Part shown: positions 1 through 64,000 of the stretch, piece after piece | How the letters are laid out: every line of letters starts with the position of its first letter | How positions within the stretch are numbered: position 1 is the stretch's first letter | Virus record (IMG/VR): IMGVR_UViG_3300009034_000011 | DNA: 64,000 nucleotides | Source of the DNA: a virus | Strand: one strand, 5' to 3' | Position numbers and translations under genes: made by a program | The notes under the pieces: model-generated | Databases searched by the model: none | Seen by the model: only the letters and a program-made list of their open reading frames with translations | Told to the model about the DNA's origin: nothing

Positions 1-19
1 AAACAAGGCATAATAGAAA

Positions 20-95
20 TGGTGGACCGGACGAGAGTCGAACTCGCATATACTTGATTGCAGGTCAAGCGCTCTCCCAATTGAGCTACCAGCCC
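20..95 (-). tRNA. tRNA-Ala (anticodon UGC)
   Basis: Reverse complement gives a cloverleaf: acceptor GGGCUGG/CCGGUCC, discriminator A, encoded CCA, T-arm GCGAG-UUCGACU-CUCGU, anticodon loop CCUGCAA. The G3:U70 wobble is the Ala identity element. C33 is unusual. Confidence 0.8.
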
Positions 96-298
96 ATAAG
101 ATCTGACAATCTACTCCGAGCACAGTCCCGTACTAGGGAATCGGTACTTACCAAAAACTCCGGCAGCTCCTTAGCACTCATCTTCCCAATTAACTGTTCT
201 GCCAAGGAACCACAAACATAATGTTGATCGTTACTATTATTAAAGGGATCGTTACGTTCCTTTATAAGATATCGCAATATAATTATATCATCAGTCAT
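86..298 (-). CDS. small protein with C-terminal HEAT-like motif (paralog family member); C-terminus overlaps tRNA-Ala 5' end
   Basis: 70 aa ending in ELPEFLVSTDSLVRDCARSRLSDL, matching the family motif LPEyL-x6-VRxxAxxRLxxL. Confidence 0.5.
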   Translation of the reverse strand: MTDDIIILRYLIKERNDPFNNSNDQHYVCGSLAEQLIGKMSAKELPEFLVSTDSLVRDCARSRLSDLMGW

Positions 299-906
299 CC
301 GGAAACACTTCGGGCAAAGTCGATAGCCATCTGTTTAGCGTCTTCCATCGTCTTAGCTGCCCACTCTCCTCTTCCTAATTCTATTACACAATTCTCCCTA
401 GAACAGCGGACACGACCTCTTACAGGCCCGGTAACTTCTAGAAGACCCTCTGGTTTATCGGGATCAATAGCTACTACTTTTCTCCAGGTACTGGCATTAC
501 ACATATCGCCTTCCCTGAAACTACAATCGTAACCGATCTGTGTAAAGCTACTCGGTATATAGTGACAATCACCTTTCTTACAAGTACTACCTATTGAAAA
601 CCCATATATTGCTCGATGAGACCACCCATACCACTTTTTGGTCTTAGGAGCGTATCCTATAGAACACACGGAATGATCTGGAGCTGTTCTCTCAAATTGA
701 GTAATTCCAAATCTATGAACAAGTCTATATGCCCGCTTAGAACTCCCTATATAATCTCCGGACTTAGTATGGGCCATACCAGTCATCTCAACGAGCTCAC
801 AATCATCCTCAACCCCCATGGCTTTAGGGTCCACAATCTCTGTACATATATCATAGTACTTCATACGCCGCGTTATTATAACTTCTACAACCCCGCGTTT
901 ACTCAT
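295..906 (-). CDS. hypothetical protein
   Basis: 203-aa ORF with plausible start. No recognisable motif. Confidence 0.45.
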   Translation of the reverse strand: MSKRGVVEVIITRRMKYYDICTEIVDPKAMGVEDDCELVEMTGMAHTKSGDYIGSSKRAYRLVHRFGITQFERTAPDHSVCSIGYAPKTKKWYGWSHRAIYGFSIGSTCKKGDCHYIPSSFTQIGYDCSFREGDMCNASTWRKVVAIDPDKPEGLLEVTGPVRGRVRCSRENCVIELGRGEWAAKTMEDAKQMAIDFARSVSG

Positions 907-928
907 TACTATACCCCGAAATGTTAAA

Positions 929-1018
929 TGGCGGAAGGTGAGAGACTCGAACTCTCGGGGCTTTTTACACCCGGCTGTTTTCGAGACAGCTGCCTTAACC
1001 CAACTCGGCCAACCTTCC
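929..1018 (-). tRNA. tRNA-Ser (anticodon CGA), type II long variable arm
   Basis: Acceptor GGAAGGU/ACCUUCC, discriminator G, CCA, 3-bp D-stem, anticodon loop CUCGAAA, long variable arm, T-arm GAGAG-UUCGAGU-CUCUC. Confidence 0.75.
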
Positions 1019-1023
1019 GCATT

Positions 1024-1099
1024 TGGAGCCAGCGACGGGAATCGAACCCGTAACCTGCTAATTACGAATCAGCTACTCTACCAATTGAGTTACACTGGC
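1024..1099 (-). tRNA. tRNA-Thr (anticodon CGU)
   Basis: Acceptor GCCAGUG/CGCUGGC, anticodon loop UUCGUAA, T-arm ACGGG-UUCGAUU-CCCGU, discriminator U, CCA. Confidence 0.75.
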
Positions 1100-1100
1100 A

Positions 1101-1985
1101 TTATGGACGCACAGGTCTCCCTGGTGCTGGAAGAACTATTTGTATTCCATCTGTAACGCCAACCGCAGATGGGGTTCCAGCACCGTTTATAGCTCTAACA
1201 CCTCCATAGTAAGTCCCACCGAGCGACAAGGTTATACCAGCGAATACTTCTGTAGCAAGTCCGACGGAGACCCAATCTTGTACATCAGTTCCACCTGATG
1301 TAGTTCCAACACAATATTGATATCCTAAAATCCCGGACTCCGCGTCGCCACACTCTGGCCAGGTAATGTGAAAATGAGTCGCAGTGGCTGTAACATCTCC
1401 ATCATCAGACACAACCGGCATCGTAGGTGGCGTAAGATCAACAGTCGCACGGTTGGATGGGTCTGACATCGGACCGGATGCACCTACGTTATTAAGTGCT
1501 TCAACTTCTAATCTATAAGTCTTCCCATGAACTGCGGCAAAGGGAAGCGCAAGAGGGTCTTGCTCTGTAGGCGCAGTAGCATCCGGAGTTTCAAACGCAA
1601 GAAGAAACGAAATAACATCTAACCACAAAGTTTGCCCATCGTCCTTCGTGGGTCTAATATCGTATGTTGATGCACCGTCAACTATCTGCCAGGCGTTGTC
1701 CCAGCGTTTTGAAACAGTGGCCACATCTGAAAGGGTGATATTATGATCAATAAAGGCAGCACGCAACCCGGCAGAAATTACCCCACTATCCAACTCACTT
1801 TCATATGATGCATCAACTGCAAATAGAAACTCGAATACATACCCTTTGTAGTGGTCAACATTCCCGGCTGCGGGAGCCCAGTAAAATTCCAGTGCCGTAT
1901 CATTATCCCACGAACGATTCTGAGCACTAGCACTCAGGGTGTATAAGCTCAAAACTAGTACGAACAAAAGTACTCGTCTGTACAT
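1101..1985 (-). CDS. secreted protein with fibronectin-III/Ig-like beta-rich region
   Basis: N-terminal signal peptide MYRRVLLFVLVLSLYTLSASAQ. Repeated Thr/Gly/Val-rich strands typical of FN3/Ig-like folds. Confidence 0.45.
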   Translation of the reverse strand: MYRRVLLFVLVLSLYTLSASAQNRSWDNDTALEFYWAPAAGNVDHYKGYVFEFLFAVDASYESELDSGVISAGLRAAFIDHNITLSDVATVSKRWDNAWQIVDGASTYDIRPTKDDGQTLWLDVISFLLAFETPDATAPTEQDPLALPFAAVHGKTYRLEVEALNNVGASGPMSDPSNRATVDLTPPTMPVVSDDGDVTATATHFHITWPECGDAESGILGYQYCVGTTSGGTDVQDWVSVGLATEVFAGITLSLGGTYYGGVRAINGAGTPSAVGVTDGIQIVLPAPGRPVRP

Positions 1986-2172
1986 TGCATCATTCTCCTA
2001 TCCACTCTTTCGGCCGCACTCCTCGCAATCCGCAGTGGAGGTGCCCTCGAGCTTATATCTCCCTCTGCTTTTACCCTTACTTAAAATAGTAAGGCATCGG
2101 TTACATAAAACGCTTACCTTACCTAGCCGTACCACTCTGTTCGCGTACCTGTTAGGCACCGGCAACCTCTTT

Positions 2173-2514
2173 TCACAACGACTTCGAATCCTTGTTAGAT
2201 GGTTCATCTTGTGCAGCTCGCCACTTGCACCGAACATATTGAAGATATACGTCATAGTAATATGCACAACCGGTACATCCATAACGACTATAAACATCTA
2301 CCATCGGAAACAACTTACGACATCCTTCAAGGGCGGGACAATCGTAAACATAAGCTCCCCCGTACTGTTGAATAGGTATTTTCTCTGTGGCAAGTTCTTC
2401 CCATAGGCGATTTAGCTCTGCAAGTCTTTTCCAAGCCTCGTCGCTGTTGGGTCCATAACAGGGACCATAATGCTGCAGGAGGAGGTGCCTTTCTCTACAT
2501 ATATCTAAATTCAC
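2173..2514 (-). CDS. hypothetical Cys/Tyr-rich protein
   Basis: 113-aa ORF. Confidence 0.35.
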   Translation of the reverse strand: MNLDICRERHLLLQHYGPCYGPNSDEAWKRLAELNRLWEELATEKIPIQQYGGAYVYDCPALEGCRKLFPMVDVYSRYGCTGCAYYYDVYLQYVRCKWRAAQDEPSNKDSKSL

Positions 2515-2518
2515 AATA

Positions 2519-2596
2519 TGGAGCCAGCGGAGAGCCTCGAACTCTCAAACCTGCCGATTACAGGTCGGCTGCTCTACCCACTTGAGCTACGCTGGC
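2519..2596 (-). tRNA. tRNA-Thr (anticodon UGU)
   Basis: Acceptor GCCAGCG/CGCUGGC, D-arm GCUC..GAGC, anticodon stem GCCGA/UCGGC, loop CCUGUAA (C33), CCA encoded. Confidence 0.75.
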
Positions 2597-2880
2597 TTAC
2601 TGAGTTTAGAATGTCTCAAAGCTTGTTTATGCGACTCGCCATCCACAACCGTAACTCTTACAGGAACGCCATCCACTTTGCTAAGCCTAGTGTACTCCTT
2701 GTCGGAAGCATCGTCAAGAGCGTAATCGGCACCCATTGCACTTCCCAAAGACTCAGCCTCAACAAGTACGATATGGTTGCCGCCCATATGAGCATAAGGT
2801 ATGACACGAATATCTACAATACCATCGCAACCAGAAAGCGCTTCCCGAACTTTCTTTTCAACTTCCATAAGCTGGTTCAT
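2587..2880 (-). CDS. hypothetical protein
   Basis: 97-aa ORF. Its last codons overlap the tRNA-Thr(UGU) 5' end. Confidence 0.4.
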   Translation of the reverse strand: MNQLMEVEKKVREALSGCDGIVDIRVIPYAHMGGNHIVLVEAESLGSAMGADYALDDASDKEYTRLSKVDGVPVRVTVVDGESHKQALRHSKLSKPA

Positions 2881-2985
2881 ATATTAAAGTACCTTCTAAT
2901 CAGCATCCCAATCCCCCAACCGATAAGAAACGACACAGCAAGAGTAACCGTATGGATTACAACAAATACTTGGAAGAACCTTCTC

Positions 2986-3195
2986 TCAGCTTCGTTCAAT
3001 TTTCTCCATCCTCGACCTTGCATAACCACGTACCAGCGCGCTCTTGTGCGTAAGGAACTCAGGTAACTGACATGGTGCCAGAGAACTCATCACCTTTTGC
3101 ATTTCCCAATGGAGCTCCGGCGTCTTGGCACTACTGCTCCTAGAGAAATTACCATCTTCAGCTATCTCATAAACTCTTTGAATTGGATTAGTCAT
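2986..3195 (-). CDS. small HEAT-like motif protein (paralog family); start trimmed to internal ATG so as not to overlap the tRNA fragment
   Basis: MTNPIQRVYEIAEDGNFSR...CQLPEFLTHKSALVRGYARSRMEKIERS. The longer ORF-track version would read through the tRNA 3' fragment. Confidence 0.45.
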   Translation of the reverse strand: MTNPIQRVYEIAEDGNFSRSSSAKTPELHWEMQKVMSSLAPCQLPEFLTHKSALVRGYARSRMEKIERS

Positions 3196-3209
3196 ATACA
3201 ACAATATAT

Positions 3210-3250
3210 TGGAGTGAGCGAAAGGACTCGAACCCTTACAGAGGCGGCCC
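3210..3250 (-). pseudogene. tRNA 3'-half fragment (Gly-like T-arm, acceptor 3' strand and CCA) with no 5' half
   Basis: AAGGGUUCGAGUCCUUUCGCUCACUCCA closely matches the 3' end of the intact tRNA-Gly(GCC) at 3900..3974. There is no complementary 5' acceptor strand, and a full-length tRNA would have to run into the ClpP-like CDS. Confidence 0.5.
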
Positions 3251-3877
3251 TTATCTAATCTCATCTACAATTCCCATTCTCAATGCCTGATCGGAGTCGA
3301 ACCATAGATCATGCTCCAAAATCTCATCCAGCTTCTCAGGAGGTACTTTAGTATATTGGCCATATACATCCTTGATCATCTCCATGAATCTATCCAGGTT
3401 CTTCATCTCATCCTTAAGCTCTGAGTACTTACCCCACCACATAGAGGAGAGTTGGTGAATCAGGATATGTGCATGGGGCCGCATAATCCTATGCTCGGCA
3501 GAAACGGTAATGAATGTTGCAGCACTTGCTACTGCCCCATCTACAATGCTTGTTACGGGCGCTTGACATCGTACTACTTCATCCATGGCAGCGAACCCCG
3601 CAAGGAGGCTACCACCATAGGAATGGACGTGGAGGAATATATTGGCTGGATCCCTATCCTGGATCTTCGCTTCGTGCATCAGCTGGTTGGATGTTTCCCG
3701 GAGCCTCCTATTCAGCTGCAGGACCTGTTCTGAGGATACATCTGAGTAGAAATATATCCTATTATCTACAACTTCTACGTATGAGGGTTCCTTAATGATA
3801 TCCGCAGTGGGCTTCCTTGGAACCTCAGGTGCACTGCCACCATACCGATTGCTGCGCCATAGATCCGATGTACCCAT
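3251..3877 (-). CDS. clpP: ClpP-family serine protease (possible prohead protease)
   Basis: 208 aa with ClpP-like fold signature around HVHSYGGSLLAGFAAMD, plus His and Asp downstream. GGAGG Shine-Dalgarno upstream. Confidence 0.6.
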   Translation of the reverse strand: MGTSDLWRSNRYGGSAPEVPRKPTADIIKEPSYVEVVDNRIYFYSDVSSEQVLQLNRRLRETSNQLMHEAKIQDRDPANIFLHVHSYGGSLLAGFAAMDEVVRCQAPVTSIVDGAVASAATFITVSAEHRIMRPHAHILIHQLSSMWWGKYSELKDEMKNLDRFMEMIKDVYGQYTKVPPEKLDEILEHDLWFDSDQALRMGIVDEIR

Positions 3878-3899
3878 ATTACTACCTCCACAAAGAAAT

Positions 3900-3974
3900 T
3901 GGAGCGAGCGAAGGGAGTCGAACCCTCATATCTAGACTGGCAATCTAGCGCTCTCCCAATTGAGCTACGCCCGC
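3900..3974 (-). tRNA. tRNA-Gly (anticodon GCC)
   Basis: Acceptor GCGGGCG/CGCUCGC, D GCUC/GAGC, anticodon stem CUAGA/UCUAG, loop UUGCCAG, T-arm GAGGG-UUCGACU-CCCUU, CCA. Confidence 0.8.
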
Positions 3975-4207
3975 TCAACTTACGGTTCAGTGGGGTCTCC
4001 AATCTCGGTCAAGAAGCGCTGATGTATCTGTGCTAGGTCAATAGCAATCTTACCCAACTGCTCTCCCGCCGTGTTAACAAAAGTTCCAAAATCAGCCATT
4101 AACTGCGTGTATGCAGCAATGGGAATAATCGCGGCAACCCTATTACCATCGGGATCCACTATAAAACCTGTAGCTTGAAAAGTCAATTTGCAACCTCCAA
4201 AGTAATT

Positions 4208-4283
4208 TGGAGCGGGCGAAGGGACTCGAACCCTCAACGAGGAACTTGGAAGGCTCCCGCTCTACCAGTTGAACTACACCCGC
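4208..4283 (-). tRNA. tRNA-Gly (anticodon UCC)
   Basis: Acceptor GCGGGUG/CGCCCGC, anticodon stem GGAGC/GUUCC, loop CUUCCAA, T-arm GAGGG-UUCGAGU-CCCUU, CCA. Confidence 0.8.
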
Positions 4284-4512
4284 CCAGATAACTCATGCAG
4301 AACTTCCCAGTGTCGATCTTGCGCCTCATGCATCTGTCTTTGATAGAGCATAGCGGTACCGCGCCAGTGCTGAGCATCCCTTTTAGCAATTCGCTCACAC
4401 GTCTTATGGTAATCTCTTTGGTTAACAAGCACTACGTTTAAGAAGATCGAACCTATAGTTATAACCAAAATCAATATTGAGTATACCGCTTCCACAAGTG
4501 TCCCTCCATGCT

Positions 4513-4537
4513 CTACCAGTTGAACTGCACCCGCTTG
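4513..4537 (-). pseudogene. tRNA 5'-half fragment duplicating the acceptor and D-arm of tRNA-Gly(UCC)
   Basis: GCGGGUGCAGUUCAACUGGUAGAGC matches the first 25 nt of the tRNA-Gly(UCC) at 4208..4283 with one mismatch. No anticodon arm, T-arm or acceptor 3' strand follows. Confidence 0.5.
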
Positions 4538-4692
4538 GGGATGTGGATGTGAGACAATCAGAAGATCTAGAAAAATACAACAAAAACAACACCTTAGGGA
4601 GGATCACACAGGCTAACAAAAACAACAAGCGATTAAGTTTATTGCCTACAACACCCCCGGTGGTAATCTGCTAGCCCTCCGGACCATCCTAC

Positions 4693-4977
4693 CTACTCAG
4701 CTCGTTTTAGCGGAGCAAGCAGTTTTTCAACATCCACATCCATATCTATCTGAGTCATAGCGTTAGCCCTGACAACAGCAGCAGTCAACCTGAACAGAGT
4801 ACTCTGGATCTCTGCCATCTTTGCATCAACCGCTACAACATCATATAAAGGCTCTGAAATCTTTTCAGGTTCACCAAGCCAACGGTCCTTTGTAGAAACC
4901 TGATCGCGAAGTCCCTGTAAACTTGCAAGTCTTTGCCTAAGTGTCTTCTGAAGAGCCAACGCCTCGTTAATAGTCAT
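4693..4977 (-). CDS. hypothetical coiled-coil protein
   Basis: 94-aa ORF. Confidence 0.4.
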   Translation of the reverse strand: MTINEALALQKTLRQRLASLQGLRDQVSTKDRWLGEPEKISEPLYDVVAVDAKMAEIQSTLFRLTAAVVRANAMTQIDMDVDVEKLLAPLKRAE

Positions 4978-5211
4978 CTATACCTATACCTCCTTTCAAA
5001 AAGTACATACAGCATATACAGCAGGTTCGTATGAATAATCTTCCCCTATACAAACCCTATCATGAAATAAACAACCTTCACACTGCTCACGGGGTATTTT
5101 CCCATATCTGGGACAGTCAGCCGACCACTTTTTAGTCTTAAGGTCTAAGTGATACGCAACCTTAGTTTCTCTTCGCCCTACAGCCAAACATGACATAAAA
5201 TAACTCCAATA

Positions 5212-5301
5212 TGGCGGAAGGAGCGGGATTCGAACCCGCGGCCGTGTTACCGGACAATAGATTAGCAATCTATCCTCTTAAGCCAACTCGAGCACCCTTC
5301 C
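5212..5301 (-). tRNA. tRNA-Ser (anticodon GCU), type II
   Basis: Acceptor GGAAGGG/UCCUUCC, discriminator G, CCA, 3-bp D-stem, anticodon stem AUAGA/UCUAU, loop UUGCUAA, long variable arm, T-arm GCGGG-UUCGAAU-CCCGC. Confidence 0.75.
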
Positions 5302-5464
5302 GCTTATAACCGTTAATATACTTTTCTTTCATTATATTATATGGGAAAACCTGAGAAACCTCGCAAGAAAACAGCCTGTGCCCGCTCAACCTTAATCGTA
5401 ATAGTATGTGCCATAACTAACACCATTTGGTGGATATGGGGGGATGTGAATCCCCCCATGGAAG

Positions 5465-6037
5465 CTACTCAGTCTCAGACTCGTCAGTCTCCTCTTCATC
5501 AGGAGTTGGCTCTGGCTCTTCCTTCAGAAAGTCCTCATCCCGAATATCAGCAGAACCTATATCATATAAGTTCCGTGCCGCATCAAAGAGAAGTGTCATA
5601 AGTAACCGCTTTTGTTCTCGAGTCTTCGGACGGAAAAGGTCCCCCAGACCAGAAATTGTATCACGATCGATTTCTGGTATCCTGTTAAGACCTTTGTAAT
5701 CGACCCAATCTTCGCCCGGAAGCTCTGGCTCTGACCCTAGCTCTATCTCTAAGAGATCCTCGCCCATTTCATCCCAAGAAGTTTCTACGAACTCCTTTAT
5801 AGCAGTAACATCACTAACATCAGCGAGAGGGTGAAGCACTACCTCTAGGTGAACTCTGTTTTGACATGTAATAGAACTTATAGCAAAGAAATTCTTATCA
5901 GAATTCAGTTTGGGAAGTAAGACATCCACTAACTTTGGGTGTCCCCAAATCTTGACGAGTCTCTCATAATTTCGCTCTTCTGAAGCTCCCTCATCTACCA
6001 CCAAATAAGGTTTCACGTATTGCACCTCCTTTCGCAT
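5465..6037 (-). CDS. hypothetical acidic protein
   Basis: 190 aa, highly acidic C-terminus (EEPEPTPDEEETDESETE). Confidence 0.45.
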   Translation of the reverse strand: MRKEVQYVKPYLVVDEGASEERNYERLVKIWGHPKLVDVLLPKLNSDKNFFAISSITCQNRVHLEVVLHPLADVSDVTAIKEFVETSWDEMGEDLLEIELGSEPELPGEDWVDYKGLNRIPEIDRDTISGLGDLFRPKTREQKRLLMTLLFDAARNLYDIGSADIRDEDFLKEEPEPTPDEEETDESETE

Positions 6038-6079
6038 AAAGATACCACCCTACCTACCCCACACATCCTCTGCGCAATA

Positions 6080-6295
6080 CTATTTCCTTCTAAATACGAT
6101 TCTGCCACGTGTCAGATCATAAGGCGAAAGTTTAACTGTCACCTCATCTCCTGGCAACACCCTTATATTATGCATCTTCATCTTACCGGAGAGATATACA
6201 AGTGCTTCATGACCATTCTCCAACTCAACCCGAAACATGGCATTTGGGAGAGCCTCAGTCACTCTCGCCTGAACTTCTATAGCTTCTCGTGCCAC
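6080..6295 (-). CDS. infA: translation initiation factor IF-1
   Basis: 71 aa. [50 protein letters not shown] is near-identical in pattern to bacterial InfA (S1-like OB fold). AGGAAGGAG RBS and GTG start. Confidence 0.85.
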
Positions 6296-6315
6296 TGTAC
6301 TCCTTCCTAATTAGT

Positions 6316-6392
6316 TGGCGCCCGCAGCGGGAATCGAACCCGCAATCTCTGCCTTGACAGGACAGCGTGTTAGCCAACTGCACCATACGGGC
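6316..6392 (-). tRNA. tRNA-Asp (anticodon GUC)
   Basis: Acceptor GCCCGUA/UGCGGGC, anticodon stem CUGUC/GGCAG, loop CUGUCAA, T-arm GCGGG-UUCGAUU-CCCGC, discriminator G, CCA. Confidence 0.75.
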
Positions 6393-6610
6393 GCGCTACT
6401 CTTGCTCGTAACCCTCGAAGTCGATATAGTGTATTGACGTGAGGGGGAAATATACTGGACCTTTATTGGTATTTTTAAAAAGAATACCGTTACGGTGTAC
6501 ACCACTGTGCAGCTTCGGAATAAACTCATCAAGGGTACAGTCATCTTCAAAAGTGAAAACCTGATCCTTTATAGTATGAATCTTAACAGTAATCATCTTA
6601 TAACTCCAAG

Positions 6611-6907
6611 TTAAGGGGAACGTTTCGACAACCTAATAGTTAGAGCTGCTATACCAATTACTAGTACAATTAGGAAGCCGATGAGGATCAGAGATCCTGC
6701 GATATTCGTTTTCGGCTCCTCTTCAACCATTACTTCACCCGAAGGAGTCTCTGCAACAATAGTTGGACGAGTATCTATAATCTTAACAACAGCAGTTGAT
6801 TGCTCCTGATAAATAATACTACAAACTGCAGCAACTAAACCGCCGCCGACTATACCCGAAATTAGACCTATCAAAATTACTTCTGAGCTACTAAACGTTC
6901 GCGGCAT
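6611..6907 (-). CDS. small membrane protein (two predicted TM helices)
   Basis: 98 aa with hydrophobic N- and C-terminal segments. Confidence 0.4.
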   Translation of the reverse strand: MPRTFSSSEVILIGLISGIVGGGLVAAVCSIIYQEQSTAVVKIIDTRPTIVAETPSGEVMVEEEPKTNIAGSLILIGFLIVLVIGIAALTIRLSKRSP

Positions 6908-6925
6908 CTGTTACCCCAAAGAATA

Positions 6926-7014
6926 TGGTGGGCGAGGAGAGGATCGAACTCTCACGGCCGTTGCTGACCACTAGATCCTTAGTCTAGCTTGTCTACCAAC
7001 TCCAACACTCGCCC
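6926..7014 (-). tRNA. tRNA-Leu (anticodon AAG by 7-nt loop reading), type II
   Basis: Acceptor GGGCGAG/CUCGCCC, discriminator A, CCA, 3-bp D-stem, anticodon stem CUAGA/UCUAG, loop CUAAGGA, long variable arm, T-arm GAGAG-UUCGAUC-CUCUC. A34 is unusual for bacteria. Confidence 0.65.
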
Positions 7015-7020
7015 AATATT

Positions 7021-7095
7021 TGGTGCACCCGAGAGGAGTTGAACCTCCAACCACTGGCTTATAAGGCCAGCACTCTACCGTTGAGTTACGGATGC
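7021..7095 (-). tRNA. tRNA-Ile (anticodon UAU)
   Basis: Acceptor GCAUCCG/CGGGUGC, D ACUC/GAGU, anticodon stem CUGGC/GCCAG, loop CUUAUAA, T-arm GGAGG-UUCAACU-CCUCU, A73, CCA. Near-duplicate body of the tRNA-Ile(GAU) at 11856. Confidence 0.7.
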
Positions 7096-7311
7096 ATTAA
7101 ACCACTCTACTTTCGCCTTCATTATTCCTTCCTGATCACTTCCACTGGTAATCTTCCCACTACTGAATAAACCTTCCATCATTTGGGCAAAGCTATCGTG
7201 ACAATCGTAGCAGATGGCCTTCGATGGAGGATCACCTACACGGATATAAAAAGTGTTATCCTCATCTAGCGGCTCCCCACATACACCACAATTTTCGGAT
7301 TGTTGATTCAC
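7075..7311 (-). CDS. zinc-ribbon protein
   Basis: CGVCGE ... CYDCHD pairs of CxxC. Stop overlaps the tRNA-Ile(UAU) 5' end. Confidence 0.4.
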   Translation of the reverse strand: MNQQSENCGVCGEPLDEDNTFYIRVGDPPSKAICYDCHDSFAQMMEGLFSSGKITSGSDQEGIMKAKVEWFNASVTQR

Positions 7312-7477
7312 GTTTAAGCCTCCGATTTGCTACCTTCCTAACTATAGGAGATGGATCAACCAATAACTCGGGTAGCCAACTCGGATGTACTCGTTTTATC
7401 TCACGTTTTGCGTCATTAAACATCCCAGTTGCAACACACCAACGTACCCTGTTAATGGACTCTCGTTGATATATCAT
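7262..7477 (-). CDS. small HEAT-like motif protein (paralog family)
   Basis: C-terminal SWLPELLVDPSPIVRKVANRRLKRE. Confidence 0.4.
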   Translation of the reverse strand: MIYQRESINRVRWCVATGMFNDAKREIKRVHPSWLPELLVDPSPIVRKVANRRLKRESTIRKLWCMWGAAR

Positions 7478-7746
7478 TTTATGTAAAATGGGACCAAGCT
7501 TCCTCGTCCTCCCACCAACCTAGCTTGGCCATTAACTCCACATCCGCTTTTGTCATCTTCTCGACTGTTGCTTCAAAGTCCCCAGCCCATATCTGATCAT
7601 GTTCACAGGAACACGGTATGTCATCGGAGTACTGCAATAGTACAGCTAAACCCCTAGGCAGTGGGCTTTTGGCTTTATAATCCATCTCTGTCTGCTTTAT
7701 GATTTCCTTTGCTTCTTCTACAGTCACAAGTACCTCCTAATAGAAA

Positions 7747-7832
7747 TGGTGGGCACGAAGAGATTCGAACTCTTATGGCTGCTAACCAACGAGGTTTGAG
7801 CTCGCCGTGTATTCCAACTCCACCACGTGCCC
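7747..7832 (-). tRNA. tRNA-Leu (anticodon CAA), type II
   Basis: Acceptor GGGCACG/CGUGCCC, anticodon stem GCGAG/CUCGU, loop CUCAAAC, long variable arm, T-arm AAGAG-UUCGAAU-CUCUU, A73, CCA. Confidence 0.75.
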
Positions 7833-8079
7833 ACACTCAGCTATCACTTACCTCCCTTGCTGCGCTTACACCAGCTACACCTATCTTTCTTGCAACTGGA
7901 TAGTGTATCTTAAGCTCAGCAAGCCCAAAACTCCCTACTCCTTCTTCCCAGATTCGAACTTTCACTACAACAAACTCACCTTCGGTAGTTATTTCCAAGC
8001 CCTCGCCTAGAGCATCTTCCTGGTCTTCAAATATCTCGAGCTGTATTGCTGCCACTATTGCTTATCTCCAAAAGTAAGT

Positions 8080-8156
8080 TGGTACGCGAGGTGGGAGTCG
8101 AACCCACAGTAACCTGATCCTAAATCAGGCGCCGTTGCCAGTTAGGCTACTCGCGC
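8080..8156 (-). tRNA. tRNA with anticodon UAG (Leu by anticodon) but class-I short variable arm
   Basis: Acceptor GCGCGAG/CUCGCGU, anticodon stem CCUGA/UCAGG, loop UUUAGGA, 5-nt variable region, T-arm GUGGG-UUCGACU-CCCAC, A73, CCA. Amino-acid identity is uncertain. Confidence 0.6.
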
Positions 8157-8405
8157 ACCTAATGTCCTTTCCAGTCACACATACTATTCCAGTGACTATA
8201 CGATTTCCGCGGCCTTCTTCCTCTCAACATCGCCTTTACAGCTTGTCTTGTTGCCCTATTAGCCATTCTCTTATAAAACTTACCCCAGCCTGGATTCCAT
8301 CTTCTATGCCAAGGAGGGTCATAGTAGGACCTGCGCCTTTTAGGTTTAATAGGCCTCTCTACCCATCGACCATAATGAAAACGCATATAAGACTCTGCAA
8401 ATTCT

Positions 8406-8831
8406 CTATTCATGGATAAACCACGACCTGATATATCTATCCCAGCGATAACCCCACACCTGCGAAATATACATTATATATGCAACCACTATATCTCTAT
8501 GCAAAGGGGATAGAAACTCTTCAGCCTCCTTATCAGAACACCGACGAAAACATAAGAGATCTTTATCCTTACCACGCCACCACCCGAACCCATACACATA
8601 AGGTACACCAGGTCCTCCACCTGCACGCCAAAGCATAAGACCATGTTCATTCCAGTAATCCACAAGCCAATCATAATCGTGCCCGGTCAACTCTAGCTTT
8701 CCCCTCCATATAGCATACATATCAGCCGCCTGGCGGCCGGCAACGGGATCTGCGGAAGGCCCGCCGATTATGGCGAACAACGCGTCATAGATTGTTTCAT
8801 CAAGTCGATCTAGTAACTTCATAATATTCAT
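8406..8831 (-). CDS. hypothetical protein
   Basis: 141-aa ORF. Confidence 0.4.
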   Translation of the reverse strand: MNIMKLLDRLDETIYDALFAIIGGPSADPVAGRQAADMYAIWRGKLELTGHDYDWLVDYWNEHGLMLWRAGGGPGVPYVYGFGWWRGKDKDLLCFRRCSDKEAEEFLSPLHRDIVVAYIMYISQVWGYRWDRYIRSWFIHE

Positions 8832-9335
8832 ACACCACCAATTGATGCATCACGCCTCTCCAGAAGCTTCACTAACTCACTGGTCTCCCTGAGCATAGCT
8901 ATATTCTTAACTGTACCTAGCCAACATAGCCAGAGGGCGTATGGCTTCGTAGACTCAATCAGGTCCCGCACCAAATCAGGTAGATCGAACCCTTCGCCAG
9001 TCCCGTCACTATACTGCTCGAGATCACCTTCATCATATTCACAGCGCTTATACACTACTCTGTACTCCTCGTTGTCAAGTATTACTTGCTCCCTCATTCC
9101 TTGCTCCCTCATACCAATTCAGTACGTTTCCGGTACTCGCGAACGTTATACGGATCCTCATCTTTACGTATAGCTTCCTTAACGATCTCAACAGAGTGAT
9201 CCGCAAGCCAGAGAACCAATTCAGTACGACTGCGAAAAGCTCCAAGCGCTCGCGCTTCCTCTAAAGTGCATTTCTGCTGCCCTGATAAACTTTGGTCGAT
9301 CGTTGCCATCTAACTTATCTCCTCCCAAAATCTAT

Positions 9336-9411
9336 TGGTGCACCCGACAGGACTTGAACCTGCATCGTTCCGGTTAAAAGCCGGATACCTAGCCAATTAG
9401 GTTACGGATGC
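9336..9411 (-). tRNA. tRNA-Lys (anticodon UUU)
   Basis: Acceptor GCAUCCG/CGGGUGC, anticodon stem UCCGG/CCGGA, loop CUUUUAA, T-arm GCAGG-UUCAAGU-CCUGU, CCA. Confidence 0.75.
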
Positions 9412-9904
9412 ACCCTACCCTACAGGCCATAAAATCAAAACAGGATACGCTCCTTCAGACGGCTCCCGATCGTCGGTTTCATCTTCTGGGTCATAGGGTT
9501 CCTGGTGAGCAGGGTCCCACAGGAGCGTATCACTATAACCATCAAGGGGCTTGTATGCGTTTCCCTCCCCGTCTATAGATAACATAACCTGCCTACCATG
9601 TGGTTGTTTATCAAGTATAGCCTTTAGTTCCTCTACCGTCATTATTCCTCTCCTACACAAACTGTGCACTCAATTTCTCGATTATCATCACGTACCTCAT
9701 TGCCTTTCTCGTCTAGAGAAAGCCAATAACAGTTATGCTTGCCACTATTACTGATATCCGTAACTGGGATGCGTTTTCCTGACTCCAAGAGTAGCTTCTC
9801 TGTCCAATGCCTCCCAGTCCCCGAACTCTCAATCACTTCACCACCTGCTGTTGTTAAAGCCCCACCACGTGTGCGGCGGCAATCGATATACACAGCCTTC
9901 TTCA

Positions 9905-10225
9905 TTACTTCTCTCCTGAACCCTTTAACTCCTTGAATCTCCGCCGTGCAAGATCTCTAACAAACGCTGAACCATGTGCCAAGTACTCGGGGAGCTCGGC
10001 AAGGCTACAAGAACACACAACCGAACCATCGATTGTAAGACCAATATGTACAAGATGAGGATTTTGCTCGTCCAGCTTAAGCTCTATATAATGGTCTATA
10101 CCGTCTAGATACTTACCAAGTGTTTCCAACAGGTCCTGCCTCATCCGAACTTCGAACCGCTTAGTAACTGGACCCCCTATATATTTCTCCATGAGGTCGT
10201 TTAGCTCTTCCTCTAAACCCTTCAT
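9905..10225 (-). CDS. HEAT-like motif protein (paralog family)
   Basis: LAELPEYLAHGSAFVRDLARRRFKEL at C-terminus. Confidence 0.5.
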   Translation of the reverse strand: MKGLEEELNDLMEKYIGGPVTKRFEVRMRQDLLETLGKYLDGIDHYIELKLDEQNPHLVHIGLTIDGSVVCSCSLAELPEYLAHGSAFVRDLARRRFKELKGSGEK

Positions 10226-10611
10226 CTAAGACTTCCTAGCCTTCTTCATAATAGCTGACCCTTCCTTCACAAGTTGACGGGCTTCTTCCACCTTATCTTT
10301 CGAAAGGGCGCTTTCAAATGGTACATTACCGAGCAGATGTACTACCCTCATCACAAACAAAATATCAACCGATACCTCATCTTCATATTCTATACCGCCG
10401 CTAGACGTTTTCATTATTCAGCTCCTACTCCTTCTGCCATATTCTCTCCTTCCCTCGTGCTTCTTTCTCAGATCGCCGCATCTCCCTTTCGAAACATTTC
10501 TTACAATAGGGAAGTATCGTTTTAATATTTGCACTACCAATATGATGAGTCGCTGGCTTTCTACACGTAGTACATTTTTCCTCAGTCCTATACGACATCA
10601 TCTCTAATAAA

Positions 10612-10686
10612 TGGTGTGCCTGGGAAGACTCGAACTTCCGGTCCTCTGCTTGTAAGGCAGATGCTTTAGCCGCTAAGCTACAGGCA
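10612..10686 (-). tRNA. tRNA-Val (anticodon UAC)
   Basis: Acceptor GUGCCUG/CAGGCAC, anticodon stem UCUGC/GCAGA, loop CUUACAA, T-arm GGAAG-UUCGAGU-CUUCC, CCA. Confidence 0.75.
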
Positions 10687-10690
10687 CAAG

Positions 10691-10766
10691 TGGCACGCCC
10701 GAGAGGAATCAAACCCCTAATCTACCGGTCCGTAGCCGGTCGCTCTATTCGTTGAGCCACGGGCGC
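10691..10766 (-). tRNA. tRNA-Arg (anticodon ACG)
   Basis: Acceptor GCGCCCG/CGGGCGU, anticodon stem ACCGG/CCGGU, loop CUACGGA, T-arm AGGGG-UUUGAUU-CCUCU (non-canonical T-loop), discriminator G, CCA. Confidence 0.65.
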
Positions 10767-10777
10767 ACTAACGAAAA

Positions 10778-11095
10778 TCACACAACTGCTAAAGCAACGG
10801 TTGCCTCATCTAATTGCTGCTCATATTCGCGCGCTGCCTGATATAAACGGGACGACTCCCTATCTAGTCGTGAAACTTCACTTTCTATTTGTTCAATCCG
10901 ACGCTTTATCGTTGCGATTTTTAGACACTCTGCTACAATGTCGTCCGCCTCGTCGAGAGTCTTGATTTTCATACGTAGGTTACTCTCAAGAACATGCTTC
11001 TCACCGACAAGTTCCCACCGTTGATCGTGAAGCTCAGCCCATGCACGATTCTTCTCACACAAACAAATAGCTATTTCTCGAATCTCCTCACTCAT
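10778..11095 (-). CDS. hypothetical coiled-coil protein
   Basis: 105-aa ORF. Confidence 0.4.
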   Translation of the reverse strand: MSEEIREIAICLCEKNRAWAELHDQRWELVGEKHVLESNLRMKIKTLDEADDIVAECLKIATIKRRIEQIESEVSRLDRESSRLYQAAREYEQQLDEATVALAVV

Positions 11096-11855
11096 AATCC
11101 ACGCCTCCTAATACTTCCAATATCCCTTTCTCTCCTGAGGTTCCTTTCGAACTCGCTTCTTCTGTTTCGGCCCTGGTTTACCCTTTCCTAGTGGAAGATG
11201 CATTCTCTTAAGAGCTTTACGTCTCCCCTGGACACTATGTCCTGAACGAAACCTACCATATGACGGGAGGCCACAGCCACAGGCGCATACCTTCTCGCGT
11301 TCCGGAGTTCTGTGTCCGTACCGATATGTTTTTCCCATTTACTCAACCTGGCTAAAAACTTCATCCGCGATCGCTTTAACTTCCGGTATAGGCTCGCTCT
11401 CTAGTATCATCTGTGCGCCTCGCCCTACCGGGAGGCTCTTCTCCGACACAAATAACATATGAGGGGCGGAGGGATTCTCTTTCTCTTGTATAACCTGAAC
11501 ATCCCATCCATGTCTCTCCTCGACTAACTCTGCTATACGTGCCATAACCGAGAAATCCGAATGCTCGACAAAGGTATTATAAAACAAGTCAGATTTGCCA
11601 GTTGACATTTCAGTCACCTTTCATGAAGTCGAATTCCAACTGTTTAGATTCCTGAGGTGGCTCTGGTTCCGATTCGTCTACTCCGTAAACCACTACGTGA
11701 CAGAAATTACAACATGCCCACGATTTATAAATCCCACCATAGCTCCGAGGAAGATCGCTATATTGAGCTTCAAACTCGGCGGTACAATCCTCACAAACTT
11801 GCGTGATAAGATTAAAATCACTATAGTGGACAACATACTTGTAAATCCGCATATT

Positions 11856-11930
11856 GTTGGTGCACCCGGAAAGATTCGAACTTTCAACCACTAGCTTATC
11901 AGTCTAGCACTCTACCATTGAGTTACGGAT
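11856..11930 (-). tRNA. tRNA-Ile (anticodon GAU)
   Basis: Acceptor GCAUCCG/CGGGUGC, anticodon loop CUGAUAA, T-arm GAAAG-UUCGAAU-CUUUC, A73, CCA. Confidence 0.7.
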
Positions 11931-11948
11931 GCATAAATCCAAATTCAA

Positions 11949-12044
11949 ATTGGTGGAGGCGGCGGTATTGAAACCGCGTCCACAGTACCATAATATGAAA
12001 CTAATTCTAATTAGTTCATAGTACCGCGTCGAATCCTTACGCCC
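11949..12044 (-). ncRNA. 96-nt tmRNA-like tRNA-like domain (TLD-only mini-tmRNA / tRNA-Ala mimic)
   Basis: 5' GGGGGCG-UAA-GGAUUCGACGCGG and 3' GGACGCGGUUUCAAUACCGCC-GCCUCC-A-CCA match the conserved tmRNA 5' element (GGGGCUG..GGAUUCGACGGG) and 3' element (GGACGCGGGUUCAACUCCCGCCAGCUCCACCA). The acceptor stem has a G3:U70 pair. The anticodon arm is replaced by a ~40-nt AU-rich imperfect hairpin. Confidence 0.6.
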
Positions 12045-12268
12045 CCACGTTTAGCGAGTTTCTTCAGTCTCTTCTGACCTAACTCTCTTACAACCTCTGA
12101 CCCATTAACTAATAACATAGGCAACTCCCCTAGAGAGAGTTCTCGTAATAACTTCCGAGCCTGGCGAATATAACCCAAACGGGCATAAGTCCCGATCAAA
12201 TCAACTTGCGAATCAAGCGTCCGACCTCTAAAATGGGAAAGAGCCTCTTTGGAAATCCTTATTGTCAT
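12011..12268 (-). CDS. HEAT-like motif protein (paralog family); last 11 codons overlap the 5' end of the tmRNA-TLD-like RNA
   Basis: LGELPMLLVNGSEVVRELGQKRLKKL, then the reading frame runs into GGGGGCGUAAGGAUUCGACGCGG. Confidence 0.5.
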   Translation of the reverse strand: MTIRISKEALSHFRGRTLDSQVDLIGTYARLGYIRQARKLLRELSLGELPMLLVNGSEVVRELGQKRLKKLAKRGGVRIRRGTMN

Positions 12269-12402
12269 TTCCGGAACCTACAACCCTTACATGGATTCAT
12301 TCTATTTCATAACCAAAATCATAACTGCCCAGAAAAACACTCCAATAGCAATTATTTCTACCGCTGATACCTCAATCATAACTAAACACCTCCGCCTGTA
12401 AA

Positions 12403-12678
12403 AGGTGGCCTTGGCCCAGGGAGTCGAACCCTGGTATAGCTCCGTCGCTGCTGTTACATGGCCCGCTCTCCCACCTCGTCACAGATAGGAGTTAAAGCAC
12501 TCGACGTACTCGCTAAGCTTTCCCTCGTGCCAGCAGAAGGTTGTGACGCACCAGAACTACAGGGACCGTGCCGACGGCCACCAAGATTAGGTACTGTGAA
12601 ATACTCGACCCGTCGCGAATCGGCCCTAACTATTGTAACTCGCAGAGCCCCCATAACCCCAGCGACCACCACCAAGGC
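12403..12678 (-). ncRNA. ~275-nt GC-rich structured RNA with tRNA-like 3' end; possible tmRNA-related RNA, identity unresolved
   Basis: No credible ORF on either strand across 12290-12890. Local GC is clearly above flanking DNA. The 5' GCCUUGG pairs with the 3' CCAAGGC over 7 bp. A T-arm CAGGG-UUCGACU-CCCUG lies 3'-proximal. The 5' third contains GGGCCGAUUCGCGACGGG, resembling the tmRNA GGAUUCGACGGG element. No convincing tag ORF was found. Confidence 0.4.
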
Positions 12679-12894
12679 TACTTATGGCTGTGCCAGGTAA
12701 ACACCTGTAAGCATTACCTGTAGGTAAATAACCCAAGTAAATACCCGCTCCGCTGCATACTGGACTGTGGTCCCCGTCCTCAATAGCTACCTCACAGTAC
12801 CTGAATCAAAGTCGCTCTAGCTCTCTCCTCACTGACTAGTACAGCTTCCTCTCCCAACGGATCGGCGAGTGCTTGCACTAGAGCGACTCAAAAT

Positions 12895-12968
12895 TGGTTG
12901 CGGGGGCGAGAGTTGAACTCGCCTATCGAGCTTATGAGACTCGAGAGCAGCCGCTGCTCCACCCCGCA
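12895..12968 (-). tRNA. tRNA-Met (anticodon CAU; elongator or Ile2-type)
   Basis: Acceptor UGCGGGG/CCCCGCA (U1-A72), anticodon stem CGAGU/GCUCG, loop CUCAUAA, T-arm GCGAG-UUCAACU-CUCGC, A73, CCA. Confidence 0.7.
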
Positions 12969-12976
12969 ACAATAGT

Positions 12977-13050
12977 TGGCTGCCGAGGAAGGATTCGAAC
13001 CCTCACAAGCGGATCCAAGGTCCGCTGACCTACCGTTAGTCTACTCGGCA
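12977..13050 (-). tRNA. tRNA-Gln (anticodon UUG)
   Basis: Acceptor UGCCGAG/CUCGGCA with U1-A72 typical of bacterial Gln, anticodon stem GCGGA/UCCGC, loop CCUUGGA (C33), T-arm GAGGG-UUCGAAU-CCUUC, G73, CCA. Confidence 0.7.
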
Positions 13051-13055
13051 ATAGT

Positions 13056-13130
13056 TGGTGCACCCGAAAGGAGTTGAACCTTCACCTCGCCGGTTAAGAG
13101 CCGGCCACTCTACCAGTTGAGTTACGGGTG
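13056..13130 (-). tRNA. tRNA-Lys (anticodon CUU)
   Basis: Acceptor GCACCCG/CGGGUGC, anticodon stem GCCGG/CCGGC, loop CUCUUAA, T-arm GAAGG-UUCAACU-CCUUU, CCA. Confidence 0.75.
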
Positions 13131-13400
13131 CAATTCATCCAATCTCGTTCTTGCTACATCTCGTACGACACTATACTCACTTACTAAGTACTCAGGAAGT
13201 GATGCTGGATCATCTACCAGTTTAAGCTGCATTAACTGATCACATAAAGCACACTCATAATCAAAAGAACATAGAGAACCATTACAGGGAAGTGCAACCC
13301 CTAAATCCTCAGCTATATGCGTCGTTTCAGGCCTCGGATGGGGAATATCGATACCAAACCGATCACGATACATTTTCGCCATATCACGGGCCGTCAACAC
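13122..13400 (-). CDS. HEAT-like motif protein (paralog family); C-terminus abuts tRNA-Lys(CUU)
   Basis: PASLPEYLVSEYSVVRDVARTRLDEL. Confidence 0.5.
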   Translation of the reverse strand: MLTARDMAKMYRDRFGIDIPHPRPETTHIAEDLGVALPCNGSLCSFDYECALCDQLMQLKLVDDPASLPEYLVSEYSVVRDVARTRLDELHP

Positions 13401-13418
13401 TATACACCTTAATATGTT

Positions 13419-13494
13419 TGGTGTGCCCGGTCGGAGTCGAACCGACTACTCCCGGCTCTTCGGGCCAGAGCTCTACCAGTTGAGCTACGGACAC
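13419..13494 (-). tRNA. tRNA-Phe (anticodon GAA)
   Basis: Acceptor GUGUCCG/CGGGCAC, anticodon stem CUGGC/GCCGG, loop CCGAAGA (C33), T-arm GUCGG-UUCGACU-CCGAC, A73, CCA. Confidence 0.7.
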
Positions 13495-13681
13495 ACCTTA
13501 CGTAAATCATCAGCGTTTATATAATCTTCCCAGTATCTCCAGCCAGTTAACGCTCTCCACTCGCGAAGCATCACATAACACCAAGTTTCGTCAATAGCAG
13601 TATCAACATCTATAGATAGAATTACACCATTCCACTTACGATATCTAACCTTATCTAATTCTGCAAAACAACACATCAAAA

Positions 13682-13757
13682 TGGAGAGCCGGGCGAGAGT
13701 CGAACTCGCAAATAACTGATCTGCAGTCAGCTCCCTTAACCATTTGGGTACCGGCTC
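13682..13757 (-). tRNA. tRNA-Cys (anticodon GCA)
   Basis: Acceptor GAGCCGG/CCGGCUC, 3-bp D-stem, anticodon stem GCUGA/UCAGU, loop CUGCAGA, T-arm GCGAG-UUCGACU-CUCGC, U73, CCA. Confidence 0.75.
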
Positions 13758-14313
13758 ACCCTAACCTTTTATCTCCGTGGGAGGCGTCGTCACAAAGGTA
13801 CGGTTACGCTTATAACCTTCAAGGTGTATTGATTTGTTTGGTACACCATGAGTGCCGTGCGGATTATGCTTCTCAACTTTGATAATAGAGACTCCGTCTC
13901 CACTTCTCAAAGTTTCTTTGAAGAAAGCAAGAGCACACTCCTTCATGTCATCGTCCACCTCTCCAAAAAACTCCTCTGTTACACAATCATAATATCCCAC
14001 TTTTTCTGCCACTAAGATTACCCCCACTCATAATGGTGAAGCTTGCCCTCCGTCTAGCCGACAGCGCTTCTTGAGATCGTCAAGGTACTCCTTATCGTCC
14101 TCATATAACCTGCCCTCGAGCTTTGACTTTATATCTAGCTCTTCTGCATAACATTTTACAGCCCACCGAACAGGTTCTGCAAATACAGCGTTTAGTAGAG
14201 CCTCCATAACTTGCTCTGGAACTCCTTCAGGAGTTATAGCTACTGCCACCTCAGGTATATCAAGAAGTCCCATTAAAATAGAACTCCGAACTGTCGCCTC
14301 CGCATCAGTCATT

Positions 14314-14538
14314 TTAGTTTTCAGCCCCTTCTATGCCGCGCATCCTCTCCCACTTTTTCTGCTGTTGTACACGCTTCCACTCCCGAGCTATACAACCTCG
14401 TACGGCCTCACTTCTAGATGCTGCACCTGTCTCTTTCTGTATCTCGTCGAGCATCTCTGACGAACGGTCCGTAAGCGCTATGTTGATTGTTCTTGTCGCT
14501 AAGTTTTCGGATTTCTTGGGTCTGCCACCTCTACTCAT
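14314..14538 (-). CDS. ribbon-helix-helix (CopG/Arc-like) DNA-binding protein
   Basis: RTINIALTDRSSEMLDEIQKETGAASRSEAVRGCI matches the RHH beta-alpha-alpha pattern. Confidence 0.55.
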   Translation of the reverse strand: MSRGGRPKKSENLATRTINIALTDRSSEMLDEIQKETGAASRSEAVRGCIAREWKRVQQQKKWERMRGIEGAEN

Positions 14539-14568
14539 TGCTCACCCTCTATTTCACTATAAAATATG

Positions 14569-14654
14569 GTGGGGAGGGTCGGATTTGAACCGACGCGGCT
14601 GTTAACAACGGATTTACAGTCCGTCCCCTTCAACCTGACTCGGGCACCTCCCCA
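14569..14654 (-). tRNA. tRNA-Tyr (anticodon GUA), type II
   Basis: Acceptor GGGGAGG/CCUCCCC, anticodon stem ACGGA/UCCGU, loop CUGUAAA, long variable arm, T-arm GUCGG-UUCAAAU-CCGAC, A73, CCA. Confidence 0.75.
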
Positions 14655-15035
14655 TTAACGTCCTGGTGGTTTCTTCTTAAGCTTCGCTAACTCGTCTCTA
14701 AAACCTTGACTTACTGGTGACAGTCCCGGTATCTTAGCCCTCATATCCTTTCTTATGAAATCAAGAGATGGATCCAACGCCTGATTGGGAAAGTTACGTG
14801 TCTGCCACCACGGGTGTACCTTACCATCACTACCAATATAAGTAATTGTGACAAAATTAGGGTGGCGTATAGCTTGCTCAAGAGCCTTCAGTAACTCCTC
14901 GGAAACTGTCAACTCTCCGATAGCAACACTATCTGTTACCTGCTGCTGTTTCGCATCGTGCAGCGTTGGTCCATCAACTCCACTCCTAGTTGGCTGATCA
15001 GCTGCTAACGACGACCGCTTGTAGTTACCCTGCAT
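14655..15035 (-). CDS. hypothetical protein
   Basis: 126-aa ORF. Confidence 0.4.
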   Translation of the reverse strand: MQGNYKRSSLAADQPTRSGVDGPTLHDAKQQQVTDSVAIGELTVSEELLKALEQAIRHPNFVTITYIGSDGKVHPWWQTRNFPNQALDPSLDFIRKDMRAKIPGLSPVSQGFRDELAKLKKKPPGR

Positions 15036-15038
15036 TTA

Positions 15039-15983
15039 CTACCCCTTCAAGAACTCAACCATTGCATTGATATCGAGGTTCTGAGACAATGCAATGTTCT
15101 CGAAGCCCCAGAAGTTTTCAGAAACAACCCTCCCCTGAAACTCCGTTTCCACCCCAAGGCTTCCCAACACATACATTACGGAACGCTTATCCAATAAAGC
15201 ACCCAGGTAGGATACCCAGCTGTTGCAGCCAACTACTACCCCGGCGTCAAAGATCGCCTGGACCACCTCGGCGACATCCCACTGACCCATCATATTAAAG
15301 ATATTATCGCTTAAGTTACTATCTACAATATCTTTAATATGGAGGTAGTCGGTGTAAGTACCTACCAGGCACACTGGAACACCCTCAAACACAGATATCA
15401 CAGCCCTGTAGAGTTCCATAAAATCTCTAGCTTTGAAGTTCCGCGGTGTACGCAATGAGGTAAACGGCTGAAATATCACAGGGTAATCTTGCTTCTTCTT
15501 GTGGCGGATAAACTCCGACAAAATTATATCTGAAGCTAACTTATTTACTCGAAACTTCCTCATACACTCCTTCAAAAGCCTCTCAGTATACCCGTACCGA
15601 TCCAGCCTCGTAATCTCGCGTTGCACTTGTCCAAGTATGTCCTCGATGTCCGGACCATGATACCTGGTAAGGTACGGAAATCTTTCCCAGTACCTCTCGG
15701 GAACAACAACATCAGGTATATCCTTCAGCTCACAGTGCACCTTCATAGGATGCACCTCTATCACGTTAACATCAACTGGGTCGTCTTCAATACCGTGCGG
15801 TGTTAGTATATACCTAGCAGGAACACCGAAATCGAAGTTAATGAAGAACCTATAAAGCAGATGAGGATAATACCCCGTCAGATAGTAAGTTAAATAGTCA
15901 ATTCTGTTTTCATCTGCTAGCACTGCTAGTTTCGGTAATATAACCGCTGAATCCCCTATACCGTATGGACACTTGATAATCAT
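15039..15983 (-). CDS. glycosyltransferase family 9-like (heptosyltransferase-like) protein
   Basis: 314 aa. The N-terminal IIKCPYGIGDSAVILP resembles the GT9 ILVIRLSSLGDVLLTTP motif. Confidence 0.4.
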   Translation of the reverse strand: MIIKCPYGIGDSAVILPKLAVLADENRIDYLTYYLTGYYPHLLYRFFINFDFGVPARYILTPHGIEDDPVDVNVIEVHPMKVHCELKDIPDVVVPERYWERFPYLTRYHGPDIEDILGQVQREITRLDRYGYTERLLKECMRKFRVNKLASDIILSEFIRHKKKQDYPVIFQPFTSLRTPRNFKARDFMELYRAVISVFEGVPVCLVGTYTDYLHIKDIVDSNLSDNIFNMMGQWDVAEVVQAIFDAGVVVGCNSWVSYLGALLDKRSVMYVLGSLGVETEFQGRVVSENFWGFENIALSQNLDINAMVEFLKG

Positions 15984-16327
15984 CCTCTAAACTCTTCCCC
16001 ATACGCCTCATACTTCTCGAGCCACCTATTTATCCTCTCCCTATCCTTCTTCATCAGCTCTGCCATCCTATCAATCCTAGCCTCAACGAAAGGCTGGGCA
16101 ACAAACCTACTACTACCTTTAACGCAGGGGACGCTGCGCTCAAGTTTATCAGGATGGTTTTTCCAATAATCGAACCTTTCGTTATCATAATGTGGTATAG
16201 CAAGTCTTGGGGCAGTAGCTAGCTCTGCTAACTTATCACCCTGAACTTTATCCATATGCAGTACCCCTAAAAAGTTGGGGTGAGCGAGGAGAATCGAACT
16301 CCCATAAACTGATCCACAGTCAGTCAC
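15980..16327 (-). CDS. hypothetical protein
   Basis: 115-aa ORF. Confidence 0.4.
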   Translation of the reverse strand: MTDCGSVYGSSILLAHPNFLGVLHMDKVQGDKLAELATAPRLAIPHYDNERFDYWKNHPDKLERSVPCVKGSSRFVAQPFVEARIDRMAELMKKDRERINRWLEKYEAYGEEFRG

Positions 16328-16350
16328 TCTACCTTTGAGTTACACCCACC
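16276..16350 (-). tRNA. tRNA-His (anticodon GUG) with encoded G-1
   Basis: Acceptor GUGGGUG/CGCUCAC, extra 5' G pairing with C73, anticodon stem ACUGA/UCAGU, loop CUGUGGA, T-arm GGGAG-UUCGAUU-CUCCU, CCA. Confidence 0.75.
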
Positions 16351-16360
16351 ACCATTATCC

Positions 16361-16666
16361 TTATCCTTTCGAAAGAGGGGATCCTTTATTCTTTTCGCGT
16401 TCAACTCTCGCCACAACTGGTCCAGGCCATATGCGGGGCTGTGCCTCTAGACTCGAACCATACTTGGTCAACGTAGCCTCTATACCTAGAGCCTCACATA
16501 CCTGTTTACTTTCGCAATGTCCATCCACAGCATCCTGCAGTAACTGGCGTTGCTGAGCGACCCAGTTTCCCACACGGATCAGCAACATCACATAGTCCTC
16601 ATGACTTCGAACCTCAGGGCCGTTGAGAATAGCCCGCGCCTTATCGCCTGCTTCCTTAATAGTCAT
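16361..16666 (-). CDS. hypothetical protein
   Basis: 101-aa ORF. Confidence 0.4.
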   Translation of the reverse strand: MTIKEAGDKARAILNGPEVRSHEDYVMLLIRVGNWVAQQRQLLQDAVDGHCESKQVCEALGIEATLTKYGSSLEAQPRIWPGPVVARVEREKNKGSPLSKG

Positions 16667-17177
16667 TATAACTACTCCACACCGTGAAATACTGCATCGG
16701 TGTCCAAGAGGAAATCGCCATCAAACCACTGTGGTGCCATTTCCGCTATCTTTTCAAGTGTCAAGATACCCTTCTTGCTTTCAGGAACGGGCTGACTTAC
16801 TTTTAGTTCTCTTATACGGTCGGCTCCGTCACCGTCACAGTAAATGGCAACTACTCTAGATGCGCCGACGTCACCTAGATGCTTCGCGCGTCGGAGCATC
16901 AAAACTAACGCTCGATAAAACGCTTCATTACAGCTGAGCTTTATTGTAAAGCCTTTAGTCTCGTTAGACATCGTCCTTGTATTCCTCCCACTCGTCCGAC
17001 TTATCTTCCAAGAGCTTGAAAACGAATATGTCCGTTTCGCCCGAGGGATCTTTGACATGAGCCCACGGTCCGTAAGTTCCACCTTCGAGGAAGTCAAAAC
17101 TAACATAAGAACCCTCTGCCCACTCTGGTAACCTTATTTTCCCTATCCTCTGATCTAGCGCCTCCTGCACTGTCATA

Positions 17178-17717
17178 TTAGAACCCCAATCTGTTCCTGA
17201 TATACGGACGGTCGAGGTAGTGACCCGTCTCATCTATCTCCCGGTCGAAAAGCGGGTCGACAATCTTCCCGAATAACTCCCTGCCGTAATTCTTGATTAC
17301 AATCCCTTCTATTCTCAAAGCACCAAATGCGGACTCAATACCCAAAAGATCGAAAAGCTGCCCAAGACCCTTAACAACACCCTCAAACAATATTGGTGGA
17401 GTTGGAATATCCAGTGCCCCGAAAACAACCTGCTTTTCAGAAAGCCCAAGAAAACACTCTTGCTGATAATCCCATATATCTAAACCTACCTCCCATTTGG
17501 GAAGCTGAGTATAAGCTACAGTGTGCTTACGCTTGAGGTTCTCTTTGAAAATAGCATAACCCTCATCCTCTAGTTCTATCAACTTACCATCCAGCTTTTC
17601 TTCCACAACTACAGGCCCGGTAAGAAGCTCATCTATCTCCTCAGAAGTCAAATAACGTTTGCTCCTCCTGGGATACCCTGGAATCTCAATTCGATATATC
17701 TTAGGGTATCTCTTCAT
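17178..17717 (-). CDS. hypothetical protein
   Basis: 179-aa ORF. Confidence 0.4.
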   Translation of the reverse strand: MKRYPKIYRIEIPGYPRRSKRYLTSEEIDELLTGPVVVEEKLDGKLIELEDEGYAIFKENLKRKHTVAYTQLPKWEVGLDIWDYQQECFLGLSEKQVVFGALDIPTPPILFEGVVKGLGQLFDLLGIESAFGALRIEGIVIKNYGRELFGKIVDPLFDREIDETGHYLDRPYIRNRLGF

Positions 17718-17935
17718 ATTCGTACTTCGGTATTATATTCTTAGCTTTCAGTCGCCCAAAAACCTTTTCGGGATGACATATGTGACATCTACGTCGACCA
17801 CAATCAAAAGGCTTTCGTTTAGCTAGTAAATGTCGTTTTTGAAGTAATTGATCATAGTACCGACCGCGGCCGTATACTTGCTTAACCTGTCTAAGTCGTG
17901 ACCGTATAACAGCTTCGGTACGTGCTATCCTTTTC

Positions 17936-18154
17936 TCATGAATGCTTTTGCCTTGGCTCATATCTCCCCTCTGCCTTCAGTCGCCGGAACTTCTCATAAA
18001 TCAACCACCGGATCGTTTCACTTCGCGAAACTGCGCTAATTTTCTTCTTAATGAGGTCTAGTTCCTCAAGCAAAGGTTCCGGAATGACAACGTTAATCGT
18101 TATCACATCAAATTTCGTTTTCGGCCTACCCCTCTTCCCCAACAAGTATATCAC
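17936..18154 (-). CDS. ribbon-helix-helix DNA-binding protein
   Basis: ITINVVIPEPLLEELDLIKKKISAVSRSETIRWLI. Confidence 0.5.
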   Translation of the reverse strand: MIYLLGKRGRPKTKFDVITINVVIPEPLLEELDLIKKKISAVSRSETIRWLIYEKFRRLKAEGRYEPRQKHS

Positions 18155-18179
18155 CCCTGCTCATATTCCCAAATTAGAT

Positions 18180-18255
18180 GGCGTGCCCGGTGAGGGTCGA
18201 ACTCACAACAAACGGATTAGAGGTCCGTTACTCTATCCATTGAGCTACGGGCACG
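18180..18255 (-). tRNA. tRNA-Arg (anticodon UCU)
   Basis: Acceptor GUGCCCG/CGGGCAC, anticodon stem ACGGA/UCCGU, loop CCUCUAA (C33), T-arm GUGAG-UUCGACC-CUCAC, G73, CCA. Confidence 0.7.
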
Positions 18256-18256
18256 T

Positions 18257-18601
18257 TTATAACCCATACTCTACTACTCTAACGCCGGCAGCTTTAGCCT
18301 GAGAAACCATATTATTTGTGCCTCGGGTACGCCTACCTGCAAAAAATGCTAATACCATATCCGGCTTTCCCTCATCAAGCATCCGCTTATTGCGTATAGG
18401 ACCTGCCGCTTTATCGAATAAATCCCAATCTGCATAATAACAGTTCCACCCGATATCAAGCTCGCGAGCTATATCCAGTGCCAAGGAATCTGCTCCTGTG
18501 GCCTCTCCCGCTATGACCTCGTCAGCCCCATACTCTATAATAGCCTTTTTTATAGCTTCTCGATCGCTATATGTACGCGTACCACATACCAAAATACGCA
18601 T
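18257..18601 (-). CDS. SLOG/DUF2493-like Rossmann-fold protein
   Basis: MRILVCGTRTYSD...VIAGEATGADSLA pattern of the YspA/DprA-like SLOG superfamily. Confidence 0.35.
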   Translation of the reverse strand: MRILVCGTRTYSDREAIKKAIIEYGADEVIAGEATGADSLALDIARELDIGWNCYYADWDLFDKAAGPIRNKRMLDEGKPDMVLAFFAGRRTRGTNNMVSQAKAAGVRVVEYGL

Positions 18602-18619
18602 CTATCTCCTCAAATTAAG

Positions 18620-18696
18620 TGGTGTGCCTGGAGAGATTTGAACTCTCAAAACCTACAGATTAGGAATCTGTCGCTCTATCCATTGAGCTACAGGCA
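18620..18696 (-). tRNA. tRNA-Arg (anticodon CCU)
   Basis: Acceptor GUGCCUG/CAGGCAC, anticodon stem ACAGA/UCUGU, loop UUCCUAA, T-arm GAGAG-UUCAAAU-CUCUC, A73, CCA. Confidence 0.7.
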
Positions 18697-18811
18697 CTAT
18701 TGATGCGCCAGGTGGTACTCGAAACCACACCCTCTACTCGGCTTCTAGTGGTGACCGGTATCGCGCCGTTCGCGGTAGAGAACTGCCACTTCGGACTGAC
18801 GCAAACTAGTT

Positions 18812-18900
18812 GGTGGGCGAGGAGAGGATCGAACTCTCATGGCTTTTTACCACCGTCGGATTTTAAGCCCGATGCGTCTACCAATTTCACCACTCGCCCA
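18812..18900 (-). tRNA. tRNA-Leu (anticodon UAA), type II
   Basis: Acceptor GGGCGAG/CUCGCCC, anticodon stem UCGGG/UCCGA, loop CUUAAAA, long variable arm, T-arm GAGAG-UUCGAUC-CUCUC, A73, CCA. Confidence 0.75.
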
Positions 18901-19164
18901 CTCCCTAACAACTAGATAAGCGGCCAAAACTACAAAGCCTCTACAGTTAACATCTCACATGCTACACCACGTTGTTGCTGTAGTTTATCGAGGCAGTCAT
19001 AACCAGCCTTTGCGGCTGCCCTAGATGCGTTGTATAGTAATTGGCCATGCTCGAGCTCTATACTATAATAACTGTCTACATGAGCTATAACCGCTCCTTT
19101 GCACTTAACTGCAAATGTTGTCTGTCTTGGCTTTTTCATTTTGCAAGCTCACCTACTTGAGATT

Positions 19165-19241
19165 TGGCAAGCGCGGTCAGAGTCGAACTGACACCCAACG
19201 GTTTTGGAGACCGTGACTCTAGCCAGTTAAGCTACGCGCTC
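19165..19241 (-). tRNA. tRNA-Trp (anticodon CCA)
   Basis: Acceptor GAGCGCG/CGCGCUU, anticodon stem ACGGU/ACCGU, loop CUCCAAA, T-arm GUCAG-UUCGACU-CUGAC, G73, CCA. Confidence 0.7.
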
Positions 19242-19333
19242 ATCTAATTAAACGGATTTGGATAGTTACGCATTATATTTTCACCTCATTATATTATATG
19301 CGAAGAATTCAAATTTATCGCAAGCTACTTTAT

Positions 19334-19406
19334 TGGAGGCCACGGCAAGGACTTGAACCTTACGTCCAGAGTCTCCTCTAGCTCTACCCCTGAGTCTTAC
19401 GTGACC
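19334..19406 (-). ncRNA. tRNA-like RNA lacking an anticodon loop (acceptor, T-arm and CCA present; anticodon arm replaced by a 6-bp GAGA-tetraloop hairpin)
   Basis: Acceptor GGUCACG/CGUGGCC, T-arm UAAGG-UUCAAGU-CCUUG, discriminator U, encoded CCA, a D-like CUC..GAG stem, and a central CUAGAG-GAGA-CUCUGG hairpin instead of a 7-nt anticodon loop. Confidence 0.45.
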
Positions 19407-19516
19407 AAAAGAGTGATGCGGCCCTACGGGGTGCGTAATCCCGATTCGACGGACTCACATGGACACAGGACCATGATTACACGCAACCTATGCCGCTCCA
19501 TCTTCGGGCCGCATAA
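19407..19516 (-). ncRNA. ~110-nt structured RNA between two tRNA genes (closed by a 9-bp helix AUGCGGCCC/GGGCCGCAU)
   Basis: No ORF. Long-range terminal pairing encloses internal hairpins (CAUGG-UCCUGUG-UCCAUG; GCGUGUAAUC..GAUUACGCAC). The 3' side ends in CUCUUUU. Confidence 0.35.
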
Positions 19517-19593
19517 TGGTGGGGCTGACGAGATTCGAACTCGCGATTGACGGAGTGAAATTCCGACGGCCTAGCCAGCTAGCCCACAGCCCC
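19517..19593 (-). tRNA. tRNA-Glu (anticodon UUC)
   Basis: Acceptor GGGGCUG/CAGCCCC, D GGCU/GGCC, anticodon 4-bp stem CGGA/UCCG, loop AUUUCAC, T-arm GCGAG-UUCGAAU-CUCGU, A73, CCA. Confidence 0.65.
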
Positions 19594-19612
19594 ACGTTTA
19601 TAGTAACCCATT

Positions 19613-20029
19613 TCATTTCTTCGTCCCTTGTTTCGACGTCGGAGGAATAACAAGAGGAGCAAATGAAGGCTTAGCATTCGCTGCCACACCAGGTGAAGAT
19701 GCAGCCCCGGCCATATGATATGGACCGAACGCAGCAAACGAAACTGCGGATGAAGCTGAAGAAGAAAACCTATGTAAGTGCTCTATAGTCTCAAACTCTT
19801 TTGAGAGCCACCCTTGCTCCACACCCCAGCTAATTAAGTGTCTCGCCTTCCTAACAAGCTCAAATGGAAAAATGACGTTTAGGTGTCCGTACTTTGCATC
19901 ATGGTACTGGGCCAGATCATATTTCCAGAGTTCATTGCGGGCTGCGACCCGCAGCTCAAGCTGATCACACTCGGCTAAGATTTCAGCTAGTTTCATTAAG
20001 AATATACGTTTTCTTAGTATTAGTTCCAT
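19613..20029 (-). CDS. hypothetical protein
   Basis: 138-aa ORF. Confidence 0.4.
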   Translation of the reverse strand: MELILRKRIFLMKLAEILAECDQLELRVAARNELWKYDLAQYHDAKYGHLNVIFPFELVRKARHLISWGVEQGWLSKEFETIEHLHRFSSSASSAVSFAAFGPYHMAGAASSPGVAANAKPSFAPLVIPPTSKQGTKK

Positions 20030-20076
20030 CTCAAGGATAAAGAAGTGTGACAGTTGATGGTTAAACGAAAACTAAC

Positions 20077-21021
20077 CTACATCAGCTTAGTTCCACACTG
20101 ACTGCAGAACTTAGCATTGGACTTTGACTCACGGCCGCAATTCGGACACTCCAACTTAGTTTTCACAGTAACTGGCTTTGCTACCACAGCACCGCTACCG
20201 GTCCGTCCCTGTAATCTTATTATTATTACATGAGATTGGGCCTCTAGCGGGCCAGTTGAGCCATAGCCAAATTGCTGATAAGTTGGAGAACCCTCCACCG
20301 TTACCCCTTCATGCGGAAGTGGCTCAGGAGTTTCTACAAGATTAGCCCCAATACTCTCCGACATCATTGATTTTCTGATATGCGGAGGCGAATGAGACAC
20401 ATTATGGAAACCCTGAACTACACCACCACATGGCTCTTCGACCCCTAGATCTCCGGCAGTATTCTCAAACGATATCTTGTCAGTACCTGAAGTACTTTTC
20501 CAAGTTACCTCAGGGTGCCAAGGACCGGGTGGCCAATGCGGCCACCGTTGGTAGCGATGATAATGGTGATGATGGTAATCATGATGTTCATGATGATGAA
20601 CGTCACGGTAGTGCCGCTCGATCACCTCAGGCTTATGTTTCTCGTGTCGAAACTCCACCCGGACTGAACCATCATCTAAGTTATCACCACGTTGCTCAAT
20701 AACGTCCTGAGTCTTTTGGATAAACCTAAACCTCTGGGTAGCAACGTTACCGTGCATCCAGCCATCCAACTCAACACTGTCATTGGCCCCGAGAATTAAC
20801 TTCTTACCGTCCAGTGCGTCTCTACTATCTACCATAATCGCAACTTGTGCTGGACGTGATTCGCGATTTCTGAGTAAGATACTATACTCGCTACCAAACG
20901 GTAAGGTTACTACTCCGTCAACGTCACGGAGTATGCGGCCATGATGTTTTATCACGACCACGAAGGCGTCTTTATATACCATCACGTAACACTCCTCTCT
21001 TAAACAGCGTCCCGACCACAC
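20077..21021 (-). CDS. His-rich protein with C-terminal zinc ribbon
   Basis: HHHEHHDYHHHHYHRYQRWPHWPPGPWH tract. C-terminal CPNCGRESKSNAKFCSQCG. Confidence 0.45.
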   Translation of the reverse strand: MWSGRCLREECYVMVYKDAFVVVIKHHGRILRDVDGVVTLPFGSEYSILLRNRESRPAQVAIMVDSRDALDGKKLILGANDSVELDGWMHGNVATQRFRFIQKTQDVIEQRGDNLDDGSVRVEFRHEKHKPEVIERHYRDVHHHEHHDYHHHHYHRYQRWPHWPPGPWHPEVTWKSTSGTDKISFENTAGDLGVEEPCGGVVQGFHNVSHSPPHIRKSMMSESIGANLVETPEPLPHEGVTVEGSPTYQQFGYGSTGPLEAQSHVIIIRLQGRTGSGAVVAKPVTVKTKLECPNCGRESKSNAKFCSQCGTKLM

Positions 21022-21094
21022 GCTCGTGTATTTTGTTTTCGGTCGGATGAGAGTTATCCATCAACTGTCACACATTCTCTTGATAGGCTTTACT

Positions 21095-23050
21095 TTACCT
21101 ATCCTTTTGACCAAAACCGCTTAATCCCTCAGGATATCCCGGCTTTTCTGTGGGTTCTGAGGACTCTTCTGCCTCTTCATCCTCAGGAGCTTCAACCTCC
21201 TTTTCGACATTAACTACAACCTGGGGACCTCCTTCATTAAAGATCTTACCCAGGTCAGGGATGAGTTTCGAGACCTGCTCAACTAAGTCACTGGCATCTA
21301 TACCAGTGGCCCCCAGCACCTCTTTAAGTACCGGAAGTGCTGCACCAGCTCCTAAGATGCCCTTAGCTACTCTACCGAAGCTACCTCCGCCGAGTGCCTC
21401 AAGGCCTCCGCCGCCTCCCAGATCGAGTATGCGAATACTTTCAATCTGTTCAGCCGGCTTCATTAACTGTTCAGCAACAGCCGGTAGCTGCTCAATAAGG
21501 GCAATCGTAATGTCTTTACTGATAATCTTCGGATCAATCCGATTCTCAGCCTCGACCATTTTCTCTTTGCCCTCAGCTAGTGCTCTTGCCTTCTCAAGCT
21601 CTGCTGCAGCCAGTAACTTGATAGCATCAGCTTCATGCTGGGCAGCTTCGAGCTGCGCTTCAGCTACTCGAGTGACTTTATAGGCCTCGGCATCAGCTGC
21701 TTTCTCTTGCACGATGAGAGCGGCCTCCGCGTTCTGACTAGCTGCCACGAGAGCAACCTCTTTCTCGCGTCTTGCCTCTTCAACCTCTTTAGCAGTTACA
21801 ACTTTCTCTTCCGCCTCAGCTCTTAAAGCACTGGCCACAAGCTTCAGTTGGTCTGCTTCTTCACGAGCCGTTTCCCTCTCGGCAACAGCTATCCTACTTT
21901 CAGCAGCGGCAACCTCGACAGTCCGCTTCCGCTCTATCTCGGCGGTCTCAACTGCCTGCTCCTGAGTCACTCGAGCAAGTTCAACTGCTTGCTTTCGCTC
22001 GACTTCGGCGGTCTCGATTGCCTTCCCACGCTCGATCTCACGCTGTTTTACAGCTTCTTCCTGCTCGACGCGTGCAGTCTCGATCTCCTTAGTTCTTGCG
22101 ATCTCAGCAGCTTCAACAGCCTTCTCACGCTCGATCTCACGCTGCTTTACAGCTTCCTCCTGGGCAATACGAGCCTGCTCAACAGCCTCCGTCTGCTTCT
22201 CTGATGCTTCCTTGACCGCTTGCTGCTCCTCGAGCCTATTAGTCTCGATCTCACGCAGCTGTAACTGCTCGGCAACGGCTCGGCCTTGCTCAAGCTCGTA
22301 AGATGCTTTCTTTTGCTGGGTCGTTTTCTCTTGAATACCGAGCTCCGCCCGCAATGTAGCATCTTCACGTAGTACTCTGTTCTCTTCCTCGATCTCCTTC
22401 GTACGGGTCTGCTTCGCCTCGACCTCTCCCTTAATGGTCTGAATGGCCGTCGCATCAAACCTGTTGTCCGGGTTCAGTAGAGACAGTTCTGTTTGATCAA
22501 GGTTGGTAATGGAAACGGTCTCTAGAGTAAATCCGTTTTCCTTCAGATCCTCAGTTGAGGCCTCCTGCACCTGATCGGCAAACTCCATCCGCTTCTCATG
22601 CAGTTCCTGCAACTCCATAGTAGCTGCAACACTTCTTAGGGCACCAACTAACTTACCCTCTAGAAGTTCACTAACGCTGCCGGGGGACAGGATTCTGTCT
22701 CCTAAACTAGCAGCTGCTGCGAGCACGTCCTCTTCATTGGGTTGAACTCTTATGAAGAACTCAGCCACAATATCAACTCGAAGACTATCTTTGGTAATAA
22801 GCGCATCCTGCCCCTGCCGTTCAACCTGTAAGTTCATAGTATTTAATGAAATCATCGACGTCTTACAGGTAATGGGATTGATTAGCTTACCTCCAAAGTA
22901 TGCTCGCTTCTTCTTACCACCGGAAACCACTAGTGCGTTATCCGCTGCAACCTTCCTGTAGAATGCCTTATACGCTATTAGAAGGATTATAAAAAGCGCA
23001 AAGACCACTCCAACCAGGATGTAAGTTGTGGTATTGAATATGGAAGCCAT
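21095..23050 (-). CDS. flotillin-like SPFH/band-7 domain protein with long Ala/Glu-rich coiled coil (YqiK-like)
   Basis: N-terminal TM helix then SPFH core (ALITKDSLRVDIVAEFFIRV...). About 300 aa of EA-rich heptad repeats. Confidence 0.65.
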   Translation of the reverse strand: MASIFNTTTYILVGVVFALFIILLIAYKAFYRKVAADNALVVSGGKKKRAYFGGKLINPITCKTSMISLNTMNLQVERQGQDALITKDSLRVDIVAEFFIRVQPNEEDVLAAAASLGDRILSPGSVSELLEGKLVGALRSVAATMELQELHEKRMEFADQVQEASTEDLKENGFTLETVSITNLDQTELSLLNPDNRFDATAIQTIKGEVEAKQTRTKEIEEENRVLREDATLRAELGIQEKTTQQKKASYELEQGRAVAEQLQLREIETNRLEEQQAVKEASEKQTEAVEQARIAQEEAVKQREIEREKAVEAAEIARTKEIETARVEQEEAVKQREIERGKAIETAEVERKQAVELARVTQEQAVETAEIERKRTVEVAAAESRIAVAERETAREEADQLKLVASALRAEAEEKVVTAKEVEEARREKEVALVAASQNAEAALIVQEKAADAEAYKVTRVAEAQLEAAQHEADAIKLLAAAELEKARALAEGKEKMVEAENRIDPKIISKDITIALIEQLPAVAEQLMKPAEQIESIRILDLGGGGGLEALGGGSFGRVAKGILGAGAALPVLKEVLGATGIDASDLVEQVSKLIPDLGKIFNEGGPQVVVNVEKEVEAPEDEEAEESSEPTEKPGYPEGLSGFGQKDR

Positions 23051-23079
23051 CTTATCCTCCTCTCCGATTTACCACTAAA

Positions 23080-23802
23080 CTATAGCCCCTCAAACTTGGC
23101 TACCACAAATATTTGAGTGGCCGGGTCATAGTCCTCTAAAAGCACCTCGTCGCCGTTAACGGGTTCCTCATCACCTTCCTCCACGCGGCATGCCACTTTC
23201 AACGTAGTGTTATCACCCGTATGCACCGCTACCCTCCCGAAAGCAGAGGTCACACGTCCACTGACAACACGAGCCGTCATACCTACTAAGTCTCGACGAG
23301 ATATAGCAGGCTCACTCTCGGGGAAAATCTTGGCTATCCCCATGGCAAAGTATTTTGTACAGAATATACTAGCGACAAAAGCAATCCCCGCGGAAACCGC
23401 AGCTAAGGGGGGAATAAGCCGTAGAATTCTGTTGCCTATAACCCGATTACAGATCAACCCAACAGCACCATACGAAGTAAGCCAGGTCATTATAAGAACC
23501 ATAAGTGGAACCTTCCCGACGTTAAGAAAACCTAGCATACTCACAAAGACACCAGGGCCGTCTGCACCTACATCATTATCAAACTCCACCTCCGAATCTA
23601 CATCCAGGTCGGTATCGATATCTATATCAGAGTCCACATCGATATCTATATCAGAGTCCACATCAACTTCTGTACTCCCACCAAACTCCAAACTAACTCC
23701 GACCACTTGTAAGAAGGCGAAGAGAAACACCAAAAGCAGCGGAGCAAGAAACATGACGTTGTACCAAGCTGACACAAATTCCCAGAAACCCATTGATGTC
23801 AC
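23080..23802 (-). CDS. NfeD-like membrane protein (YqiJ-like) partner of flotillin
   Basis: N-terminal TM segments and an acidic DxD repeat tract. C-terminal OB-fold segment (VVSGRVTSAFGRVAVHTGDNTTLKVACRV...) as in NfeD short homologs encoded next to SPFH genes. Confidence 0.55.
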   Translation of the reverse strand: MTSMGFWEFVSAWYNVMFLAPLLLVFLFAFLQVVGVSLEFGGSTEVDVDSDIDIDVDSDIDIDTDLDVDSEVEFDNDVGADGPGVFVSMLGFLNVGKVPLMVLIMTWLTSYGAVGLICNRVIGNRILRLIPPLAAVSAGIAFVASIFCTKYFAMGIAKIFPESEPAISRRDLVGMTARVVSGRVTSAFGRVAVHTGDNTTLKVACRVEEGDEEPVNGDEVLLEDYDPATQIFVVAKFEGL

Positions 23803-24071
23803 CCCTTTTCAATACCGCCGGGTATATTTACAACACTGGCAACAATCAAGCGCACCCATATAATAGGGTTCCCACACCCATTTAGTCTTTGCCATACACC
23901 ACGCCGTACCAAATATCGGACGCCAGGTCCAGCTCGAAGATTTAGGAAGGTCAATCCGCTCGTATTCACACCTGAAATGAATACAGGGCGTCCCGAACAG
24001 AAACTTCCTCATCCTCAACAACACAATAGGAGGAGATATAGCGGACTACTTAGTCCGCTATATTCCAGTTG

Positions 24072-25781
24072 CTAGACTCGTCCAAGCAGGAACTCACTAA
24101 TCACATTTGGCGTCGCAGTATCAAACCCTACGACATCAAGCATTCCCACGTCAGTAGGATCTGCTATAGAGATATCATTAGCAGTCATACCTACAACAAC
24201 CAACTTAGCCTCTGGATTGATTGTATTACGGTAGCGATCCAAAGCCTGAGATGGATGCTCGTCACCATACCACGTCTCACTATCTGTATAGACGAGAAAT
24301 GCATCATACACCACATCCGAGTTTTTCTTATGCATTTGCTCAGCCCACAAGATTGGGAGAGCGCAGTTAGTTCCACCGAAGTTAAGCCCATCGGTATACC
24401 TTACAAGGTCGTCTAATCTTTGACGCTTGGACATATTGACTTCCACGAAGCGATGACAAAACGCCATAACAGATACCAAAGGCTCAACCTTGTAAGTAAC
24501 CATCGACATTGCACATGCACCCATCCTTGGCGTCATAGCAGGAATGCCAACGATATTACCTCCGTTCATGGAGCCGCTAACATCGAGACCAATGACGATT
24601 CTCTTGTTAGTTGGTTCAACATTCTTAAAAGCCTTGTAGAAGGCGCTATCTAGCGCGTCAACTACATCACCAACAACATTCCACTCGCCACGACCTCGTG
24701 CTCCACGGCCCTGACCGTAAGTCACCATAGCGGCTAGTACACCAAGTGGGTGTACTCTAGCTTTCGCTAAGATTTCCTCGTCAGTTAGCTGATCGCATAC
24801 CCTTTGGATAACCTTAAAGTTACCGTCAACTAGAAGGCCAACCTTGGACATATTGCCAAGGTTCCGTATCATGGCAGTCATCGGCATGCCACGACCCGCC
24901 GTAAGCATTGCTGCCCAAACCTTCTTATCGCTAAGAAACTGGGTTGGAATGCACTCACGAGGCAAGTTATGCTCCCTGATGAGCTTAACTATATCGGCAA
25001 CGGAGGTAGCTGCCTTGGCTTCCTCGAAAGCTCCGATGAACTTTGGCATAACCTCCCAGTGTTCTGCTTTTGCCTTATCAACTACCCAAGCGTACAGAGC
25101 ACCGTGAGGGCTGATATAATATTTCCCCTTCTCCACTGCATCTGCACTTAAGGTATCTGGTACAGAAACTGCCTTATTTGGGTTTGGGTGTGCAAGTCTC
25201 AACACGTCAAAGTGAGACCAGCCATCTCTCGACTGGTACTTAGCTAACTGGTACGCAAGGCCATCTGCATTTCTACCATTGTACCAACTCGCGATAGCAT
25301 CTTTATAACCCCTACCCCAACCCCGGAATGCTTCGGTATAGGCAACGAGGTGGAATAGATGAGTTCCAATACGAGCTATCTTTGGTATAGCTTGAAAAGC
25401 AGCTCTCCTCGTTTCTATATCCTGTAGAGTTGGATGCTTGCCTCCTGCTCCGAGACACATAGCTAAGACAAAGAGGGCGTAATCATTCTTAGGTGCCCTG
25501 CCGGAATCACTTATCTCAACTATCGTGTCAACTACCCTCTTACCGTCTTCTTTAATACAACGGCGGGTAGAATCGCACGCATCCTTGGTCAGTTTTCTTT
25601 CACTTACGTAATAAGTGCCCCCTTCTGTACCAAGGACTAGAAAACGATTCAATAGCATCCAGTCGTCCACCTTCCAGGCAAACCCTCCGGCATTGTTCAT
25701 CTCCATATCTTCACGGCCTGGAATGCGCTCTGTTTGAGGCGTCTTAATTCTAACCCCTTGCGTAAGTAAATGCTTCCTCAT
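24072..25781 (-). CDS. rsr: Ro60 ortholog Rsr (TROVE domain plus C-terminal vWA with MIDAS motif)
   Basis: 569 aa. C-terminal IVIGLDVSGSMNGG MIDAS motif plus downstream T and D. N-terminal ~380 aa helical, TROVE-like. Flanked on its upstream side by Y RNA-like genes. Confidence 0.6.
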   Translation of the reverse strand: MRKHLLTQGVRIKTPQTERIPGREDMEMNNAGGFAWKVDDWMLLNRFLVLGTEGGTYYVSERKLTKDACDSTRRCIKEDGKRVVDTIVEISDSGRAPKNDYALFVLAMCLGAGGKHPTLQDIETRRAAFQAIPKIARIGTHLFHLVAYTEAFRGWGRGYKDAIASWYNGRNADGLAYQLAKYQSRDGWSHFDVLRLAHPNPNKAVSVPDTLSADAVEKGKYYISPHGALYAWVVDKAKAEHWEVMPKFIGAFEEAKAATSVADIVKLIREHNLPRECIPTQFLSDKKVWAAMLTAGRGMPMTAMIRNLGNMSKVGLLVDGNFKVIQRVCDQLTDEEILAKARVHPLGVLAAMVTYGQGRGARGRGEWNVVGDVVDALDSAFYKAFKNVEPTNKRIVIGLDVSGSMNGGNIVGIPAMTPRMGACAMSMVTYKVEPLVSVMAFCHRFVEVNMSKRQRLDDLVRYTDGLNFGGTNCALPILWAEQMHKKNSDVVYDAFLVYTDSETWYGDEHPSQALDRYRNTINPEAKLVVVGMTANDISIADPTDVGMLDVVGFDTATPNVISEFLLGRV

Positions 25782-25799
25782 AACTACACACCCCCTGTA

Positions 25800-25868
25800 T
25801 TAAGTTGGGCAAGTTATCGGAGTGGGATAGACCGGGATTGCTCCCTGGTGGTCGATAATCCACTTCCT
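25800..25868 (-). ncRNA. Y RNA-like unit 13 (Ro60/Rsr-binding helix), immediately upstream of the rsr start
   Basis: 5' UUGGGCCGGAGGAAGUGGAUUAUC pairs with 3' CCAC-UCCG-AUAACUU-GCCCAA to give a bulged helix. An internal GGGA-GCAA-UCCC tetraloop hairpin is present. The motif matches the conserved Y-RNA 5' strand GGUCCGAUGGUAGUGGGUUAUC. Confidence 0.55.
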
Positions 25869-26309
25869 CCGGCCCAACATTACAAAACCAGCCAGTGGTC
25901 TCCCACAGCGGTCCCGGTTCACCGTGGCTGGCAATAGCGCCCCCGGGTTAACAAGAATAAAGGGCAAATGCTGCTCGTGAGAGTTGGCTTGCGCCAAAGG
26001 CGAGTTAACTACTCCACCGCCCCGAAGGGCAGGTCAGATTGGGTACTGACGTCTCCTCGTTATGAACGATAACTCACGAACGCCGGCCCTTTATTCTAAC
26101 TACCTCATAGAGAGGTATTCTAGTTGTCAGAAGTGACGGAACGGCTTCGCGTTGGATATCTCTAGTAGCAGCGAACAAATGCCTCATCCCATTGAGCTTT
26201 ATATATCGCTTTTTCTTTTTACACCACACCCTCGTATCGTTCCCCGGTTCCCAACGAGCTTGGGGACAAGTATCACATCGTGCCACTATGTCTCACCCCT
26301 TTCGAAACA

Positions 26310-26391
26310 GTTCCGTTATTTAAGATATTGGGCAAATAGTAGATAAAGGAGTGTCAATTTTCGGGTTGATAACCTTCATCCTCCGGCCCAA
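26310..26391 (-). ncRNA. Y RNA-like unit 12
   Basis: 5' UUGGGCCGGAGGAUGAAGGUUAUC with 3' partner CUCCUUUAUCUACUAUUU-GCCCAA. Lies between the HNH gene and a structured spacer upstream of rsr. Confidence 0.5.
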
Positions 26392-26420
26392 TAATAGGTG
26401 CACACTTCACGCTGCCGCAT

Positions 26421-26882
26421 TTAAATATCATAGTCAGAAGCAAAGGCGTCTTCCCACTTCCAGTAGCCCCGCTTCTTAACCGTGCGCTTCCTATGGCAGT
26501 TAGCGCAACACACTTCACATTTAGCTATCTCAGCTTTAATGGTAGCTAGGGCATATCCGTGCGTTACCATTTCTCCAACTTGATAACGTTTCTCCCCACG
26601 CACATGATCAAATTCCAGAACCAATGGATCCGATTCACCACAATCGACACACGGATGGGTATTCAAATAGTGAATCAAAAAAGCTTTATTCGCAGCGATT
26701 CGCCTTCGCATATTCACGCGAACTACCCTCATATAATGGGGCTTATTGTTCTGGAAATATTCCCTATGGTAAGCAGCAACACACGCCTTACACGTATTCT
26801 TTCTGTTCCGTTTAGCCGGGGATCGAAAACTAAATTCCTCCTCCGGCTTCACCTCGTTACATTTTATACACTGCTTATTCAC
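26421..26882 (-). CDS. HNH endonuclease with N-terminal zinc finger
   Basis: CVDCGESDPLVLEFDHVRG ... NCHRKRT HNH motif. CxxC...CxxC N-terminus. Confidence 0.6.
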   Translation of the reverse strand: MNKQCIKCNEVKPEEEFSFRSPAKRNRKNTCKACVAAYHREYFQNNKPHYMRVVRVNMRRRIAANKAFLIHYLNTHPCVDCGESDPLVLEFDHVRGEKRYQVGEMVTHGYALATIKAEIAKCEVCCANCHRKRTVKKRGYWKWEDAFASDYDI

Positions 26883-26902
26883 TATGCTACCTTCTTTAAA
26901 GT

Positions 26903-26978
26903 TGGTCGGGGAGACAGGACTCGAACCTGCAATCTCCAGCTCCCAGGGCTGGCCCGCTAAGCCATTGCGTCACTCCCC
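26903..26978 (-). tRNA. tRNA-Pro (anticodon UGG)
   Basis: Acceptor CGGGGAG/CUCCCCG with C1-G72 typical of bacterial Pro, anticodon stem CCAGC/GCUGG, loop CCUGGGA, T-arm GCAGG-UUCGAGU-CCUGU, A73, CCA. Confidence 0.7.
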
Positions 26979-27109
26979 GACAATATATTGGACGGTGAAC
27001 CCCAACTTTTAGTGCGGCTATGGGAGATGGATGTTGCGGTCCACCGTCCGGAGGCGGATTCCGACGAGTTGTGCGGCTATGGGAGATGAATTGTCGGAAT
27101 CCGCCCGAG

Positions 27110-27181
27110 TCATATATGGGCAAGTGGTTGACAGTGGGAGGAGCCAAATTTGCGGTTCGGTAACCCACTGCCTCCGGCCCA
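27110..27181 (-). ncRNA. Y RNA-like unit 11 (mini Y: Ro-binding helix only)
   Basis: 5' UUGGGCCGGAGGCAGUGGGUUACC pairs with 3' CUCCUCCCACUG..GCCCA. It is followed (27000-27110) by a 13-bp hairpin GGCGGAUUCCGAC..GUCGGAAUCCGCC and a duplicated AUCUCCCAUAGCCGCAC motif. Confidence 0.5.
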
Positions 27182-27449
27182 ATTAACATAATCACTCACC
27201 TGCTGGAACTAAAAGACGCTTCATAGGTTCTGAAGGACTTTCCTGGAGTTTACAATCTCCCAAGTATCGGGATACTGAATCGACAAGAGGAACAGCAACT
27301 GCATAAGCGTTTTTTGTCACAGACAGATCAGCACCCGCGGCAGCTTGCTGCAACTTCTTCGCGACCAATACCATCAGTTCCGTTCGTACAGCCGGTGTCA
27401 ACTCAACAACTTCAAGACTAGCCATACCTTTACCTCACGCCGCAATTAA

Positions 27450-27596
27450 ATGCTGGACAAGGTGTCGCAAATGGGACGCTTTCCGACGCTCCACCACTGA
27501 GCTATGCGCCGTGCGGCCGAACCGTTCAGAGGCACAACTGGAATCGAACCAGTGACATCCGGAATTGAATGGTAACCCACCTACTACGGTCCAGCA
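27450..27596 (-). ncRNA. Y RNA-like unit 10 with permuted tRNA-like module
   Basis: 5' CUGGACCGUAGUAGGUGGGUUACC, then T-arm ACUGG-UUCGAUU-CCAGU, a loop-closed acceptor-like hairpin, D-arm GCUC-AGUGGUGGA-GAGC, then the 3' Ro strand CCCAUUUGCGACACCUUGUCCAG. Confidence 0.55.
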
Positions 27597-27609
27597 AGAT
27601 AAAATCGTT

Positions 27610-27730
27610 GGGCTAAAATTGCCAATGGGTGAAATGGTTCCGGGGGTTGGATTCAAACCAACGCGTATCGCCCTCGGGCGGTGCTCTATCAACTGAGCTA
27701 CCCTGGATAACCCATACAGCAGCGGCCCAA
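27610..27730 (-). ncRNA. Y RNA-like unit 9 with embedded near-complete tRNA-like domain (acceptor, D-arm, mini-hairpin, T-arm, CCA) in normal order
   Basis: 5' UUGGGCCGCUGCUGUAUGGGUUAUC, then UCCAGGG-UA-GCUC-AGUUGAUA-GAGC, then CGCC-CGAG-GGCG hairpin in place of the anticodon arm, then GUUGG-UUUGAAU-CCAAC, then CCCCGGA-A-CCA, then 3' Ro strand CCCAUUGGCAAUUUUAGCCCAA. Confidence 0.5.
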
Positions 27731-27746
27731 CGATGCTCTCTTTCAA

Positions 27747-27821
27747 TTTGGCTGTCCTGGTCGGCTTCGAACCGACAACCCCCTGATTAACAGTCAGGTG
27801 CGCTACCAGTTGCGCCACAGG
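27747..27821 (-). tRNA. tRNA-Asn (anticodon GUU), embedded in the Y-RNA array
   Basis: Acceptor UGUCCUG/CAGGACA, D GCGC/GCGC, anticodon stem CCUGA/UCAGG, loop CUGUUAA, T-arm GUCGG-UUCGAAG-CCGAC, G73, CCA. Confidence 0.75.
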
Positions 27822-28084
27822 ACAACAAGTGTGGGTTGATAGTAAATAAAAGATATGTATAAGACAATATCTCCCGCCTATCAACCCACTCCGGGCAAAT
27901 GGCAGATGAGGTCGAGCATGCACACAATGTACATTAAGCTCTACGATTATTACAGTCCGTCGACCGGTGCTTTTTTGACGGTCCACGCGACCGATGTATT
28001 TATCGTTTATACTCGGTCCACATGACCGAGTACGTTTATCTAGGTCCGCCGACCGTGGTTTCATCGTATGGTAATCCTCATCTA

Positions 28085-28240
28085 ACGGCCCGAATAAGAT
28101 GAATGAACGGACAAGGTGCGGAGTGGACCTTTTTATTGAGCTACCACCCCAAGAACATCGAGGTAGGCTGGACACGAACCAGCAACACTCAGCTTGATAA
28201 GCTGATGCTCTATCCGATAACCCACATCCTACGGTCCGTT
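28085..28240 (-). ncRNA. Y RNA-like unit 8 with permuted tRNA-like module
   Basis: 5' CGGACCGUAGGAUGUGGGUUAUC, T-arm GCUGG-UUCGUGU-CCAGC, acceptor-like hairpin CUACC..GGUAG, 3' strand ..CCUUGUCCG. Confidence 0.45.
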
Positions 28241-28244
28241 CAAG

Positions 28245-28385
28245 AAGATATGAATGGGCAAAAGGTGTCAGTGGATGTGTTCGCGCTGAGCCATTCAGCT
28301 TCGGACGCCATAATGACGCCCGACGGGATTCGAACCCGCAACCTCGCCTCCCTAAGAAGATAACCCACAAGACATCGGCCCATTC
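28245..28385 (-). ncRNA. Y RNA-like unit 7 with permuted tRNA-like module
   Basis: 5' UGGGCCGAUGUCUUGUGGGUUAUC, T-arm GCGGG-UUCGAAU-CCCGU, loop-closed acceptor mimic CGGGCGUC-AUUAU-GGCGUCCG, 3' strand CCACUGACACC..GCCCA. Confidence 0.55.
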
Positions 28386-28394
28386 ATGATTAAA

Positions 28395-28522
28395 TGAATG
28401 GACAAAAGGTTGCACGAAGATGTTTGACGCTCTAACCAGTTGAGCTACTACCTTTCGGTAGGGAAGGACTTGAACCTTCCATCGCCTCATTGGAAGTGAG
28501 ATAACCTTCACGCGTCCGGTCC
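28395..28522 (-). ncRNA. Y RNA-like unit 6 with permuted tRNA-like module
   Basis: 5' UGGACCGGACGCGUGAAGGUUAUC, T-arm GGAAGG-UUCAAGU-CCUUCC, acceptor mimic CUACC-GAAA-GGUAG, D-arm GCUC-AACUGGUUA-GAGC, 3' strand CUUCGUG..UGUCCA. Flanked by the CCAUUCAU-GAUUAA-AUGAAUGG inter-unit hairpin. Confidence 0.6.
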
Positions 28523-28534
28523 ATTCATGCTTAT

Positions 28535-28672
28535 CACGATTAAATGAATGGACAAAAGTGTACAAGGAGTTTTTTACGCGCTCTGGCCGCTGAGCTACCC
28601 AGGCATTCGGAGCCTGGGGTCGGGAATCGAACCCGACGACCTCGCCATTAACATTGGATAACCCTCGTACGT
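28535..28672 (-). ncRNA. Y RNA-like unit 5 with permuted tRNA-like module
   Basis: 5' UGGACCGACGUACGAGGGUUAUC, T-arm GUCGGG-UUCGAUU-CCCGAC, acceptor mimic CCCAGGC-UCCGAAU-GCCUGGG, D-arm GCUC-AGCGGCCA-GAGC, 3' strand CCUUGUAC..UGUCCA. Confidence 0.6.
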
Positions 28673-28674
28673 CG

Positions 28675-28769
28675 GTCCATTCATACTTGTTGTCAACTAA
28701 CAGACGGGCAGGTGGTGTGCGAGGTGCACACGTTTTGGTCTGTCGACCAATGTAATGATAACCCTCGCA
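28675..28769 (-). ncRNA. Y RNA-like unit 4 (mini Y, no tRNA-like module)
   Basis: 5' UGGGCCGGAGUGCGAGGGUUAUC pairs with 3' CCUCGCACACCACCUGCCCG. Internal hairpin GGUC-GACA-GACC. Confidence 0.5.
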
Positions 28770-28774
28770 CTCCG

Positions 28775-28963
28775 GCCCATTAGAGATAGCGACCCCGCTG
28801 CAGGTACTATCCCTATATTTGGGGTGGACAAAGAATGCTAATGGAGTTGACTCCCCTTTGGGGAGCTGCCTAACCACTAGGCTATCCGGGCGCGCGACCC
28901 GAGACTCTCGTCCCGGGCCTGAGCCCGGAATAAGATTCGAACTTATGTGATAACCCATCAACT
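28775..28963 (-). ncRNA. Y RNA-like unit 3 (long form with tRNA-like elements)
   Basis: 5' UGGACCGGAGUUGAUGGGUUAUC, weak T-arm AUAAG-UUCGAAU-CUUAU, CCGGGC-UCAG-GCCCGG hairpin, D-arm GCCU-AGUGGUUA-GGC, CUCCCC-AAA-GGGGAG hairpin, 3' strand ..UUGUCCACC. Confidence 0.45.
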
Positions 28964-28965
28964 CC

Positions 28966-29047
28966 GGTCCACCGCCATATTCGAAACGAGCAGGCAAAGA
29001 AGGCGATAATGGGAAGTCAAATGGTAGATAACCCACTATCTCCGGCC
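28966..29047 (-). ncRNA. Y RNA-like unit 2 (mini Y)
   Basis: 5' UGGGCCGGAGAUAGUGGGUUAUC with 3' partner CCCAUUAUCGCC. Confidence 0.5.
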
Positions 29048-29049
29048 CA

Positions 29050-29147
29050 CCCGATAATTGTCGGGGAGGACTTAATGGGCGAGGGTCGAGTGAGGGAACG
29101 TCAATTTCCTGGTTGATAACCCTCACTCTCCGGCCCATCTAATCTCT
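29050..29147 (-). ncRNA. Y RNA-like unit 1 (mini Y), first unit of the array
   Basis: 5' UGGGCCGGAGAGUGAGGGUUAUC, a 23-nt loop, then CCCUCACUCGACCCUCGCCC forming a long bulged helix. Confidence 0.55.
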
Positions 29148-29149
29148 CC

Positions 29150-29260
29150 CTTCACGATCTGCAAATGAAACATCTTCTAATCTTATCTTATTATATGGGA
29201 GAAGCCTTTTTCTCTCCCAACTTTTTTTTGCCAGCTCTCCTTTTCATTATAACACAGCCC
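29150..29260 (-). promoter_or_regulatory. Candidate sigma70-like promoter region for the Y-RNA array (two TATAAT -10 boxes on the minus strand)
   Basis: Minus-strand sequences CCCAUAUAAUAAG and GUGUUAUAAUGAAAAGG lie 40-110 nt upstream of the first Y unit in an AT-rich spacer after the upstream CDS stop. Confidence 0.3.
29197..29230 (+). terminator. Intrinsic terminator-like hairpin plus U8 tract, plus-strand orientation
   Basis: UGGGAGAAGCCUUUUUCUCUCCCA hairpin (GGGAGA/UCUCCC stem) followed by ACUUUUUUUU. On the minus strand the hairpin is followed by AUAUAAU rather than a U tract. Confidence 0.4.
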
Positions 29261-29759
29261 TAGACGCTCGTACATAACCTTCCAAAAAGCCTTGCTTAGC
29301 TTCTATCTCTCCAATCTGAGTAATTCTCCTATGATACCTCTCTTCCTGTACAAATAATGTCTCCAACCAGGCCTGTACAATCTCTATCGCTAAGCGAGGT
29401 GCTGTAATTCCACCACCCAGGCAAAGAATGTTCGAGTCCTCCCGAGACCGGGTAACCACAGCCATACTCTTAGTGTAACAAGCAGCAGCTCGAATACCTT
29501 TCACCTTATTAGCTGCCATTGACATACCTATGCCGGTTTCACCTATCAAAATACCAATAGATTCATTACGTACATCAGCTACCATATGTGCGACTTCCTC
29601 GGCTACTCTCGGATAATCAACGTCAGCTTTAGGTTTCTCTTCACTGATATCTCTAACTCGGCTAAACCCTAGTTGATACAGACCTACTAGAAAACTGTAA
29701 ATCTCTCGTTTTAGTTCCCAACCAGCATAATCAGCACCAATTACAACTTTCTTATCCAT
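29247..29759 (-). CDS. rpiB: ribose-5-phosphate isomerase B / LacAB-family sugar-phosphate isomerase
   Basis: VVIGADYAGWELK ... GILIGETGIGMSMAANKVKGIRAA ... ILCLGGGI aligns with RpiB signature blocks. Confidence 0.6.
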   Translation of the reverse strand: MDKKVVIGADYAGWELKREIYSFLVGLYQLGFSRVRDISEEKPKADVDYPRVAEEVAHMVADVRNESIGILIGETGIGMSMAANKVKGIRAAACYTKSMAVVTRSREDSNILCLGGGITAPRLAIEIVQAWLETLFVQEERYHRRITQIGEIEAKQGFLEGYVRASRAVL

Positions 29760-30177
29760 TTGTGCCTATACCCCACTTTCGCTGTAACTCCTCTATATGC
29801 TCGCGTACCGCATCGGGCACCGTACATCCACATTCATCAGGGGACATAAATTGAGATTTAAGCTCTTCCCAACGCTCATTGTCAACAAGTGGCAGCCATA
29901 CCCTTCTATCGGGAGGATAGAAAAGTTCGCTGTTCTGGAGGAGGATACAGGTCTGAGGCCCCTTACATGTACTCGGCTCACGGGCCCAAATTGGATAAAT
30001 ACCCCTCGACCCACAACACTGGGTCTCATGTTCCCAAGCAACAAGATGAGGGACACTTTCAGCGTTGTCTAGTGTAACAGCAAGATCAAGGCGACAGCTC
30101 ACATTTGCCTCCGCTTTTGTTTTTCTTGCGTCTAACCCCATTGCCTTTTCAAGCTCCCATGTTGTACACTCCCACAA
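29752..30177 (-). CDS. hypothetical protein
   Basis: 141-aa ORF. Confidence 0.35.
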   Translation of the reverse strand: MWECTTWELEKAMGLDARKTKAEANVSCRLDLAVTLDNAESVPHLVAWEHETQCCGSRGIYPIWAREPSTCKGPQTCILLQNSELFYPPDRRVWLPLVDNERWEELKSQFMSPDECGCTVPDAVREHIEELQRKWGIGTNG

Positions 30178-30383
30178 CCAGTATAACCATTATCTTCTCC
30201 TATATCCCAGTCGTCGTCGACAGCAGCGAGTATGCACTCCGCTTCCAACTCGTTACAAATTCCCAATATCAGTTCGAAGTCCAGATCAGTCTCCGAGAAC
30301 ATCTCCCAGTAGTCCCAGGTATCTTTACGATCAAAGAGAGCTAATATCTGTTGTCTTGCCTCTGACCTAGTCACATCATCCTC

Positions 30384-30917
30384 CTAGTCTGGTTTATCAT
30401 TATCCACAGGCTGTCCCGACATATCCAGAATCTTAGCTGATTCCTGGAGCGTAGGCATAACTAGTTGGCTCTCAGTAGTTGCCATTATCAACGTTCCTAC
30501 AAGTGGATGATCAGACTTAACTGGGATTATACATGAAACCAATCCGGTTGGTATATAACATCTACCCTCCTGCTCAGAGGATATTACAGCTAACCCCACC
30601 AAATTAACTGGTAGTGGCTTACTTGGATCAGGCTTTCGCGCCCTATCTATTTGCACTAGGGCAACTTTATCTAAAGCATACATAGGTTGAGATAAGTCGA
30701 TGTTAAAGGCTACCTGATCGGGATCTAGTTTAGCATATATAAATGGCAGTAGATCCATCTTTTGACCGATAACTATCTCCCCAAATACCTCAACTATAGC
30801 CGGAATCATCAACTTAAACCAACCTCTACGTTCCTCACCCTCAGGTATTATTACTTCTCCACCACTCATTCCTTTTCCCCCTGTAAGCTTACTAACTTCA
30901 CAGTCGTGTTTCTTCAA
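30384..30917 (-). CDS. hypothetical protein
   Basis: 177-aa ORF. Confidence 0.4.
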   Translation of the reverse strand: MKKHDCEVSKLTGGKGMSGGEVIIPEGEERRGWFKLMIPAIVEVFGEIVIGQKMDLLPFIYAKLDPDQVAFNIDLSQPMYALDKVALVQIDRARKPDPSKPLPVNLVGLAVISSEQEGRCYIPTGLVSCIIPVKSDHPLVGTLIMATTESQLVMPTLQESAKILDMSGQPVDNDKPD

Positions 30918-31554
30918 CAGAACTTATGCCACCCTCCTGAGTGACCTCAAAGAGTCTATCCGCGGACCTTGCAATTTGTTCATTATGTGTGACCATAATG
31001 AGCTGCCTGCCGGTCTCCTTACAATACTGCAGTATAAACTCTAGAGCGCTTCGGAGATTAGTCTCATCCACAGATCTTAGAGGTTCATCAAGAATCAAAG
31101 GTCCTTTAAGCTCAAAAACCTCCAAGCACACCAACCTCAAACAGATACCTATTACTTCATAAATAGAACCGCCTAATGCTTCTTTCGGATCAACTTTGTG
31201 CCCATCTACTATTACAAAAAAGGAGGCCACTGGTAAATTTGCCTTGACATCCAACTCTACTACAAACTCCAAATCACTTGTTTGAAATATATATTGCAAT
31301 GCACGGGTGGCGAGATCTGCAAATCTCTCGGAGAGCTTTACTCGCAATAACGTAGATGTCTTCTGATAGAGTTCTCTAGCTGTAGTTAAAAATTCAGCCT
31401 CTACACTAGCTTCCTGGGCTCGTTGTACATGTGCCGCAAGAGTATTTTCCAGTTCAAACTTCCTGCCTAGCAACCAGTCTATCTCTTTCTCCGCACGACT
31501 AAGTCTTTGTCTCAACTCCGATAGCACCAAAAATTTCGCCTCGTTTCTCTTCAA
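30898..31554 (-). CDS. Rad50/SbcC-like ATPase, C-terminal half (signature, Walker B, D-loop, H-loop)
   Basis: LILDEPLRSVD Walker B/D-loop and VTHNEQ H-loop. Preceded by a coiled-coil ORF (31499..31783) in another frame. Confidence 0.55.
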   Translation of the reverse strand: MKRNEAKFLVLSELRQRLSRAEKEIDWLLGRKFELENTLAAHVQRAQEASVEAEFLTTARELYQKTSTLLRVKLSERFADLATRALQYIFQTSDLEFVVELDVKANLPVASFFVIVDGHKVDPKEALGGSIYEVIGICLRLVCLEVFELKGPLILDEPLRSVDETNLRSALEFILQYCKETGRQLIMVTHNEQIARSADRLFEVTQEGGISSVEETRL

Positions 31555-31783
31555 TCCTTGTTAAACTACTATCGATGACATCTAACAGGGTCGTAAACTC
31601 CTGCCGTTTTTGCTGGATAACTTCCCCCACCGACTCTGGATCTACACCACGCTCTTTACATACCGCGATAATTTTATCACGTTGCTCTCTGAGAGTCTGT
31701 AACTGACCCTCTTCCCGAGCTAACTGACTCTTCAACCGTGCAGCGTGTTTAGCTAACTCAGATAATTGTCGGTCTAATTCCAT
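31499..31783 (-). CDS. coiled-coil segment, probable N-terminal part of the Rad50 C-terminal half (frame offset relative to 30898..31554)
   Basis: 94-aa heptad-repeat ORF overlapping the ATPase ORF by 56 nt. Confidence 0.35.
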   Translation of the reverse strand: MELDRQLSELAKHAARLKSQLAREEGQLQTLREQRDKIIAVCKERGVDPESVGEVIQQKRQEFTTLLDVIDSSLTRIEEKRGEIFGAIGVETKT

Positions 31784-31786
31784 TTT

Positions 31787-32656
31787 CTACCCTTTCTGTC
31801 TCTCTAAAAACTCTAACGCAAATCGCAACTTTTCATCGGGAACCTCAGTATCCTTAGCGACTTGTCGTAGCAACGCTCGGATATCGACATCTGCTATAGA
31901 ATCGATAGCCCACCCGTGAGCAATCTCGGCAAAATCAACTTGCTGAGAAATCACGGAAGGTGCGAGCACCTCTTCTCCAGGTTTTGCAGAAACTAACTCT
32001 CGCCACGTTACTTCAAATCTATCAGAAATAATAGCAACTCTGGGTCGCCGCATAAACTCACTAGCCTTAGCTGATGTCCGAACTACAGAGCCGGGACATA
32101 TAAATGCAGACTCATTAGCGGTAGTAAGTTCATAACCATCATGATAGTGCCCAACCAAAACAACTTTCGCGGAGGTCTTATAATTCCGCAATAAAACGTA
32201 ATCACCAAAATCCTCAACAGGAAGAACCGAACCATGTACCATTTCAATATCAAGAACTTTTGAACCAGCTATACCAACAGCTACAGTACCCACTCGGGTT
32301 GCCTTATGCGTGACTTCGCAAAGCAACTCAAACCGAGGACATATGCGATCGAAAAACCCAATTGCTGTACGGTACAATGCATCGAGGTTATTACCAAATA
32401 GGTCGTGTGAGCCAGGTATGGTAATAAACCTCCTGTTTAACCGTTCCAGAAAAGTTTGAAATCTAATAAGAACCGAATAGGCAGGCGCAGGTTTATGAAA
32501 AACATCACCAGCACATAAAACGGCAGCGACATTATAATCACTAGCAATATGTGCTATCTCTTCTAACTTTTTATCTACATCGGCAATATAATTACCCACT
32601 CGCCCCGCTGGCCTGCTCGCTCCCAGATGTAGATCCGCTAACGCTAGTAGATTCAT
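31787..32656 (-). CDS. Mre11/SbcD-family nuclease (calcineurin-like phosphoesterase)
   Basis: LALADLHLG, CAGDVFH, GSHDLFGNN, GHYHDG phosphoesterase motifs I-V. Confidence 0.65.
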   Translation of the reverse strand: MNLLALADLHLGASRPAGRVGNYIADVDKKLEEIAHIASDYNVAAVLCAGDVFHKPAPAYSVLIRFQTFLERLNRRFITIPGSHDLFGNNLDALYRTAIGFFDRICPRFELLCEVTHKATRVGTVAVGIAGSKVLDIEMVHGSVLPVEDFGDYVLLRNYKTSAKVVLVGHYHDGYELTTANESAFICPGSVVRTSAKASEFMRRPRVAIISDRFEVTWRELVSAKPGEEVLAPSVISQQVDFAEIAHGWAIDSIADVDIRALLRQVAKDTEVPDEKLRFALEFLERQKG

Positions 32657-32859
32657 CTATATCCTCAGCTCCTAGATCACACTCAGTTAAAAATGCTATC
32701 CGTAACTGATTATTCTTTAGTGGACTAAACACGGTCACGAATGTATTTCCCAACATATAAGGATCTTGTATCCTAACAAGAGGAGGCCTAGGATCTAATA
32801 TTTCCATATACTCTACAGGTATCCAGATATCAGTTATCTCACCTAACTGTGCTTCCCAT

Positions 32860-34041
32860 TCAGCTTTTACTGCCTCCAACTTCCGCTTCAACTTTTCCGC
32901 TGTCATCACCCAATAACTCCTCTAAAATCACAGCTAAACTGTGCTCGTCAACAGGTCTAAGACATAACGGGCATTTTTGCGCTGCTAACAATAACTTCCT
33001 ATAGTCTGCAACTACCGCATCTAATACGTTTTGTAGTTCCTGCCGATGCTCAGAAATAGTAGTGATACGCTCAGTGACACCACTCAGGGATGTATGAACC
33101 TCTAGCAAACTTTGTAACTCCACTAGCATCTGCTGCGCCTTTTCCAACTGCGTCTCAGGTGTAGTACGAAGTAAAGCGGTTACACTCTCCAACTGGGAGA
33201 TAGAACCAACGACCTCCACAGTAGCTTGCCGAAGCTGTACAAGTTCCGAGAGCTCGGTATCAAGACGCCTAGCCCTATTTAATAGTTGCTCGATCTGCGA
33301 AATATCAACCTCAGTTGCCTTGGTAAGACGACCTATAGCACATTCGCACTCTTGAAGCTCCGCATCAAGACCTACCAACTCAGCTAGCTCGTCTTCCATT
33401 ACTTCCGCTCTGGAAAGCTTCTCCCCACAGGACACAAGCGCCTCTTCCACCCCAACCAGAGGCTCGAACTCAGACAGCGCTTGCTTAGTGATTTCAATCT
33501 GAGATTCCAAAACTTGCCCTTCAGAACTAAGTTTACGAAGGTAGGCATTAGTAACATGTATCGATTTATCCAGAAGTAGAAGATCTGCAAGCACTCGCTC
33601 ACCTAGTCTAGAAAAGATCTTACCCTTAGTTGCATCCGTTTCAGAGACAAAAAAGGGCGCATCATGCGGGTGATCGAAGTTCAACTCATAAATATTCCTA
33701 TCGACCTGTAACGCTGAAAAGCCCAACACATCAATAACCTCATTGGGTATAGACTTTCCAAAACCAGAAAAGACGCTCCCATCGACCTCATAAACATTCT
33801 GCGTCCCTTTTATACGTCTTATCAGATAACCGTCGTATTCAACCTCAATGATTGCGTTTTTAGCATCCCACGTAACGAAACCTGCCCCTTTTGGCTCATT
33901 GTAGAAGATAAGGCGAAGAGCACGAAGGACAGCACTCTTTCCCGTCATATTCCTCCCTATAATAACATTAACACCAGGGACGAAAGATATCTCCGTATCT
34001 GTATGACTCTGGAAGTTTTTGATTCGGATTAGCTTAATCAT
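32860..34041 (-). CDS. Rad50/SbcC-like ATPase, N-terminal half with coiled coil ending at zinc-hook CPLC
   Basis: N-terminal IKNFQSHTDTEISF...GRNMTGKSA Walker A, a long coiled coil, and CPLC hook motif about 25 aa from the C-terminus. Confidence 0.6.
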   Translation of the reverse strand: MIKLIRIKNFQSHTDTEISFVPGVNVIIGRNMTGKSAVLRALRLIFYNEPKGAGFVTWDAKNAIIEVEYDGYLIRRIKGTQNVYEVDGSVFSGFGKSIPNEVIDVLGFSALQVDRNIYELNFDHPHDAPFFVSETDATKGKIFSRLGERVLADLLLLDKSIHVTNAYLRKLSSEGQVLESQIEITKQALSEFEPLVGVEEALVSCGEKLSRAEVMEDELAELVGLDAELQECECAIGRLTKATEVDISQIEQLLNRARRLDTELSELVQLRQATVEVVGSISQLESVTALLRTTPETQLEKAQQMLVELQSLLEVHTSLSGVTERITTISEHRQELQNVLDAVVADYRKLLLAAQKCPLCLRPVDEHSLAVILEELLGDDSGKVEAEVGGSKS

Positions 34042-34949
34042 AACGCGTCTACTTCCCTCTGAAGTCTAGCCTTAGAAACATCCCTAGCAGATGATAGAAA
34101 CGGCGGATAATAACATGTAAACCCAGCTGCGCCCTTTTGACCGCCACCCTGGCGACCGTTCCACACAAACTTCTCGGCTATCTTAGAAACGTCGAACTTA
34201 GTAGAATAGAGACTGATGCTCCAACAATCGCCCGTATATCGGAAGGAGATCCACATATCAGCATCCGGGATAAACTGTTCGAAATACTCGCTACTCTGCA
34301 GGGTAGAGTTCACCACAAAACACTTGTGCCCGAGAAACTCTGTCCAGAAGCCACCCCTGCGGAAAACCTCCTTGGCTTGCTCGGCAAACGCCCTCTCTAT
34401 GGGTACACCATTCTTCTCGAACTTCTTTGTTGAATCCCAAACCTCATACCACACAGGAGACCCGGGAGACGTATCTTCCGCGAGAAGTCCTCTGTGAAAG
34501 AGTCTACTACGCTTACCATATTTCCAAGCCCATATGTCCCTATCCCCAATAAGCTGTATAAATATGGGAACATAACGCTTCTTCTTACCTTCGAAAAACT
34601 CAGAGCAGTATATGTAGGTAAGAACGCATCCAGCTTTGCTTTCATCTCGGAGACCCTTAATCTCGTTGCCTGCCCAGTGTTCCTCGAACTTGCGAATCGA
34701 CGATCCATGATGATCGATCCAGTAAACATCCTCCGTAATCTGAAGTAGCTTCTCCATATCCTTGACTTCTAGAGAAAAGTCCAGAATGAACACGGGTTCT
34801 GCTTTATCAACCCGATCAAACGGAAACTTTCTATCATAATCTATCTCGATGTACTCAATTGACGTCATCGGGTAAAACGTTTGCATGTAATGTCTGACAA
34901 TAAACCCAGCACAACGACCATCCATATCGTTATGGTGAAAAACCTTCAT
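34038..34949 (-). CDS. DHH-family phosphoesterase (RecJ/NrnA-like)
   Basis: HHNDMDG (motif I) and VYWIDHHGSS (DHH motif). Confidence 0.55.
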   Translation of the reverse strand: MKVFHHNDMDGRCAGFIVRHYMQTFYPMTSIEYIEIDYDRKFPFDRVDKAEPVFILDFSLEVKDMEKLLQITEDVYWIDHHGSSIRKFEEHWAGNEIKGLRDESKAGCVLTYIYCSEFFEGKKKRYVPIFIQLIGDRDIWAWKYGKRSRLFHRGLLAEDTSPGSPVWYEVWDSTKKFEKNGVPIERAFAEQAKEVFRRGGFWTEFLGHKCFVVNSTLQSSEYFEQFIPDADMWISFRYTGDCWSISLYSTKFDVSKIAEKFVWNGRQGGGQKGAAGFTCYYPPFLSSARDVSKARLQREVDAL

Positions 34950-34967
34950 CAGATACCCCTCTCCGCT

Positions 34968-35618
34968 TTAAGTGTGAACCATCTCAAATAACACCTGCTG
35001 CATGCACTTCTTTAACTCTTCACAAGATTCCCGGCGAATGGCACGCTGCAAAGCGGGAACAAACTGAAGATTCTCCATGGAAGCGATACCAAGTAGCGCA
35101 CCATCCCGGACCTGAGCTACAGGATGACGAAGACATTTCTCGAGCAACATAGAACGTGCCCTCCTAGTCCGAGCGTGTTCTATATATCCTACCCAACGAA
35201 GTGCTTCAGATAAAACTTCTGTATTAGCTGTCTCTATAATATTAGCGATTGCATCTATAACTGCATCGTCATAGGTACTAATCATAATCAACAGCTTTCT
35301 GGAAAACCGGCTCTCCATTCCGTCCTCGAAATGTTCTTCCCTACTTGATATAAACAGATCCTCGACTATCTGAAATATTTCGTCCCTAGTAGGGAGCACC
35401 GGTAGGTGATATACTGATTCAGCAGCTTCCTCTGAGGAACAAGCTAGGCGAACCAGCAACTCAAGGTCGCCGTCAGCCAGCTTTACCTCCAGGATCTCGT
35501 TATCTCCCAGGCACTCAGCAATATCCTCAACAACTTTCCGTATCCCGGGAGGTAGATGTTCAAGCTCGTCTCTTAGCATACTGTGCCCTTTTCGCTTTAG
35601 TTGCTTTGTACTCCACAA
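34968..35618 (-). CDS. HEAT-repeat protein (PBS-lyase-type repeats)
   Basis: Several repeats of the form LxxLLxD.d..VRxxAxxaLg. Confidence 0.45.
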   Translation of the reverse strand: MWSTKQLKRKGHSMLRDELEHLPPGIRKVVEDIAECLGDNEILEVKLADGDLELLVRLACSSEEAAESVYHLPVLPTRDEIFQIVEDLFISSREEHFEDGMESRFSRKLLIMISTYDDAVIDAIANIIETANTEVLSEALRWVGYIEHARTRRARSMLLEKCLRHPVAQVRDGALLGIASMENLQFVPALQRAIRRESCEELKKCMQQVLFEMVHT

Positions 35619-36345
35619 CAGTTAGAAGATCAACACGATCCTTTTCCATGCTAGAGTACACCCAAGGTAGATCCTTCACGTCGTGATTGATCAACGTAAG
35701 ATAGAAGTTACCATACAAGACATAAAGAGCAAGCTCAGCAACCGCGTAGTAAAACCAATCCTTTCCGGTATTTCGCCAAAAATTGTTCGGATTCGTCCCT
35801 TTTAAACATCCCTCCACAATAAGCCGTGGAAGCTTCATGTACTCCCAGGGACATACCTGATGCGCATGACGTTCGACAAGAATAGTATTAGAGAACAAAA
35901 CAACATCTTCACACCCCTGATGATCCAATTCTTCTCGCAACTCGGGCCAGAACTTGCAATAAACTGCAGGAGCTCCACCCATAAGATGAAAAACATTTAG
36001 GGGCACTTTAAAGTCTACAGCTGCCTGATCCCTGAAGGCTTTAAATAGTGCAACTAGTGTCACCGCAGAAACATCTATGTCAGGTTCTAGATTGTCCACA
36101 TAGCAATATGGACAATCAAGAGGACAACCAGCTACCTGGACAACGAAATGGTTATTATAAGCCGCCCAAGTTCCACCAAACATCTTAGCCATACGGTAGG
36201 GCGACTTATCACCAATGTCCCGACGAGTATCTGTGTACACAGTACAGACGCGAGCATAATCATCATAACAAACGATTCCCTTACCCCGGTCGGCTTCAAT
36301 ATCCTCCCGCTGTAACTTACCTATCTTCGAAATCGGAATCTTCAC
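35560..36345 (-). CDS. radical SAM protein (function unknown; adjacent to the que genes)
   Basis: CPLDCPYC CxxxCxxC cluster and downstream GGAP (SAM glycine-rich) motif. Confidence 0.55.
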   Translation of the reverse strand: MKIPISKIGKLQREDIEADRGKGIVCYDDYARVCTVYTDTRRDIGDKSPYRMAKMFGGTWAAYNNHFVVQVAGCPLDCPYCYVDNLEPDIDVSAVTLVALFKAFRDQAAVDFKVPLNVFHLMGGAPAVYCKFWPELREELDHQGCEDVVLFSNTILVERHAHQVCPWEYMKLPRLIVEGCLKGTNPNNFWRNTGKDWFYYAVAELALYVLYGNFYLTLINHDVKDLPWVYSSMEKDRVDLLTVVEYKATKAKRAQYAKRRA

Positions 36346-36954
36346 TTTGTCACTGCCTTCCCATGCGCAATGGCTAACCGCTCGACAACTGTTGCAAAAG
36401 TATCGATATGAATTTTATGTTCGCCCACAACTATAAAGCCGGTATGAGTTAGGCGTATTACTTCAGTCGTCCCTTCAACATCATAGAACCCCTTCTCCAA
36501 AATAATATCGCCACTTTCCAGCTCTATAACAATAGTACAGTATGGATCACCCTTTTGAGGAATTGGAGGTACATAGTAACCTGCCTTCCGCGCTTGATCC
36601 TCAGTCAAAATAAGACTGTTCTCAGGCTCCGAACCTTCACTGCAGATTACTATGACCACAAGAACGGCCAAAAGGCTGATAGTAGAACCGGCTACGCTAA
36701 TTACTAGTGCACACCTACTGCGTATAAAATTACTCATTGCACTCCCTCCAGCACTCTCTTAATCTCGTCGATCTCAGGTGCATCCATCGATACCTCTCCG
36801 CCGACAATATGTAAACGAATAGTCTCCGGTAAAGTGGTAAGGTCTGCCTCAGGGGCAACTACAAACCGACCTCCGATGATAGAAACACTACCAGCCCTAA
36901 TCGCCTCTACCACTTGTTCTACTAATTTTACGTCTATCAACTTATAATCTAACA

Positions 36955-37746
36955 CTATATACCTCTCCGTTTTGGACCCCATATACATTTGTGTTGTTGC
37001 AGCATAAGACGTGCTGCAGATCTATCCCGAATCATCCAGTTAGATAAATCCTGAGAGAATTTCCGATCCTCCAACCATACAGGCGAAATGAAAACATTCG
37101 AAGTAAGTAGTAAGTTATATTTAGTTATAATCTCCCGAGCATAAAGATAATCGTCCTCGTTAGCCACAACAAATTTAACCTCATCCGTCGGTCCGAGGTA
37201 AGCCATATTATCCCAATTCATCTTCTCATGCATACCGGACGAGGGTGTTTTGACATCCATTACTATATGAGCTAGCAACTTAAACGGTCGGATATCAATG
37301 GACCCATTAGTCTCAACATAAGTAATAATCTCATTTTCTAACATTGCACGTAAGAAGCTGCTTGCACTTTCCTCGTTAAGAAGCGGCTCTCCACCTGTAA
37401 ATAGAACAGTACCAATACCATACTTAAGAACTGCCCCTAGAACGTTTTTAACGGAAACTTCCTCACCTCCCTCATACGCATAAGTCGTATCACAGAAACT
37501 ACACCTGAGATTGCAACTGGTTGTGCGCACAATAGTACACACCTGCCCTGTAGACGATCCCTCACCTGATATCGCAGGATAGATCTCACTGATACACATC
37601 ATGACGTTGGGATCATATGGCTTGTAATCTTCATATGGACACTTTTCCGAATCTGCCTCATACGTGCAGACAGTTAAAGCACTTAATAGACAATCTAGCC
37701 TTCCCTCAGGAGTAGTTATCGCCCATCTACAGTCACCCTTAGCCAA
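36955..37746 (-). CDS. queE: 7-carboxy-7-deazaguanine synthase QueE (radical SAM)
   Basis: TSCNLRCSFCDT cluster, FTGGEPLL motif, and size typical of QueE. Adjacent to queD. Confidence 0.7.
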   Translation of the reverse strand: MAKGDCRWAITTPEGRLDCLLSALTVCTYEADSEKCPYEDYKPYDPNVMMCISEIYPAISGEGSSTGQVCTIVRTTSCNLRCSFCDTTYAYEGGEEVSVKNVLGAVLKYGIGTVLFTGGEPLLNEESASSFLRAMLENEIITYVETNGSIDIRPFKLLAHIVMDVKTPSSGMHEKMNWDNMAYLGPTDEVKFVVANEDDYLYAREIITKYNLLLTSNVFISPVWLEDRKFSQDLSNWMIRDRSAARLMLQQHKCIWGPKRRGI

Positions 37747-37748
37747 GT

Positions 37749-38183
37749 CTAATCTCCTTTATCCGATCGATAAGTGGCTGACGAAGTTTCCGTTTCCCAG
37801 ATGGTAACAGATACCACATCTATCTTGGTCCTGTGATCTAGAAAACTGCATACAAGCTTATACAGATGCTTTGCCATACGCTCTGCTGTAGGATCCCCCT
37901 TCATACCGAAAACCTTACACTCCTGTTCCTGTACGAGATCCAGCAGCGGATCCGATTCGTTCAGAATAAGTGTATGATCCCAGTGCTCATCAATCCAATC
38001 TCCAAAGATTCTTTTAAGGACACCGAAGTCCATTACAAAACCAGGACTCCGCCTCTCTAGCTCCGTACTACGTATACGGGCCACGGCAACATAGGAGTGG
38101 CCATGTATGTTACGGCACTTACCTTTATAACGTAGTAACCTATGAGCAGCATCAAACCTTACTTCAACTGCAACTTCGTACAT
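37749..38183 (-). CDS. queD: 6-carboxy-5,6,7,8-tetrahydropterin synthase QueD
   Basis: CRNIHGHSY zinc/catalytic motif and HWDHTLIL. About 144 aa, the PTPS fold size. Confidence 0.7.
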   Translation of the reverse strand: MYEVAVEVRFDAAHRLLRYKGKCRNIHGHSYVAVARIRSTELERRSPGFVMDFGVLKRIFGDWIDEHWDHTLILNESDPLLDLVQEQECKVFGMKGDPTAERMAKHLYKLVCSFLDHRTKIDVVSVTIWETETSSATYRSDKGD

Positions 38184-38267
38184 CAGTCACCCCCAAATTC
38201 TACTGGTTCAACTTACTTCCTATTATTTTATGAGAAAAGGTATATATTTTCCCATTAAAAATAAAGG

Positions 38268-39287
38268 CTACCCCGAACCCACCGACACATTTGTAAACTT
38301 ATATCCCTCAGCCTTATATACCTTAAACAGCTCGTTACATTGCTCAGGTGAAGAATATACACCAACAACAGCTCCACCCGAACCTGGAAACTTAGCAGGT
38401 ACACCAATAGCACGGGCAATTTGAATCATTCGAAGGTTCCGTTCACCGATAAGACCGTCACCATAAATTTGTCTTCGAAGATCAAAGTTCTTATTCATTA
38501 GTACTGCAAAGCGTTGAAGGTCTTCTTCTTCTAATGCCTGTTTAGCTTGGGATGCATACGTCATAAAGTTGCACATAGCCTCTACTATTACGCTGTCCCC
38601 CTGATCAAACCTATATCGTATTGGATTGTGCATCCTTCCTGAAGTCTTCCCAGGTCTCTCCATATACGCTATGAAAAGCTTTGGAAGAAGACTGGAATCC
38701 ATTCGTACATATATACCATGTCCCAGATCTCCCATGACCTGTTTGTCAAAGTTCATAAAAACCGTGCCGCCGTATGTCTGCACCACTCTATCTTGGAGCC
38801 CTGCAGTTATCTCTAATTCTTTTGCCTCTACACTCAATACTAAGTTCGGCTGTATCTCTAGAGGTATGTCTGCATCCGTTAAACCGTAAAATTCCATCAA
38901 CGCTTTAAGTAGCGCAACTATTATGGCACTAGAACCACCGAGGCCGACTTGACGTGGGATATTCGTATCATACCTTATAGTATAGTTCCTCTCATCAAGT
39001 TCGATGCCCTTCTCCCTACAGTATCCACTAAACCGCGTACATGTAGCAGTTATGAGGCGTAGTCCTCCGTAGTAACCATAACGGGACGACATATTAACTA
39101 AATCTTCAAGGCAGCTAAACTCTGTTGGATCGTGCGTCTGATGCGGAATAATACATAACCGCCAACTGTCTGTGAGGAAGACTTCCGCCCAGAAGTTACC
39201 TATACATGTAGAAAGAGTCTTACCATAAAAACAATCAGAAGGGTTACCCATGAGGCCTACCCTTGCAAACGCTTTCTTTACTATCAT
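38268..39287 (-). CDS. GHMP-family sugar kinase
   Basis: N-terminal ARVGLMGNPSD and the ATP-binding PRQVGLGGSSAIIVA (PxGSGLGSSAA) motif. Confidence 0.55.
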   Translation of the reverse strand: MIVKKAFARVGLMGNPSDCFYGKTLSTCIGNFWAEVFLTDSWRLCIIPHQTHDPTEFSCLEDLVNMSSRYGYYGGLRLITATCTRFSGYCREKGIELDERNYTIRYDTNIPRQVGLGGSSAIIVALLKALMEFYGLTDADIPLEIQPNLVLSVEAKELEITAGLQDRVVQTYGGTVFMNFDKQVMGDLGHGIYVRMDSSLLPKLFIAYMERPGKTSGRMHNPIRYRFDQGDSVIVEAMCNFMTYASQAKQALEEEDLQRFAVLMNKNFDLRRQIYGDGLIGERNLRMIQIARAIGVPAKFPGSGGAVVGVYSSPEQCNELFKVYKAEGYKFTNVSVGSG

Positions 39288-39565
39288 ACTTTACCTTCCA
39301 GACTCTATGGCTTCCAACATCCTACCGACTACACCGCCAATATCCTTAAATATCATAGCATCCCTATAACCATAACCAACATAACGAAGAGTTTGGAGAA
39401 CAGCAAATCTAAGTCCATGGGATATCCAATCGGTTCTAAACTGGTTGGAAACTCCTACGCCCTGACCTGATACAGCATGTCTCTCACAAACGCTTCTTAT
39501 GCTGCCAATCCAGTTTGTGCCATGTGCCTGATCATAACCTCTTATATCACCATATGTAGGAACTC

Positions 39566-40579
39566 TCATGCACCATTCGCCTTATCGATAAGTTGCTTCA
39601 AAACGTTAGGATTTTCCCTAAGAAAGTCTAGCCACCCCTTTCTAGTCTTTGACTTCTCACTAACCTCCGGCCATAGAAAGTGCGCAGTTCCTTTCTTAGT
39701 AAATGTATCGGTATTAGCCTGAACATAATCAAAATACTCAGCCTCGACATCGTAACCCCTATCGAAATAGAAGTCGATCTCACACTTTTTAAACGGCAGC
39801 GCAACTTTATTCTTGGGAATATTTATACCCATTCTGACACCAACAATATCAGAACCATCCTTTATCTTCGCGCGCTGTTTGACTTCTATACGAATGGAAG
39901 AGTAGAACTTTAAAGCCCTACCCCCCGGGGTCGTCTCTGGATTACCAAACATAACACCAACCCGCATTCGTATCTGGTTAATAAAAATAGCAGCTGTCCT
40001 AGTCTGCCGAATTTTCTCTGAAAGTTTACGTAATGCCTGACCCATCCATCTAGCTTGTAAACCTACATGGTGGTCACCAAAAGCCCCCTCTAGCTCTTCC
40101 CTAGGACATAGTCCAGCTATGGAATCTATCACCACCAAGCCAACACCTTGATCGATACATTTATCTATGGTATCGAAAACGTCCTGGGTACAGGACTGCT
40201 GAGAAACCAATAGTAGTCTCATATCAACATTTAGATTTTCAGCCCACTCAGCCAAGAGTGCATTCTCGGCGTCCATAAACAAACATAGGATACCTTGCTT
40301 TTGAGCCTCTGCAATCGCACTTAAGGCTATAGAACTCTTCCCAGAGCCTTCGTTACCATAAAGCTCCACTATTCTACCTTTTGGAAACCCCTGCACACCT
40401 AAGGCCTCGTTAAGAAGAAAAGAACCAGTAGGTATTACTTCAACAGGTTCAAAGACTCCCTCCTCACCGTACAACATAATGGAGCCTCTATCTTTCCTAC
40501 CCGCCCTCACTGCCTCCGCGATCTCGTGTAGCTGTTGTATCTGCTCCTCCACTTTTAACATTTCCAAACCCCCTAGCAA
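39566..40579 (-). CDS. RecA/UvsX-family recombinase
   Basis: ELYGNEGSGKSS Walker A, LVVIDSIAGL Walker B region, RecA core length. Confidence 0.6.
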   Translation of the reverse strand: MLGGLEMLKVEEQIQQLHEIAEAVRAGRKDRGSIMLYGEEGVFEPVEVIPTGSFLLNEALGVQGFPKGRIVELYGNEGSGKSSIALSAIAEAQKQGILCLFMDAENALLAEWAENLNVDMRLLLVSQQSCTQDVFDTIDKCIDQGVGLVVIDSIAGLCPREELEGAFGDHHVGLQARWMGQALRKLSEKIRQTRTAAIFINQIRMRVGVMFGNPETTPGGRALKFYSSIRIEVKQRAKIKDGSDIVGVRMGINIPKNKVALPFKKCEIDFYFDRGYDVEAEYFDYVQANTDTFTKKGTAHFLWPEVSEKSKTRKGWLDFLRENPNVLKQLIDKANGA

Positions 40580-40834
40580 ATAGCATTATACCCTCCGCTT
40601 CTCTATACAAGGGCTGTAGTTCGTCAGGCAGTTGCCTTTCGAAAGTATCTGAAATAGCCGCTAATATAGCAAATCGAACCTGTTGACGTTGTAGAAATCC
40701 ATCTGCGTCCTTTCTCTGCTGCTCTTCAGAGAGGAACATATGCTGCCTATAATCCAGAAGCATATTGGTGTAACATTGCTCAAAAACTACTAGGATTTGC
40801 TCCTTAGTAAGCTTGGGCTGATATATATCGCACA

Positions 40835-42307
40835 TTACAGAGTCTCCTTAATAACCTCCCAGTAAGGCAGATCATGTAACTTTGTACGGAACTCGGGATC
40901 GGAAGTATACGGAATGAACTTTATTAACGATTTGTTAGTGCTGCCAAACCCAACATTAGGGGGTATATAACCAAGCTTACCCCAAGCATTGCTGTAATGC
41001 ACATCAGAACCACAGTTATCACAGTAAACGGGGTAACCATCGTCTGATATTTGTGGGTAGTAACAGGAGCATACAAGCTCGAAAGGAACACCTATCTTTA
41101 TTCCTACTTCCAACATTTCAGACTTCATTAAATTAACGAAGGGAGACACTACTTCCAGGCGCGTCTGCCAATTTGATGAATACGGAGTTACTTCTCCTAA
41201 CTTCTTCAGAAACGGCACACCATTATCAGGATAGCTCCCCCCGTCACTAAGGTTCATACCTAATGCAACGCTGCCATATCCCATCTGTTCCGCCATTGCG
41301 AGAGCAAAGGCAGTCATAATCAAGTTACGCTGAGGTACATAAGAAAATGTAGATTCTGCATCTTTTAATGGATCAAGCTCAGGCTTCTCCTCCTCTAACA
41401 GAGGGGAACTAAACTGCTCCATCGGCAAAGTTATTTCATACCACGGTATGCCAAGAGTTACACATATCTTCTGGCTACAGTGTCTCTCAACTGCCTGTGC
41501 CTGCTGCCCGTAGTTGAAAAACAACGCCCCTACCCTATACCCGAGAACTTGATATAATCTAAGAGTAGTAGTAGAATCAAGTCCAGATGAACATGCAACT
41601 AATACACTCTTATCCTGAACCTCTCTATATATGTCGTCCCACGTCTCCTTCATTCCTGAATCTAAGCGCAAAAGTTTATACGGTGGGAACTCCAGAGGAG
41701 TTAGTTCAGTAGGTAAAGATGAATAATAGAGAACGTCTTCGTACACCCCATAATACAGCGGTTGAAAGTTTTTCGCGAGATAAAATTGACTCCCTATCCT
41801 ATAGTAGGCTGCGATAGCAAACGAACCTTCCAAGAGCTTCTTGGTAGCAAAATATACGCCTCTGTCTGCGAAAAGATAGGGTAGAACAATTGAGTCGACT
41901 GAAGACTCACTTTGCCAGTCAACCTCCGGTAATCCAGTACGCAACTCTCGATCGTTTGCTATTGTTCCGTTATGGGATACAAGCCAGTGTCGTTTGTTAA
42001 AAGGTTGCAAGTCCTTCAGAGAAACACCATCTGCGCGCCCTGTCATCTCGGGCTCTGGTGCAGCTCTCGTCTGTAGCATCAAACAACGACCACCTGTCGG
42101 TAAATTACAAAGGAACTGTACCAGTTGTGTTTTCCCCTTGTCCCCTTTAGAGAGAAGCATATGCTGGGAACGATCTACCCTGGAAGCATTGTAATATACT
42201 CCTACGGCGTCTCGACCCCTCAAAAGAAGTTGCTTTTTGGCTATATCCAACAACCCGCCAAAGCTAGCAGGCCGTATGGGAGAGAACATCCCCATAATAT
42301 AACACAT
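40835..42307 (-). CDS. queC: glutamine amidotransferase-QueC fusion (Gat-QueC; 7-cyano-7-deazaguanine / archaeosine-type synthase)
   Basis: N-terminal Cys at position 2 (Ntn class II GATase) and central LVACSSGLDSTTT PP-loop (SGGxDS) typical of QueC. Confidence 0.6.
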   Translation of the reverse strand: MCYIMGMFSPIRPASFGGLLDIAKKQLLLRGRDAVGVYYNASRVDRSQHMLLSKGDKGKTQLVQFLCNLPTGGRCLMLQTRAAPEPEMTGRADGVSLKDLQPFNKRHWLVSHNGTIANDRELRTGLPEVDWQSESSVDSIVLPYLFADRGVYFATKKLLEGSFAIAAYYRIGSQFYLAKNFQPLYYGVYEDVLYYSSLPTELTPLEFPPYKLLRLDSGMKETWDDIYREVQDKSVLVACSSGLDSTTTLRLYQVLGYRVGALFFNYGQQAQAVERHCSQKICVTLGIPWYEITLPMEQFSSPLLEEEKPELDPLKDAESTFSYVPQRNLIMTAFALAMAEQMGYGSVALGMNLSDGGSYPDNGVPFLKKLGEVTPYSSNWQTRLEVVSPFVNLMKSEMLEVGIKIGVPFELVCSCYYPQISDDGYPVYCDNCGSDVHYSNAWGKLGYIPPNVGFGSTNKSLIKFIPYTSDPEFRTKLHDLPYWEVIKETL

Positions 42308-43065
42308 AAAACGCCCCCCTACTCAGCAAGTCCATCGAATATTTCTTTAAATACAATAACAGGCCCCTGTTGCGCCTTCACTTCTGCAAGCTGCTCTTCA
42401 GTAAACACTTTACCTGATATATAAGCTCGCCACACTGGCTCTTCATCTAATGCATCCTCGACTACATGAAACTGCCAACCATATCTCGCCCTAGCTATGT
42501 TGACAGCACGTGACAAAAGCTCCAAATCAGTACTAGTCACATCAGTATTATAAAATGTACAGCACGGAGTTTCAAGAGTTGCACGAATATCCTTACCCAT
42601 CCAAACCTCACTCACCTGAAACGTAAATATGCAACATAACTTTAGATCCGCGTACCAAGCTTGAGATGTCTCTGGCTATGGGCCGTAGGACCGCATCTGC
42701 GACACTTGCCAACACATTCTCAGGCAGCTCCGAGGAACTCTGACAGATAGCAGCAACTGTCTCGAGTACTAGCCGATAGTCAGTACCCCGGCGTAGTAAC
42801 TCTATTTTCTTTTCTAACAATGCATCCGCTGGTGTTCCCAATTACATTTCCTCCCGTGCCAACTTTACAACTGATGGTTCCTCAGGTTCGGTACTAAACT
42901 GCATCATTTGCTTCATAAGTACTAAAACATGTGGTACCTGCATACGTATTTCTGGAAATTGTTTCTTAAGGTCTTCCCCATAAGCTTTCTTCATCAGGAA
43001 CTCAAGTTCATTCACCGTGTGTAACCACTCATCAAAATCTAGAGAAAGACCTATTTCCGCTTTCA

Positions 43066-44139
43066 TCATTCCCACACACACAATCCATAATCGTCAAAAC
43101 AGAAGTTCAGAAGCTGTCCACCGTGGTCCTTTAGGGCACGACGGAGAATATACTCTTGACCCCTTTGTGCAAGGAACAGAAGACAGCCACCGCCGCCAGC
43201 GCCACATGCCTTTCCAGCTTGCATACCATTTTCAAGAGCCACCCCAAAGAAATTCTCAACTACCTCGTTTGTGATACTAGGATGTAATTCCTTCTGCCAT
43301 ATCCAGCTCTGATTCATAGCCTTGGCCAACGCATCTATATCATGACCGTAAAACGCCCCCTGGGCTATCAAAGCTGTATTTACAAGCTTCTCAAGTGGTA
43401 AGTGATTCTTACCAGCATCAAATTCTTCATTAACATGTCTGTGAATATCAGATGAGAGACGCGATTGCCCAGTATAACACAAAACTAATCTCTTCTCGAG
43501 CTCAAACCTCATCGACTGGTCGAGAGGAAAAACAGGATTATGAAACACATCATCACCGTGGCATTCCCAACCAGATATACCACCGAAAGCTGCTGCATAC
43601 TGATCCTGCGTACCACTTAACAAGCCTAACTCCTCAGTTTCCAATCTGAAAGCGGTATCAGCTACCTCCCTCTGTGTTGGAAACTTTCCGGCGTATTTCA
43701 TAAGAGCACCGATAAGCGCTACACCTAAAGATGCAGAAGTCCCCAAACCACTACCAGGTGGAGCCTCCGACCTGGTAACTATCTCGATTCCGCCGAAGTC
43801 CTCAAACAATCTCTTGCAGGCCGCTTTCGCAAGGTCCATAGTCCCGTCATACTCTATATCTCCTATAGATTGTGTATGGGCCCATACATCGAGATCCGCA
43901 CTATACATGTAAATGGACCCTTTCTCTACTCTCTCTCGCACAGGATATCCATATCGGCTCGATCTAGCTGTCTTCTCGGGAAGTAGTCTAACAGTAACAT
44001 AGGTGTGCAGAGTAACTGCTGCGTTAACAACGAGCCCTGGGTTCCTCTTCGCAAATTTAGGTACATCTGTCCATGATCCCGCAAAATCTATTCTAACAGG
44101 CGCTCGTGCAATAACATCAGGCCTGCCCATCCTTTTCAC
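43066..44139 (-). CDS. GHMP-family kinase (HddA/fucokinase-like)
   Basis: RAPVRIDFAGSWTDV N-terminus and PPGSGLGTSASLGVA ATP motif. Confidence 0.55.
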   Translation of the reverse strand: MKRMGRPDVIARAPVRIDFAGSWTDVPKFAKRNPGLVVNAAVTLHTYVTVRLLPEKTARSSRYGYPVRERVEKGSIYMYSADLDVWAHTQSIGDIEYDGTMDLAKAACKRLFEDFGGIEIVTRSEAPPGSGLGTSASLGVALIGALMKYAGKFPTQREVADTAFRLETEELGLLSGTQDQYAAAFGGISGWECHGDDVFHNPVFPLDQSMRFELEKRLVLCYTGQSRLSSDIHRHVNEEFDAGKNHLPLEKLVNTALIAQGAFYGHDIDALAKAMNQSWIWQKELHPSITNEVVENFFGVALENGMQAGKACGAGGGGCLLFLAQRGQEYILRRALKDHGGQLLNFCFDDYGLCVWE

Positions 44140-44710
44140 CTACCTTGATAACCTCCCCGAAGAACTCGTTGCTAACCCTAACGGGGAGTCTCCTATGGAA
44201 GATCTCGATGTTCAACATAACGGCACCCTCCGATATTGTCAAAACTATACCACGTATACCTAAACTGGGGATAACAACCTCGTCTCCTATATCAAAAGTG
44301 AGCTTTGGTGGTTCCGGTACACGCGACTCTAGAACGGCAAGTCGTTGAATGTCCGCTTGTGGAACTACAGAGGGCCAACTTTGCCAGTTTTGAAGCCACC
44401 CAAAAACGTGAGGAAACTTCGGTTTCTTTAACGCTGCATATAACTTATAGCTGAGGATAGCTTCCACAAACAGGTACCCAGGTATCATCGAGGTCCGTCG
44501 CTCTTTCGCAGCACCATCCTTGGCAAAGTACTTAATGGTAACTTCAGGAACCCATAAACGCCTAACTAACTCGTAATGAGCTATAACACCTGCCGTCCCA
44601 TAAAAGTGTAAAACCAACGAAGCCTTCTTCTCGTACGAACCTTCAACGCGCAAAACGTGCCATCTATACCCTTTGCGAATAACCCTTATAGGGTGCCGTA
44701 CAAGAAGCAT
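44117..44710 (-). CDS. NusG-like transcription factor (NGN domain plus KOW)
   Basis: RRTSMIPGYLFV resembles the NusG NGN motif (RKFFPGYVLV). C-terminal DIGDEVVIPSLGIRGIVLTI KOW-like motif. Confidence 0.45.
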   Translation of the reverse strand: MLLVRHPIRVIRKGYRWHVLRVEGSYEKKASLVLHFYGTAGVIAHYELVRRLWVPEVTIKYFAKDGAAKERRTSMIPGYLFVEAILSYKLYAALKKPKFPHVFGWLQNWQSWPSVVPQADIQRLAVLESRVPEPPKLTFDIGDEVVIPSLGIRGIVLTISEGAVMLNIEIFHRRLPVRVSNEFFGEVIKVGEKDGQA

Positions 44711-45589
44711 TTACTGGGGTTTCTTCATCGACTTACGCTGCTTAGCTGATGTCAGATCTTTACAGTCCGCAGAGACAGCACACCCCCTACATGCATCGTC
44801 GTCCTCCCAACCTTCACCGTATAGTAGACAATCATCCTCGGCACCTTCCGCTGCTGCAGTCCCCGAGATTGCAGCTGGAGCTGCAGTTGGAGCCTCAGAT
44901 GCTGGACTTAGGACTGGCGGTTCTCCAAGTGTCATACCCAGTGCGTTTGCAAGTTCGACTGGATCCGGTGGGGACATCTGCGCATCGAAATCTGGAAAGG
45001 CTTCTACAATTAGCTGCTTTTCCTCTGCAGTAAGGGCTGTCTGTACTACAGACCTCGATGTACCCTCAAGCTTAGTCATAGGACGTACTTCATACTTAGT
45101 AAAGCCTCCACCTGATTGCGAGTTACGGGCGATCTCTAAGTCGAATCCTTCCTCGGGATCAGTAAAGTCCATATCCCACTCTTGCGCTACCTTCCCCATA
45201 CCCTGAAACACTGATGGGGGGCACTCAAGCAACTTTATGCAGATCTCTGCAGCATCGTTAAACGGATTGTCTCTAGAGAACGCTGCAAATATAAATCGCC
45301 TCTGTGCTCTCGCCATATCCGCATCTTTATCGTTCCCTTCCTTCCGGAGATCTTCTACATACTGACATGCAGGACATATAGAAGTATCTCCCAGGCACAC
45401 AGGTGCTTTGTTCGGGAAATTATCGACCTTTATGTGCCGTTGCAGAAAATGACGGAAACACTCTCTATAGGGCTCGTCATCCCCTTTCTGAGCCACTATT
45501 CTTACGGTATTGACACCATCTCTGAGCGTAATCCAATTAACATCACCGCCCAATGTGGCAGCCTTTTGGATAAGCTTGCCAAGATTCAT
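44711..45589 (-). CDS. putative ssDNA-binding protein (gp32-like Zn-binding OB fold)
   Basis: His ... C-x6-C-x2-C cluster (PVCLGDTSICPACQYV) positioned as in T4 gp32. 292 aa. Lies in the replication gene block. Confidence 0.35.
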   Translation of the reverse strand: MNLGKLIQKAATLGGDVNWITLRDGVNTVRIVAQKGDDEPYRECFRHFLQRHIKVDNFPNKAPVCLGDTSICPACQYVEDLRKEGNDKDADMARAQRRFIFAAFSRDNPFNDAAEICIKLLECPPSVFQGMGKVAQEWDMDFTDPEEGFDLEIARNSQSGGGFTKYEVRPMTKLEGTSRSVVQTALTAEEKQLIVEAFPDFDAQMSPPDPVELANALGMTLGEPPVLSPASEAPTAAPAAISGTAAAEGAEDDCLLYGEGWEDDDACRGCAVSADCKDLTSAKQRKSMKKPQ

Positions 45590-45618
45590 TTGTACGCCTC
45601 CTTCTAGGAAATCTCCTA

Positions 45619-46230
45619 TTAACTCCCACTACGCATCTTCCGCAGTGCACCTCGCGCCTCCTCTATCCCAGGACCATCTGGCTTCCGATAAGATGATGTA
45701 TGCTGAGGGGTACTTATACGTGGTAACCCACCACCCTTATAACTTACATCTGTAGAATTATACTCAACAATTTGCTTTTTAGCCAGTTGCATCAAGGATT
45801 GCAACTTAGCTTCTAGAGCCGTTATAACGCCCTGTATAGTTTTTAGATCCGCTTCGGCCTGCTCGAGTATATCTCGTCGTCTGTTAAATTCATCCTTATG
45901 TTGAATTCTAACCATATACTCGATAGAACTAATGTTGGGCCTACGACCAGTAGCATTCTCCAACTTAGCAAACTCCTGATCGTATATTGGTGCATACCAG
46001 TTATCGTAGTCCCTCCTAACAGCCTCCACAGCCTGGGCGAACCTAGCTGTAACTGCAGCCCAGTAAGCAATTTGTCCAGGAAGAGCCATAAACTCTGTGT
46101 TCAGATCATGCTCGTCTATCTGCAGCTCGTCCCATACATTAACATCTACAGTCTCAATGGGAGTCCTTATACTGACACGCATCTGGTCCCTCCTAGACTC
46201 CATCAACTCAAGTAAATTAACTCTTCTCAT
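45619..46230 (-). CDS. hypothetical protein
   Basis: 203-aa ORF. Confidence 0.4.
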   Translation of the reverse strand: MRRVNLLELMESRRDQMRVSIRTPIETVDVNVWDELQIDEHDLNTEFMALPGQIAYWAAVTARFAQAVEAVRRDYDNWYAPIYDQEFAKLENATGRRPNISSIEYMVRIQHKDEFNRRRDILEQAEADLKTIQGVITALEAKLQSLMQLAKKQIVEYNSTDVSYKGGGLPRISTPQHTSSYRKPDGPGIEEARGALRKMRSGS

Positions 46231-46318
46231 TATCTGTTTCCCTCTACCTTATTATATGCGAACTCCCTTCAAATATCGAGAAAATGTTACCTAAAAAGTT
46301 CCTAAAAAAGTAGTGGAA

Positions 46319-46804
46319 TTACTTCCCAGAGGAACCATGACCAGCTGTACCTCTCTTCGAGGGAGGTAAAGTGGCCACCTGCAGCCACCTTATCGGCCAC
46401 TTCCGGCGAAGACAAAACTGTGCAACCCTATCTCCCTTACTGACCTCGAACCTCGCCGGTGTCCAATTAAACATAAAAGGAGAGACCTCACCCCGGTACC
46501 CCGCATCAATAGTTCCATGGTGCAAACATAGACCTTGCTTTCCAAGACTTGATCTACATTTAAACTCGCCCTCATAGCCCTCCGGGATGTCCATATATAT
46601 CCCCGTAGGTATAAGCGTAGCTATACCCGGACGAACCCAAACATCCTCGAGGGCGTATATATCCCAGCATGCATCTGCTGGATACGGCTGAGTCGGCATT
46701 TGAGCTCCCGGATCGAGCTTAATCTGAACTTTAACCTCAGCAGGTATAACCGCTAGACCAGCTTTAGTAAGGATACGCCTAACCAATCTACCAAAAAGCC
46801 CCAT
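46319..46804 (-). CDS. dut: dUTP diphosphatase (dUTPase)
   Basis: GTIDAGYRGE (motif 3), RVAQ (motif 4) and RGTAGHGSSG (motif 5). Confidence 0.7.
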   Translation of the reverse strand: MGLFGRLVRRILTKAGLAVIPAEVKVQIKLDPGAQMPTQPYPADACWDIYALEDVWVRPGIATLIPTGIYMDIPEGYEGEFKCRSSLGKQGLCLHHGTIDAGYRGEVSPFMFNWTPARFEVSKGDRVAQFCLRRKWPIRWLQVATLPPSKRGTAGHGSSGK

Positions 46805-46816
46805 TTCACGCCTCCA

Positions 46817-49051
46817 CTACACACATTTAGAGTATCCACAGGCAGGACAATGTAGACAACTCCCCTGTCTATACAACATACTATGACACTCAGGGCACTC
46901 AGGATTCTCCCCAAGTCCCACAGCGCTCCCCTCGTCCTCCACAAGCCGAGGCCCACCTCCGGGAAGTATTTCCTCCTCACCCCCTACTAACTCTCGTAGA
47001 GCCTGCGCAACAGCATCCGGACAGGAGCGGATAGCTTGTTCCCCGATCCCACGTGCCTTAGCACACCGGATTCCCGCTAGTTGATCTATAATGTCTCTGT
47101 AGTCAATACCGCTTCTGAGAGCCAACGAAACCAACCTACCTAGAGCCTCAACATGCGAACTGATACAGCCGCCACCTCTGCCTAGTGCAATAAATGACTC
47201 ACATGGTCCCAAATCGTCACGATTAACTGTAATAAATAAACTCCCACACGTATCTCCCACAGGGACCCTCAACGTCTCGCCCCTAGTTATCCTTGGCCGT
47301 TTACGCGGAGATATCCCTGTAGGTAGTTCAGATACTTTCCCCTTTGCAACCAGCACTTCCTGCTGCCTGGACCCCGATCTGTAAAGCGTAATACCCTTAC
47401 ACCCGGACTTCCATGCTAGTAAAATTGCTTCAGCTACATCGTCCCTACTAGCCTCAAAGGGCATATTTATCGTTTTCGATATACCCGCGTCAACCCACTC
47501 CTGAAATGCCGCTTGCATCTTGATATGCCATTCAGGACTAATCTCCAGGGCAGTTACAAAATGCTCGGGGAGGGGCTGACCTCGATTTAGATAAGAGGCA
47601 GCTAGAGCATGCTGCTCCTTAAATTCCTTGTCTACTCTATAATATTTGTATTCCCATTGAAAAACGGGCTCGATACCACTTGAGGCGCCTGCTATGAGCG
47701 AGAGGGAACCTGTGGGAGCGAGTGAGGTAAGGCAGGCGTTCCTTAGACCACATGCCTCGAGTTTAGTATCCAGATCATCCCAGCCCTCCCAATTATAAGA
47801 TGCGCTAGAATGTCTTTTCACAGCTTCATAATGATCCTTGTACGCAGGAAAAGGTCCCCTCTCATGAGCAAGATCAACGGAGGCGTACATTGCACGATAT
47901 TGAATATACTGCATAACCTTACCTGCTAGTGTTACCGCTTCATCTGAATCATATCTCAACCCAAGCAACAAAAGGAGATCCGCCCAACCCATAACACCAA
48001 GCCCTATCTTTCTAGTCCTGAGCGAAGCTTCTTCAATCTCCTTAACTGGGAACTTATTCACCTCAATAACATCATCAAGAAAACGAACTGCATGTTCAAC
48101 TGCTTCACCCAAACGGGTCCAATCTACGTCAAACTTACCATCGTCCTCCTTATAAAACTTCGCCAGGTTGATAGATCCTAAGTTACAAGATTCGTTAGGT
48201 AGCAAGGGCTGCTCACCGCAGGGATTAACTCCGGCAATGTCACCTAGACCTTTTAACGGATGTTTCTGATTCATCCTATCAATAAAGATTACCCCTGGCT
48301 CCCCATTCGTCCAAGTCCGTTCTACAAGGTTACCGAAGAGGGCGGTTGCACTAACAACTCTATCAACTTTATCGGCATATGTATCATATAAGTCAAACTC
48401 GTCTCCGGTCAGCATGCCCTCTCGTCTTGCAGTATCAACAGCCCCCATAAACTTATTAGTTGCGGCTACAGATAAGTTAAAGTTTGAAAGAGCACCTTCC
48501 TCTATCTTAGAATCAAGAAATTCTTCGATGTCTGGATGATCAACCCGAAGAACACCCATATTGGCGCCTCTACGCTTCCCACCCTGCTTAATCACATCAG
48601 TACTCCCATTATACGCGTGTATGAATGAAACGGGACCGCTACTTACACCACTGGTTCTCGAAACGGGAGACCCCCTCTTCCTGAGCTGGGAGAAATCGTA
48701 ACCACACCCCCCGCCTGAGGCAAAGATCTTAACTGCATTCTTCAGAGTACCAAATATACCATCCAGTGAGTCATCAATGGGTAATACAAAACATGCAGAC
48801 AGATTCCCTAGTCCCCGTTCCACTCCAGCATTGAAAAGCGTAGGACTATTGGGCAAGAACTCGAGATGGTACATCATTTTAAAGAAAACACCAAACCACT
48901 CCCTCTTACTTTCTTCCGCATCCGAAACGAACTTAGCAACTCTCCTACATAAACCTTCCCAGTCCTCTTGAATGTTGCCCCCTGTATCTTTGCAAAAGTA
49001 CCTTTTCTTCAAAACTTCCAACGCGTTATCAGTTAAAGTCGGTTCAGACAT
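46817..49051 (-). CDS. nrdJ: ribonucleotide reductase large subunit (class II NrdJ-like, single chain) with C-terminal zinc ribbon
   Basis: NPCGEQPL active-site Cys/Glu, 744 aa, no adjacent small-subunit gene. C-terminal CPECH...CLHCPACG. Confidence 0.6.
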   Translation of the reverse strand: MSEPTLTDNALEVLKKRYFCKDTGGNIQEDWEGLCRRVAKFVSDAEESKREWFGVFFKMMYHLEFLPNSPTLFNAGVERGLGNLSACFVLPIDDSLDGIFGTLKNAVKIFASGGGCGYDFSQLRKRGSPVSRTSGVSSGPVSFIHAYNGSTDVIKQGGKRRGANMGVLRVDHPDIEEFLDSKIEEGALSNFNLSVAATNKFMGAVDTARREGMLTGDEFDLYDTYADKVDRVVSATALFGNLVERTWTNGEPGVIFIDRMNQKHPLKGLGDIAGVNPCGEQPLLPNESCNLGSINLAKFYKEDDGKFDVDWTRLGEAVEHAVRFLDDVIEVNKFPVKEIEEASLRTRKIGLGVMGWADLLLLLGLRYDSDEAVTLAGKVMQYIQYRAMYASVDLAHERGPFPAYKDHYEAVKRHSSASYNWEGWDDLDTKLEACGLRNACLTSLAPTGSLSLIAGASSGIEPVFQWEYKYYRVDKEFKEQHALAASYLNRGQPLPEHFVTALEISPEWHIKMQAAFQEWVDAGISKTINMPFEASRDDVAEAILLAWKSGCKGITLYRSGSRQQEVLVAKGKVSELPTGISPRKRPRITRGETLRVPVGDTCGSLFITVNRDDLGPCESFIALGRGGGCISSHVEALGRLVSLALRSGIDYRDIIDQLAGIRCAKARGIGEQAIRSCPDAVAQALRELVGGEEEILPGGGPRLVEDEGSAVGLGENPECPECHSMLYRQGSCLHCPACGYSKCV

Positions 49052-49286
49052 TCACGTTCTCCCTCAACTTCCTAAGTCTCAGTCTAGCAGCAGATCGTAT
49101 CTCCTTAAACGGCGAGGCAAGATGTTCAGGTAACTCCCCCAAAGATTTCTGGAGAACTACGTCACATAGATCACACTCCTCGCCCACAAGGAACCTCGCT
49201 TCCCTATAGGACATTCCAGCTAGCATACGATCGTAAATATACTTCAGTGCCTGAGCTCGTGTAACAATGGGTTTAGACATCCACAT
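49044..49286 (-). CDS. small HEAT-like motif protein (paralog family)
   Basis: LGELPEHLASPFKEIRSAARLRLRKL. Confidence 0.5.
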   Translation of the reverse strand: MWMSKPIVTRAQALKYIYDRMLAGMSYREARFLVGEECDLCDVVLQKSLGELPEHLASPFKEIRSAARLRLRKLRENVNV

Positions 49287-49290
49287 TCTC

Positions 49291-51783
49291 CTAAAACTGG
49301 CCTAGATCCAGGTAATCGCCACCCCAACGCTCAACAACCCCAAGGTCGATCTTCAGAGGAACGATAATATGCCGAATGGGCGCCAACATCTGTTCTCGCA
49401 TAATGTTAACTGCATCACGTACTTCACCTTTGGGCGCCTCAGCTACTATCTCATCATGTATCTGCATTAACAACCTTGCCTTAAGCCCGTTACCCCTAAA
49501 AGCTTCATCAATCCTAGTTAAGGCAAGATTAGTCACATCAGATGCAAGACTCTGTATGGGGCTGTTCCGCGCCTGTCTCGCTGCCATAGCAGAGACAGTA
49601 GTATCCGTACTATGTATTTCAGGTAATCGCCTATATCTTCCAAACAGATTCTTAACGTAACCCTGTTGTTTGACGAAGGCTTCTTGATCTTTCAACCATC
49701 GAGAAGATATAGGGAACATCTTAAAAAACGAGTCAATAAACGCCTGAGCCTCTGTATCGGACATCTCAAACTCTGCCGCTAAACTTCTAGCTCCCCTCCC
49801 ATAGATAAGACCGAAGACGACGCCTTTCACTTTCGTACGCTCGTCTATTGAGATCTGATCCGGCGACTTGTTCAGCAAAATGGAACCTAGATGACTGTGT
49901 ACATCATCTGTTGCTAAAACCTCAATAAACTTCGGATCTTTACTGTAGTTAGCCCACATGCGTAGCTCGTGCTGAGAATAGTCACCTCTCACCAGGTACC
50001 AGTCCTCGGTAGGAATAAATAAACCCTTGATAATGGACTCTCGGGGAATATTTTGTAAATTTGGACGTGAAGAAGCCAATCTCCCAGTAGCGGTTCCATG
50101 CTGCAGATAGCTGGTATGTAACCGACCATCCGGAGCAAGCACCTTCAATAGACCAGCTATATAGGTACTATTCAATTTAGCCGTCCGCCTGTACTCCAAA
50201 AGTAAATCTAATACGGGATGTTTAGTTCTTTCCCGTAGCGCTTTGAGGGTAGCTTCATCTGTCGAAGGCCCGCCCTTCGGCGTCCTGAGACGTGGATCTT
50301 TTAACGCAGGAAGCCCTAACTGCTCATAAAGTAGGGATCGGAGCTGCTTAGTGGATCTGACATTCACATCCTCTTCTGCATAACTGTTTATTTCCTCCTG
50401 GAGCTCCTCAAGTCTATCATCAAACTCTTTACTAAGCTCCGACATACGCTCTGTATCCACCCTTACCCCTACAAGCTCCATATACATAAGCGTTTTCATA
50501 ACCTTTGTAATAATCTTACTATAGAATTTATATAGTTGACTACTCTCTTTAAGCCCTGACCTAAACAACTCATAGAGGCGGAATGTAGCATCAGCATCCG
50601 CTAACGCATAGGATTTTAAAGTAGAAACAGGAATTTTCCCATAATGTTTTTCCTCAATAGGAATTCTACTCCGCTTCACTTCATTAAACGCACTCTCAAG
50701 GTCTTTAGAATAGTTCCCGAGATCAGTAAACCTAGCCGCGAGAGGCTTGAGACCGTGAGCTGTATTCTCATCCAACAAATGATGCATCAACATGGAATCA
50801 CTAAGGGTTCCACGGATATCCCAACCAAAGTAATGGATAAGAAATTTCAAGTCAAACTTTAAGTTATGGCCAATCTTACCTATACTAGGATCTTCAAATA
50901 CCTGCCGTAACCCCTCTTGTATAAGTGCCCAGTCACTCCTAGGCCATACCCAGTTACCATCTTCCTCCATGGGAAGATACCAAGCTGAAAATAAGCCAGT
51001 GGAAAAGACCATACAAAGTATACGGTCTGCCCAAAAGTTAAAACCTGTAGTTTCAATATCTATAACAAACTGTTCAGACTCACGTAAATCCTGAATTAGC
51101 TCCCCAAAGCTTTCCAGATCGTGAACTTCCCTATATATCACAGATCGTTGTGGCGGGACAGTATAACCATCATCAATAAACTGCTTCACCTTCTCCGCAA
51201 CATCTCTGAGAAGGACCTCATTTGACGGATTCCTTAGTACTGCGGCAGGATGAATACATGGGAGAATATAACACCCGAACTCCTCACTCTCCTCAAAAAT
51301 TCCACTTCGACTCATTATACCGGAGGGTGTACCCTTAGGAACTACACCGTAGTACCCAATGTTACCAAGTGCCACAATAAGCTTTCGGGGATAGGCAGTG
51401 ATTTCATATTGTAGATACTTCTCCCTACATATCCGACACTCCTCAGAAGTTGGGGTTCGATTATTAGTAGGGCGACACTTAACAGTATTAGTGACAAAAG
51501 CAGCTTTACGAGTATAAATACCCACTGCGTTAAATGTGTCTTCTAATTTCTTCCCAGCTCTACCAACAAAGGCCTCACCTTCTCTTTCCTCATCCCTTCC
51601 GGGAGCCTCACCCACAATAACTATTGGGGAGTTGAAATCACCGCGGGGATATACCATTTCGCGAGACTCATTAGTAGGTCGTATGTCTCCCGAAACGGTA
51701 CAATCAGTACACTGTGGAAAATACGAACCCCAAAGCCAGCCCTCTGGGTCCCTTTGCACCTCTGCCTGCATCTCAGTAGTCAT
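49291..51783 (-). CDS. polA: family-A DNA polymerase (Pol I-like) with N-terminal family-4 UDG-like domain and 3'-5' exonuclease
   Basis: GEAPG...FVGRAGKKL (UDG family 4), VIDIETTG exo I, KVKGVVFGLIYGRGA motif B, LMQIHDEIV motif C. Confidence 0.75.
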   Translation of the reverse strand: MTTEMQAEVQRDPEGWLWGSYFPQCTDCTVSGDIRPTNESREMVYPRGDFNSPIVIVGEAPGRDEEREGEAFVGRAGKKLEDTFNAVGIYTRKAAFVTNTVKCRPTNNRTPTSEECRICREKYLQYEITAYPRKLIVALGNIGYYGVVPKGTPSGIMSRSGIFEESEEFGCYILPCIHPAAVLRNPSNEVLLRDVAEKVKQFIDDGYTVPPQRSVIYREVHDLESFGELIQDLRESEQFVIDIETTGFNFWADRILCMVFSTGLFSAWYLPMEEDGNWVWPRSDWALIQEGLRQVFEDPSIGKIGHNLKFDLKFLIHYFGWDIRGTLSDSMLMHHLLDENTAHGLKPLAARFTDLGNYSKDLESAFNEVKRSRIPIEEKHYGKIPVSTLKSYALADADATFRLYELFRSGLKESSQLYKFYSKIITKVMKTLMYMELVGVRVDTERMSELSKEFDDRLEELQEEINSYAEEDVNVRSTKQLRSLLYEQLGLPALKDPRLRTPKGGPSTDEATLKALRERTKHPVLDLLLEYRRTAKLNSTYIAGLLKVLAPDGRLHTSYLQHGTATGRLASSRPNLQNIPRESIIKGLFIPTEDWYLVRGDYSQHELRMWANYSKDPKFIEVLATDDVHSHLGSILLNKSPDQISIDERTKVKGVVFGLIYGRGARSLAAEFEMSDTEAQAFIDSFFKMFPISSRWLKDQEAFVKQQGYVKNLFGRYRRLPEIHSTDTTVSAMAARQARNSPIQSLASDVTNLALTRIDEAFRGNGLKARLLMQIHDEIVAEAPKGEVRDAVNIMREQMLAPIRHIIVPLKIDLGVVERWGGDYLDLGQF

Positions 51784-52232
51784 TCGTCTTCCTCCGTTGG
51801 GGCGTCTAAATCGGATGCTGGACTGCCCTCTCGCAGCCTCAAGTCCGGAATCATACCATTTGCAAGGTAATCACTCCCAAGGTGGTCAACTAGGAAGGCC
51901 CAGTCACTTATGTCGTGTTGTAGTATAGCCCCATCAAACTCCTTAGGAATATGCAGTAACTGGTGCATTACCAAAGCAGTCTGCTGTGCAGGCCCCAAGT
52001 CATCCCACCCAGCTCTAAAGTATATAGTAACAATATACATTATCTTGGGATTAAGGAGATTAAATGGCGGCTTCACAGGCCGGCAGTTACCAGGTTTTGT
52101 TTTCTGAGACCGACTGATCTCACGCACGTAAAGCAATCTATCCGGATCTACACGCTCAAACCATTCCGGATACCTAGCTATTAAATCTCTTGCTATAGCT
52201 TCCACTTCCGGGTCTTCAATATAGTCACTCAT
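51780..52232 (-). CDS. hypothetical protein
   Basis: 150-aa ORF. Confidence 0.4.
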   Translation of the reverse strand: MSDYIEDPEVEAIARDLIARYPEWFERVDPDRLLYVREISRSQKTKPGNCRPVKPPFNLLNPKIMYIVTIYFRAGWDDLGPAQQTALVMHQLLHIPKEFDGAILQHDISDWAFLVDHLGSDYLANGMIPDLRLREGSPASDLDAPTEEDE

Positions 52233-52841
52233 TTATACTTTCACCTCCGTCTCCACCCCCAGGGTAGAAAGAACTCGATCGAGCACATGCTGACATACAG
52301 TTTCCTCAGGCTGTGTTCCATCTATAATAACAACGCATATACCCTCACTTAGTAGCTGTTTAGACCACCAGATGTAACTTTGCTGTATCGCTTCAAACCG
52401 TGCCCTAGTTAACTTAGTCTGCCCATCGTCTCTAGCCATGAATACATCGTAGGGGATTGTAAAGACAAACGTCACATCGGGAGCTTGGCACCTATCCAGA
52501 TAGACTTCATCCATATGTTTCTTAAAATTTGGATCAAGATCTTCCCACCACTCATAGGCCAGGTTAGATAGAGCATAACGATCACAGAGAACGACTTTTC
52601 CTTCCCTTAACGCAGGACTTATCACTGTCAACTCAGCTAAACGAATCGCCTGCCAGAAAAACATATAGACAATCTCGTCTGGGAAATTTCCTATCATGGA
52701 GGGAATCCTGTTCCCAGCAATACATTTAGTTACGGTTGAGAGAACAGGAATTTCTTTCTGCTCTAAAGATTTCCTAACAAACTCTACCGCACTAGATTTC
52801 CCGGCACGATCAATTCCGTCAAAAGCAATAAACTTACTCAT
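52233..52841 (-). CDS. tmk: thymidylate (dTMP) kinase-like nucleotide kinase
   Basis: FIAFDGIDRAGKSS P-loop as in Tmk (EGxDGxGKST). 202 aa. Confidence 0.55.
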   Translation of the reverse strand: MSKFIAFDGIDRAGKSSAVEFVRKSLEQKEIPVLSTVTKCIAGNRIPSMIGNFPDEIVYMFFWQAIRLAELTVISPALREGKVVLCDRYALSNLAYEWWEDLDPNFKKHMDEVYLDRCQAPDVTFVFTIPYDVFMARDDGQTKLTRARFEAIQQSYIWWSKQLLSEGICVVIIDGTQPEETVCQHVLDRVLSTLGVETEVKV

Positions 52842-53646
52842 TGAACGGCTCCCTCCCCGCAGCCCAGATGTTAAGGGTTAACATATTCTTCACCGCAACA
52901 GTATACTGCTCATCTGTAAACGTTATATCACCGTCCACGGTACCCTCGGGTTTGAAATATGTAGCCATATCCATATCTATCTCTCTCTCCGATAGAGCTA
53001 GAATACTAGCTATGGCAGAATCTGCACCTGATATCCAGCTGAACTTACTAAGCTCCCTGGCACATATAGGAGCTCCAAATCCGGTTGCATAGAATCTCTT
53101 ATGTTTAAATCTCTGAAACTGTCGATCCAATAGCTGAAGGAACTCTAAGCGAGTCTTGGTCCGTCTCGCTCCTTCCTGGTCCTCCCACTCAAACATATCA
53201 TCTATAAATAAGGTATTTATAGCAATAGTATGGCAGCAGTGCTCAGGTAAAGCTGCAAATTGTTCTACACAGCGAAACCACTCATCACGTGTCCGGCCCT
53301 GGGAAACGCACATAACATTCGCCCTAAAGTTTAGATTTCTGTACGCTAATCCCCCAAACTGCTGAGCTGCAGCAACAGTCCTGGCCATATCATTCATGTA
53401 ATCTGGTGCGTATACATACGCAGGTTGTATTTCTACCGCGAGCTCAATCATAGTTCGCATATCAAGAGGTTCGCCGCGCTCCCAGACTCCGTTATCGAGA
53501 TAAACATCTCGACCCTGTCTAGCCCGATCTATAAAGAATTGCTTGTAATCTCCATTCTGTAATGCAATATGCGCTAGACAAAAATCAAAGTCTCCGAGTT
53601 CTGAAAGCTCCAAATGATTCACCGGTACGACATGACCTATTTGCAT
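52834..53646 (-). CDS. dpdA: candidate DpdA-like DNA 7-deazaguanine transglycosylase (TGT-fold)
   Basis: 270-aa alpha/beta protein. No clear alternative assignment. Position in a genome encoding FolE, QueD, QueE and Gat-QueC fits phage dpdA contexts. The call is weak and inferred mainly from context. Confidence 0.35.
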   Translation of the reverse strand: MQIGHVVPVNHLELSELGDFDFCLAHIALQNGDYKQFFIDRARQGRDVYLDNGVWERGEPLDMRTMIELAVEIQPAYVYAPDYMNDMARTVAAAQQFGGLAYRNLNFRANVMCVSQGRTRDEWFRCVEQFAALPEHCCHTIAINTLFIDDMFEWEDQEGARRTKTRLEFLQLLDRQFQRFKHKRFYATGFGAPICARELSKFSWISGADSAIASILALSEREIDMDMATYFKPEGTVDGDITFTDEQYTVAVKNMLTLNIWAAGREPFNE

Positions 53647-54005
53647 TTCATAACTCCTATATACTCTTTCGACTCATGAGCTTTAGTTCCTCTTGTTCGT
53701 ATTCAATAAGGAGCTTCGCAAACTCAGTTGCAGTAGCTGCATCCTCTTCATTCAACCTACCATCTTTCAACTGTCTAGGTATCTCTGCATTTATTTGTCT
53801 TCGCAAAGCAGCCAAACTATCCCTCAGATACTTAGAAAAAGGAATAGCTGCTAGTACACCGGCCCCTGGACCGCGTTTCTCAGCCTCTGTAAACTCCTCT
53901 TCCCACTTTTCTCGCATATCGTATATAAACTCTTCTCGAGTAGGTGCTTTAGCTCGCACCATCTGACTAATACCTCGATAGTCTTCCGCTGTAGGTCTGC
54001 GAATC

Positions 54006-54209
54006 TTACCCATTACCATTCCTTTCCAAAGACGCTAAAAAAGTTTCAAAACTCGCCTTAACTATAATCCATCTAGAGTTCCACTTGTCTGTTTGCTTCC
54101 TACCCTCAAGAACACCATCCCTTACCAACCTTTGTACATAACCGGGACTTTTGCGAAGAGTCCCAGCGACGTATTTCAATGTAACATATGGGGTTCTCTT
54201 AACCACCAT
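54006..54209 (-). CDS. small HTH DNA-binding protein (excisionase/MerR-like)
   Basis: LKYVAGTLRKSPGYVQRLVRDGVL helix-turn-helix. Confidence 0.45.
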   Translation of the reverse strand: MVVKRTPYVTLKYVAGTLRKSPGYVQRLVRDGVLEGRKQTDKWNSRWIIVKASFETFLASLERNGNG

Positions 54210-55014
54210 GCTGCGCCTCTCGCATTCTTATAATATCAAAAAACTCATCCTTACAGCCGGCGAGGTTCTCAAGAAAGATACCACGAACTGCAGAGGTGGC
54301 AGTTTCCGCATCTCGCTTCATTATGCCTCTGGTGCACATGCAATCGTGCTGAGCAGCAACCAGAACAATAACTCCTTTGGGTTTAAGTACATTATTTATA
54401 CAATCAGCTATCTCATTAGTCATTTTTTCTTGCAACTGAGGACGCTTAGCAAAGGCCTCGACGACCCTTCCCAACTTTGATAGACCCACTATAGTCCTTT
54501 CAGGAATGTAACCCACATAGGCATAACCCGTTATAACAGCCAGGTGATGGATACAGACAGAGTCGAAGTCTATCCTGCGCGTTACGACCAAGTTCGGGGG
54601 ATCAGGAGCAGGTGATTGCACTTGCAAGAATTTAGCAGGATCCTGGTTAAGTCCTGCGCAAAGTTCCGCATACATCCGAGCAACCCTCTCTGGTGTAGTC
54701 TCTAAATCCGGTTGCTCCAAATCAAGACCATAGAGATCATATAACCCTTCCAATATTAGCCCGACACCATCTCTTATAACGGAATGTGCAGCAAACTTAT
54801 CAGCTGTGGCCTTAACCTCACCCCAAAACTCTTGAACATGTTCACTACACAGCACAATATCATGATTCTCACCGTTACCGTCAGGTAGGGTTATAGTTTG
54901 GAGGTCACCTAGAATACCACAGTGTCCGCACCGTTTATACTTATTCTCCTTCAGTCTCCCCGCCAGTCTCAGTAACCGTCTCTGCATCTGCATTGTAATA
55001 CTTTCCTTCCTCAT
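54199..55014 (-). CDS. folE: GTP cyclohydrolase I (FolE)
   Basis: CIHHLAVITGYAYVGYIPERTIVGLSKLGRVVEAFAKRPQLQEKMT aligns with FolE CEHHLVPF...QVQERLT. C-terminal HDCMCTRG zinc site. Confidence 0.7.
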   Translation of the reverse strand: MRKESITMQMQRRLLRLAGRLKENKYKRCGHCGILGDLQTITLPDGNGENHDIVLCSEHVQEFWGEVKATADKFAAHSVIRDGVGLILEGLYDLYGLDLEQPDLETTPERVARMYAELCAGLNQDPAKFLQVQSPAPDPPNLVVTRRIDFDSVCIHHLAVITGYAYVGYIPERTIVGLSKLGRVVEAFAKRPQLQEKMTNEIADCINNVLKPKGVIVLVAAQHDCMCTRGIMKRDAETATSAVRGIFLENLAGCKDEFFDIIRMREAQHGG

Positions 55015-55660
55015 CCCTCTGTATACTTATCTTATCCTTTTTCTTGAACTCCGAGATGCACATATGCAGAAAACTTCTAGCTTTCTTACGTGCAGTGTCC
55101 GTATCCTGTATAAAACCCTTATCCACAGCCGCCTGAATTAGATCATTGGCCGTATACCTTTCCCCACTGCGCAGTAACTCTCTATATAACCCCTTTTTAC
55201 TAGGCTTTCTTTTACGGGCAACTTTAACTTTAACAGGAGTCTTCACGGGTTTCTTTGACACTACCGCTTGCTCCGCAACCCGCTCGGGCTCTGGGGGCTC
55301 ACTAGCCTCTTGCTCTTGTGCTACAACAGTTTGTAACAATTCTGTTTCGGGTGGCTCTTGCCCAATCTGATCTATCATTCCCACATCGATGGGAGCTTCC
55401 TCCGCCATTTCCTTCGCTGAGGGTTCTACATGATCTCTAGATAATGTTTCCTCCTTGCACTTTACAGCACGTCTACACGCCGTATTACAGGCGTAATTCT
55501 GTTCGTCATACGTTCCAAAACACGGCAAAGTAATCTGCCCGTCTTCCGAGACTTCTCTATTTTCCATTGCTCCCCTACACTCCCTTCTAACATGACAAAG
55601 CTCCTGACACTCTCGCGCTGTGTCACTATACAACAAACCAAAACAGGACCTCTCATCCAC
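54941..55660 (-). CDS. hypothetical Cys-rich/basic protein
   Basis: 239-aa ORF with an N-terminal Cys cluster and lysine-rich C-terminal half. Confidence 0.4.
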   Translation of the reverse strand: MDERSCFGLLYSDTARECQELCHVRRECRGAMENREVSEDGQITLPCFGTYDEQNYACNTACRRAVKCKEETLSRDHVEPSAKEMAEEAPIDVGMIDQIGQEPPETELLQTVVAQEQEASEPPEPERVAEQAVVSKKPVKTPVKVKVARKRKPSKKGLYRELLRSGERYTANDLIQAAVDKGFIQDTDTARKKARSFLHMCISEFKKKDKISIQRDEEGKYYNADAETVTETGGETEGE

Positions 55661-55694
55661 TCTAACACCCCGTATATTCCTAAAACTCCTATAC

Positions 55695-56408
55695 CTAGAT
55701 ACTCTCTATACTTTCCGGGGCACGGGACGCTTCCCATGGATAACATACCCAGCCATTAACTACATCCACATACCAATTAGGTATAAACTTTGAATGGTCC
55801 TTCAGATGCAAAGTTGCAAAACGAAGGTTACCCTCCGCCACACCACATTTATCAACCACGTATTGACGAATAGCCTCTAGGGTCTCCCCAGTATCGGCAA
55901 TATCGTCTATCACCCAAATAGGTACGTTACCAAGCTCATAGTAATCATGAAACACAAATGCACTGGGAAGTTTAGATGTTCCGTTATAGTGCTCGGCTCG
56001 CAGTGGTAGGAAGGGTATACGAAGAGTTGCGCTAATAAAGGAGGCAGGAAATAACCCTCCGAACGCAACGCCTATGATAAGCTCTGGTAGGAAACCGGCT
56101 TTTCTAATACTATCTATCAGAAAACCACACGCCTCAGTCACCCAAATGATATCTGGCTTGAGGGGATCCTGTTTCTCTGATGACAGGTTACGAATAACTT
56201 GCAGCCGATCGACATCAACAGGATGGACTATGTAGTCGCCTTTTTCTCCTCCCACCTTTCGCGCACTAAGACGACCCCCTCGGATAAGATGTCTAACATG
56301 ATCTTGACTGACCCCCAACCGCCCACTTACATCTGCAGCGTTGCAAAATTTAGTCACTCTCAGAAAACTCCTTAAAAACTTCACGAACAGCAGCGCGTGC
56401 CTCCGCAA
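55695..56408 (-). CDS. phosphoribosyltransferase-domain protein with N-terminal HTH
   Basis: VPIWVIDDIADTGETL type-I PRTase PRPP-binding motif. Confidence 0.5.
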   Translation of the reverse strand: MRRHALLFVKFLRSFLRVTKFCNAADVSGRLGVSQDHVRHLIRGGRLSARKVGGEKGDYIVHPVDVDRLQVIRNLSSEKQDPLKPDIIWVTEACGFLIDSIRKAGFLPELIIGVAFGGLFPASFISATLRIPFLPLRAEHYNGTSKLPSAFVFHDYYELGNVPIWVIDDIADTGETLEAIRQYVVDKCGVAEGNLRFATLHLKDHSKFIPNWYVDVVNGWVCYPWEASRAPESIESI

Positions 56409-57054
56409 CTCGGCAAGTGGTTACACCTAAACGCCTAGCGAGGCTCCTGTTAGTTATACGAATCTTCTTCCGCTTCCTTTGTGTATATTCTTCACACAAA
56501 CGTAACAACTCCCCATCGGGAAAAACTAGCAAGCGCAGTACAGCGGCAGCAACACGATCTTTCAGCTCGAGCAACTTTTCGCGCGTTTTCTTGTACAGCT
56601 CATCCGCTATGAGAACTCCTATAGGATCTGGATAGGTCTTGTCTTCCAAAGTTTCAAACAAGAAAGCCCCATCCCCGTTCTCCGTAAAGAGAGAAACGGG
56701 TCTTATAGTTACCTCCGAATTACCAACTACAACCCTTGGAACACGTTTTAACTGATAGAGACCTCCCATCACCACATTCATATTAGTCCATATACGCCGC
56801 CTTGCCCAGTTCTCTAGCGAAGCACCCCTCTGAGGATCCCAAGTAACAGCTGCTACCCAAGTCTGTATACGACCAACAGCTCTTAGATCGTCTATATCAA
56901 GGTAATTGTTTGGGAGGACAGCAGCTCTCTTGGCTGCCTCTGACTCAATAAACGGATCAAGCTTCTCTAGGAGATCTTCGAAGATGCGCATTTTCTCTAT
57001 ACGTTCTTCTGCACTTAACCTCCTAGAACTCTCAATGGAAGGTCTAGTAAGCAC
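56350..57054 (-). CDS. sigma-70 family RNA polymerase sigma factor
   Basis: C-terminal region-4 HTH LARRLGVTTCRVAEARAAVREV. Region-2-like helices N-terminal. Confidence 0.5.
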   Translation of the reverse strand: MLTRPSIESSRRLSAEERIEKMRIFEDLLEKLDPFIESEAAKRAAVLPNNYLDIDDLRAVGRIQTWVAAVTWDPQRGASLENWARRRIWTNMNVVMGGLYQLKRVPRVVVGNSEVTIRPVSLFTENGDGAFLFETLEDKTYPDPIGVLIADELYKKTREKLLELKDRVAAAVLRLLVFPDGELLRLCEEYTQRKRKKIRITNRSLARRLGVTTCRVAEARAAVREVFKEFSESD

Positions 57055-57252
57055 ATCCAGATCCTTAATTGAAGACTCCGGCCAGCTTTAGAAAAAGAAG
57101 CACCCCGGTAAGAAGTAGAACTAAACTGGCTGTGAACAGAAAGGGAAAAAGATTAAATCCTGGCTCCTCTCCTGCAAATCTTATCCTTTTCCTTTTCCCC
57201 TTCATAAAAATAGCCCCTCTCATAGATATTATATGCGGGGGCCGGAAAGAAA

Positions 57253-58188
57253 TCACGCAAAAAACGCCTGTTTTAGATCCCTTAATAGTTTTTTATTCTC
57301 ACCGCCTACAAAGATCCGCTCTCTAGCCTCAAGACATCGATCCCAAGTCGCTTTCGTAACGTCCCAAGGATCTGTCCCTTCAGGGAGACTAACCCTAGAG
57401 ACTTCCATCCATGTGAGCGCACCTAATACCGCACTATCAGCTCCTATCCTCCCAGCTTCATCGGCATCATAGGCGATTAAAATCTCGGGTGGGGATTTAG
57501 ACATCAGGAGCATAACTTGATCGGAAGTTAACTGGGCACCAAAGCTCGATACAACATTGGCGTACCCAAAGTTCAAAACTGCTATAGCATCCTTAATGCC
57601 CTCAACTACTATGGTAGGATATCCAGCTACAATATTATCAAGATTCCATAAATAGGAATGGATTTTCACATCTGGAGGGAGAGCAAGCGTCTTAGGCATA
57701 AGCCTCCCAGTGAAATCTCTTGCTTCATAAGCTACCAATCTTCCACGAACAATAACTGGGATAATATGGCGTCCTGCAAGTTTGCCTTCAGAAACATATG
57801 AAATTCCTAACGATGCTAGAAGAGGATCTTGGGACTCTGTTGCTTCAGGAAGCACTACCTCTTCAGTAAAACTTAGTAGTTTCTTGATTCTAGTCAAAGA
57901 AGGCGATGCCCTAATGGGCGTTCTTTTAGGAACTTCATCAAGAGTATACCATCTAATAAGATCTCGCCACGAACGTACTTCATCAACTAGAAGGGAAACT
58001 AGTGTGTAGGGGTTTCCACCTTGTCGACAGCTAAAGCAGTAGAAACTATTACTATCCCGATAAACATTAAAGGAGGGTCTAGTCTCGGCATGAAAAGGAC
58101 AAGAACCTACAAGCCGATACCCTTCACCCTTCAGATCAATACCTAACTTAATACAAACACTTTCCATATCAATAAAGAGAGATCGCAT
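57253..58188 (-). CDS. DnaG-type primase (CHC2 zinc finger plus TOPRIM)
   Basis: CPFHAETRPSFNV zinc-finger motif. TOPRIM acidic residues (EGIKDAIA, DADEAG). Confidence 0.65.
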   Translation of the reverse strand: MRSLFIDMESVCIKLGIDLKGEGYRLVGSCPFHAETRPSFNVYRDSNSFYCFSCRQGGNPYTLVSLLVDEVRSWRDLIRWYTLDEVPKRTPIRASPSLTRIKKLLSFTEEVVLPEATESQDPLLASLGISYVSEGKLAGRHIIPVIVRGRLVAYEARDFTGRLMPKTLALPPDVKIHSYLWNLDNIVAGYPTIVVEGIKDAIAVLNFGYANVVSSFGAQLTSDQVMLLMSKSPPEILIAYDADEAGRIGADSAVLGALTWMEVSRVSLPEGTDPWDVTKATWDRCLEARERIFVGGENKKLLRDLKQAFFA

Positions 58189-58195
58189 AGAAACT

Positions 58196-58564
58196 TTATT
58201 CCTCCGTACCCTCTATCTTTTTGCGCGCCTCGTATCTTGCTAACCAATAACTAGACGCCAATACCGCAGGTAACTCTTCCTTAGAAAGTAAAGGAACAAG
58301 GTGAAAAACGGCATGAGCTGACTCTAGTTCCAGTTTTTCACAGATAGCAAATACCTCAAGGGGCTTGAGCGTATGAAAGTATTCCCAACCCAGTGGCGTA
58401 AGTTCAGGAGAAGCTGTATCGCGAAACGCAGGATTTGGTCTTATCAACCCTTTATTTGCTAGGGCGCCACCAAGGCAAGTCTTTACCAACCTTGGTATAC
58501 CTCTTCCACCATAAGCCCACACCTTAACCAAATACTCTAGCTCTTCAGGGATTAACTCTTCCAA
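58196..58564 (-). CDS. HEAT-like motif protein (paralog family)
   Basis: EELPAVLASSYWLARYEARKKIE. Confidence 0.4.
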   Translation of the reverse strand: MEELIPEELEYLVKVWAYGGRGIPRLVKTCLGGALANKGLIRPNPAFRDTASPELTPLGWEYFHTLKPLEVFAICEKLELESAHAVFHLVPLLSKEELPAVLASSYWLARYEARKKIEGTEE

Positions 58565-58820
58565 TATTGATAATCCTCATATCCGGCTCTATTCCAAACA
58601 GCTCCATTAACCTAGCAACTATTTGATCATAAGACTCAGGATGGGTATATAGAAGGTCTGACCTGCATTTAAACTGCTCGGCGAGCTCAGTAATACGCGT
58701 GATCTTTGCCAATGTGGGCGGGTTAACAAACCAGACCTCATCTTTTGGAACCCAAGATGCTGATCGAACTTCAAGCCCATAAAACTCATCAAACTTAAAC
58801 ACCACTTCGTCATCCATACT

Positions 58821-60152
58821 TTAAACTCCTACAGCATTTACCATAGCTAACGCCAAGTTCGTTTTTAACTCGATCGGTTTATTATATGCACCATCTCTAT
58901 ACTTAGAAATTGATAAAATCATTCTACCCGTTAGAGCACTCTCGTCCGAGCGGGCGATCCCAACAACCAAATCGGAAACATGTGCCTTTCCCATTGCGTA
59001 TCCAACATCTTCCATACTCAAATAAGAAGACTTATAAGCTTCTCTTTTAGCCTGAGTTGCTGTCCAGATAGGAATGTTATAAGCCCCTGCCATCCCTTTC
59101 AACTCACGAAATATGGCTGTAAGTTCTCCTTGCTCTGAATAGAGTTGCCGAGGTGGTGCCATCAAGTCAGCGTAATCAATTATTAGTAGCTGTGGCGGCG
59201 TTCCCTGCTGAATGAGCTTCTCTAATTCAACCCTTACTGCTCCAAGAGTACAGCCCATTGGGATATGAGATATAAATATATCACCACCCTTTGCTGAATA
59301 CCTTTCCTCCATTATCTTAATACGCTTCTCCCATTGGCTCATCTCTGCAGGAGTTAGTGTCCCTAACTTAAAATGTTCATAGGCAACGTGGGAAATTCTA
59401 GAGTCAAAACGTCGCTCCCACTGCCAGAGAGGCATCTCAATCGGTATTACCAATACTGTATAACCTGAGCGATATGCCTGAAAAGCGAACTCCAAAAGAA
59501 GAAAACTCTTCCCTACACCGCTTTTCCCAAAGACGAATCCTAATTCGCCCTTCCACAATCCACCTGTAAGCCTATCAAGCTCATCTATTCCAGTAAGAAT
59601 CCCACGATACTTTTCAGGGTGAACTTGCATATCCAGCATCATTGCCTTACGTTTCTCGTAATCCTGGATCACCTCCCCCCGAGTTACCATTGTTGTTAAG
59701 TCAGATGCTTGCAACGTTAGTGCGTCATTTTGATATTGCTGGAGAGCGGTTTCAATATCTCCCTCATCAAGGCTCCTCAAAAACTGTTCCGCACTTGACA
59801 ACGTATCCCGCACCCGAGATAGGGTAACAAGCTTTCTAACCAAAAAGGGCATGGTCATATCAACAGAGAGGGAAGTAAGCTGATCATAAATACCTAAGAG
59901 CCCCTCTATAACTTCTTGGGCTCTCGGAAAGCGCCCCACAAGCTCTACACGTAAAGCCTCCCTAGTAGGAGCTACACCGGAATCGAGTACAAGCCGTTTG
60001 ATATAAATAAACAAGCGACGTAAATTGTCATCTGTAAAGTGTTTTGGTAGGAGTGTAGATAAATGTGTAACGGCCTCATCTTGACTCTGTAATAAGGCCG
60101 CTAGCGTATTCTTTTCAAGGATAGAATCGCTATACTCAGTCCGTTGCGCCAC
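58821..60152 (-). CDS. DnaB-family replicative helicase
   Basis: FGKSGVGKSFLLL Walker A, RecA-like C-terminal domain, 443 aa. Confidence 0.65.
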   Translation of the reverse strand: MAQRTEYSDSILEKNTLAALLQSQDEAVTHLSTLLPKHFTDDNLRRLFIYIKRLVLDSGVAPTREALRVELVGRFPRAQEVIEGLLGIYDQLTSLSVDMTMPFLVRKLVTLSRVRDTLSSAEQFLRSLDEGDIETALQQYQNDALTLQASDLTTMVTRGEVIQDYEKRKAMMLDMQVHPEKYRGILTGIDELDRLTGGLWKGELGFVFGKSGVGKSFLLLEFAFQAYRSGYTVLVIPIEMPLWQWERRFDSRISHVAYEHFKLGTLTPAEMSQWEKRIKIMEERYSAKGGDIFISHIPMGCTLGAVRVELEKLIQQGTPPQLLIIDYADLMAPPRQLYSEQGELTAIFRELKGMAGAYNIPIWTATQAKREAYKSSYLSMEDVGYAMGKAHVSDLVVGIARSDESALTGRMILSISKYRDGAYNKPIELKTNLALAMVNAVGV

Positions 60153-60867
60153 TTAATTGCCCCCATTTATCCTTAAACAAGGTATCAGTAGTTCCGAGAT
60201 CTTCCACAATCAACGGTTTGTTTACACTAGAGAATGGGAGAACTAACCTACCCAAAAAGGAATTAGGTAGTATGTCATTCAGAGACTCTAAACTTGAGTT
60301 CACTGCAAGTATAACAGGTCTTCCACGGCTGATGCGCATTTGAAGAGATGCTAAAAGATCCTGACGGAGTGTAGGACTAAGTTCATCGTTATCAGGTATT
60401 TCAACTAGGAGGAAAAAGTCAACTTCAAGCCGCTCCCTAAGTTCCTGCTTAAGAATCGGGCTGTCTCGGAGCCCTCTTAACCAAAATACCAATTCATCGT
60501 AAGCAACTACAAAACACTTAAAACCCGCATCTACTAACTGTCTAGTGGTTACATAAAGTGGTTGCAGTTTATGTACAGGGCGAGCACTTATAATAGATAA
60601 CCCTAAGCCGCGATCTCTCATCTGAGCGGCGGTACGAACATAGTTTTTAAGCTCTGTAACAGCACTTCTCGAGATTCTTGTTTTCAAACGGGAACCCCAA
60701 TACTCCTCGGGAATCCTCGCATAGATATACTCTAGCATTCGATTCAACTCAGCATCGAATGTATCAGAATCTAGGTCCCTGGCCAATAGCTGGTCTCTTA
60801 ACCTATTTCCCCGGTCCAGGTACTCGTACCCTATCGCACCGTGTTCCTCGGTATATGTGTAACTCAT
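60136..60867 (-). CDS. hypothetical protein (possible helicase-loader/replication accessory by position)
   Basis: 243-aa ORF immediately upstream of the DnaB-like gene. No Walker motif seen. Confidence 0.35.
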   Translation of the reverse strand: MSYTYTEEHGAIGYEYLDRGNRLRDQLLARDLDSDTFDAELNRMLEYIYARIPEEYWGSRLKTRISRSAVTELKNYVRTAAQMRDRGLGLSIISARPVHKLQPLYVTTRQLVDAGFKCFVVAYDELVFWLRGLRDSPILKQELRERLEVDFFLLVEIPDNDELSPTLRQDLLASLQMRISRGRPVILAVNSSLESLNDILPNSFLGRLVLPFSSVNKPLIVEDLGTTDTLFKDKWGQLSGATD

Positions 60868-62153
60868 AAGTCCATATCCAACACACGCAGGTCAACTTCA
60901 TCAGCTGAAAAATCCCTTATGGTGTCTTTCCAGTCGCCCATCCCTTTGGAATAAAAAGTAGTTTCCAAATACTTAGCCGCATAGACTATCCAATAAACAG
61001 CCAGGGGGGTAAACCTCCCATTCTTTGTTACAACATAGCTCCCAAAGGTAGGTACATCCTTCTCATCTATCGCCCTCGAAACTAAACCCACGAGCTGGGG
61101 CTCAGAACCATTCTTAGACACAATAGCCTGCATTGGCTCGAAAATTGCCTCTGCTACCTGCCAATTATAGTCTTCAAACTCAGTACTTGAATCACTTTTA
61201 GGCACACTACGTAACCGATCTAATATTCTCCCTAAATAGGTACTCCGTACACGACCTATGCTAGTCTTGCGTCGTGACGCTTGTGTTCCCGACTGGACGC
61301 GAAACTGATTGACAAACCTATCAGAAGTCAGAAAAGTTAGAGGAGGGGCAGCATCAAAAGCTCTCCAACGAATAGAAGCAGCATACCTGAAGAATTGGCT
61401 CGGGGACACTTGCAAATCTTCCAGCGCTATCTTTAACTTTAGCGCAGCTCGCATCTCACCTAAACCCCGCGGAGTGATAACGCTAAAGACGTTATCGTAT
61501 GAATCAAAAATGTCGTCCGAACCCGTAAAGCTATCCTTATTCTGCAGATAACTCTCAAACGAACTCAAGAAACTATTGCTACCCAGGAGCCTTAGATTTG
61601 GTGCGTCTTGCGCTATGGAGCTCCAGTCGTGTTGGAAAACGAACCAGACGAACTCATCCATAGTCGCTCCAAACCTATCAACAACTGCTAAAATCCTCCG
61701 ATAACTACCTTTATTAACGGTGCCGTTAGTAGAGTAGGTCATTCTCGAGGGTTTATAGCCAAGGGTATCCTTCGCGGCTATCAATAGAGCCTCCCTAAGT
61801 TGCTCATATCTACCATCTCTTCTGGTAGCTCCTTTTGAACGTTCAGCTGAGGTGGCAAGCTTCGCCACAAAGGTACTGGTTTCCTTGTGGGATGCAACTG
61901 GGCGCTTTGCGAGCGAAAACCACCCTCTGTTACGTACTACATACCCCAACTCCAAGAGGTGCTCCAATGCAGACTTAACTAACTCTTCTCCACCCAGCTT
62001 CTCGAAGTCGGCAACATTAAAAGCCTTCCTACCCGTTTGAAATAAAAAGGCCTTACACCTAGCATAAACTCCTAATTCCATAGGCGTCAGCTCTGAGGAA
62101 AGGGCAACTTTTACCGACAGATTTATAGAACCACGCATAACATTTTTCCCCAA
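60864..62153 (-). CDS. hypothetical protein (possible replication initiation protein by position)
   Basis: 429-aa ORF. Confidence 0.35.
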   Translation of the reverse strand: MGKNVMRGSINLSVKVALSSELTPMELGVYARCKAFLFQTGRKAFNVADFEKLGGEELVKSALEHLLELGYVVRNRGWFSLAKRPVASHKETSTFVAKLATSAERSKGATRRDGRYEQLREALLIAAKDTLGYKPSRMTYSTNGTVNKGSYRRILAVVDRFGATMDEFVWFVFQHDWSSIAQDAPNLRLLGSNSFLSSFESYLQNKDSFTGSDDIFDSYDNVFSVITPRGLGEMRAALKLKIALEDLQVSPSQFFRYAASIRWRAFDAAPPLTFLTSDRFVNQFRVQSGTQASRRKTSIGRVRSTYLGRILDRLRSVPKSDSSTEFEDYNWQVAEAIFEPMQAIVSKNGSEPQLVGLVSRAIDEKDVPTFGSYVVTKNGRFTPLAVYWIVYAAKYLETTFYSKGMGDWKDTIRDFSADEVDLRVLDMDL

Positions 62154-62223
62154 GTATGATATTAACTATAGGTAAGGGTATAGGAATAAACTAGAAGTGT
62201 GTGAGATGTCTCTTTTACAGATC

Positions 62224-63114
62224 TCACAGTTTGGAGAGGGCTTCAACATTCACCCAATCCTCGATAAGACCATCCATGTAAAGCATGAACAGGTGTTTCC
62301 GTAGCCTTGATAAGTCTGGTTTCTCTACCATTATAACAGGAGACACTGGTTCAAATGCAACCAACTTAGCACTCAACTCCACTGCATCCCAATTATCCTG
62401 AACCAGTTTAACAACACGATCCCCATCTCCACTTTCACGTACACCAGCGGCAGATCCGTATCTCCGTATCAAATCCGCCGCCCGCTTTGGACCAATACCT
62501 CTAACCCCGGGAACTTTATCACCACTACACCCCATTAACGCCTGCATTTCTTGATACTGCTCGGGCAGCAAATCCGGAAACTCCTGCTGAAAAGTCTCAG
62601 CTGTATATAGAATCTCTTTATGTTGCTTCCACATTGCAACATCACCAGCCAACAGCGGGTATAGGTCGTGATCGCCCGAAAAAATCAAAATCGGGCGTTT
62701 AATCTGATGCTGTACACCATCCGACCTTAATATACGCTGTACGAAACATAAATGTGCAATAACGTCGTCAGCTTCAAATCCTTCCTCATAACAACACTTT
62801 ATACCTAACCATAAGAGAAAATTATCAAGTAACTTAAACTGCGCCACAAAGTCAGCTCTCTGAGCGGGAGACATAACATCGTCTTTTTTCTTGTATCCAG
62901 GATACAATTCGGACTTCTTTTCATAGCCATGATCCCAAACAATAATCAAATCCTCCATCGAGAACTTCTTGACCAGGGAAATTAGACTAGTAAGAAACCC
63001 GTAAACCATATGTGTACTAGCTTGTCCCGCAGACAACTCTGGGAGAGCGAAAAACACCCGGTATGCTAGGTATGAAGCGTCTATCAACATGGTACCAAAC
63101 TTTTGATCTACCAC
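62224..63114 (-). CDS. 5'-3' exonuclease / flap endonuclease (T4 RNase H / Pol I 5' nuclease family)
   Basis: Acidic cluster FEADDVIA and H3TH GIGPKRAADLI motif. Confidence 0.6.
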   Translation of the reverse strand: MVDQKFGTMLIDASYLAYRVFFALPELSAGQASTHMVYGFLTSLISLVKKFSMEDLIIVWDHGYEKKSELYPGYKKKDDVMSPAQRADFVAQFKLLDNFLLWLGIKCCYEEGFEADDVIAHLCFVQRILRSDGVQHQIKRPILIFSGDHDLYPLLAGDVAMWKQHKEILYTAETFQQEFPDLLPEQYQEMQALMGCSGDKVPGVRGIGPKRAADLIRRYGSAAGVRESGDGDRVVKLVQDNWDAVELSAKLVAFEPVSPVIMVEKPDLSRLRKHLFMLYMDGLIEDWVNVEALSKL

Positions 63115-63405
63115 CTAATCTCCTCACCTGCTTCATGTGATATAATGTTAGCTAAGAATCCTATAACCATAGACCTAAGCTCTTCACCAGCTTCTGGTAC
63201 ACCCGACTCACAATCTATATAACAAACTTCTTCTTCCGCGAAATCCGGAAGTCGGAATGTAACTCGAATACGTTTAATCATTATATTAGGATATGCAAGA
63301 ATATAAGCATGTGGTACCGCTTTCATTATGAAGCCAAAACCTTTATCTTGATGCTTACCCAAAACGAGGGCATCCGTAGGAAGACTTTCAAAATTGAAAG
63401 CTTTT

Positions 63406-63765
63406 CTAATCGCGAGAACCATTTCCTCCCGCAAGATCTGTAACTTCTTCAGCTTGGAATCTAATGACGTTGAACGCTCCATCTACTCCTGCTCCTTCTA
63501 ACGCTGTTGCAAGCGACAGCAAAGCGATGTCAAGATGCTGCCAGGGCTCCAAATTACTCTGGCGAAGAACAAGATTTAGTAACCGGCAAAAAGCGTTTAA
63601 GCGGTTATGAATAGCTTCTGCCACTTTAGAGTTCAGATGTTGAGCCTCATCGACTGGCGTCTCACCGTCAATAGGTACCACGTCATGAAAGATCCCCCAC
63701 AACTCAAACTCTTCGTCCTTGGGGGGTCCCTCCGATGTAAGTACAGCTGCATTTTTATAATCCAC
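63406..63765 (-). CDS. hypothetical protein
   Basis: 119-aa ORF. Confidence 0.35.
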   Translation of the reverse strand: MDYKNAAVLTSEGPPKDEEFELWGIFHDVVPIDGETPVDEAQHLNSKVAEAIHNRLNAFCRLLNLVLRQSNLEPWQHLDIALLSLATALEGAGVDGAFNVIRFQAEEVTDLAGGNGSRD

Positions 63766-64000
63766 TCTAAGTCCCCCTTAGCTGAGACCCTTATATTATT
63801 TTATGGAAGCTTCCCATTTTTCTCGGACCAATTTTACTCAGAGAAAAACGCCTCCAAATCTGAAGATATATCAGACAGGGGCGTTTCGAAATGACGGGAC
63901 TCTATCCCTGCAGAAATGGACAGGTGGAGCGTTAACTCGGGTTCCCGGGCGACATCCACTATAACTATAGTATCAATGTTATTATGGGAATCCAAAACAG

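Follow-up and report, generated by a model that had tools for sequence, protein, structure and literature searches.

Six tRNAs with C in place of U33 in a dense viral tRNA island

Introduction

U33, the uridine of the anticodon-loop U-turn, is among the most conserved nucleotides in biology. The 64,000-nucleotide viral sequence IMGVR_UViG_3300009034_000011 (hereafter the window) opens with a dense tRNA island in which several anticodon loops carry cytidine at this position. The locus raises the question of whether such loops are genuine and, if so, whether they reflect decay, drift, a change in decoding or a means of withstanding host enzymes that act on tRNA.

A tRNA set for all 20 amino acids encoded on one strand

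The island (positions 20-27824) contains 30 canonical tRNAs according to ARAGORN and Rfam (Table 1), rather than the approximately 31 counted in the first-pass annotation; the surplus is explained by the tRNA-like modules of Y-RNA-like genes, which were rejected as decoding tRNAs. In other respects that description of the island was accurate, as ARAGORN places all 30 genes on the minus strand with encoded CCA 3' ends and, in keeping with the near-complete codon family coverage that had been claimed, finds at least one tRNA for each of the 20 amino acids. In the cloverleaves drawn by ARAGORN, acceptor stems span 7 bp and anticodon loops 7 nt, and RF00005 scores for the full set range from 50.5 to 73.1 bits, the gathering score of the family being 29 (Rfam).

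Table 1. Coordinates of the island tRNAs (ARAGORN calls) and associated features in the window.
Feature	Position	Strand	Remarks
tRNA-Ala(UGC)	20..95	-	loop CCUGCAA, C32-C33; G3:U70 identity pair; CCA; 60.8 bits
tRNA-Ser(CGA)	929..1018	-	U33; long variable arm
tRNA-Thr(CGU)	1024..1099	-	U32-U33; nearest paralog of Thr-UGU
tRNA-Thr(UGU)	2519..2596	-	loop CCUGUAA, C32-C33; 53.6 bits
tRNA-Gly(GCC)	3900..3974	-	U33
tRNA-Gly(UCC)	4208..4283	-	U33
tRNA-Ser(GCU)	5212..5301	-	U33
tRNA-Asp(GUC)	6316..6392	-	U33
tRNA-Leu(AAG)	6926..7014	-	A34, loop CUAAGGA; conserved in L003, L006
tRNA-Ile(UAU)	7021..7095	-	AUA reader
tRNA-Leu(CAA)	7747..7832	-	U33
tRNA-Leu(UAG)	8080..8156	-	4-nt variable region (class-I shape); A73; G37
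tRNA-Lys(UUU)	9336..9411	-	U33
tRNA-Val(UAC)	10612..10687	-	U33
tRNA-Arg(ACG)	10691..10766	-	U33; U56, sole T-loop deviation among the 30
tRNA-Ile(GAU)	11858..11932	-	U33
tRNA-Met(CAU)	12895..12968	-	elongator-like; U33
tRNA-Gln(UUG)	12977..13050	-	loop CCUUGGA, C32-C33; 58.3 bits
tRNA-Lys(CUU)	13056..13131	-	U33
tRNA-Phe(GAA)	13419..13494	-	loop CCGAAGA, C32-C33; G37; 57.3 bits
tRNA-Cys(GCA)	13682..13757	-	U33; G37
tRNA-Tyr(GUA)	14567..14653	-	U33
tRNA-His(GUG)	16276..16349	-	U33
RNA-ligase-like ORF (PF09414)	17178..17717	-	within island; kept in relative L006
tRNA-Arg(UCU)	18179..18254	-	loop CCUCUAA, C32-C33; 62.8 bits (Rfam)
tRNA-Arg(CCU)	18620..18697	-	U32-U33; nearest paralog of Arg-UCU
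tRNA-Leu(UAA)	18811..18899	-	U33
tRNA-Trp(CCA)	19165..19241	-	U33
tRNA-Glu(UUC)	19517..19593	-	A32-U33
tRNA-Pro(UGG)	26903..26979	-	loop CCUGGGA, C32-C33; 57.0 bits
tRNA-like module	27638..27707		part of a Y-RNA-like gene
tRNA-Asn(GUU)	27749..27824	-	U33
tRNA-like module	28159..28231		part of a Y-RNA-like gene

The arrangement of 30 same-strand tRNA genes in 27.8 kb amid small phage ORFs has the features of a phage tRNA island, its bearer being a large uncultured phage, and the window also codes for phage-type replication genes. The polymerase of the window is no more than 31% identical to its closest counterpart in known phages, and INPHARED contained no close phage relative; two relatives with the same layout (L003 and L006) both come from metagenome assemblies. 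A Tad6 anti-defence gene, a Ro/Y-RNA module and an RNA-ligase-like gene lie inside or adjoining the island. The product of the last is 179 aa long with a partial match to PF09414 (Pfam) and may be an RNA repair partner; no polynucleotide kinase/phosphatase was found.

The deviation in the window is real and confined to position 33

C32-C33 loops occur in six of the 30 tRNAs, namely Ala-UGC, Thr-UGU, Gln-UUG, Phe-GAA, Arg-UCU and Pro-UGG. The first-pass annotation had read C33 in at least five of these by manual folding, to which Pro-UGG is added as a sixth, and had allowed that a one-base shift of the loop might restore U33 or that the loci might score as pseudogenes. Neither proved to be the case. 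All six form five of five anticodon-stem pairs in the canonical register and only zero to two when shifted one base in either direction; each of the five aligned with Infernal (Pro, Gln, Phe, Ala and Thr-UGU) has C in the column of U33, at the highest posterior probability; and Rfam scores of 53.6-62.8 bits are well above the gathering score. The deviation is also specific to position 33, because, save for one C56U, no other invariant position tested deviates: U8, G53, T54, T55, R57, A58 and C61 are kept in 30/30 tRNAs, as is R37, and C56 is kept in 29/30. Expressed as deviations, the comparison is 6/30 at position 33 against 1/240 over eight other invariant positions.

For Ala, Gln, Phe and Pro the phage encodes no tRNA other than the one with C33, and completeness of the set depends on these four being functional. 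This reliance argues against the notion that the six genes are decaying pseudogenes or non-decoding decoys that soak up nucleases or tRNA-binding proteins, as do the intact invariant positions, stems, CCA ends and identity elements and the Gln ortholog in L006, in which C32-C33 is retained despite two compensatory stem changes, indicating that the fold is maintained by selection. Although the C33 tRNAs score in the lower half of the 30, and phage and host tRNAs have been suggested to compete for immune effectors (PMC12409363, discussion), we regard decoys or pseudogenes as very improbable.

A different possibility is that C33 tunes decoding by altering U-turn geometry, with effects on U34 wobble or on the speed of tRNA acceptance that would suit whole-box reading or phage codon usage. 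Within the window, U34 is present in 5/6 C33 tRNAs versus 7/24 U33 tRNAs (p=0.026), and Ala-UGC and Pro-UGG are the sole phage tRNAs of their four-codon boxes. However, Val-UAC is likewise a sole box reader and keeps U33, Phe-GAA combines C33 with G34, and U34 is no longer linked to C33 across the wider phage sample, where it shows no enrichment among C33 tRNAs (10/24 versus 285/618). Published work on U33 substitutions, moreover, reports ribosome binding that is reduced rather than improved. Tuning of this kind appears improbable.

C33 is enriched among phage tRNAs and clusters by lineage

Beyond the window, C33 is commoner in phage than in cellular tRNAs, occurring in 38/960 (4.0%) IMG/VR phage tRNAs compared with 1/226 in the cellular sample. 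The same pattern is seen among tRNAs that are canonical at the other tested positions, with C33 in 17/451 and 8/215 tRNAs of the first and second phage samples (3.7-3.8%) and in 0/198 cellular tRNAs. Phage tRNAs lacking U33 carry C in 38 cases, A in three and G in one, and the C33 tRNAs are distributed over some 20 anticodons without favoring any isoacceptor. C33 also clusters by lineage and varies among relatives: just 1/5000 permutations was as clustered by contig as observed, C33 is more frequent in the window than in a phage sample (6/30 versus 24/643; Fisher p=0.0013), another phage contig (L293) has C33 in 6/23 tRNAs, and levels of 20-26% are reached in some phages, for example the window and IMG/VR contig 3300003321_000691. 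No description of C33 in tRNAs of phages turned up in the literature that we searched.

The nearest paralogs of Thr-UGU and Arg-UCU within the window, Thr-CGU and Arg-CCU, are U33 tRNAs, indicating independent origins of C33 inside the window. In both L003 and L006 the Arg-UCU orthologs have U33 and the Pro-UGG orthologs have U32-U33, such that Pro-UGG of the window differs from them at both positions (UU to CC).

These data bear on near-neutral drift, a serious rival in which fast-evolving supplementary phage tRNAs under relaxed constraint would acquire C33 without any adaptive role, U33 to C being the mildest change at this position, C32 perhaps compensating, and some lineages being more tolerant than others. 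Some C33 may indeed reflect relaxed constraint, since other invariant positions also deviate in the phage samples, at 1-4%, with rates at T54 (4.2%), T55 (2.8%) and A58 (3.7%) that resemble the 3.9% at position 33. The spread over anticodons with neither isoacceptor nor U34 preference is compatible with drift as well, and the U33 of the Arg-UCU and Pro orthologs indicates a labile state. Drift accounts less readily for the confinement of deviations in the window to position 33, the undiminished C33 rate among otherwise canonical phage tRNAs, the strong clustering by contig, the persistence of C32-C33 in tRNA-Gln over a divergence long enough for two compensatory stem changes, and the paired change in tRNA-Pro. 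On this evidence we consider drift to be on the unlikely side.

C32 precedes C33 in 25/30 C33 tRNAs, a strict context that could serve as a recognition motif if a cytidine deaminase restored U33 after transcription, in which case the gene would differ from the mature tRNA and might act as a regulatory switch. Editing of tRNA position 32, C-to-U or C-to-pseudouridine, occurs in trypanosomes, plants and Vibrio cholerae. However, tRNA editing at position 33 is not known in any organism, and neither Pfam nor PHROGs revealed a deaminase domain among the island ORFs scanned, a set that covers part of the small ORFs; editing is a very improbable explanation.

A possible self-sufficient supply with hardened tRNAs

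The explanation that we tentatively favor is a self-sufficient phage tRNA supply, some members of which carry a tolerated U33C substitution and thereby escape host enzymes that need U33. The island would provide 30 chargeable tRNAs for 20 amino acids, making the AUA-, AGA- and AGG-rich phage mRNAs translatable regardless of how the host tRNA pool fares. In six tRNAs the exchange of the U-turn U33 for C, always beside C32, would be a tolerated hardening substitution: retention of a pyrimidine would keep the tRNA usable by the ribosome, and the uridine that some host enzymes require would be gone. Candidate enzymes are U-preferring anticodon-loop RNases that cut at 33/34, such as PrrC-type HEPN nucleases or Cas13a in its collateral cleavage, and modification enzymes that depend on U33 and, through the modification they install, could flag a tRNA for attack. 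Decoding by the C33 tRNAs, resistance of C33 to any enzyme and the choice of enzyme are points that we infer. Nuclease resistance fits the circumstantial evidence, namely that C33 is virus-enriched, position-specific, lineage-clustered and variable among relatives. It is more doubtful whether C32-C33 loops represent a widespread, virus-specific hardening of tRNAs that keeps decoding while evading U-dependent nucleases acting at 33/34 (PrrC, RloC or Cas13-type) or U33-dependent modification. No single specific nuclease is indicated, because C33 spans many isoacceptors phage-wide with no U34 enrichment.

Published precedents point in both directions. T5 tRNAs evade AriB through anticodon-arm substitutions (PMC12409363), loop mutations in phage tRNAs are predicted to block VapC and PrrC (PMC10264068), and LshCas13a cuts tRNAs chiefly at the first anticodon nucleotide with a preference for U, its preferred substrates including Gln-UUG and Thr-UGU (PMC11042736). 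U33C tRNA cannot be modified by E. coli TsaBCDE, the enzyme that forms t6A37, and C33 acts as an anti-determinant toward the t6A enzymes of bacteria and yeast (PMC8887486). Counting against hardening, K. lactis gamma-toxin cleaves a substrate with C33 no less well than the wild-type one (PMC2275089), U33C makes no difference to E. coli TrmJ (PMC4105751), and the 24 tRNAs of the window that retain U33 include Lys-UUU and Glu-UUC, both classic nuclease targets; no U33-dependent nuclease was identified.

Among known systems, the tRNase-escaping tRNAs of T5-type phages (Lys, Thr and Asn versus PARIS AriB; Tyr versus retron PtuAB) likewise occupy a dense island with small ORFs between the tRNA genes and bear anticodon-arm substitutions that leave the anticodon intact, and the T5-like phage S113, with 26 tRNAs in ~13 kb, shares the short-arm Leu tRNAs of the window. 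In contrast, T5 carries its substitutions at positions 39 and 41, where AriB cleaves (PMC12409363), rather than at the universally conserved U33, S113 has C33 in 0/26 tRNAs, and resistance was experimentally shown for T5 whereas it is a proposal for the window. Cluster C1 mycobacteriophages also have a near-complete complement (~33 tRNAs), whose loop differences were hypothesised to shield them from host tRNases including VapC (van den Berg et al. 2023, PMC10264068). That study, in the main text of which a term search returned no mention of position 33 or U33, sets phage tRNAs beside host tRNAs and cleavage sites that are known, whereas the change in the window is U33C. Phage T4 answers anticodon-loop cleavage by PrrC in another way, through tRNA repair by Pnkp and Rnl1; an RNA-ligase-like gene is present in the island of the window too, but the ORF is short and has no kinase/phosphatase partner that we could find, and repair and hardening are separate strategies. 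The initiator tRNA-Met of multicellular eukaryotes naturally has C33, demonstrating that a C33 tRNA can serve in translation by the ribosome and that modification enzymes recognize it differently because of C33. There the tRNA is an initiator, whereas the six of the window are phage elongators, and U33 is kept in the Met tRNA that the phage encodes.

If C33 supports function in a fifth of the tRNAs of a phage, the canonical uridine of the U-turn is dispensable for elongators in vivo, and, should hardening be correct, U33 is less essential for in vivo elongation than textbooks say. The contrast between ~4% C33 in phage and 0-0.4% in cellular tRNAs offers a simple sequence marker, which could help to find tRNAs shaped by host-phage conflict and to search for enzymes that read U33, and the finding could inform nuclease-proof tRNA design in phage engineering and synthetic biology.

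Other atypical tRNAs and codon usage

Three further tRNAs had been singled out in the first-pass annotation. Leu-UAG does have a class-I short variable arm and falls outside class II (variable arm of at least 10 nt), to which the 13-17 nt of the other three Leu tRNAs correspond; Ile-UAU and the A34-bearing Leu-AAG are likewise present as described. The characterization of such features as atypical for bacteria stands, but three of the four are ordinary in phage tRNA sets. Short-variable-arm Leu tRNAs make up 22/77 phage Leu tRNAs versus 0/8 cellular, and the phage sample contains Ile-UAU 12 times versus Ile-GAU 19 times, and Leu-AAG four times. The island has no initiator tRNA, because its sole CAU tRNA, with U1-A72 and the anticodon stem ucgagu/gcucga (no GGG/CCC), lacks both the C1xA72 mismatch and the anticodon-stem G-C triplet. 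ATA accounts for 41% of Ile codons in the window and AGA plus AGG for 48% of Arg codons, and each of the three has a cognate phage tRNA; codon supply is a plausible role of the tRNA set.

Six island tRNAs carry cytidine at position 33

The anticodon loop C32-C33-N34-N35-N36-R37-A38, in which cytidine takes the place of the U-turn uridine, occurs in six tRNAs of the window: Ala-UGC, Thr-UGU, Gln-UUG, Phe-GAA, Arg-UCU and Pro-UGG. The first-pass annotation had reported at least five C33 tRNAs, all confirmed here, and had missed Pro-UGG. In the canonical register each of the six forms 5/5 anticodon-stem pairs, while shifting the 7-nt loop one base either way leaves 0-2. When Pro, Gln, Phe, Ala and Thr-UGU were aligned with Infernal, the engine underlying tRNAscan-SE, C fell in the U33 column at the highest posterior probability. 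Loop misplacement is ruled out by the register test and these alignments; neither a shifted loop restoring U33 nor a pseudogene-like score was found. The Rfam tRNA model scores all 30 island tRNAs at 50.5-73.1 bits (gathering score 29), and we consider it very improbable that the C33 tRNAs are decoys or pseudogenes. Sequencing error is likewise ruled out by the six independent sites and by C32-C33 in a Gln ortholog on the related contig L006, and is also contradicted by the tRNA-Ala anticodon arm GCTTGACCTGCAATCAAG, of which an identical copy occurs in L001, an unrelated 229-kb IMG/VR phage. The nearest paralogs of Thr-UGU and Arg-UCU are Thr-CGU and Arg-CCU, both with U33, and none of the six C33 tRNAs is a recent copy of another.

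The deviation in the window's 30 tRNAs is specific to position 33. U8, G53, T54, T55, R57, A58 and C61 are intact in 30/30 and C56 in 29/30, with U33 present in only 24/30; by our calculation, the probability that six of seven deviations fall at one position is about 1e-5, assuming an even spread across nine positions.

C33 is enriched in viral tRNAs

Control tRNAs were collected from IMG/VR and GTDB species genomes by a pattern of T loop plus CCA, chosen to be independent of the anticodon loop, and ARAGORN was applied to every control locus, the tRNA neighbourhoods being unselected.

Frequency of C33 in cellular, viral and window tRNAs
Source	All tRNAs	Canonical at ten other positions
Cellular genomes	1/226	0/198
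Viral contigs, first pattern	24/643 (3.7%)	17/451
Viral contigs, second pattern, new loci only	14/317 (4.4%)	8/215
Window	6/30	6/28

Among canonical tRNAs, C33 is more frequent in viral than in cellular samples (Fisher p=0.0025), in a comparison where samples are modest in size, IMG/VR contigs may include host flanks and other invariant positions of phage tRNAs also deviate, at 1-4%. The window in turn has a higher C33 frequency than the viral sample of the first pattern, both over all tRNAs (Fisher p=0.0013) and over canonical ones (p=0.0012), with the caveat that tRNAs of one contig are not independent. Phage tRNAs lacking U33 nearly always have C there (38 C, 3 A and 1 G), and C32 accompanies C33 in 25/30 C33 tRNAs of the first viral sample and the window. 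Clustering of C33 by contig was matched in only 1/5000 permutations. A window-like case is L293 (IMGVR_UViG_3300003321_000691), a 108-kb IMG/VR contig with C33 in 6/23 tRNAs; three other uncultured phages carry several (L082, 4/36; L059, 3/30; L130, 3/24), and no C33 occurs among the 26 tRNAs of S113, a T5-like Salmonella phage. A tie of C33 to U34 or to particular isoacceptors was rejected, being weak in the window (p=0.026) and gone across phages.

Phage tRNA islands and anticodon-arm substitutions that evade nucleases are already known. None of the papers found in a literature search on C33 or U33 in phage tRNAs describes the present phenomenon, in which loss of the U-turn uridine to another base recurs and is enriched in viruses; it is statistically supported and directly testable.

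Orthologs from related contigs

Megablast of 20 kb against INPHARED identified no close cultured relative, and no INPHARED phage has a polymerase more than 31% identical to that of the window. Homologs of a 314-aa island protein were found at 54-60% identity on Logan assemblies, and two contigs bearing it, L003 and L006, also carry Ro, an RNA-ligase-like gene and a tRNA island in rearranged synteny. Neither the Ro protein nor an alignment of the 314-aa protein gave matches in IMG/VR or JGI metagenomes, exact look-ups of window proteins yielded no further relatives, and a search with a 294-aa ORF found none. The Ro region of Sinorhizobium phage Phosso lacks tRNAs. Because contigs with ClpP homologs carry no tRNAs, no Ala, Thr-UGU or Phe orthologs were obtained, and the comparison covers Gln-UUG, Arg-UCU and Pro-UGG. 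The Gln-UUG ortholog of L006 retains C32-C33 with two stem pairs changed compensatorily (gcgga/uccgc versus acaga/ucugu), whereas in both L003 and L006 the Arg-UCU orthologs have U33 and the Pro-UGG orthologs U32-U33. C33 has therefore persisted across lineages in one case, while in the others it was gained or lost.

A tRNA-Gln 3'-half pattern, tried as a relative finder in metagenomes, matched Gln-CUG tRNAs of bacteria as well as att-like fragments, and no phage relatives. The bacterial tRNA-Gln(CUG) genes on two JGI metagenome contigs (L009, L010) match the phage tRNA-Gln(UUG) in the acceptor stem, in the T arm and over most of the anticodon stem, a likeness that is a possible clue to the phage's host lineage.

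Possible escape from U33-dependent host enzymes

The reading we favour, tentatively, is that C33 is a putative escape, by which these tRNAs would avoid host enzymes dependent on U33. T5 tRNAs evade AriB via arm substitutions (PMC12409363), and loop mutations of phage tRNAs are predicted to block VapC and PrrC (PMC10264068). Activated LshCas13a cuts tRNAs mostly at the first anticodon nucleotide, prefers uridine and includes Gln-UUG and Thr-UGU among its favoured substrates (PMC11042736). A tRNA with U33C cannot receive t6A from E. coli TsaBCDE (PMC8887486), a failure that would touch Thr-UGU and Arg-UCU of the window. Against escape, cleavage by K. lactis gamma-toxin is normal on C33 substrates (PMC2275089), U33C makes no difference to E. 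coli TrmJ (PMC4105751), and across phages C33 is spread over many isoacceptors and shows no bias towards U34.

The main rival, a serious one that we judge somewhat less likely than escape, is near-neutral drift with C32 as compensator. That C33 tunes decoding is improbable. Editing of C33 back to U is more improbable still; Pfam and PHROGs identified no deaminase or other tRNA-modifying enzyme among about 30 island ORFs.

Content and codon supply of the island

ARAGORN identified 30 tRNA genes representing 20/20 amino acids, each terminating in genome-encoded CCA. The dense island of the first-pass annotation thus stands, its count of about 31 does not: two extra weak Rfam matches, lying within a Y-RNA-like gene array, are tRNA-like modules and not decoding tRNAs, so the true count is 30. 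By the established wobble rules, nearly all sense codons are readable, the exceptions being UCU, UCC and UCA (Ser) and CGG (Arg); the set holds no initiator tRNA. ATA makes up 41% of Ile codons in the window and AGA plus AGG 48% of Arg codons, each with a cognate phage tRNA, and this usage supports a supply role. Because the set is complete and matches codon usage, we conclude that it serves as a tRNA supply when phage genes are translated. Within each of two groups of tRNAs, near-identical acceptor stems recur across different amino acids, which suggests duplication followed by anticodon switching inside the phage.

Short-arm Leu-UAG, Ile-UAU and Leu-AAG (A34), earlier called atypical, proved typical of phages. 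Short variable arms occur in 22/77 phage versus 0/8 cellular Leu tRNAs, and in 0/47 phage Ser and 0/17 phage Tyr tRNAs; the short-arm Leu tRNAs fit the independence of LeuRS from the long arm, which work on the E. coli enzyme found not to be required. The phage sample holds 12 Ile-UAU against 19 Ile-GAU, and four Leu-AAG, a tRNA kept in L003 and L006. G37 replaces A37 of the A36-A37-A38 motif for i6A in Phe-GAA and Cys-GCA; it recurs in 8/22 phage Phe tRNAs, and in 0/23 other phage Cys tRNAs yet is conserved for Cys in L006.

Other genes and RNAs

Features of the window
Feature	Position	Strand	Remarks
tRNA island	20-27824	minus
Tad6 anti-Thoeris homolog	295-906		inside island; 1.8e-41; conflict-related
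ClpP-like protease	3251-3877
Ile-UAU	7021-7095	minus	first acceptor-stem group
Lys-UUU	9336-9411	minus	first group
Val	10612-10687	minus	second acceptor-stem group
Ile-GAU	11858-11932	minus	first group
tmRNA-like RNA, 96 nt	11951-12046	minus
Lys-CUU	13056-13131	minus	first group
Phe-GAA	13419-13494	minus	second group; G37
Cys-GCA	13682-13757	minus	G37
RNA-ligase-like ORF	17178-17717		inside island; PF09414; conserved in L006; conflict-related
Arg-UCU	18179-18254	minus	second group
SLOG/YspA-like ORF	18257-18601		inside island; conflict-related
Arg-CCU	18620-18697	minus	second group
Flotillin/SPFH protein paired with YqiJ/NfeD-like membrane protein	21095-23802
Ro60/TROVE gene and adjoining Y-RNA-like genes	24072-25781 and 27113-29053	minus	Pfam TROVE and vWA_Ro60
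567-aa ORF over Y-RNA-like array	27435-29138		almost certainly spurious
Weak Rfam tRNA matches	27638-27707; 28159-28231
Radical-SAM (QueE-like) protein	36955-37746
Glutamine-amidotransferase-QueC fusion	40835-42307
GTP cyclohydrolase I	54199-55014

The Ro60/TROVE gene adjoins about 8-9 Y-RNA-like genes, whose array gives sub-threshold matches to sbRNA/Y-RNA (RF01656) and YrlA (RF02553), some with tRNA-like modules; in L003 and L006 Ro likewise lies beside gene-free gaps. The 96-nt RNA matches the two ends of Rfam tmRNA (60.8 bits). Its elements are a T arm, CCA, a single long hairpin and an acceptor stem that contains G3:U70, with no pseudoknots, recognisable tag reading frame or ARAGORN call; the RNA is possibly a tRNA-like domain of minimal form that accepts alanine. 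GTP cyclohydrolase I, the QueC fusion and the QueE-like protein together suggest 7-deazaguanine modification of phage DNA.

What the first reader, a model, noticed from the sequence alone, without database searches (positions are those of the whole stretch)
11949..12044. 96-nt tmRNA tRNA-like-domain mimic (TLD-only mini-tmRNA) with G3:U70
The minus-strand RNA reads GGGGGCG-UAA-GGAUUCGACGCGG...GUGGACGCGGUUUCAAUACCGCC-GCCUCC-A-CCA. Both ends are near-copies of the universally conserved tmRNA 5' and 3' elements, and the acceptor stem carries the Ala identity pair G3:U70. The mRNA-like domain and pseudoknots are replaced by one ~40-nt AU-rich hairpin, resembling the reduced TLD-only ssrA of jakobid mitochondria. 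It could be alanylated and bind SmpB/EF-Tu. It might act as a minimal ribosome-rescue RNA, a decoy for host trans-translation, or a primer-like element. A HEAT-like-motif small gene reads 11 codons into its 5' end.
Basis: seen in the sequence. Interest (0 to 1): 0.75.

Follow-up and report, generated by a model that had tools for sequence, protein, structure and literature searches.

The report
Phage mini-tmRNA lacking the messenger part
A large phage carries, inside its tRNA gene array, a 96-nt RNA gene that keeps only the alanine-accepting tRNA-like end of bacterial tmRNA; one such phage RNA (DS6A) was already known, but this scan shows the type is common in uncultured phages and probably interferes with the host's ribosome-rescue system.

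Summary
It has a 7-bp acceptor stem with G3:U70, A73 and encoded CCA, a stemless GGAUUCGAC D-loop analogue, one 46-nt hairpin replacing the coding region and pseudoknots, and a T-arm. Rfam tmRNA scores it 60.8 bits (threshold 47); ARAGORN calls nothing.

The kind is already known. Mycobacteriophage DS6A carries a "TLD only" tmRNA, and a similar molecule inhibited tmRNA in E. coli, perhaps by titrating SmpB. A model built from other sequences scores DS6A at 56.6 bits, the window element at 52.4 and ordinary tRNAs at 28.6 or less.

A truncated IMG/VR scan found 76 such RNAs in 75 of 120 loci (52 unique sequences among the 72 motif-filtered loci). They show strong covariation and near-exclusive U70, and annotation misses almost all of them.

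The window copy is atypical: it has a 6-nt T-loop and a U-A innermost T-stem pair. It was not found in the fetched parts of related phages.

Most likely it is an alanine-chargeable decoy that competes with host tmRNA for SmpB and stalled ribosomes. Tag-free rescue and a decaying relic remain possible. Verdict: new member of a known kind.

The parts
11951..12046 (-). Whole TLD-only mini-tmRNA gene (96 nt, G1 = 12046, CCA end = 11951)
   Evidence: Rfam RF00023 60.8 bits, E 2.7e-21; class model R1 52.4 bits; fold z = -5.0
12040..12046 (-). Acceptor stem 5' strand GGGGGCG (G3 = 12044)
   Evidence: Pairs over 7 bp with 11955-11961
12028..12039 (-). Stemless D-loop analogue UAAGGAUUCGAC
   Evidence: Aligned to the tmRNA consensus GGaUUCGAC; TCGAC is invariant in the class alignment
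11982..12027 (-). P2/H2-like hairpin (46 nt) replacing the mRNA-like domain and pseudoknots
   Evidence: 12 consecutive bp from its base, the longest of 55 class members. ARAGORN reports no tmRNA gene or tag peptide here
11978..11981 (-). Conserved GGAC junction between P2 and the T-arm
   Evidence: Present as GGAC in 54 of 55 class members; DS6A has GCAC
11962..11977 (-). T-arm: GCGGU / UUCAAU / ACCGC (5 bp, 6-nt loop). The alternative register is a 4-bp stem with a canonical UUCAAUA loop
   Evidence: The 1-nt deletion relative to consensus is shared only with L068. The innermost pair is U-A, while 54 of 55 members have G-C
11955..11961 (-). Acceptor stem 3' strand CGCCUCC (U70 = 11957)
11951..11954 (-). 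Discriminator A73 plus genome-encoded CCA
11858..11932 (-). tRNA-Ile(GAU), 18 nt downstream on the same strand; the mini-tmRNA sits inside the phage tRNA array
   Evidence: ARAGORN and Rfam
12011..12268 (-). 85-aa ORF whose last 36 nt overlap the RNA's 5' part; doubtful gene
   Evidence: No Pfam or PHROG hit; the only database match is itself
12375..12402 (-). Sigma-70-like promoter match (TTTACA-16-TATGAT, 10/12) upstream of the ORF and RNA; weak evidence

Best explanation
This is a phage-encoded, one-piece tmRNA reduced to its tRNA-like domain.

Shown: it keeps every sequence feature that lets tmRNA behave as tRNA-Ala. These are the G1-C72, G2-C71 and G3.U70 pairs, A73, the encoded CCA, the stemless GGAUUCGAC D-loop analogue, the GGAC junction and a T-arm. 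It has lost the tag-coding region and all pseudoknots. It lies 18 nt upstream of tRNA-Ile inside a same-strand array of more than 30 tRNA genes.

Inferred mechanism:
- It is transcribed and trimmed with the tRNAs by RNase P and 3' processing.
- It is charged with alanine by the host AlaRS.
- It binds host SmpB at its elbow, and EF-Tu.
- It thereby competes with the host's full tmRNA for SmpB and for stalled ribosomes.

Because it has no resume codon, it cannot add a degradation tag or deliver a stop codon. The net effect is to block or short-circuit host trans-translation tagging during infection.
For: Identity:
- Rfam tmRNA above its gathering score, with only the two TLD halves aligned.
- Stable three-helix fold.
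- Model R1, built without this sequence or DS6A, scores it 52.4 bits. DS6A scores 56.6 and the best ordinary tRNA 28.6.

Precedent:
- DS6A is listed as 'TLD only'. [quoted passage not shown] 2014, PMC4131195; PMC11915505).
- A TLD-only tmRNA accepts the peptide on ribosomes in vitro (Shimizu and Ueda 2006, cited in PMC3895274).
- The features needed for AlaRS and SmpB are G3.U70, A73, the D-loop/T-loop interaction and the elbow (PMC3968760).

The class is under selection:
- 76 R1 hits in 75 of 120 IMG/VR loci.
- 97.6% of cells paired against 77.3% in shuffles (0 of 500 shuffles reach it). 13 of 17 pairs show double changes. Covariation score is 0.559 against 0.129 or less for slid controls.
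- T-stem and P2 pairing were not imposed by the search.
- The control scan with a non-U base at position 70 gave 1 chance-like acceptor in 125 matches, against 72 in 120 with U70. The alanine identity pair is therefore retained.

Context:
- No integrase in the 64-kb window.
- The viral copies are not flanked by integrases.
- The genome-collection copy L010 lies in phage DNA (T7-type portal).
- No SmpB or ArfB-like gene lies beside any copy, so host factors must be used.
Against: - No expression, charging or binding data exist for this RNA.
- Its T-arm is an outlier. It has a 6-nt loop (2 of 55 members) and a U-A pair where 54 of 55 have the G53-C61-type pair. The D-loop/T-loop interaction is required for SmpB binding, so affinity could be impaired.
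- It was not found in the fetched parts of related phages at 54-60% protein identity, including the syntenic spot in L018. There is therefore no lineage-level conservation evidence.
- An ORF call overlaps its 5' part.
- The strict retention of the alanine identity set fits a ribosome-entering RNA better than a pure SmpB sponge. Mao et al. found that charging is not needed for inhibition.
- I could not read the primary paper.
- Only 64 kb of a contig of at least 86.8 kb was visible, so a phage SmpB or a full tmRNA elsewhere cannot be excluded.
Confidence: 0.6

Rival explanations
1. Tag-free ribosome rescue. Ala-mini-tmRNA with host SmpB enters stalled ribosomes and takes over the nascent chain. 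The peptidyl-RNA is then released by a host factor that acts on empty A sites (ArfB, ArfA/RF2, or drop-off plus Pth). Ribosomes are recycled for phage translation without marking proteins for ClpXP degradation.
For: - The G1-G3/U70/A73/CCA set is retained across diverse families, while acceptor positions 4-7 covary. This suggests charging matters.
- A TLD-only RNA accepts the peptide in vitro.
- CDS-less mitochondrial and plastid tmRNAs are conserved with imported SmpB and are thought to help with incomplete mRNAs.
- The window copy sits among translation-supporting genes: more than 30 tRNAs and an RNA ligase.
Against: - The only experiment on such a molecule showed inhibition, not rescue.
- No ArfB, Pth or RF-like gene was found in the window or beside any viral copy.
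- ArfB or ArfA can rescue the same ribosomes without any TLD, so the added value is unclear.
Confidence: 0.2
2. Non-functional relic. A full-length phage tmRNA suffered an internal deletion that joined the two strands of helix 2. The remnant is decaying and does nothing.
For: - 1-nt deletion in the T-arm and loss of the near-universal G-C pair next to the T-loop.
- Absent from the fetched parts of relatives.
- It is the only copy of its sequence type found. No match in IMG/VR to its own pattern, and none in deposited phages.
- Overlapped by a called ORF.
Against: - All seven acceptor pairs, A73, CCA, the D-loop analogue and the GGAC junction are intact.
- The hairpin is a clean 12-bp-based rod with z = -5.
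- The same architecture recurs 76 times with covariation.
- Another class member, L068, also has a 6-nt T-loop.
- A T-loop with a single bulged base is sterically plausible (inference).
Confidence: 0.15
3. Integration-site remnant (attP) copied from a host ssrA gene, or an aberrant or intron-containing tRNA-Ala.
For: tmRNA genes are frequent phage integration sites, and ssrA fragments occur in prophages. Loci L003/L006/L007 and L013 show 3'-only TLD fragments of that sort.
Against: - Both the 5' and 3' halves are present and pair.
- No integrase in 64 kb.
- The genome looks lytic, with its own replication module.
- There is no anticodon arm, and ARAGORN calls neither tRNA nor tmRNA.
- A normal tRNA-Ala(UGC) already exists at 20-95.
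Confidence: 0.03

Closest known systems
TLD-only tmRNA of mycobacteriophage DS6A (Mao et al. 2009, RNA Biol 6:355; tmRNA Website tmID 11587)
   Same: Phage-borne, one-piece, about 80-100 nt. Acceptor stem with G3:U70 and A73, stemless D-loop analogue, a single hairpin in place of the coding region and pseudoknots, and a T-arm. I located it at JN698994 28478-28560. The same class model scores both (56.6 and 52.4 bits). Both are unannotated in their records.
   Different: - No detectable sequence relatedness beyond the TLD consensus.
- DS6A is a 60-kb temperate actinophage with an integrase; this is a large lytic-type phage with more than 30 tRNAs.
- DS6A has a canonical 7-nt T-loop, GGUCGAC/GCAC junction motifs and no encoded CCA (CUA).
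- The window copy has a 6-nt T-loop, a longer hairpin and an encoded CCA.
- Rfam RF00023 reaches its gathering score here but not in DS6A.
CDS-less organellar tmRNAs (jakobid and oomycete mitochondria, Rfam RF02544; ~65-bp Mallomonadaceae plastid forms)
   Same: They lack a tag reading frame yet are conserved and depend on SmpB supplied in trans.
   Different: The mitochondrial genes are usually permuted. No mitochondrial-tmRNA hit was returned at E <= 1. They are organellar, not viral, and are presumed to aid rescue rather than inhibit it.
Engineered TLD-only tmRNA fragments used in biochemistry and crystallography (Shimizu and Ueda 2006; Gutmann 2003; Bessho 2007)
   Same: Same minimal architecture. 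Reported to bind SmpB and to accept the nascent peptide on stalled ribosomes in vitro. Their use as alanylation substrates is from my own recollection.
   Different: Laboratory constructs derived from bacterial tmRNAs with canonical T-arms, not natural genes.
Full-length phage tmRNAs (Bxz1-type mycobacteriophages, Bacillus phage G, Melnitz; here also CcrPW and Tunturi_4)
   Same: Phage-encoded ssrA homologs, sometimes inside tRNA arrays (CcrPW).
   Different: They keep the coding piece and tag reading frame (one-piece or permuted). The window element does not.

Membership tests
tmRNA (Rfam RF00023), as a complete functional tmRNA | Covariance-model score at or above the curated gathering score | tested here: met
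   60.8 bits against 47
tmRNA (Rfam RF00023), as a complete functional tmRNA | Acceptor stem with G3.U70, A73 and a 3' CCA | tested here: met
   GGGGGCG/CGCCUCC-A-CCA
tmRNA (Rfam RF00023), as a complete functional tmRNA | Stemless D-loop analogue plus a T stem-loop able to interact with it | tested here: inconclusive
   GGAUUCGAC is present. The T-arm pairs, but with a 6-nt loop and a U-A closing pair. The tertiary interaction cannot be tested.
tmRNA (Rfam RF00023), as a complete functional tmRNA | mRNA-like domain with a resume codon, tag reading frame and stop codon | tested here: not met
   286 internal model positions are absent. ARAGORN reports no tmRNA gene or tag peptide. Only a 46-nt hairpin remains.
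tmRNA (Rfam RF00023), as a complete functional tmRNA | Pseudoknots PK1-PK4 | tested here: not met
   No sequence is left for them
Phage TLD-only tmRNA (DS6A type) | About 70-100 nt, made only of an acceptor stem, D-loop analogue, one hairpin and a T-arm | tested here: met
   96 nt with exactly these parts
Phage TLD-only tmRNA (DS6A type) | Recognised by a model of the class that also recognises DS6A and rejects tRNAs | tested here: met
   R1 scores: window 52.4, DS6A 56.6, best tRNA 28.6 bits. Neither the window nor DS6A was in the seed.
Phage TLD-only tmRNA (DS6A type) | Encoded in phage DNA | tested here: met
   The window holds phage replication genes, a Tad6 anti-defence homolog and more than 30 tRNAs
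Phage TLD-only tmRNA (DS6A type) | Inhibits host tmRNA-SmpB function when expressed | not testable with these tools
   Reported only for a DS6A-like molecule in E. coli
Phage TLD-only tmRNA (DS6A type) | Alanylation by AlaRS and binding of SmpB | not testable with these tools
   The identity elements are present, but there is no biochemistry
Mitochondrial tmRNA (Rfam RF02544) | Match to the family covariance model | tested here: not met
   The search covered all 4227 Rfam families and returned no mitochondrial-tmRNA hit at E <= 1 in 11900-12100. If that family shares the tmRNA clan, an overlapping weaker hit would have been hidden.
Mitochondrial tmRNA (Rfam RF02544) | Usually permuted gene order (3' half before 5' half) | tested here: not met
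   Standard 5'-to-3' order. tmRNA_permuted scores only 25.5 bits, below its gathering score of 47.
tRNA-Ala or intron-containing tRNA | Cloverleaf with D-stem and anticodon arm | tested here: not met
   ARAGORN makes no call. The fold has no anticodon arm. An overlapping Rfam tRNA hit would be hidden by clan competition, so Rfam is not informative on this point.
ssrA-derived attP fragment | Only the 3' part of ssrA, next to an integrase | tested here: not met
   Both halves are present. No integrase among 43 scanned proteins of the window.

The most novel reading that the evidence does not exclude
TLD-only mini-tmRNAs are not a DS6A curiosity. They form a widespread, structurally constrained phage RNA class that preserves alanine identity and is missed by standard annotation. 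Phages use it to disable or re-route host trans-translation, for example to stop tagging of phage proteins or to blunt defences that work by stalling ribosomes. The window copy is a functional member that has been recruited into a tRNA array and tolerates a shortened T-loop.
Probability: 0.4. Interest if true: 0.75.

Novelty: new member of a known kind. Interest (0 to 1): 0.5.

Why it matters
Trans-translation is the main bacterial ribosome-rescue pathway and an antibiotic target. A natural RNA that blocks or re-routes it would be a useful tool and a clue to how phages handle stalled ribosomes.

The single published phage example (DS6A) has stood alone. Here a second, unrelated large phage carries one. 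A truncated IMG/VR scan turned up 76 more, with covariation and a strictly kept G3:U70. ARAGORN flags only 2 of the 72 motif-filtered loci.

That makes the question 'what do phages do with a tRNA-like domain that cannot tag?' directly testable, with many natural variants. These include versions with 6-nt T-loops that probe what SmpB and AlaRS tolerate.

Tried and rejected
1. Close relatives by DNA: megablast and blastn of the region against deposited phages found nothing meaningful. Window-derived patterns in IMG/VR gave 0 or only chance hits.

2. The metagenome and genome pattern scans used a 3' motif that, as I realised later, cannot match the window's own 1-nt-short T-arm. They therefore tested only for canonical-T-arm forms. 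They yielded one true copy (L010) plus 3'-only fragments and chance hits.

3. Relatives via proteins:
- The 314-aa neighbour gave phages at 54-60% identity.
- No mini-tmRNA was found in their fetched parts.
- The source contig could not be fetched.
- The 85-aa ORF has no homolog.

4. Using the conserved upstream RNA as a marker in IMG/VR gave 0 hits.

5. SmpB or ArfB-like genes in the window or beside the viral copies: none found by tblastn. Sensitivity was limited, with a single query each.

6. BLAST of three viral mini families against deposited phages: the only hits, in Tunturi_4 and CcrPW, proved to be full permuted tmRNAs, not minis.

7. The idea that a conserved UAA in the hairpin acts as a minimal stop-only message: UAA is not enriched (29 of 52 segments against 24.7 expected, maximum 33). 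Rejected.

8. attP or integrase association of the viral copies: the neighbours are terminase subunits, HNH, peptidase and RNR, with no integrase. Rejected.

9. The primary paper by Mao et al. 2009 is not held.

Full report
**Observation**

On the minus strand, window 12046 to 11951 reads GGGGGCG-UAAGGAUUCGAC-[46-nt hairpin]-GGAC-GCGGU-UUCAAU-ACCGC-CGCCUCC-A-CCA.

- Rfam's tmRNA model (RF00023) matches it at 60.8 bits against a gathering score of 47, E = 2.7e-21 for the whole window.
- The alignment covers model positions 1-374, but 286 internal positions are replaced by about 14 aligned nt. Only the two halves of the tRNA-like domain (TLD) are matched.
- tmRNA_permuted scores 25.5 bits, below its threshold, and no mitochondrial-tmRNA hit appears at E <= 1.
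- ARAGORN finds 30 tRNAs in the window but calls nothing here.
- The minimum-free-energy fold is a 7-bp acceptor stem, a long hairpin and a T-arm. Its energy is -38.0 kcal/mol against -22.6 +/- 3.1 for shuffles, z = -5.0.

**Anatomy**

- The acceptor pairs are G1-C72, G2-C71, G3.U70, G4-C69, G5-C68, C6-G67 and G7-C66, followed by A73 and an encoded CCA. G3.U70 plus A73 are the AlaRS identity elements (PMC3968760).
- The stemless D-loop analogue GGAUUCGAC and the GGAC junction, which form the SmpB-bound elbow region in tmRNA, are present.
- The T-arm deviates by 1 nt from the consensus. It reads either as a 5-bp stem with a 6-nt loop and a U-A closing pair, or as a 4-bp stem with a canonical UUCAAUA loop.
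- ARAGORN reports no tmRNA gene or tag peptide, and there is no room for pseudoknots.

**Surroundings**

- The RNA lies 18 nt upstream of tRNA-Ile(GAU), inside a same-strand array of more than 30 tRNA genes spanning about 1-28 kb.
- An 85-aa ORF (12011-12268) runs 36 nt into its 5' part. The ORF has no family hit and no homolog except its own JGI gene call, so it is doubtful.
- A promoter-like site (12402-12375) and a terminator-like hairpin lie just upstream. This is weak evidence.
- The window is a lytic-type large phage:
  - replication genes: PolA fused to a UDG domain, RNR, DnaB, primase, RecA-like and gp32-like proteins;
  - 7-deazaguanine genes;
  - Ro60/TROVE, ClpP, an RNA ligase, SPFH/flotillin and a Tad6 Thoeris-inhibitor homolog.
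- No integrase, SmpB, ArfB or Pth was found.
- PolA is only about 30% identical to any deposited phage.

**Relatives of this phage**

The 314-aa neighbour gene has relatives at 54-60% identity. Their contigs (L015, L018, L019, L021-23, L148, L149) carry tRNA arrays and Ro60, but no mini-tmRNA in the parts I could fetch, including the syntenic spot in L018. There is therefore no evidence of conservation within this lineage.

**What is already known**

- A TLD-only tmRNA in a phage is already published. [quoted passage not shown] 2014, PMC4131195; also PMC11915505, citing Mao et al. 2009). I could not read the primary paper.
- I located the DS6A element at JN698994 28478-28560, 83 nt. It is unannotated and is the only match to its own sequence among 50,697 deposited records. 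Rfam's tmRNA model does not reach threshold there.
- CDS-less tmRNAs also exist in mitochondria and some plastids.
- A TLD-only construct accepts the peptide in vitro.

**A widespread class**

- 72 loci hold a complete 72-97-nt TLD-only RNA with a 7-bp acceptor stem. These give 52 unique sequences in several families.
- The T-stem and the base of P2 were not required by the pattern or my filter. The T-stem is paired in 55 of 55 sequences at all five positions, with four pair types at position 2. The base of P2 is paired in 93.5% of cells, against 55% in partner shuffles.
- A covariance model (R1), built from 22 of these sequences without the window or DS6A, scores DS6A at 56.6 bits, the window element at 52.4, and no ordinary tRNA above 28.6.
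- R1 finds 76 copies in 75 of the 120 loci.
- On the model-based alignment:
  - 97.6% of cells pair, against 77.3% in shuffles (0 of 500 reach it);
  - 13 of 17 pairs show double changes;
  - the covariation score is 0.559, against 0.129 or less for every slid control.
- The pattern forced U70, so I ran a control with any other base at that position. It gave 125 matches, 2 perfect T-stems and 1 chance-like acceptor. The U70 scan gave 79 perfect T-stems and 72 acceptors in 120 matches. The alanine identity pair is a real class feature.

Context of these copies:

- 62 of 72 loci have no tRNA nearby, and 10 do.
- ARAGORN flags 2 of 72.
- Neighbours are on the same strand. In the largest families they are the small and large terminase subunits. 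There is no integrase.
- The one copy from the genome collection (L010, a 'Myxococcales MAG' contig) lies about 2.5 kb from a T7-type portal gene, so it is phage DNA.
- No SmpB-like or ArfB-like gene lies beside any copy.

**Interpretation**

Identity as a TLD-only tmRNA of the DS6A kind is secure. Function is inferred.

- The only experimental precedent is inhibition of trans-translation. I take an alanine-chargeable competitor of host tmRNA for SmpB and stalled ribosomes as most likely (0.6 including identity).
- The strict retention of the charging determinants across divergent families suggests that these RNAs really enter the ribosome. This keeps tag-free rescue alive (0.2).
- The window copy's odd T-arm, its absence from the fetched parts of relatives and its lack of any close sequence relative keep a decaying relic possible (0.15).
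- attP and odd-tRNA readings are effectively excluded.

**Caveats**

- The metagenome and genome scans used a 3' motif that the window's own element cannot match, so close relatives were never searched there.
- The IMG/VR census is truncated and pattern-biased.
- Only 64 kb of a contig of at least 86.8 kb was visible.

**Verdict**

The element is real and correctly read by the first stage. It is a new member of a known kind. It has added value because the kind turns out to be common and largely unannotated.

Noticed in passing
window 12591-12800 (-), continuing to a T-arm at 12416-12434 (-); L018 20289-20690: A ~210-nt non-coding element is 89% identical between two phages whose proteins are about 58% identical. 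It is closed by a 14-bp stem, and every substitution in a predicted stem keeps the pair. About 170 variable nt follow, then a perfect T-arm (GGGUUCGACUCCC) in both phages. No Rfam hit at E <= 5, and it is absent from IMG/VR. It looks like an unknown structured RNA linked to the tRNA array.
   Followed up: partly
window 24072-25781 (-) and 27100-28700 (-): There is a Ro60/TROVE + vWA protein, conserved in all related phages. Nearby is a stretch conserved in all six frames with L015, holding weak tRNA-like Rfam hits (27638-27707, 28159-28231) and a borderline sRNA hit (27113-27186). These could be Y-RNA/YrlA-like partners. The 567-aa 'ORF' 27435-29138 overlaps tRNA-Asn and has no family hit, so it is probably spurious.
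   Followed up: no
window 295-906 (-): Strong match to Tad6, a Type I Thoeris inhibitor (E = 1.8e-41), at one end of the tRNA array. This places an anti-defence gene in the same region as the mini-tmRNA.
   Followed up: no
window 3251-3877 (-) and 17178-17717 (-): A ClpP-family protease and an RNA ligase are interspersed among the tRNA genes. They may be relevant to proteolysis of tagged proteins and to tRNA repair.
   Followed up: no
window 49291-51783 (-): The family A DNA polymerase carries an N-terminal uracil-DNA-glycosylase-superfamily domain. Together with QueC (fused to a glutamine amidotransferase), FolE and radical-SAM genes, this suggests 7-deazaguanine DNA modification.
   Followed up: no
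window 19334-19406 (-): tRNA-shaped hit to model R1 (22.2 bits) at a position called by neither ARAGORN nor Rfam. It may be a degenerate tRNA-like element.
   Followed up: no
L146 1470-1879 (Tunturiibacter phage Tunturi_4, PP885687) and L147 1469-1763 (Caulobacter phage CcrPW, MH588545): Both deposited phages carry unannotated permuted (two-piece) tmRNA genes (RF04321, 79 and 90 bits). In Tunturi_4 the gene starts right after a 115-aa 'RF-1 domain peptide chain release factor' (ArfB-like) gene. In CcrPW it lies between tRNA-Cys and tRNA-fMet.
   Followed up: partly
L145 1562-1638 (-) and 5108-5183 (-): One viral contig carries two TLD-only mini-tmRNA copies about 3.5 kb apart (94.4 and 67.9 bits).
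   Followed up: no
L018 19985-20150 (+): A ~165-nt stretch begins like a tRNA (GGGCGAUAGUUUAAUGGG) and ends in a T-arm plus ...GCCUACCA. ARAGORN and Rfam do not call it. It may be a tRNA with a long insertion, or another tRNA-like RNA.
   Followed up: no
L003/L006/L007 and L013: These metagenome and MAG sequences have a canonical tmRNA 3' half (T-arm plus acceptor strand) and a GGAUUCGAC motif, but no pairing 5' acceptor strand. They are likely ssrA fragments such as integration-site remnants.
   Followed up: no

What the first reader, a model, noticed from the sequence alone, without database searches (positions are those of the whole stretch)
12290..12890. GC-rich ~275-nt structured RNA with tRNA-like 3' end in a 600-bp gene desert
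No plausible ORF exists on either strand across about 600 bp. GC content rises sharply relative to flanking DNA. The minus-strand transcript has a 7-bp terminal helix (GCCUUGG/CCAAGGC) and a canonical T-arm (CAGGG-UUCGACU-CCCUG) near the 3' end. Its 5' third has a tmRNA-like GGGCCGAUUCGCGACGGG element. I could not find a convincing tag-peptide reading frame, so it may be an unusual tmRNA, a two-piece partner of the adjacent TLD mimic, or a novel tRNA-like ncRNA.
Basis: seen in the sequence. Interest (0 to 1): 0.6.

Follow-up and report, generated by a model that had tools for sequence, protein, structure and literature searches.

The report
New phage RNA plus tRNA-like tail
The "gene desert" holds two separable non-coding RNA elements inside a phage tRNA array: a conserved, pseudoknotted RNA of about 220 nt that matches no described RNA family, followed by a tRNA-like cassette of about 185 nt.

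Summary
The region is non-coding, GC-rich and contains a canonical T-arm, so the raw observation holds. The proposed ~275-nt RNA closed by GCCUUGG/CCAAGGC is not supported.

Three related phage contigs (L004, L011, L027) show two separable elements on the minus strand:
- **Core, 12586-12806.** It is closed by an 18-bp P1 plus a 10-bp P2. Pairing is 99.6% across 4 sequences, against 35-43% in slid controls. Nine pairs show compensatory changes. One loop-loop pseudoknot candidate covaries. There is one copy per genome and no Rfam match.
- **tRNA-like cassette, 12400-12585.** It has an acceptor-like closing stem, a canonical T-arm, GCCA and a U run. It belongs to a set of such cassettes that come and go: absent after the core in L027, a clean 193-nt indel between L004 and L011.

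The "tmRNA-like" element is the variable hairpin P6.

tmRNA, two-piece tmRNA, intron-tRNA, Y RNA and protein-coding readings all failed their tests.

My best reading is a stable trans-acting phage ncRNA matured from the tRNA-array transcript, with the tRNA-like cassette as a processing or termination handle. Its function is unknown. The closest analogues by context are GOLLD and ROOL.

The parts
12809..12889 (-). A 5' hairpin with a 13-bp closing stem (GAGUCGCUCUAGU / GCUAGAGCGACUU), between tRNA-Met (12895-12968) and the core. It is specific to this window. Relatives have other elements here.
   Evidence: It appears in the MFE and centroid fold of 12400-12895. No homologue was found in L004, L011 or L027; the only match is a weak nhmmer hit to L007, E = 0.015.
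12586..12806 (-). Conserved core RNA of 221 nt. The invariant block runs GUACUGUGAGG...UCACAGUAC (12591-12800).
- P1: 12788-12806 with 12586-12603
- P2: 12776-12787 with 12629-12639
- P3 hairpin: 12762-12773
- Invariant segment AGUAUGCA, left unpaired in the consensus structure: 12754-12761
- P4: 12747-12753 with 12642-12648
- Variable middle domain
- P5 hairpin: 12655-12679
- P6 hairpin: 12607-12626
   Evidence: - Homologues are L004 20284-20506, L011 2743-2926 and L027 2802-2985.
- Core identity is 77-90% where neighbouring proteins are 40-72% identical.
- Pair counts: 99.6% of cells paired, 9 pairs changed on both sides, 0/500 shuffles reach the observed score, slid controls 35-43%.
- Fold z = -4.02 on the minus strand against -1.73 on the plus strand.
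- The covariance model finds one copy per genome.
- No Rfam hit at E<=10.
12767..12771 (-). 5' half of a candidate pseudoknot or kissing interaction. It reads ACCAC here and AUCAC in L011/L027.
   Evidence: It carries the only substitution in the otherwise invariant 53-nt 5' block (C>U). That change is matched by G>A in the P5 loop, so C-G becomes U-A. This is one evolutionary event only.
12665..12669 (-). P5 loop GUGGU (GUGAU in L011/L027), the 3' half of the candidate pseudoknot.
12400..12585 (-). tRNA-like cassette ('module A').
- Canonical T-arm: 12417-12433
- Acceptor-like closing stem next to the T-arm. Its register is ambiguous: CUUGGUG 12579-12585 with GGCCAAG 12410-12416 in tRNA geometry, or GGUGGCC 12576-12582 with GGCCACC 12404-12410 plus GGC/GCC
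- G73 at 12409, CCA at 12406-12408, U run at 12400-12403
- Conserved 5' motif GGCACGG at 12566-12572
   Evidence: - The MFE closes the module with its own ends next to the T-arm; z = -2.1.
- The homologous module L011 2927-3117 has the same ends and a diverged interior.
- The paralogous module B in L004/L011 and element E1 share the architecture.
- The module is a clean 193-nt indel between L004 and L011 and is absent after the core in L027.
- Two further homologues appear as mis-called ORFs, P0024 and P0025.
12302..12379 (-). Possible small ORF of 25 aa (MIEVSAVEIIAIGVFFWAVMILVMK) behind GGAGGU. The ribosome-binding site sits in a hairpin (12387-12407) that starts in the tail of module A.
   Evidence: L004 and L011 carry an unrelated-looking 37-aa hydrophobic ORF upstream of the core instead. 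Coding status was not tested.

Best explanation
The 600-bp gap encodes a composite non-coding RNA locus on the minus strand. It sits inside the phage's tRNA array, between tRNA-Met and tRNA-Ile.

**Element 1, the core (12586-12806).** This is a lineage-conserved, compactly folded RNA. A long helix of 18 + 10 bp, formed by its own 5' and 3' ends, carries a three-way junction (P1/P2/P6) and then a second junction. That junction has a small hairpin (P3), an invariant single-stranded AGUAUGCA, and a helix (P4) that closes a replaceable middle domain ending in hairpin P5. The P3 region and the P5 loop are complementary and covary.

**Element 2, module A (12400-12585).** This is one of a family of tRNA-like cassettes. 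Its own ends form an acceptor-like stem stacked on a canonical T-arm, followed by (G)CCA and a U run. A variable multi-helix interior replaces the D and anticodon half.

**Inferred mechanism.** The array is transcribed as a polycistronic precursor and cut by the host tRNA-processing enzymes. RNase P cleavage at the 5' side of the tRNA-like cassette, together with 3' processing of tRNA-Met upstream, would release the core as a stable RNA whose ends are protected in P1. This resembles the way MALAT1 or MEN-beta 3' ends are made by cleavage at a downstream tRNA-like mascRNA. The cassette's closing stem plus U run may also act as a terminator. The core would then act in trans as a structured RNA, either as a protein-binding scaffold or as a self-associating RNA.

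**Shown versus inferred.**
- Shown: non-coding nature, strand, structure, conservation, modularity, and lack of membership in known families.
- Inferred: transcription, RNase P/Z processing, trans action, and any function.
For: - **Non-coding.** No family hits were found for any ORF. Substitutions show no codon periodicity (8/6/7). Indels are 3+1+1 nt. Frames differ among homologues.
- **Strand.** Many G-U pairs fit only the minus strand. Fold z = -4.0 (minus) against -1.7 (plus).
- **Structure.** Searches support it. The outer 5 bp of P1 covary in three lineages. P4 switches GCGGAGC/GCUCUGC to GCGAAAA/UUUUUGC. P5 carries 6 varying pairs, all still paired.
- **Conservation above background.** The 5' block is 53 nt identical between window and L004, and 131 columns are invariant in 4 lineages. 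Flanking proteins are only 40-72% identical.
- **Separability.**
- **tRNA-likeness of the cassette.** It has a G53-C61 T-stem, a UUCGACU loop, and a closing stem abutting the T-arm in winA, L011A and E1. CCA is encoded, as in all this phage's tRNAs.
- **Context.** The element lies directly downstream of tRNA-Met in window, L004 and L011. A second 'closed structured RNA + tRNA-like' pair lies at 19242-19516.
Against: - No expression data are available. Promoter and terminator scans are uninformative.
- Only four independent lineages are held, forming two subtypes. Several 'compensatory' changes may trace to a single domain swap.
- In L027 the core sits between two ORFs with no tRNA or T-arm beside it. 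tRNA-type processing therefore cannot be obligatory, and a cis role in mRNA remains possible.
- The invariant sequence of the inner P1 and P2 helices is unusual for a purely structural helix and is unexplained.
- The register of the cassette's closing stem is ambiguous.
- No function-defining motif was found.
Confidence: 0.55

Rival explanations
1. The core is a cis-acting element of the polycistronic transcript rather than a stable trans-acting RNA. It could be an RNase III-type processing site or an insulator. The roughly 28-bp P1/P2 duplex would be the cleavage substrate, and the rest would tune it.
For: The perfect duplex formed by the element's own ends is long enough for RNase III. In L027 the core is intercistronic: it lies 7 nt after a stop codon and 20 nt before a ribosome-binding site and start codon. 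The flanking genes differ in every genome.
Against: Processing hairpins do not usually need about 130 invariant positions, an invariant single-stranded octamer, a second multi-helix junction and a covarying loop-loop contact. There is one copy per genome, although many intercistronic junctions exist.
Confidence: 0.2
2. It is a Y-RNA-type partner of the phage's own Ro60 protein (24072-25781). It would tether Ro60 to a nuclease, like YrlA RNAs, which also mimic tRNA.
For: The phage and all relatives encode Ro60. The window carries at least 11 Y-RNA-like genes, some with embedded T-arms. Published work shows YrlA RNAs contain T-arms, and that M. smegmatis YrlA is cut by RNase P and receives CCA (PMC4201824). 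P6 begins GGGCCGA, as does Y element 28252-28382.
Against: - No hit to YrlA, Y_RNA or sbRNA models at E<=10 in the target. The genuine Y elements do score.
- The phage's Y RNAs all carry GG(G/A)CCG...GUGGGUUAUC at the 5' end and CUUG(U/C)CCA at the 3' end, in the terminal stem. Neither the core nor module A has these.
- The GGGCCGA motif is not conserved in relatives (GGGUCGG, GGGUCGU).
- The locus lies about 11 kb from the Ro60 gene, whereas YrlA genes lie within 4 kb.
Confidence: 0.07
3. It is an unusual one-piece tmRNA, or the mRNA-like partner of the adjacent TLD-only element (a two-piece tmRNA).
For: The topology of module A, a tRNA-like top half closing a large insert, is that of tmRNA. 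A TLD-only tmRNA lies 350 nt downstream. At a lowered threshold ARAGORN proposes a permuted tmRNA at 11951-12393.
Against: - No tmRNA model hit in the target.
- No GGAUUCGAC or GGAC-T-arm signature and no G3-U70 in module A.
- No tag frame is conserved.
- The TLD is a closed hairpin with both acceptor strands, and it was not found in the held parts of the relatives that carry the RNA.
- The low-threshold ARAGORN call does not cover the target RNA.
Confidence: 0.03
4. It is a tRNA gene interrupted by a large intron. At a relaxed threshold ARAGORN calls tRNA-Val(aac) at 12406-12676 with a 185-nt intron.
For: makes this prediction. A T-arm and CCA are present.
Against: - The call appears only at a lowered threshold.
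- Its 5' half is hairpin P5 of the core and is not conserved as a tRNA half.
- In L004 the same settings give an unrelated call (tRNA-SeC).
- There is no group I or II intron hit.
- The 30 tRNAs already cover all 20 amino acids.
Confidence: 0.02
5. It is a protein-coding gene hidden by frameshifts or sequencing errors.
For: Gene callers elsewhere have produced ORFs over homologous DNA (P0024, P0025).
Against: - Those ORFs disagree with each other and with the window. The window has a stop where P0024 has Gln, and P0025 is frameshifted.
- No Pfam or PHROG hits.
- A search of 1.84 billion representatives found nothing else credible. The other two hits, P0023 and P0026, are long multi-stretch, repetitive-looking proteins, and I did not inspect P0023.
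- No codon periodicity was seen, while compensatory base-pair changes are present.
Confidence: 0.02

Closest known systems
GOLLD and ROOL RNAs (large ornate RNAs of phages and prophages)
   Same: Both are structured, pseudoknotted ncRNAs of unknown function found in phage tRNA islands. The GOLLD env-38 example also lies downstream of a tRNA-Met, and GOLLD can carry tRNAs in its variable region (PMC12286853; PMC5737381). The present RNA also has a conserved part, a replaceable part and tRNA-like units attached.
   Different: There is no sequence or structure match to Rfam GOLLD or ROOL at E<=10. The core is much smaller, 185-221 nt against about 580-800 nt. Oligomerisation is unknown. It has been seen only in one rare phage lineage.
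tmRNA, and TLD-only tmRNA of mycobacteriophage DS6A
   Same: Module A has a tRNA-like top half (acceptor-like stem plus T-arm, no anticodon arm) closing a large insert. A genuine TLD-only tmRNA lies next door at 11951-12046. This kind is already reported in a phage and is thought to titrate SmpB (PMC4131195).
   Different: Module A and the core fail every tmRNA sequence or structure test run here: no model hit, no SmpB-type D-loop analogue sequence, no G3-U70, no tag.
YrlA / bacterial and phage Y RNAs
   Same: These are tRNA-mimicking ncRNAs in Ro60-encoding genomes. Some are RNase P substrates that receive CCA (PMC4201824). The same phage carries a large Y RNA array.
   Different: The target has no Ro60-binding helix or motif and a different topology: its T-arm is at the 3' end, not internal. 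It lies far from the Ro60 gene and gives no model hit.
MALAT1/MEN-beta with mascRNA-type tRNA-like 3' modules; tRNA-linked ncRNAs generally
   Same: A structured RNA is followed directly by a tRNA-like element that can recruit RNase P to define the upstream RNA's 3' end. The only Rfam alignment to the target's T-arm is to the mascRNA-menRNA model (14.9 bits, not significant).
   Different: That system is eukaryotic and unrelated in sequence. The analogy concerns mechanism only and is untested here.
phi29-family packaging RNA (pRNA)
   Same: By my recollection of the literature, pRNA is about 120-174 nt. It has a long helix formed by the 5' and 3' ends, a three-way junction, and two loops whose complementarity covaries and drives ring formation.
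   Different: There is no sequence relation. The phage type and gene context differ. Here the loop-loop pairing rests on one covarying pair and could equally be intramolecular.

Membership tests
tmRNA (RF00023 and permuted forms) | Match to the tmRNA covariance models, or an ARAGORN tmRNA call | tested here: not met
   There are no hits in 12290-12890 at the gathering threshold or at E<=10. The same scans find the neighbouring TLD at 60.8 bits.
tmRNA (RF00023 and permuted forms) | The 5' and 3' ends of the RNA pair to form an acceptor stem with G3-U70 and an ACCA end | tested here: not met
Module A's own closing stem has no G3-U70 in any register.
tmRNA (RF00023 and permuted forms) | A conserved tag-peptide reading frame with a resume codon and an in-frame stop | tested here: not met
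   Frames starting at the conserved GCA GCG give 24, 44 and 10 aa in window, L004 and L011, with unrelated ends. Module frames are not conserved.
tmRNA (RF00023 and permuted forms) | Alanylation and SmpB binding | not testable with these tools
   This needs biochemistry.
tRNA with intron | Cloverleaf halves (acceptor, D-arm, anticodon stem) conserved on both sides of the insert | tested here: not met
   Only a relaxed-threshold ARAGORN call exists. It is not reproduced in L004, and its 5' half is core hairpin P5.
tRNA with intron | A recognisable group I or group II intron core | tested here: not met
   No Rfam intron hit at E<=10.
Y RNA / YrlA | A terminal stem with the Ro60-binding motif (GGUCCGA / GNCGAA-type 5' strand, with a bulged helix) | tested here: not met
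   The motif is absent from the P1 stem. The GGGCCGA in P6 is not conserved. The phage's genuine Y RNAs show the motif clearly.
Y RNA / YrlA | Match to the YrlA, Y_RNA or sbRNA models, and a location within a few kb of the Ro60 gene | tested here: not met
   No hits. The locus lies about 11.3 kb from the Ro60 gene in the window and about 10.4 kb in L004.
Y RNA / YrlA | Physical binding to Ro60 | not testable with these tools
   This needs a pull-down or EMSA.
GOLLD / ROOL | Match to RF01998 or RF03087 (conserved multi-junction architecture) | tested here: not met
   No hit at E<=10 in the window region, in the core alone, or in L004.
GOLLD / ROOL | Phage or prophage location next to tRNA genes | tested here: met
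   The locus lies inside a 30-tRNA array, directly after tRNA-Met in 3 of 4 lineages.
GOLLD / ROOL | Homo-oligomeric cage assembly | not testable with these tools
   The only hint is a covarying loop-loop complementarity.
tRNA-like element (acceptor/T-arm minihelix) | A canonical T-arm: 5-bp stem ending in G53-C61 and a loop of the form UUCRANN | tested here: met
   12417-12433 reads CAGGG-UUCGACU-CCCUG. It is conserved in L011 module A (UUCAACC loop) and in module B.
tRNA-like element (acceptor/T-arm minihelix) | An acceptor-like stem formed by the element's own ends, abutting the T-stem, with a 3' NCCA | tested here: inconclusive
   A closing stem next to the T-arm is predicted in winA, L011A and E1. 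G-CCA is encoded in the window. The register is ambiguous (three alternatives), and L011A and module B lack an encoded CCA.
tRNA-like element (acceptor/T-arm minihelix) | Recognition by RNase P, the CCA-adding enzyme, or TruB/TrmA | not testable with these tools
   This needs enzymology or modification mapping.

The most novel reading that the evidence does not exclude
The core is the first member of a new class of small 'ornate' phage RNAs that self-assemble. The covarying ACCAC/GUGGU (AUCAC/GUGAU) complementarity would be an intermolecular kissing contact, as in phi29 pRNA rings or the GOLLD/ROOL cages. The invariant P1/P2 rod would project outward, carrying the covalently linked tRNA-like cassette. 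It would be part of an unusually RNA-centred arsenal in this lineage: 30 tRNAs, at least 11 Y RNAs with Ro60, a TLD-only tmRNA and several tRNA-like cassettes. That arsenal would be aimed at host translation, RNA surveillance or tRNA-targeting defences.
Probability: 0.1. Interest if true: 0.85.

Novelty: new variant of a known kind. Interest (0 to 1): 0.6.

Why it matters
Phage tRNA islands are known to harbour large structured RNAs (GOLLD, ROOL) whose functions remain unknown even though their structures are solved.

This locus adds a much smaller, covariation-supported, pseudoknotted RNA with the same genomic habit. It is attached to swappable tRNA-like cassettes, and the phage lineage also carries Ro60, a record-looking Y-RNA array and a TLD-only tmRNA. 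A 185-221-nt RNA is far easier to probe, mutate and solve than GOLLD or ROOL.

The natural modular variants are ready-made experiments:
- the core alone in L027
- the core with one or two cassettes
- two versions of the middle domain

If the tRNA-like cassettes prove to be RNase P handles or decoys, that would show how phages build and deploy ncRNAs from tRNA operons.

The result also shows that gene callers mis-annotate this locus as protein (P0024, P0025).

Tried and rejected
**Searches for more homologues**
- Rfam at gathering and E<=10 thresholds on the window, the region, the core alone and the relatives gave nothing but tRNAs and the TLD.
- blastn (distant mode) of 11900-13000 against 50,697 phage records gave no match.
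- Exact and degenerate DNA patterns from the T-arm, the TLD and four core blocks were run against IMG/VR. Six scans returned nothing. A seventh, all-R/Y pattern was rejected by the tool and never ran.
- One degenerate pattern against JGI metagenomes gave 0 hits, not even the source contig.
- One pattern against 185,579 genomes gave 5 hits, none recovered by an nhmmer search with the core, so I treat them as chance matches.
- Protein-anchored scans of IMG/VR and JGI metagenomes found no relatives.
- Exact-protein look-ups for window ORFs and JGI-only proteins were not on record.
- Homologues were finally reached through neighbouring proteins in Logan and ENA contigs. Loci L020, L021, L028 and L007-L010 do not contain the RNA.

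**Tests of identity and function**
- ARAGORN with introns, or permuted tmRNA at lowered thresholds, gave inconsistent calls.
- A tag-peptide search in all frames of all modules found nothing conserved.
- A search for RNA targets complementary to the invariant AGUAUGCA stretch gave nothing meaningful.
- The promoter and terminator scan was uninformative.

**Considered from memory and dropped**
I considered resemblances of the core to RNase P RNA, 6S RNA, SRP RNA and the sarcin-ricin loop. None was backed by a model hit or by conserved positions, so I dropped them.
Full report
**Setting.** The window is a phage-like genome segment with every gene on the minus strand. ARAGORN finds 30 tRNAs between 20 and 27824, covering all 20 amino acids. 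The target gap lies between tRNA-Met (12895-12968) and a 96-nt element at 11951-12046. Rfam scores that element as a tmRNA whose mRNA-like domain is deleted (60.8 bits), and tRNA-Ile follows it. The window also encodes a Ro60/TROVE-vWA protein (24072-25781), a family A DNA polymerase, a ribonucleotide reductase and a flotillin-like protein. The polymerase is only about 30% identical to anything in 50,697 phage records. The target DNA has no blastn match there.

**Checking the observation.**
- The gap has no ORF above 80 aa on either strand, and none of its ORFs hits Pfam or PHROGs.
- GC is 0.55-0.57, like the tRNA clusters and above the 0.38-0.46 of the neighbouring coding DNA.
- The T-arm CAGGG-UUCGACU-CCCUG is at 12417-12433, followed by GGCCAAG-G-CCA-CC-UUUU.
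- The two 7-mers of the proposed terminal helix exist, at 12672-12678 and 12408-12414.
- However, the 273-nt RNA they would delimit folds no better than shuffled sequence (z = -1.3). The whole 496-nt gap does fold better (z = -3.7).

**Finding relatives.** Direct DNA pattern scans of IMG/VR, JGI metagenomes and one-genome-per-species contigs found nothing real. Relatives were reached through neighbouring proteins:
- a 314-aa protein (15039-15983) has 8 homologues at 54-60% identity
- a 70-aa protein has 7
- a 92-aa protein has 4

Their contigs gave three independent homologues of the RNA:
- L004 20284-20506 (nhmmer E = 3e-48)
- L011 2743-2926, also present in L012-L014
- L027 2802-2985

The lineage is rare, and all its members seen here carry Ro60 and tRNA arrays.

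The strongly conserved block runs from GUACUGUGAGG (12800) to UCACAGUAC (12591).
- Window and L004 are 90% identical over it, including 53 consecutive identical bases. The L011 and L027 forms are 77-80% identical to them and 36 nt shorter.
- Flanking proteins are only 40-72% identical.
- The 21 substitutions between window and L004 fall 8/6/7 over the three phases. Nineteen are transitions, and there are indels of 3, 1 and 1 nt.
- The RNA is therefore constrained as RNA, not as protein.

**Structure of the core** (alignment A5).
- P1 has 18 bp. The inner 13 are invariant. The outer 5 lie outside the conserved sequence and covary in three lineages.
- P2 has 7 + 3 bp.
- Hairpin P6 branches between the 3' strands of P2 and P1.
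- Beyond P2 come hairpin P3 (GGAY-CACA-GUCC) and an invariant single-stranded AGUAUGCA.
- P4 closes the middle domain and switches from GCGGAGC/GCUCUGC to GCGAAAA/UUUUUGC, which is three compensatory pairs.
- The middle domain is variable, and window and L004 carry two extra hairpins there.
- Hairpin P5 has 10 bp, six of which vary and all of which remain paired.
- Overall 99.6% of cells are standard pairs, against 35-43% when partners are slid. Nine pairs change on both sides, against 0-4 when slid. No shuffle of 500 reaches the observed score.
- The window core folds with z = -4.0 on the minus strand and -1.7 on the plus strand. Its many G-U pairs fit only the minus strand.
- A candidate tertiary contact joins ACCAC (12767-12771) to the P5 loop GUGGU (12665-12669). 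The single substitution in the invariant 5' block (C>U) is matched by G>A in that loop. This is one event, so it is suggestive only.
- A covariance model built from A5 finds exactly one copy in each of the four genomes, and nothing else in the 140 kb held.

GCCUUGG is the 5' strand of P5. Its changes in relatives (AUCUCGG, CUCCUAG, CUCCUGG) are absorbed inside P5, with no matching change after the T-arm. The 'tmRNA-like' GGGCCGAUUCGCGACGGG is P6, the least conserved hairpin. The 3' strand CCAAGGC has a nearer partner, because the 8-mer CUUGGUGG occurs twice: in P5 and at 12578-12585.

**The tRNA-like part is a separate cassette.**
- In L011 the order is: tRNA-Met, a 160-nt element E1 ending in a T-arm, a 37-aa hydrophobic ORF, the core, module A (T-arm CCAGGG-UUCAACC-CCCUGG, then GCCCCAAC-UUUUU), and module B (T-arm CGGGG-UUCGACU-CCCCG, then a U-rich hairpin).
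- L004 is about 97% identical to L011 in the flanks. It lacks module A as a clean 193-nt indel and carries the other version of the core's middle domain.
- L027 has the core between two ORFs, with no T-arm in the 270 nt that follow.
- The window's 12400-12585 corresponds to module A. The ends match (GGCACGG near the 5' end; ACCAGGGUUCRACYCCCUGGGCC at the 3' end), while the interior has diverged.
- MFE folds of window module A, L011 module A and E1 each close the module with its own ends next to the T-arm.
- In the window, tRNA geometry is met by CUUGGUG (12579-12585) pairing with GGCCAAG (12410-12416), giving 6 of 7 pairs, followed by G73 and CCA. In that register the first base follows directly on the last pair of P1.
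- Two other registers are possible: GGUGGCC/GGCCACC plus GGC/GCC, or UGG/CCA plus GGC/GCC.
- A phmmer search of the longest ORF over module A against 1.84 billion representatives returned only two meaningful hits, P0024 and P0025. They are ORFs called over further homologues of module A, with mutually inconsistent frames. So the cassette exists in more contigs, and gene callers mistake it for protein.

**Tests of known families.**
- tmRNA: no model hit, no ARAGORN call, no conserved tag, and no conserved end-to-end pairing.
- Two-piece tmRNA: the TLD is self-contained, and it was not found in the held parts of the relatives.
- Intron-containing tRNA: there is only a relaxed-threshold ARAGORN call, and it is not reproducible in L004.
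- Y RNA: the window has a striking array of at least 11 Y-RNA-like genes upstream of Ro60, with textbook GG(G/A)CCG...GUGGGUUAUC and CUUG(U/C)CCA signatures. Neither the core nor module A has these, or any model hit.
- GOLLD and ROOL: no model hit. The context is the same, though. Both are phage tRNA-island RNAs, and GOLLD env-38 lies downstream of tRNA-Met (PMC12286853; PMC5737381).

**Most likely mechanism (inference).**
- The array is transcribed as a precursor. tRNA-Met processing and RNase P cleavage at the tRNA-like cassette release a core whose ends are locked in P1. This follows the logic of tRNA-like 3' modules elsewhere.
- The closing stem plus U run of each cassette also resembles an intrinsic terminator.
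- A second pair of this form, a closed structured RNA followed by a tRNA-like element with CCA, lies at 19242-19516. The arrangement therefore recurs.
- What the core does is unknown. Its invariant helices and invariant octamer point to specific recognition by a protein or another RNA. Its covarying loop-loop contact leaves room for self-assembly.
- The main rival is a cis-acting processing element, favoured by the intercistronic position in L027.

**Verdict.** It is a new RNA family with GOLLD/ROOL-like habits plus a new variant of tRNA-like cassette, in an RNA-rich phage lineage. The evidence base is four lineages and no expression data.

Noticed in passing
window 25800-29060 (-), upstream of the Ro60 gene at 24072-25781: A tandem array of at least 11 Y-RNA-like genes gives hits to sbRNA RF01656, YrlA RF02553 and Y_RNA RF00019; one hit reaches the gathering score. 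Each element has the GG(G/A)CCG...GUGGGUUAUC 5' signature and the CUUG(U/C)CCA 3' signature. Several have embedded tRNA-like T- and D-arms. They are interleaved with tRNA-Pro, tRNA-Asn and two weak tRNA-like hits. The mechanical 567-aa ORF at 27435-29138 overlaps them and is probably not a gene. By my recollection, published loci have about 1-4 Y RNAs, so this array looks exceptionally large.
   Followed up: partly
window 11951-12046 (-): A 96-nt tmRNA consisting of the tRNA-like domain only (G3-U70, A73, encoded CCA, P2 closed as a hairpin); Rfam tmRNA scores it 60.8 bits. This is the same kind as the TLD-only tmRNA reported for mycobacteriophage DS6A, proposed to inhibit trans-translation by titrating SmpB (PMC4131195). 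Its 5' 36 nt overlap the end of ORF 12011-12268, which has a weak PHROG hit (E = 0.004). It was not found in the held parts of the related contigs.
   Followed up: partly
window 19242-19516 (-): An unannotated pair sits between tRNA-Glu and tRNA-Trp. The first part is a ~105-nt RNA closed by a 9-bp helix (AUGCGGCCC/GGGCCGCAU) with an inner 10-bp helix. The second is a 76-nt tRNA-like element (GGUCACG...CGUGGCC-U-CCA, T-arm at 19346-19362) without a normal anticodon arm. The layout matches the target locus: a closed RNA followed by a tRNA-like element.
   Followed up: partly
window 18698-18810 (-): An unannotated ~100-nt tRNA-like RNA has the acceptor-like stem GCGUCAG/CUGGCGC and a T-arm at 18712-18728. 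It begins with CAGUCCGAAGUGG, close to the Ro60-binding GGUCCGA motif of animal Y RNAs. It may be a Y-like RNA lying outside the main array.
   Followed up: no
window 3221-3237 (-); L011 5422-5438 (+) within the gene-free stretch 4925-5471: Further orphan T-arm hairpins are not assigned to any tRNA. The window one lies immediately after the stop codon of ORF 3251-3877. This suggests that T-arm cassettes or terminators are a general feature of this lineage.
   Followed up: no
L004 19985-20150 and L011 2445-2605 (+): Element E1 directly follows tRNA-Met. It is about 160 nt, closed by GUGGGC/GCCUAC with a G3-U70-like wobble, has a canonical T-arm, and ends ...CCUACCAUCUUUUU. It is nearly identical in the two phages and absent from the window, which has an unrelated hairpin (12809-12889) in that position.
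   Followed up: partly
window 15039-15983 (-); L001, L004, L007 next to Ro60: A 314-aa protein gives a sub-threshold glycosyltransferase-9 hit. It has only 8 homologues among 5.8 billion proteins. In the relatives it lies immediately downstream of the Ro60 gene, whereas in the window it has moved about 8 kb away. It may be a lineage-specific partner of the Ro60 module.
   Followed up: no
window 12302-12379 (-); L004 20168-20281; L011 2627-2740: Small hydrophobic ORFs of 25 aa and 37 aa, each with a strong ribosome-binding site, sit beside the RNA locus. They lie on opposite sides of the core in different genomes, and no sequence similarity between them is evident.
   Followed up: no
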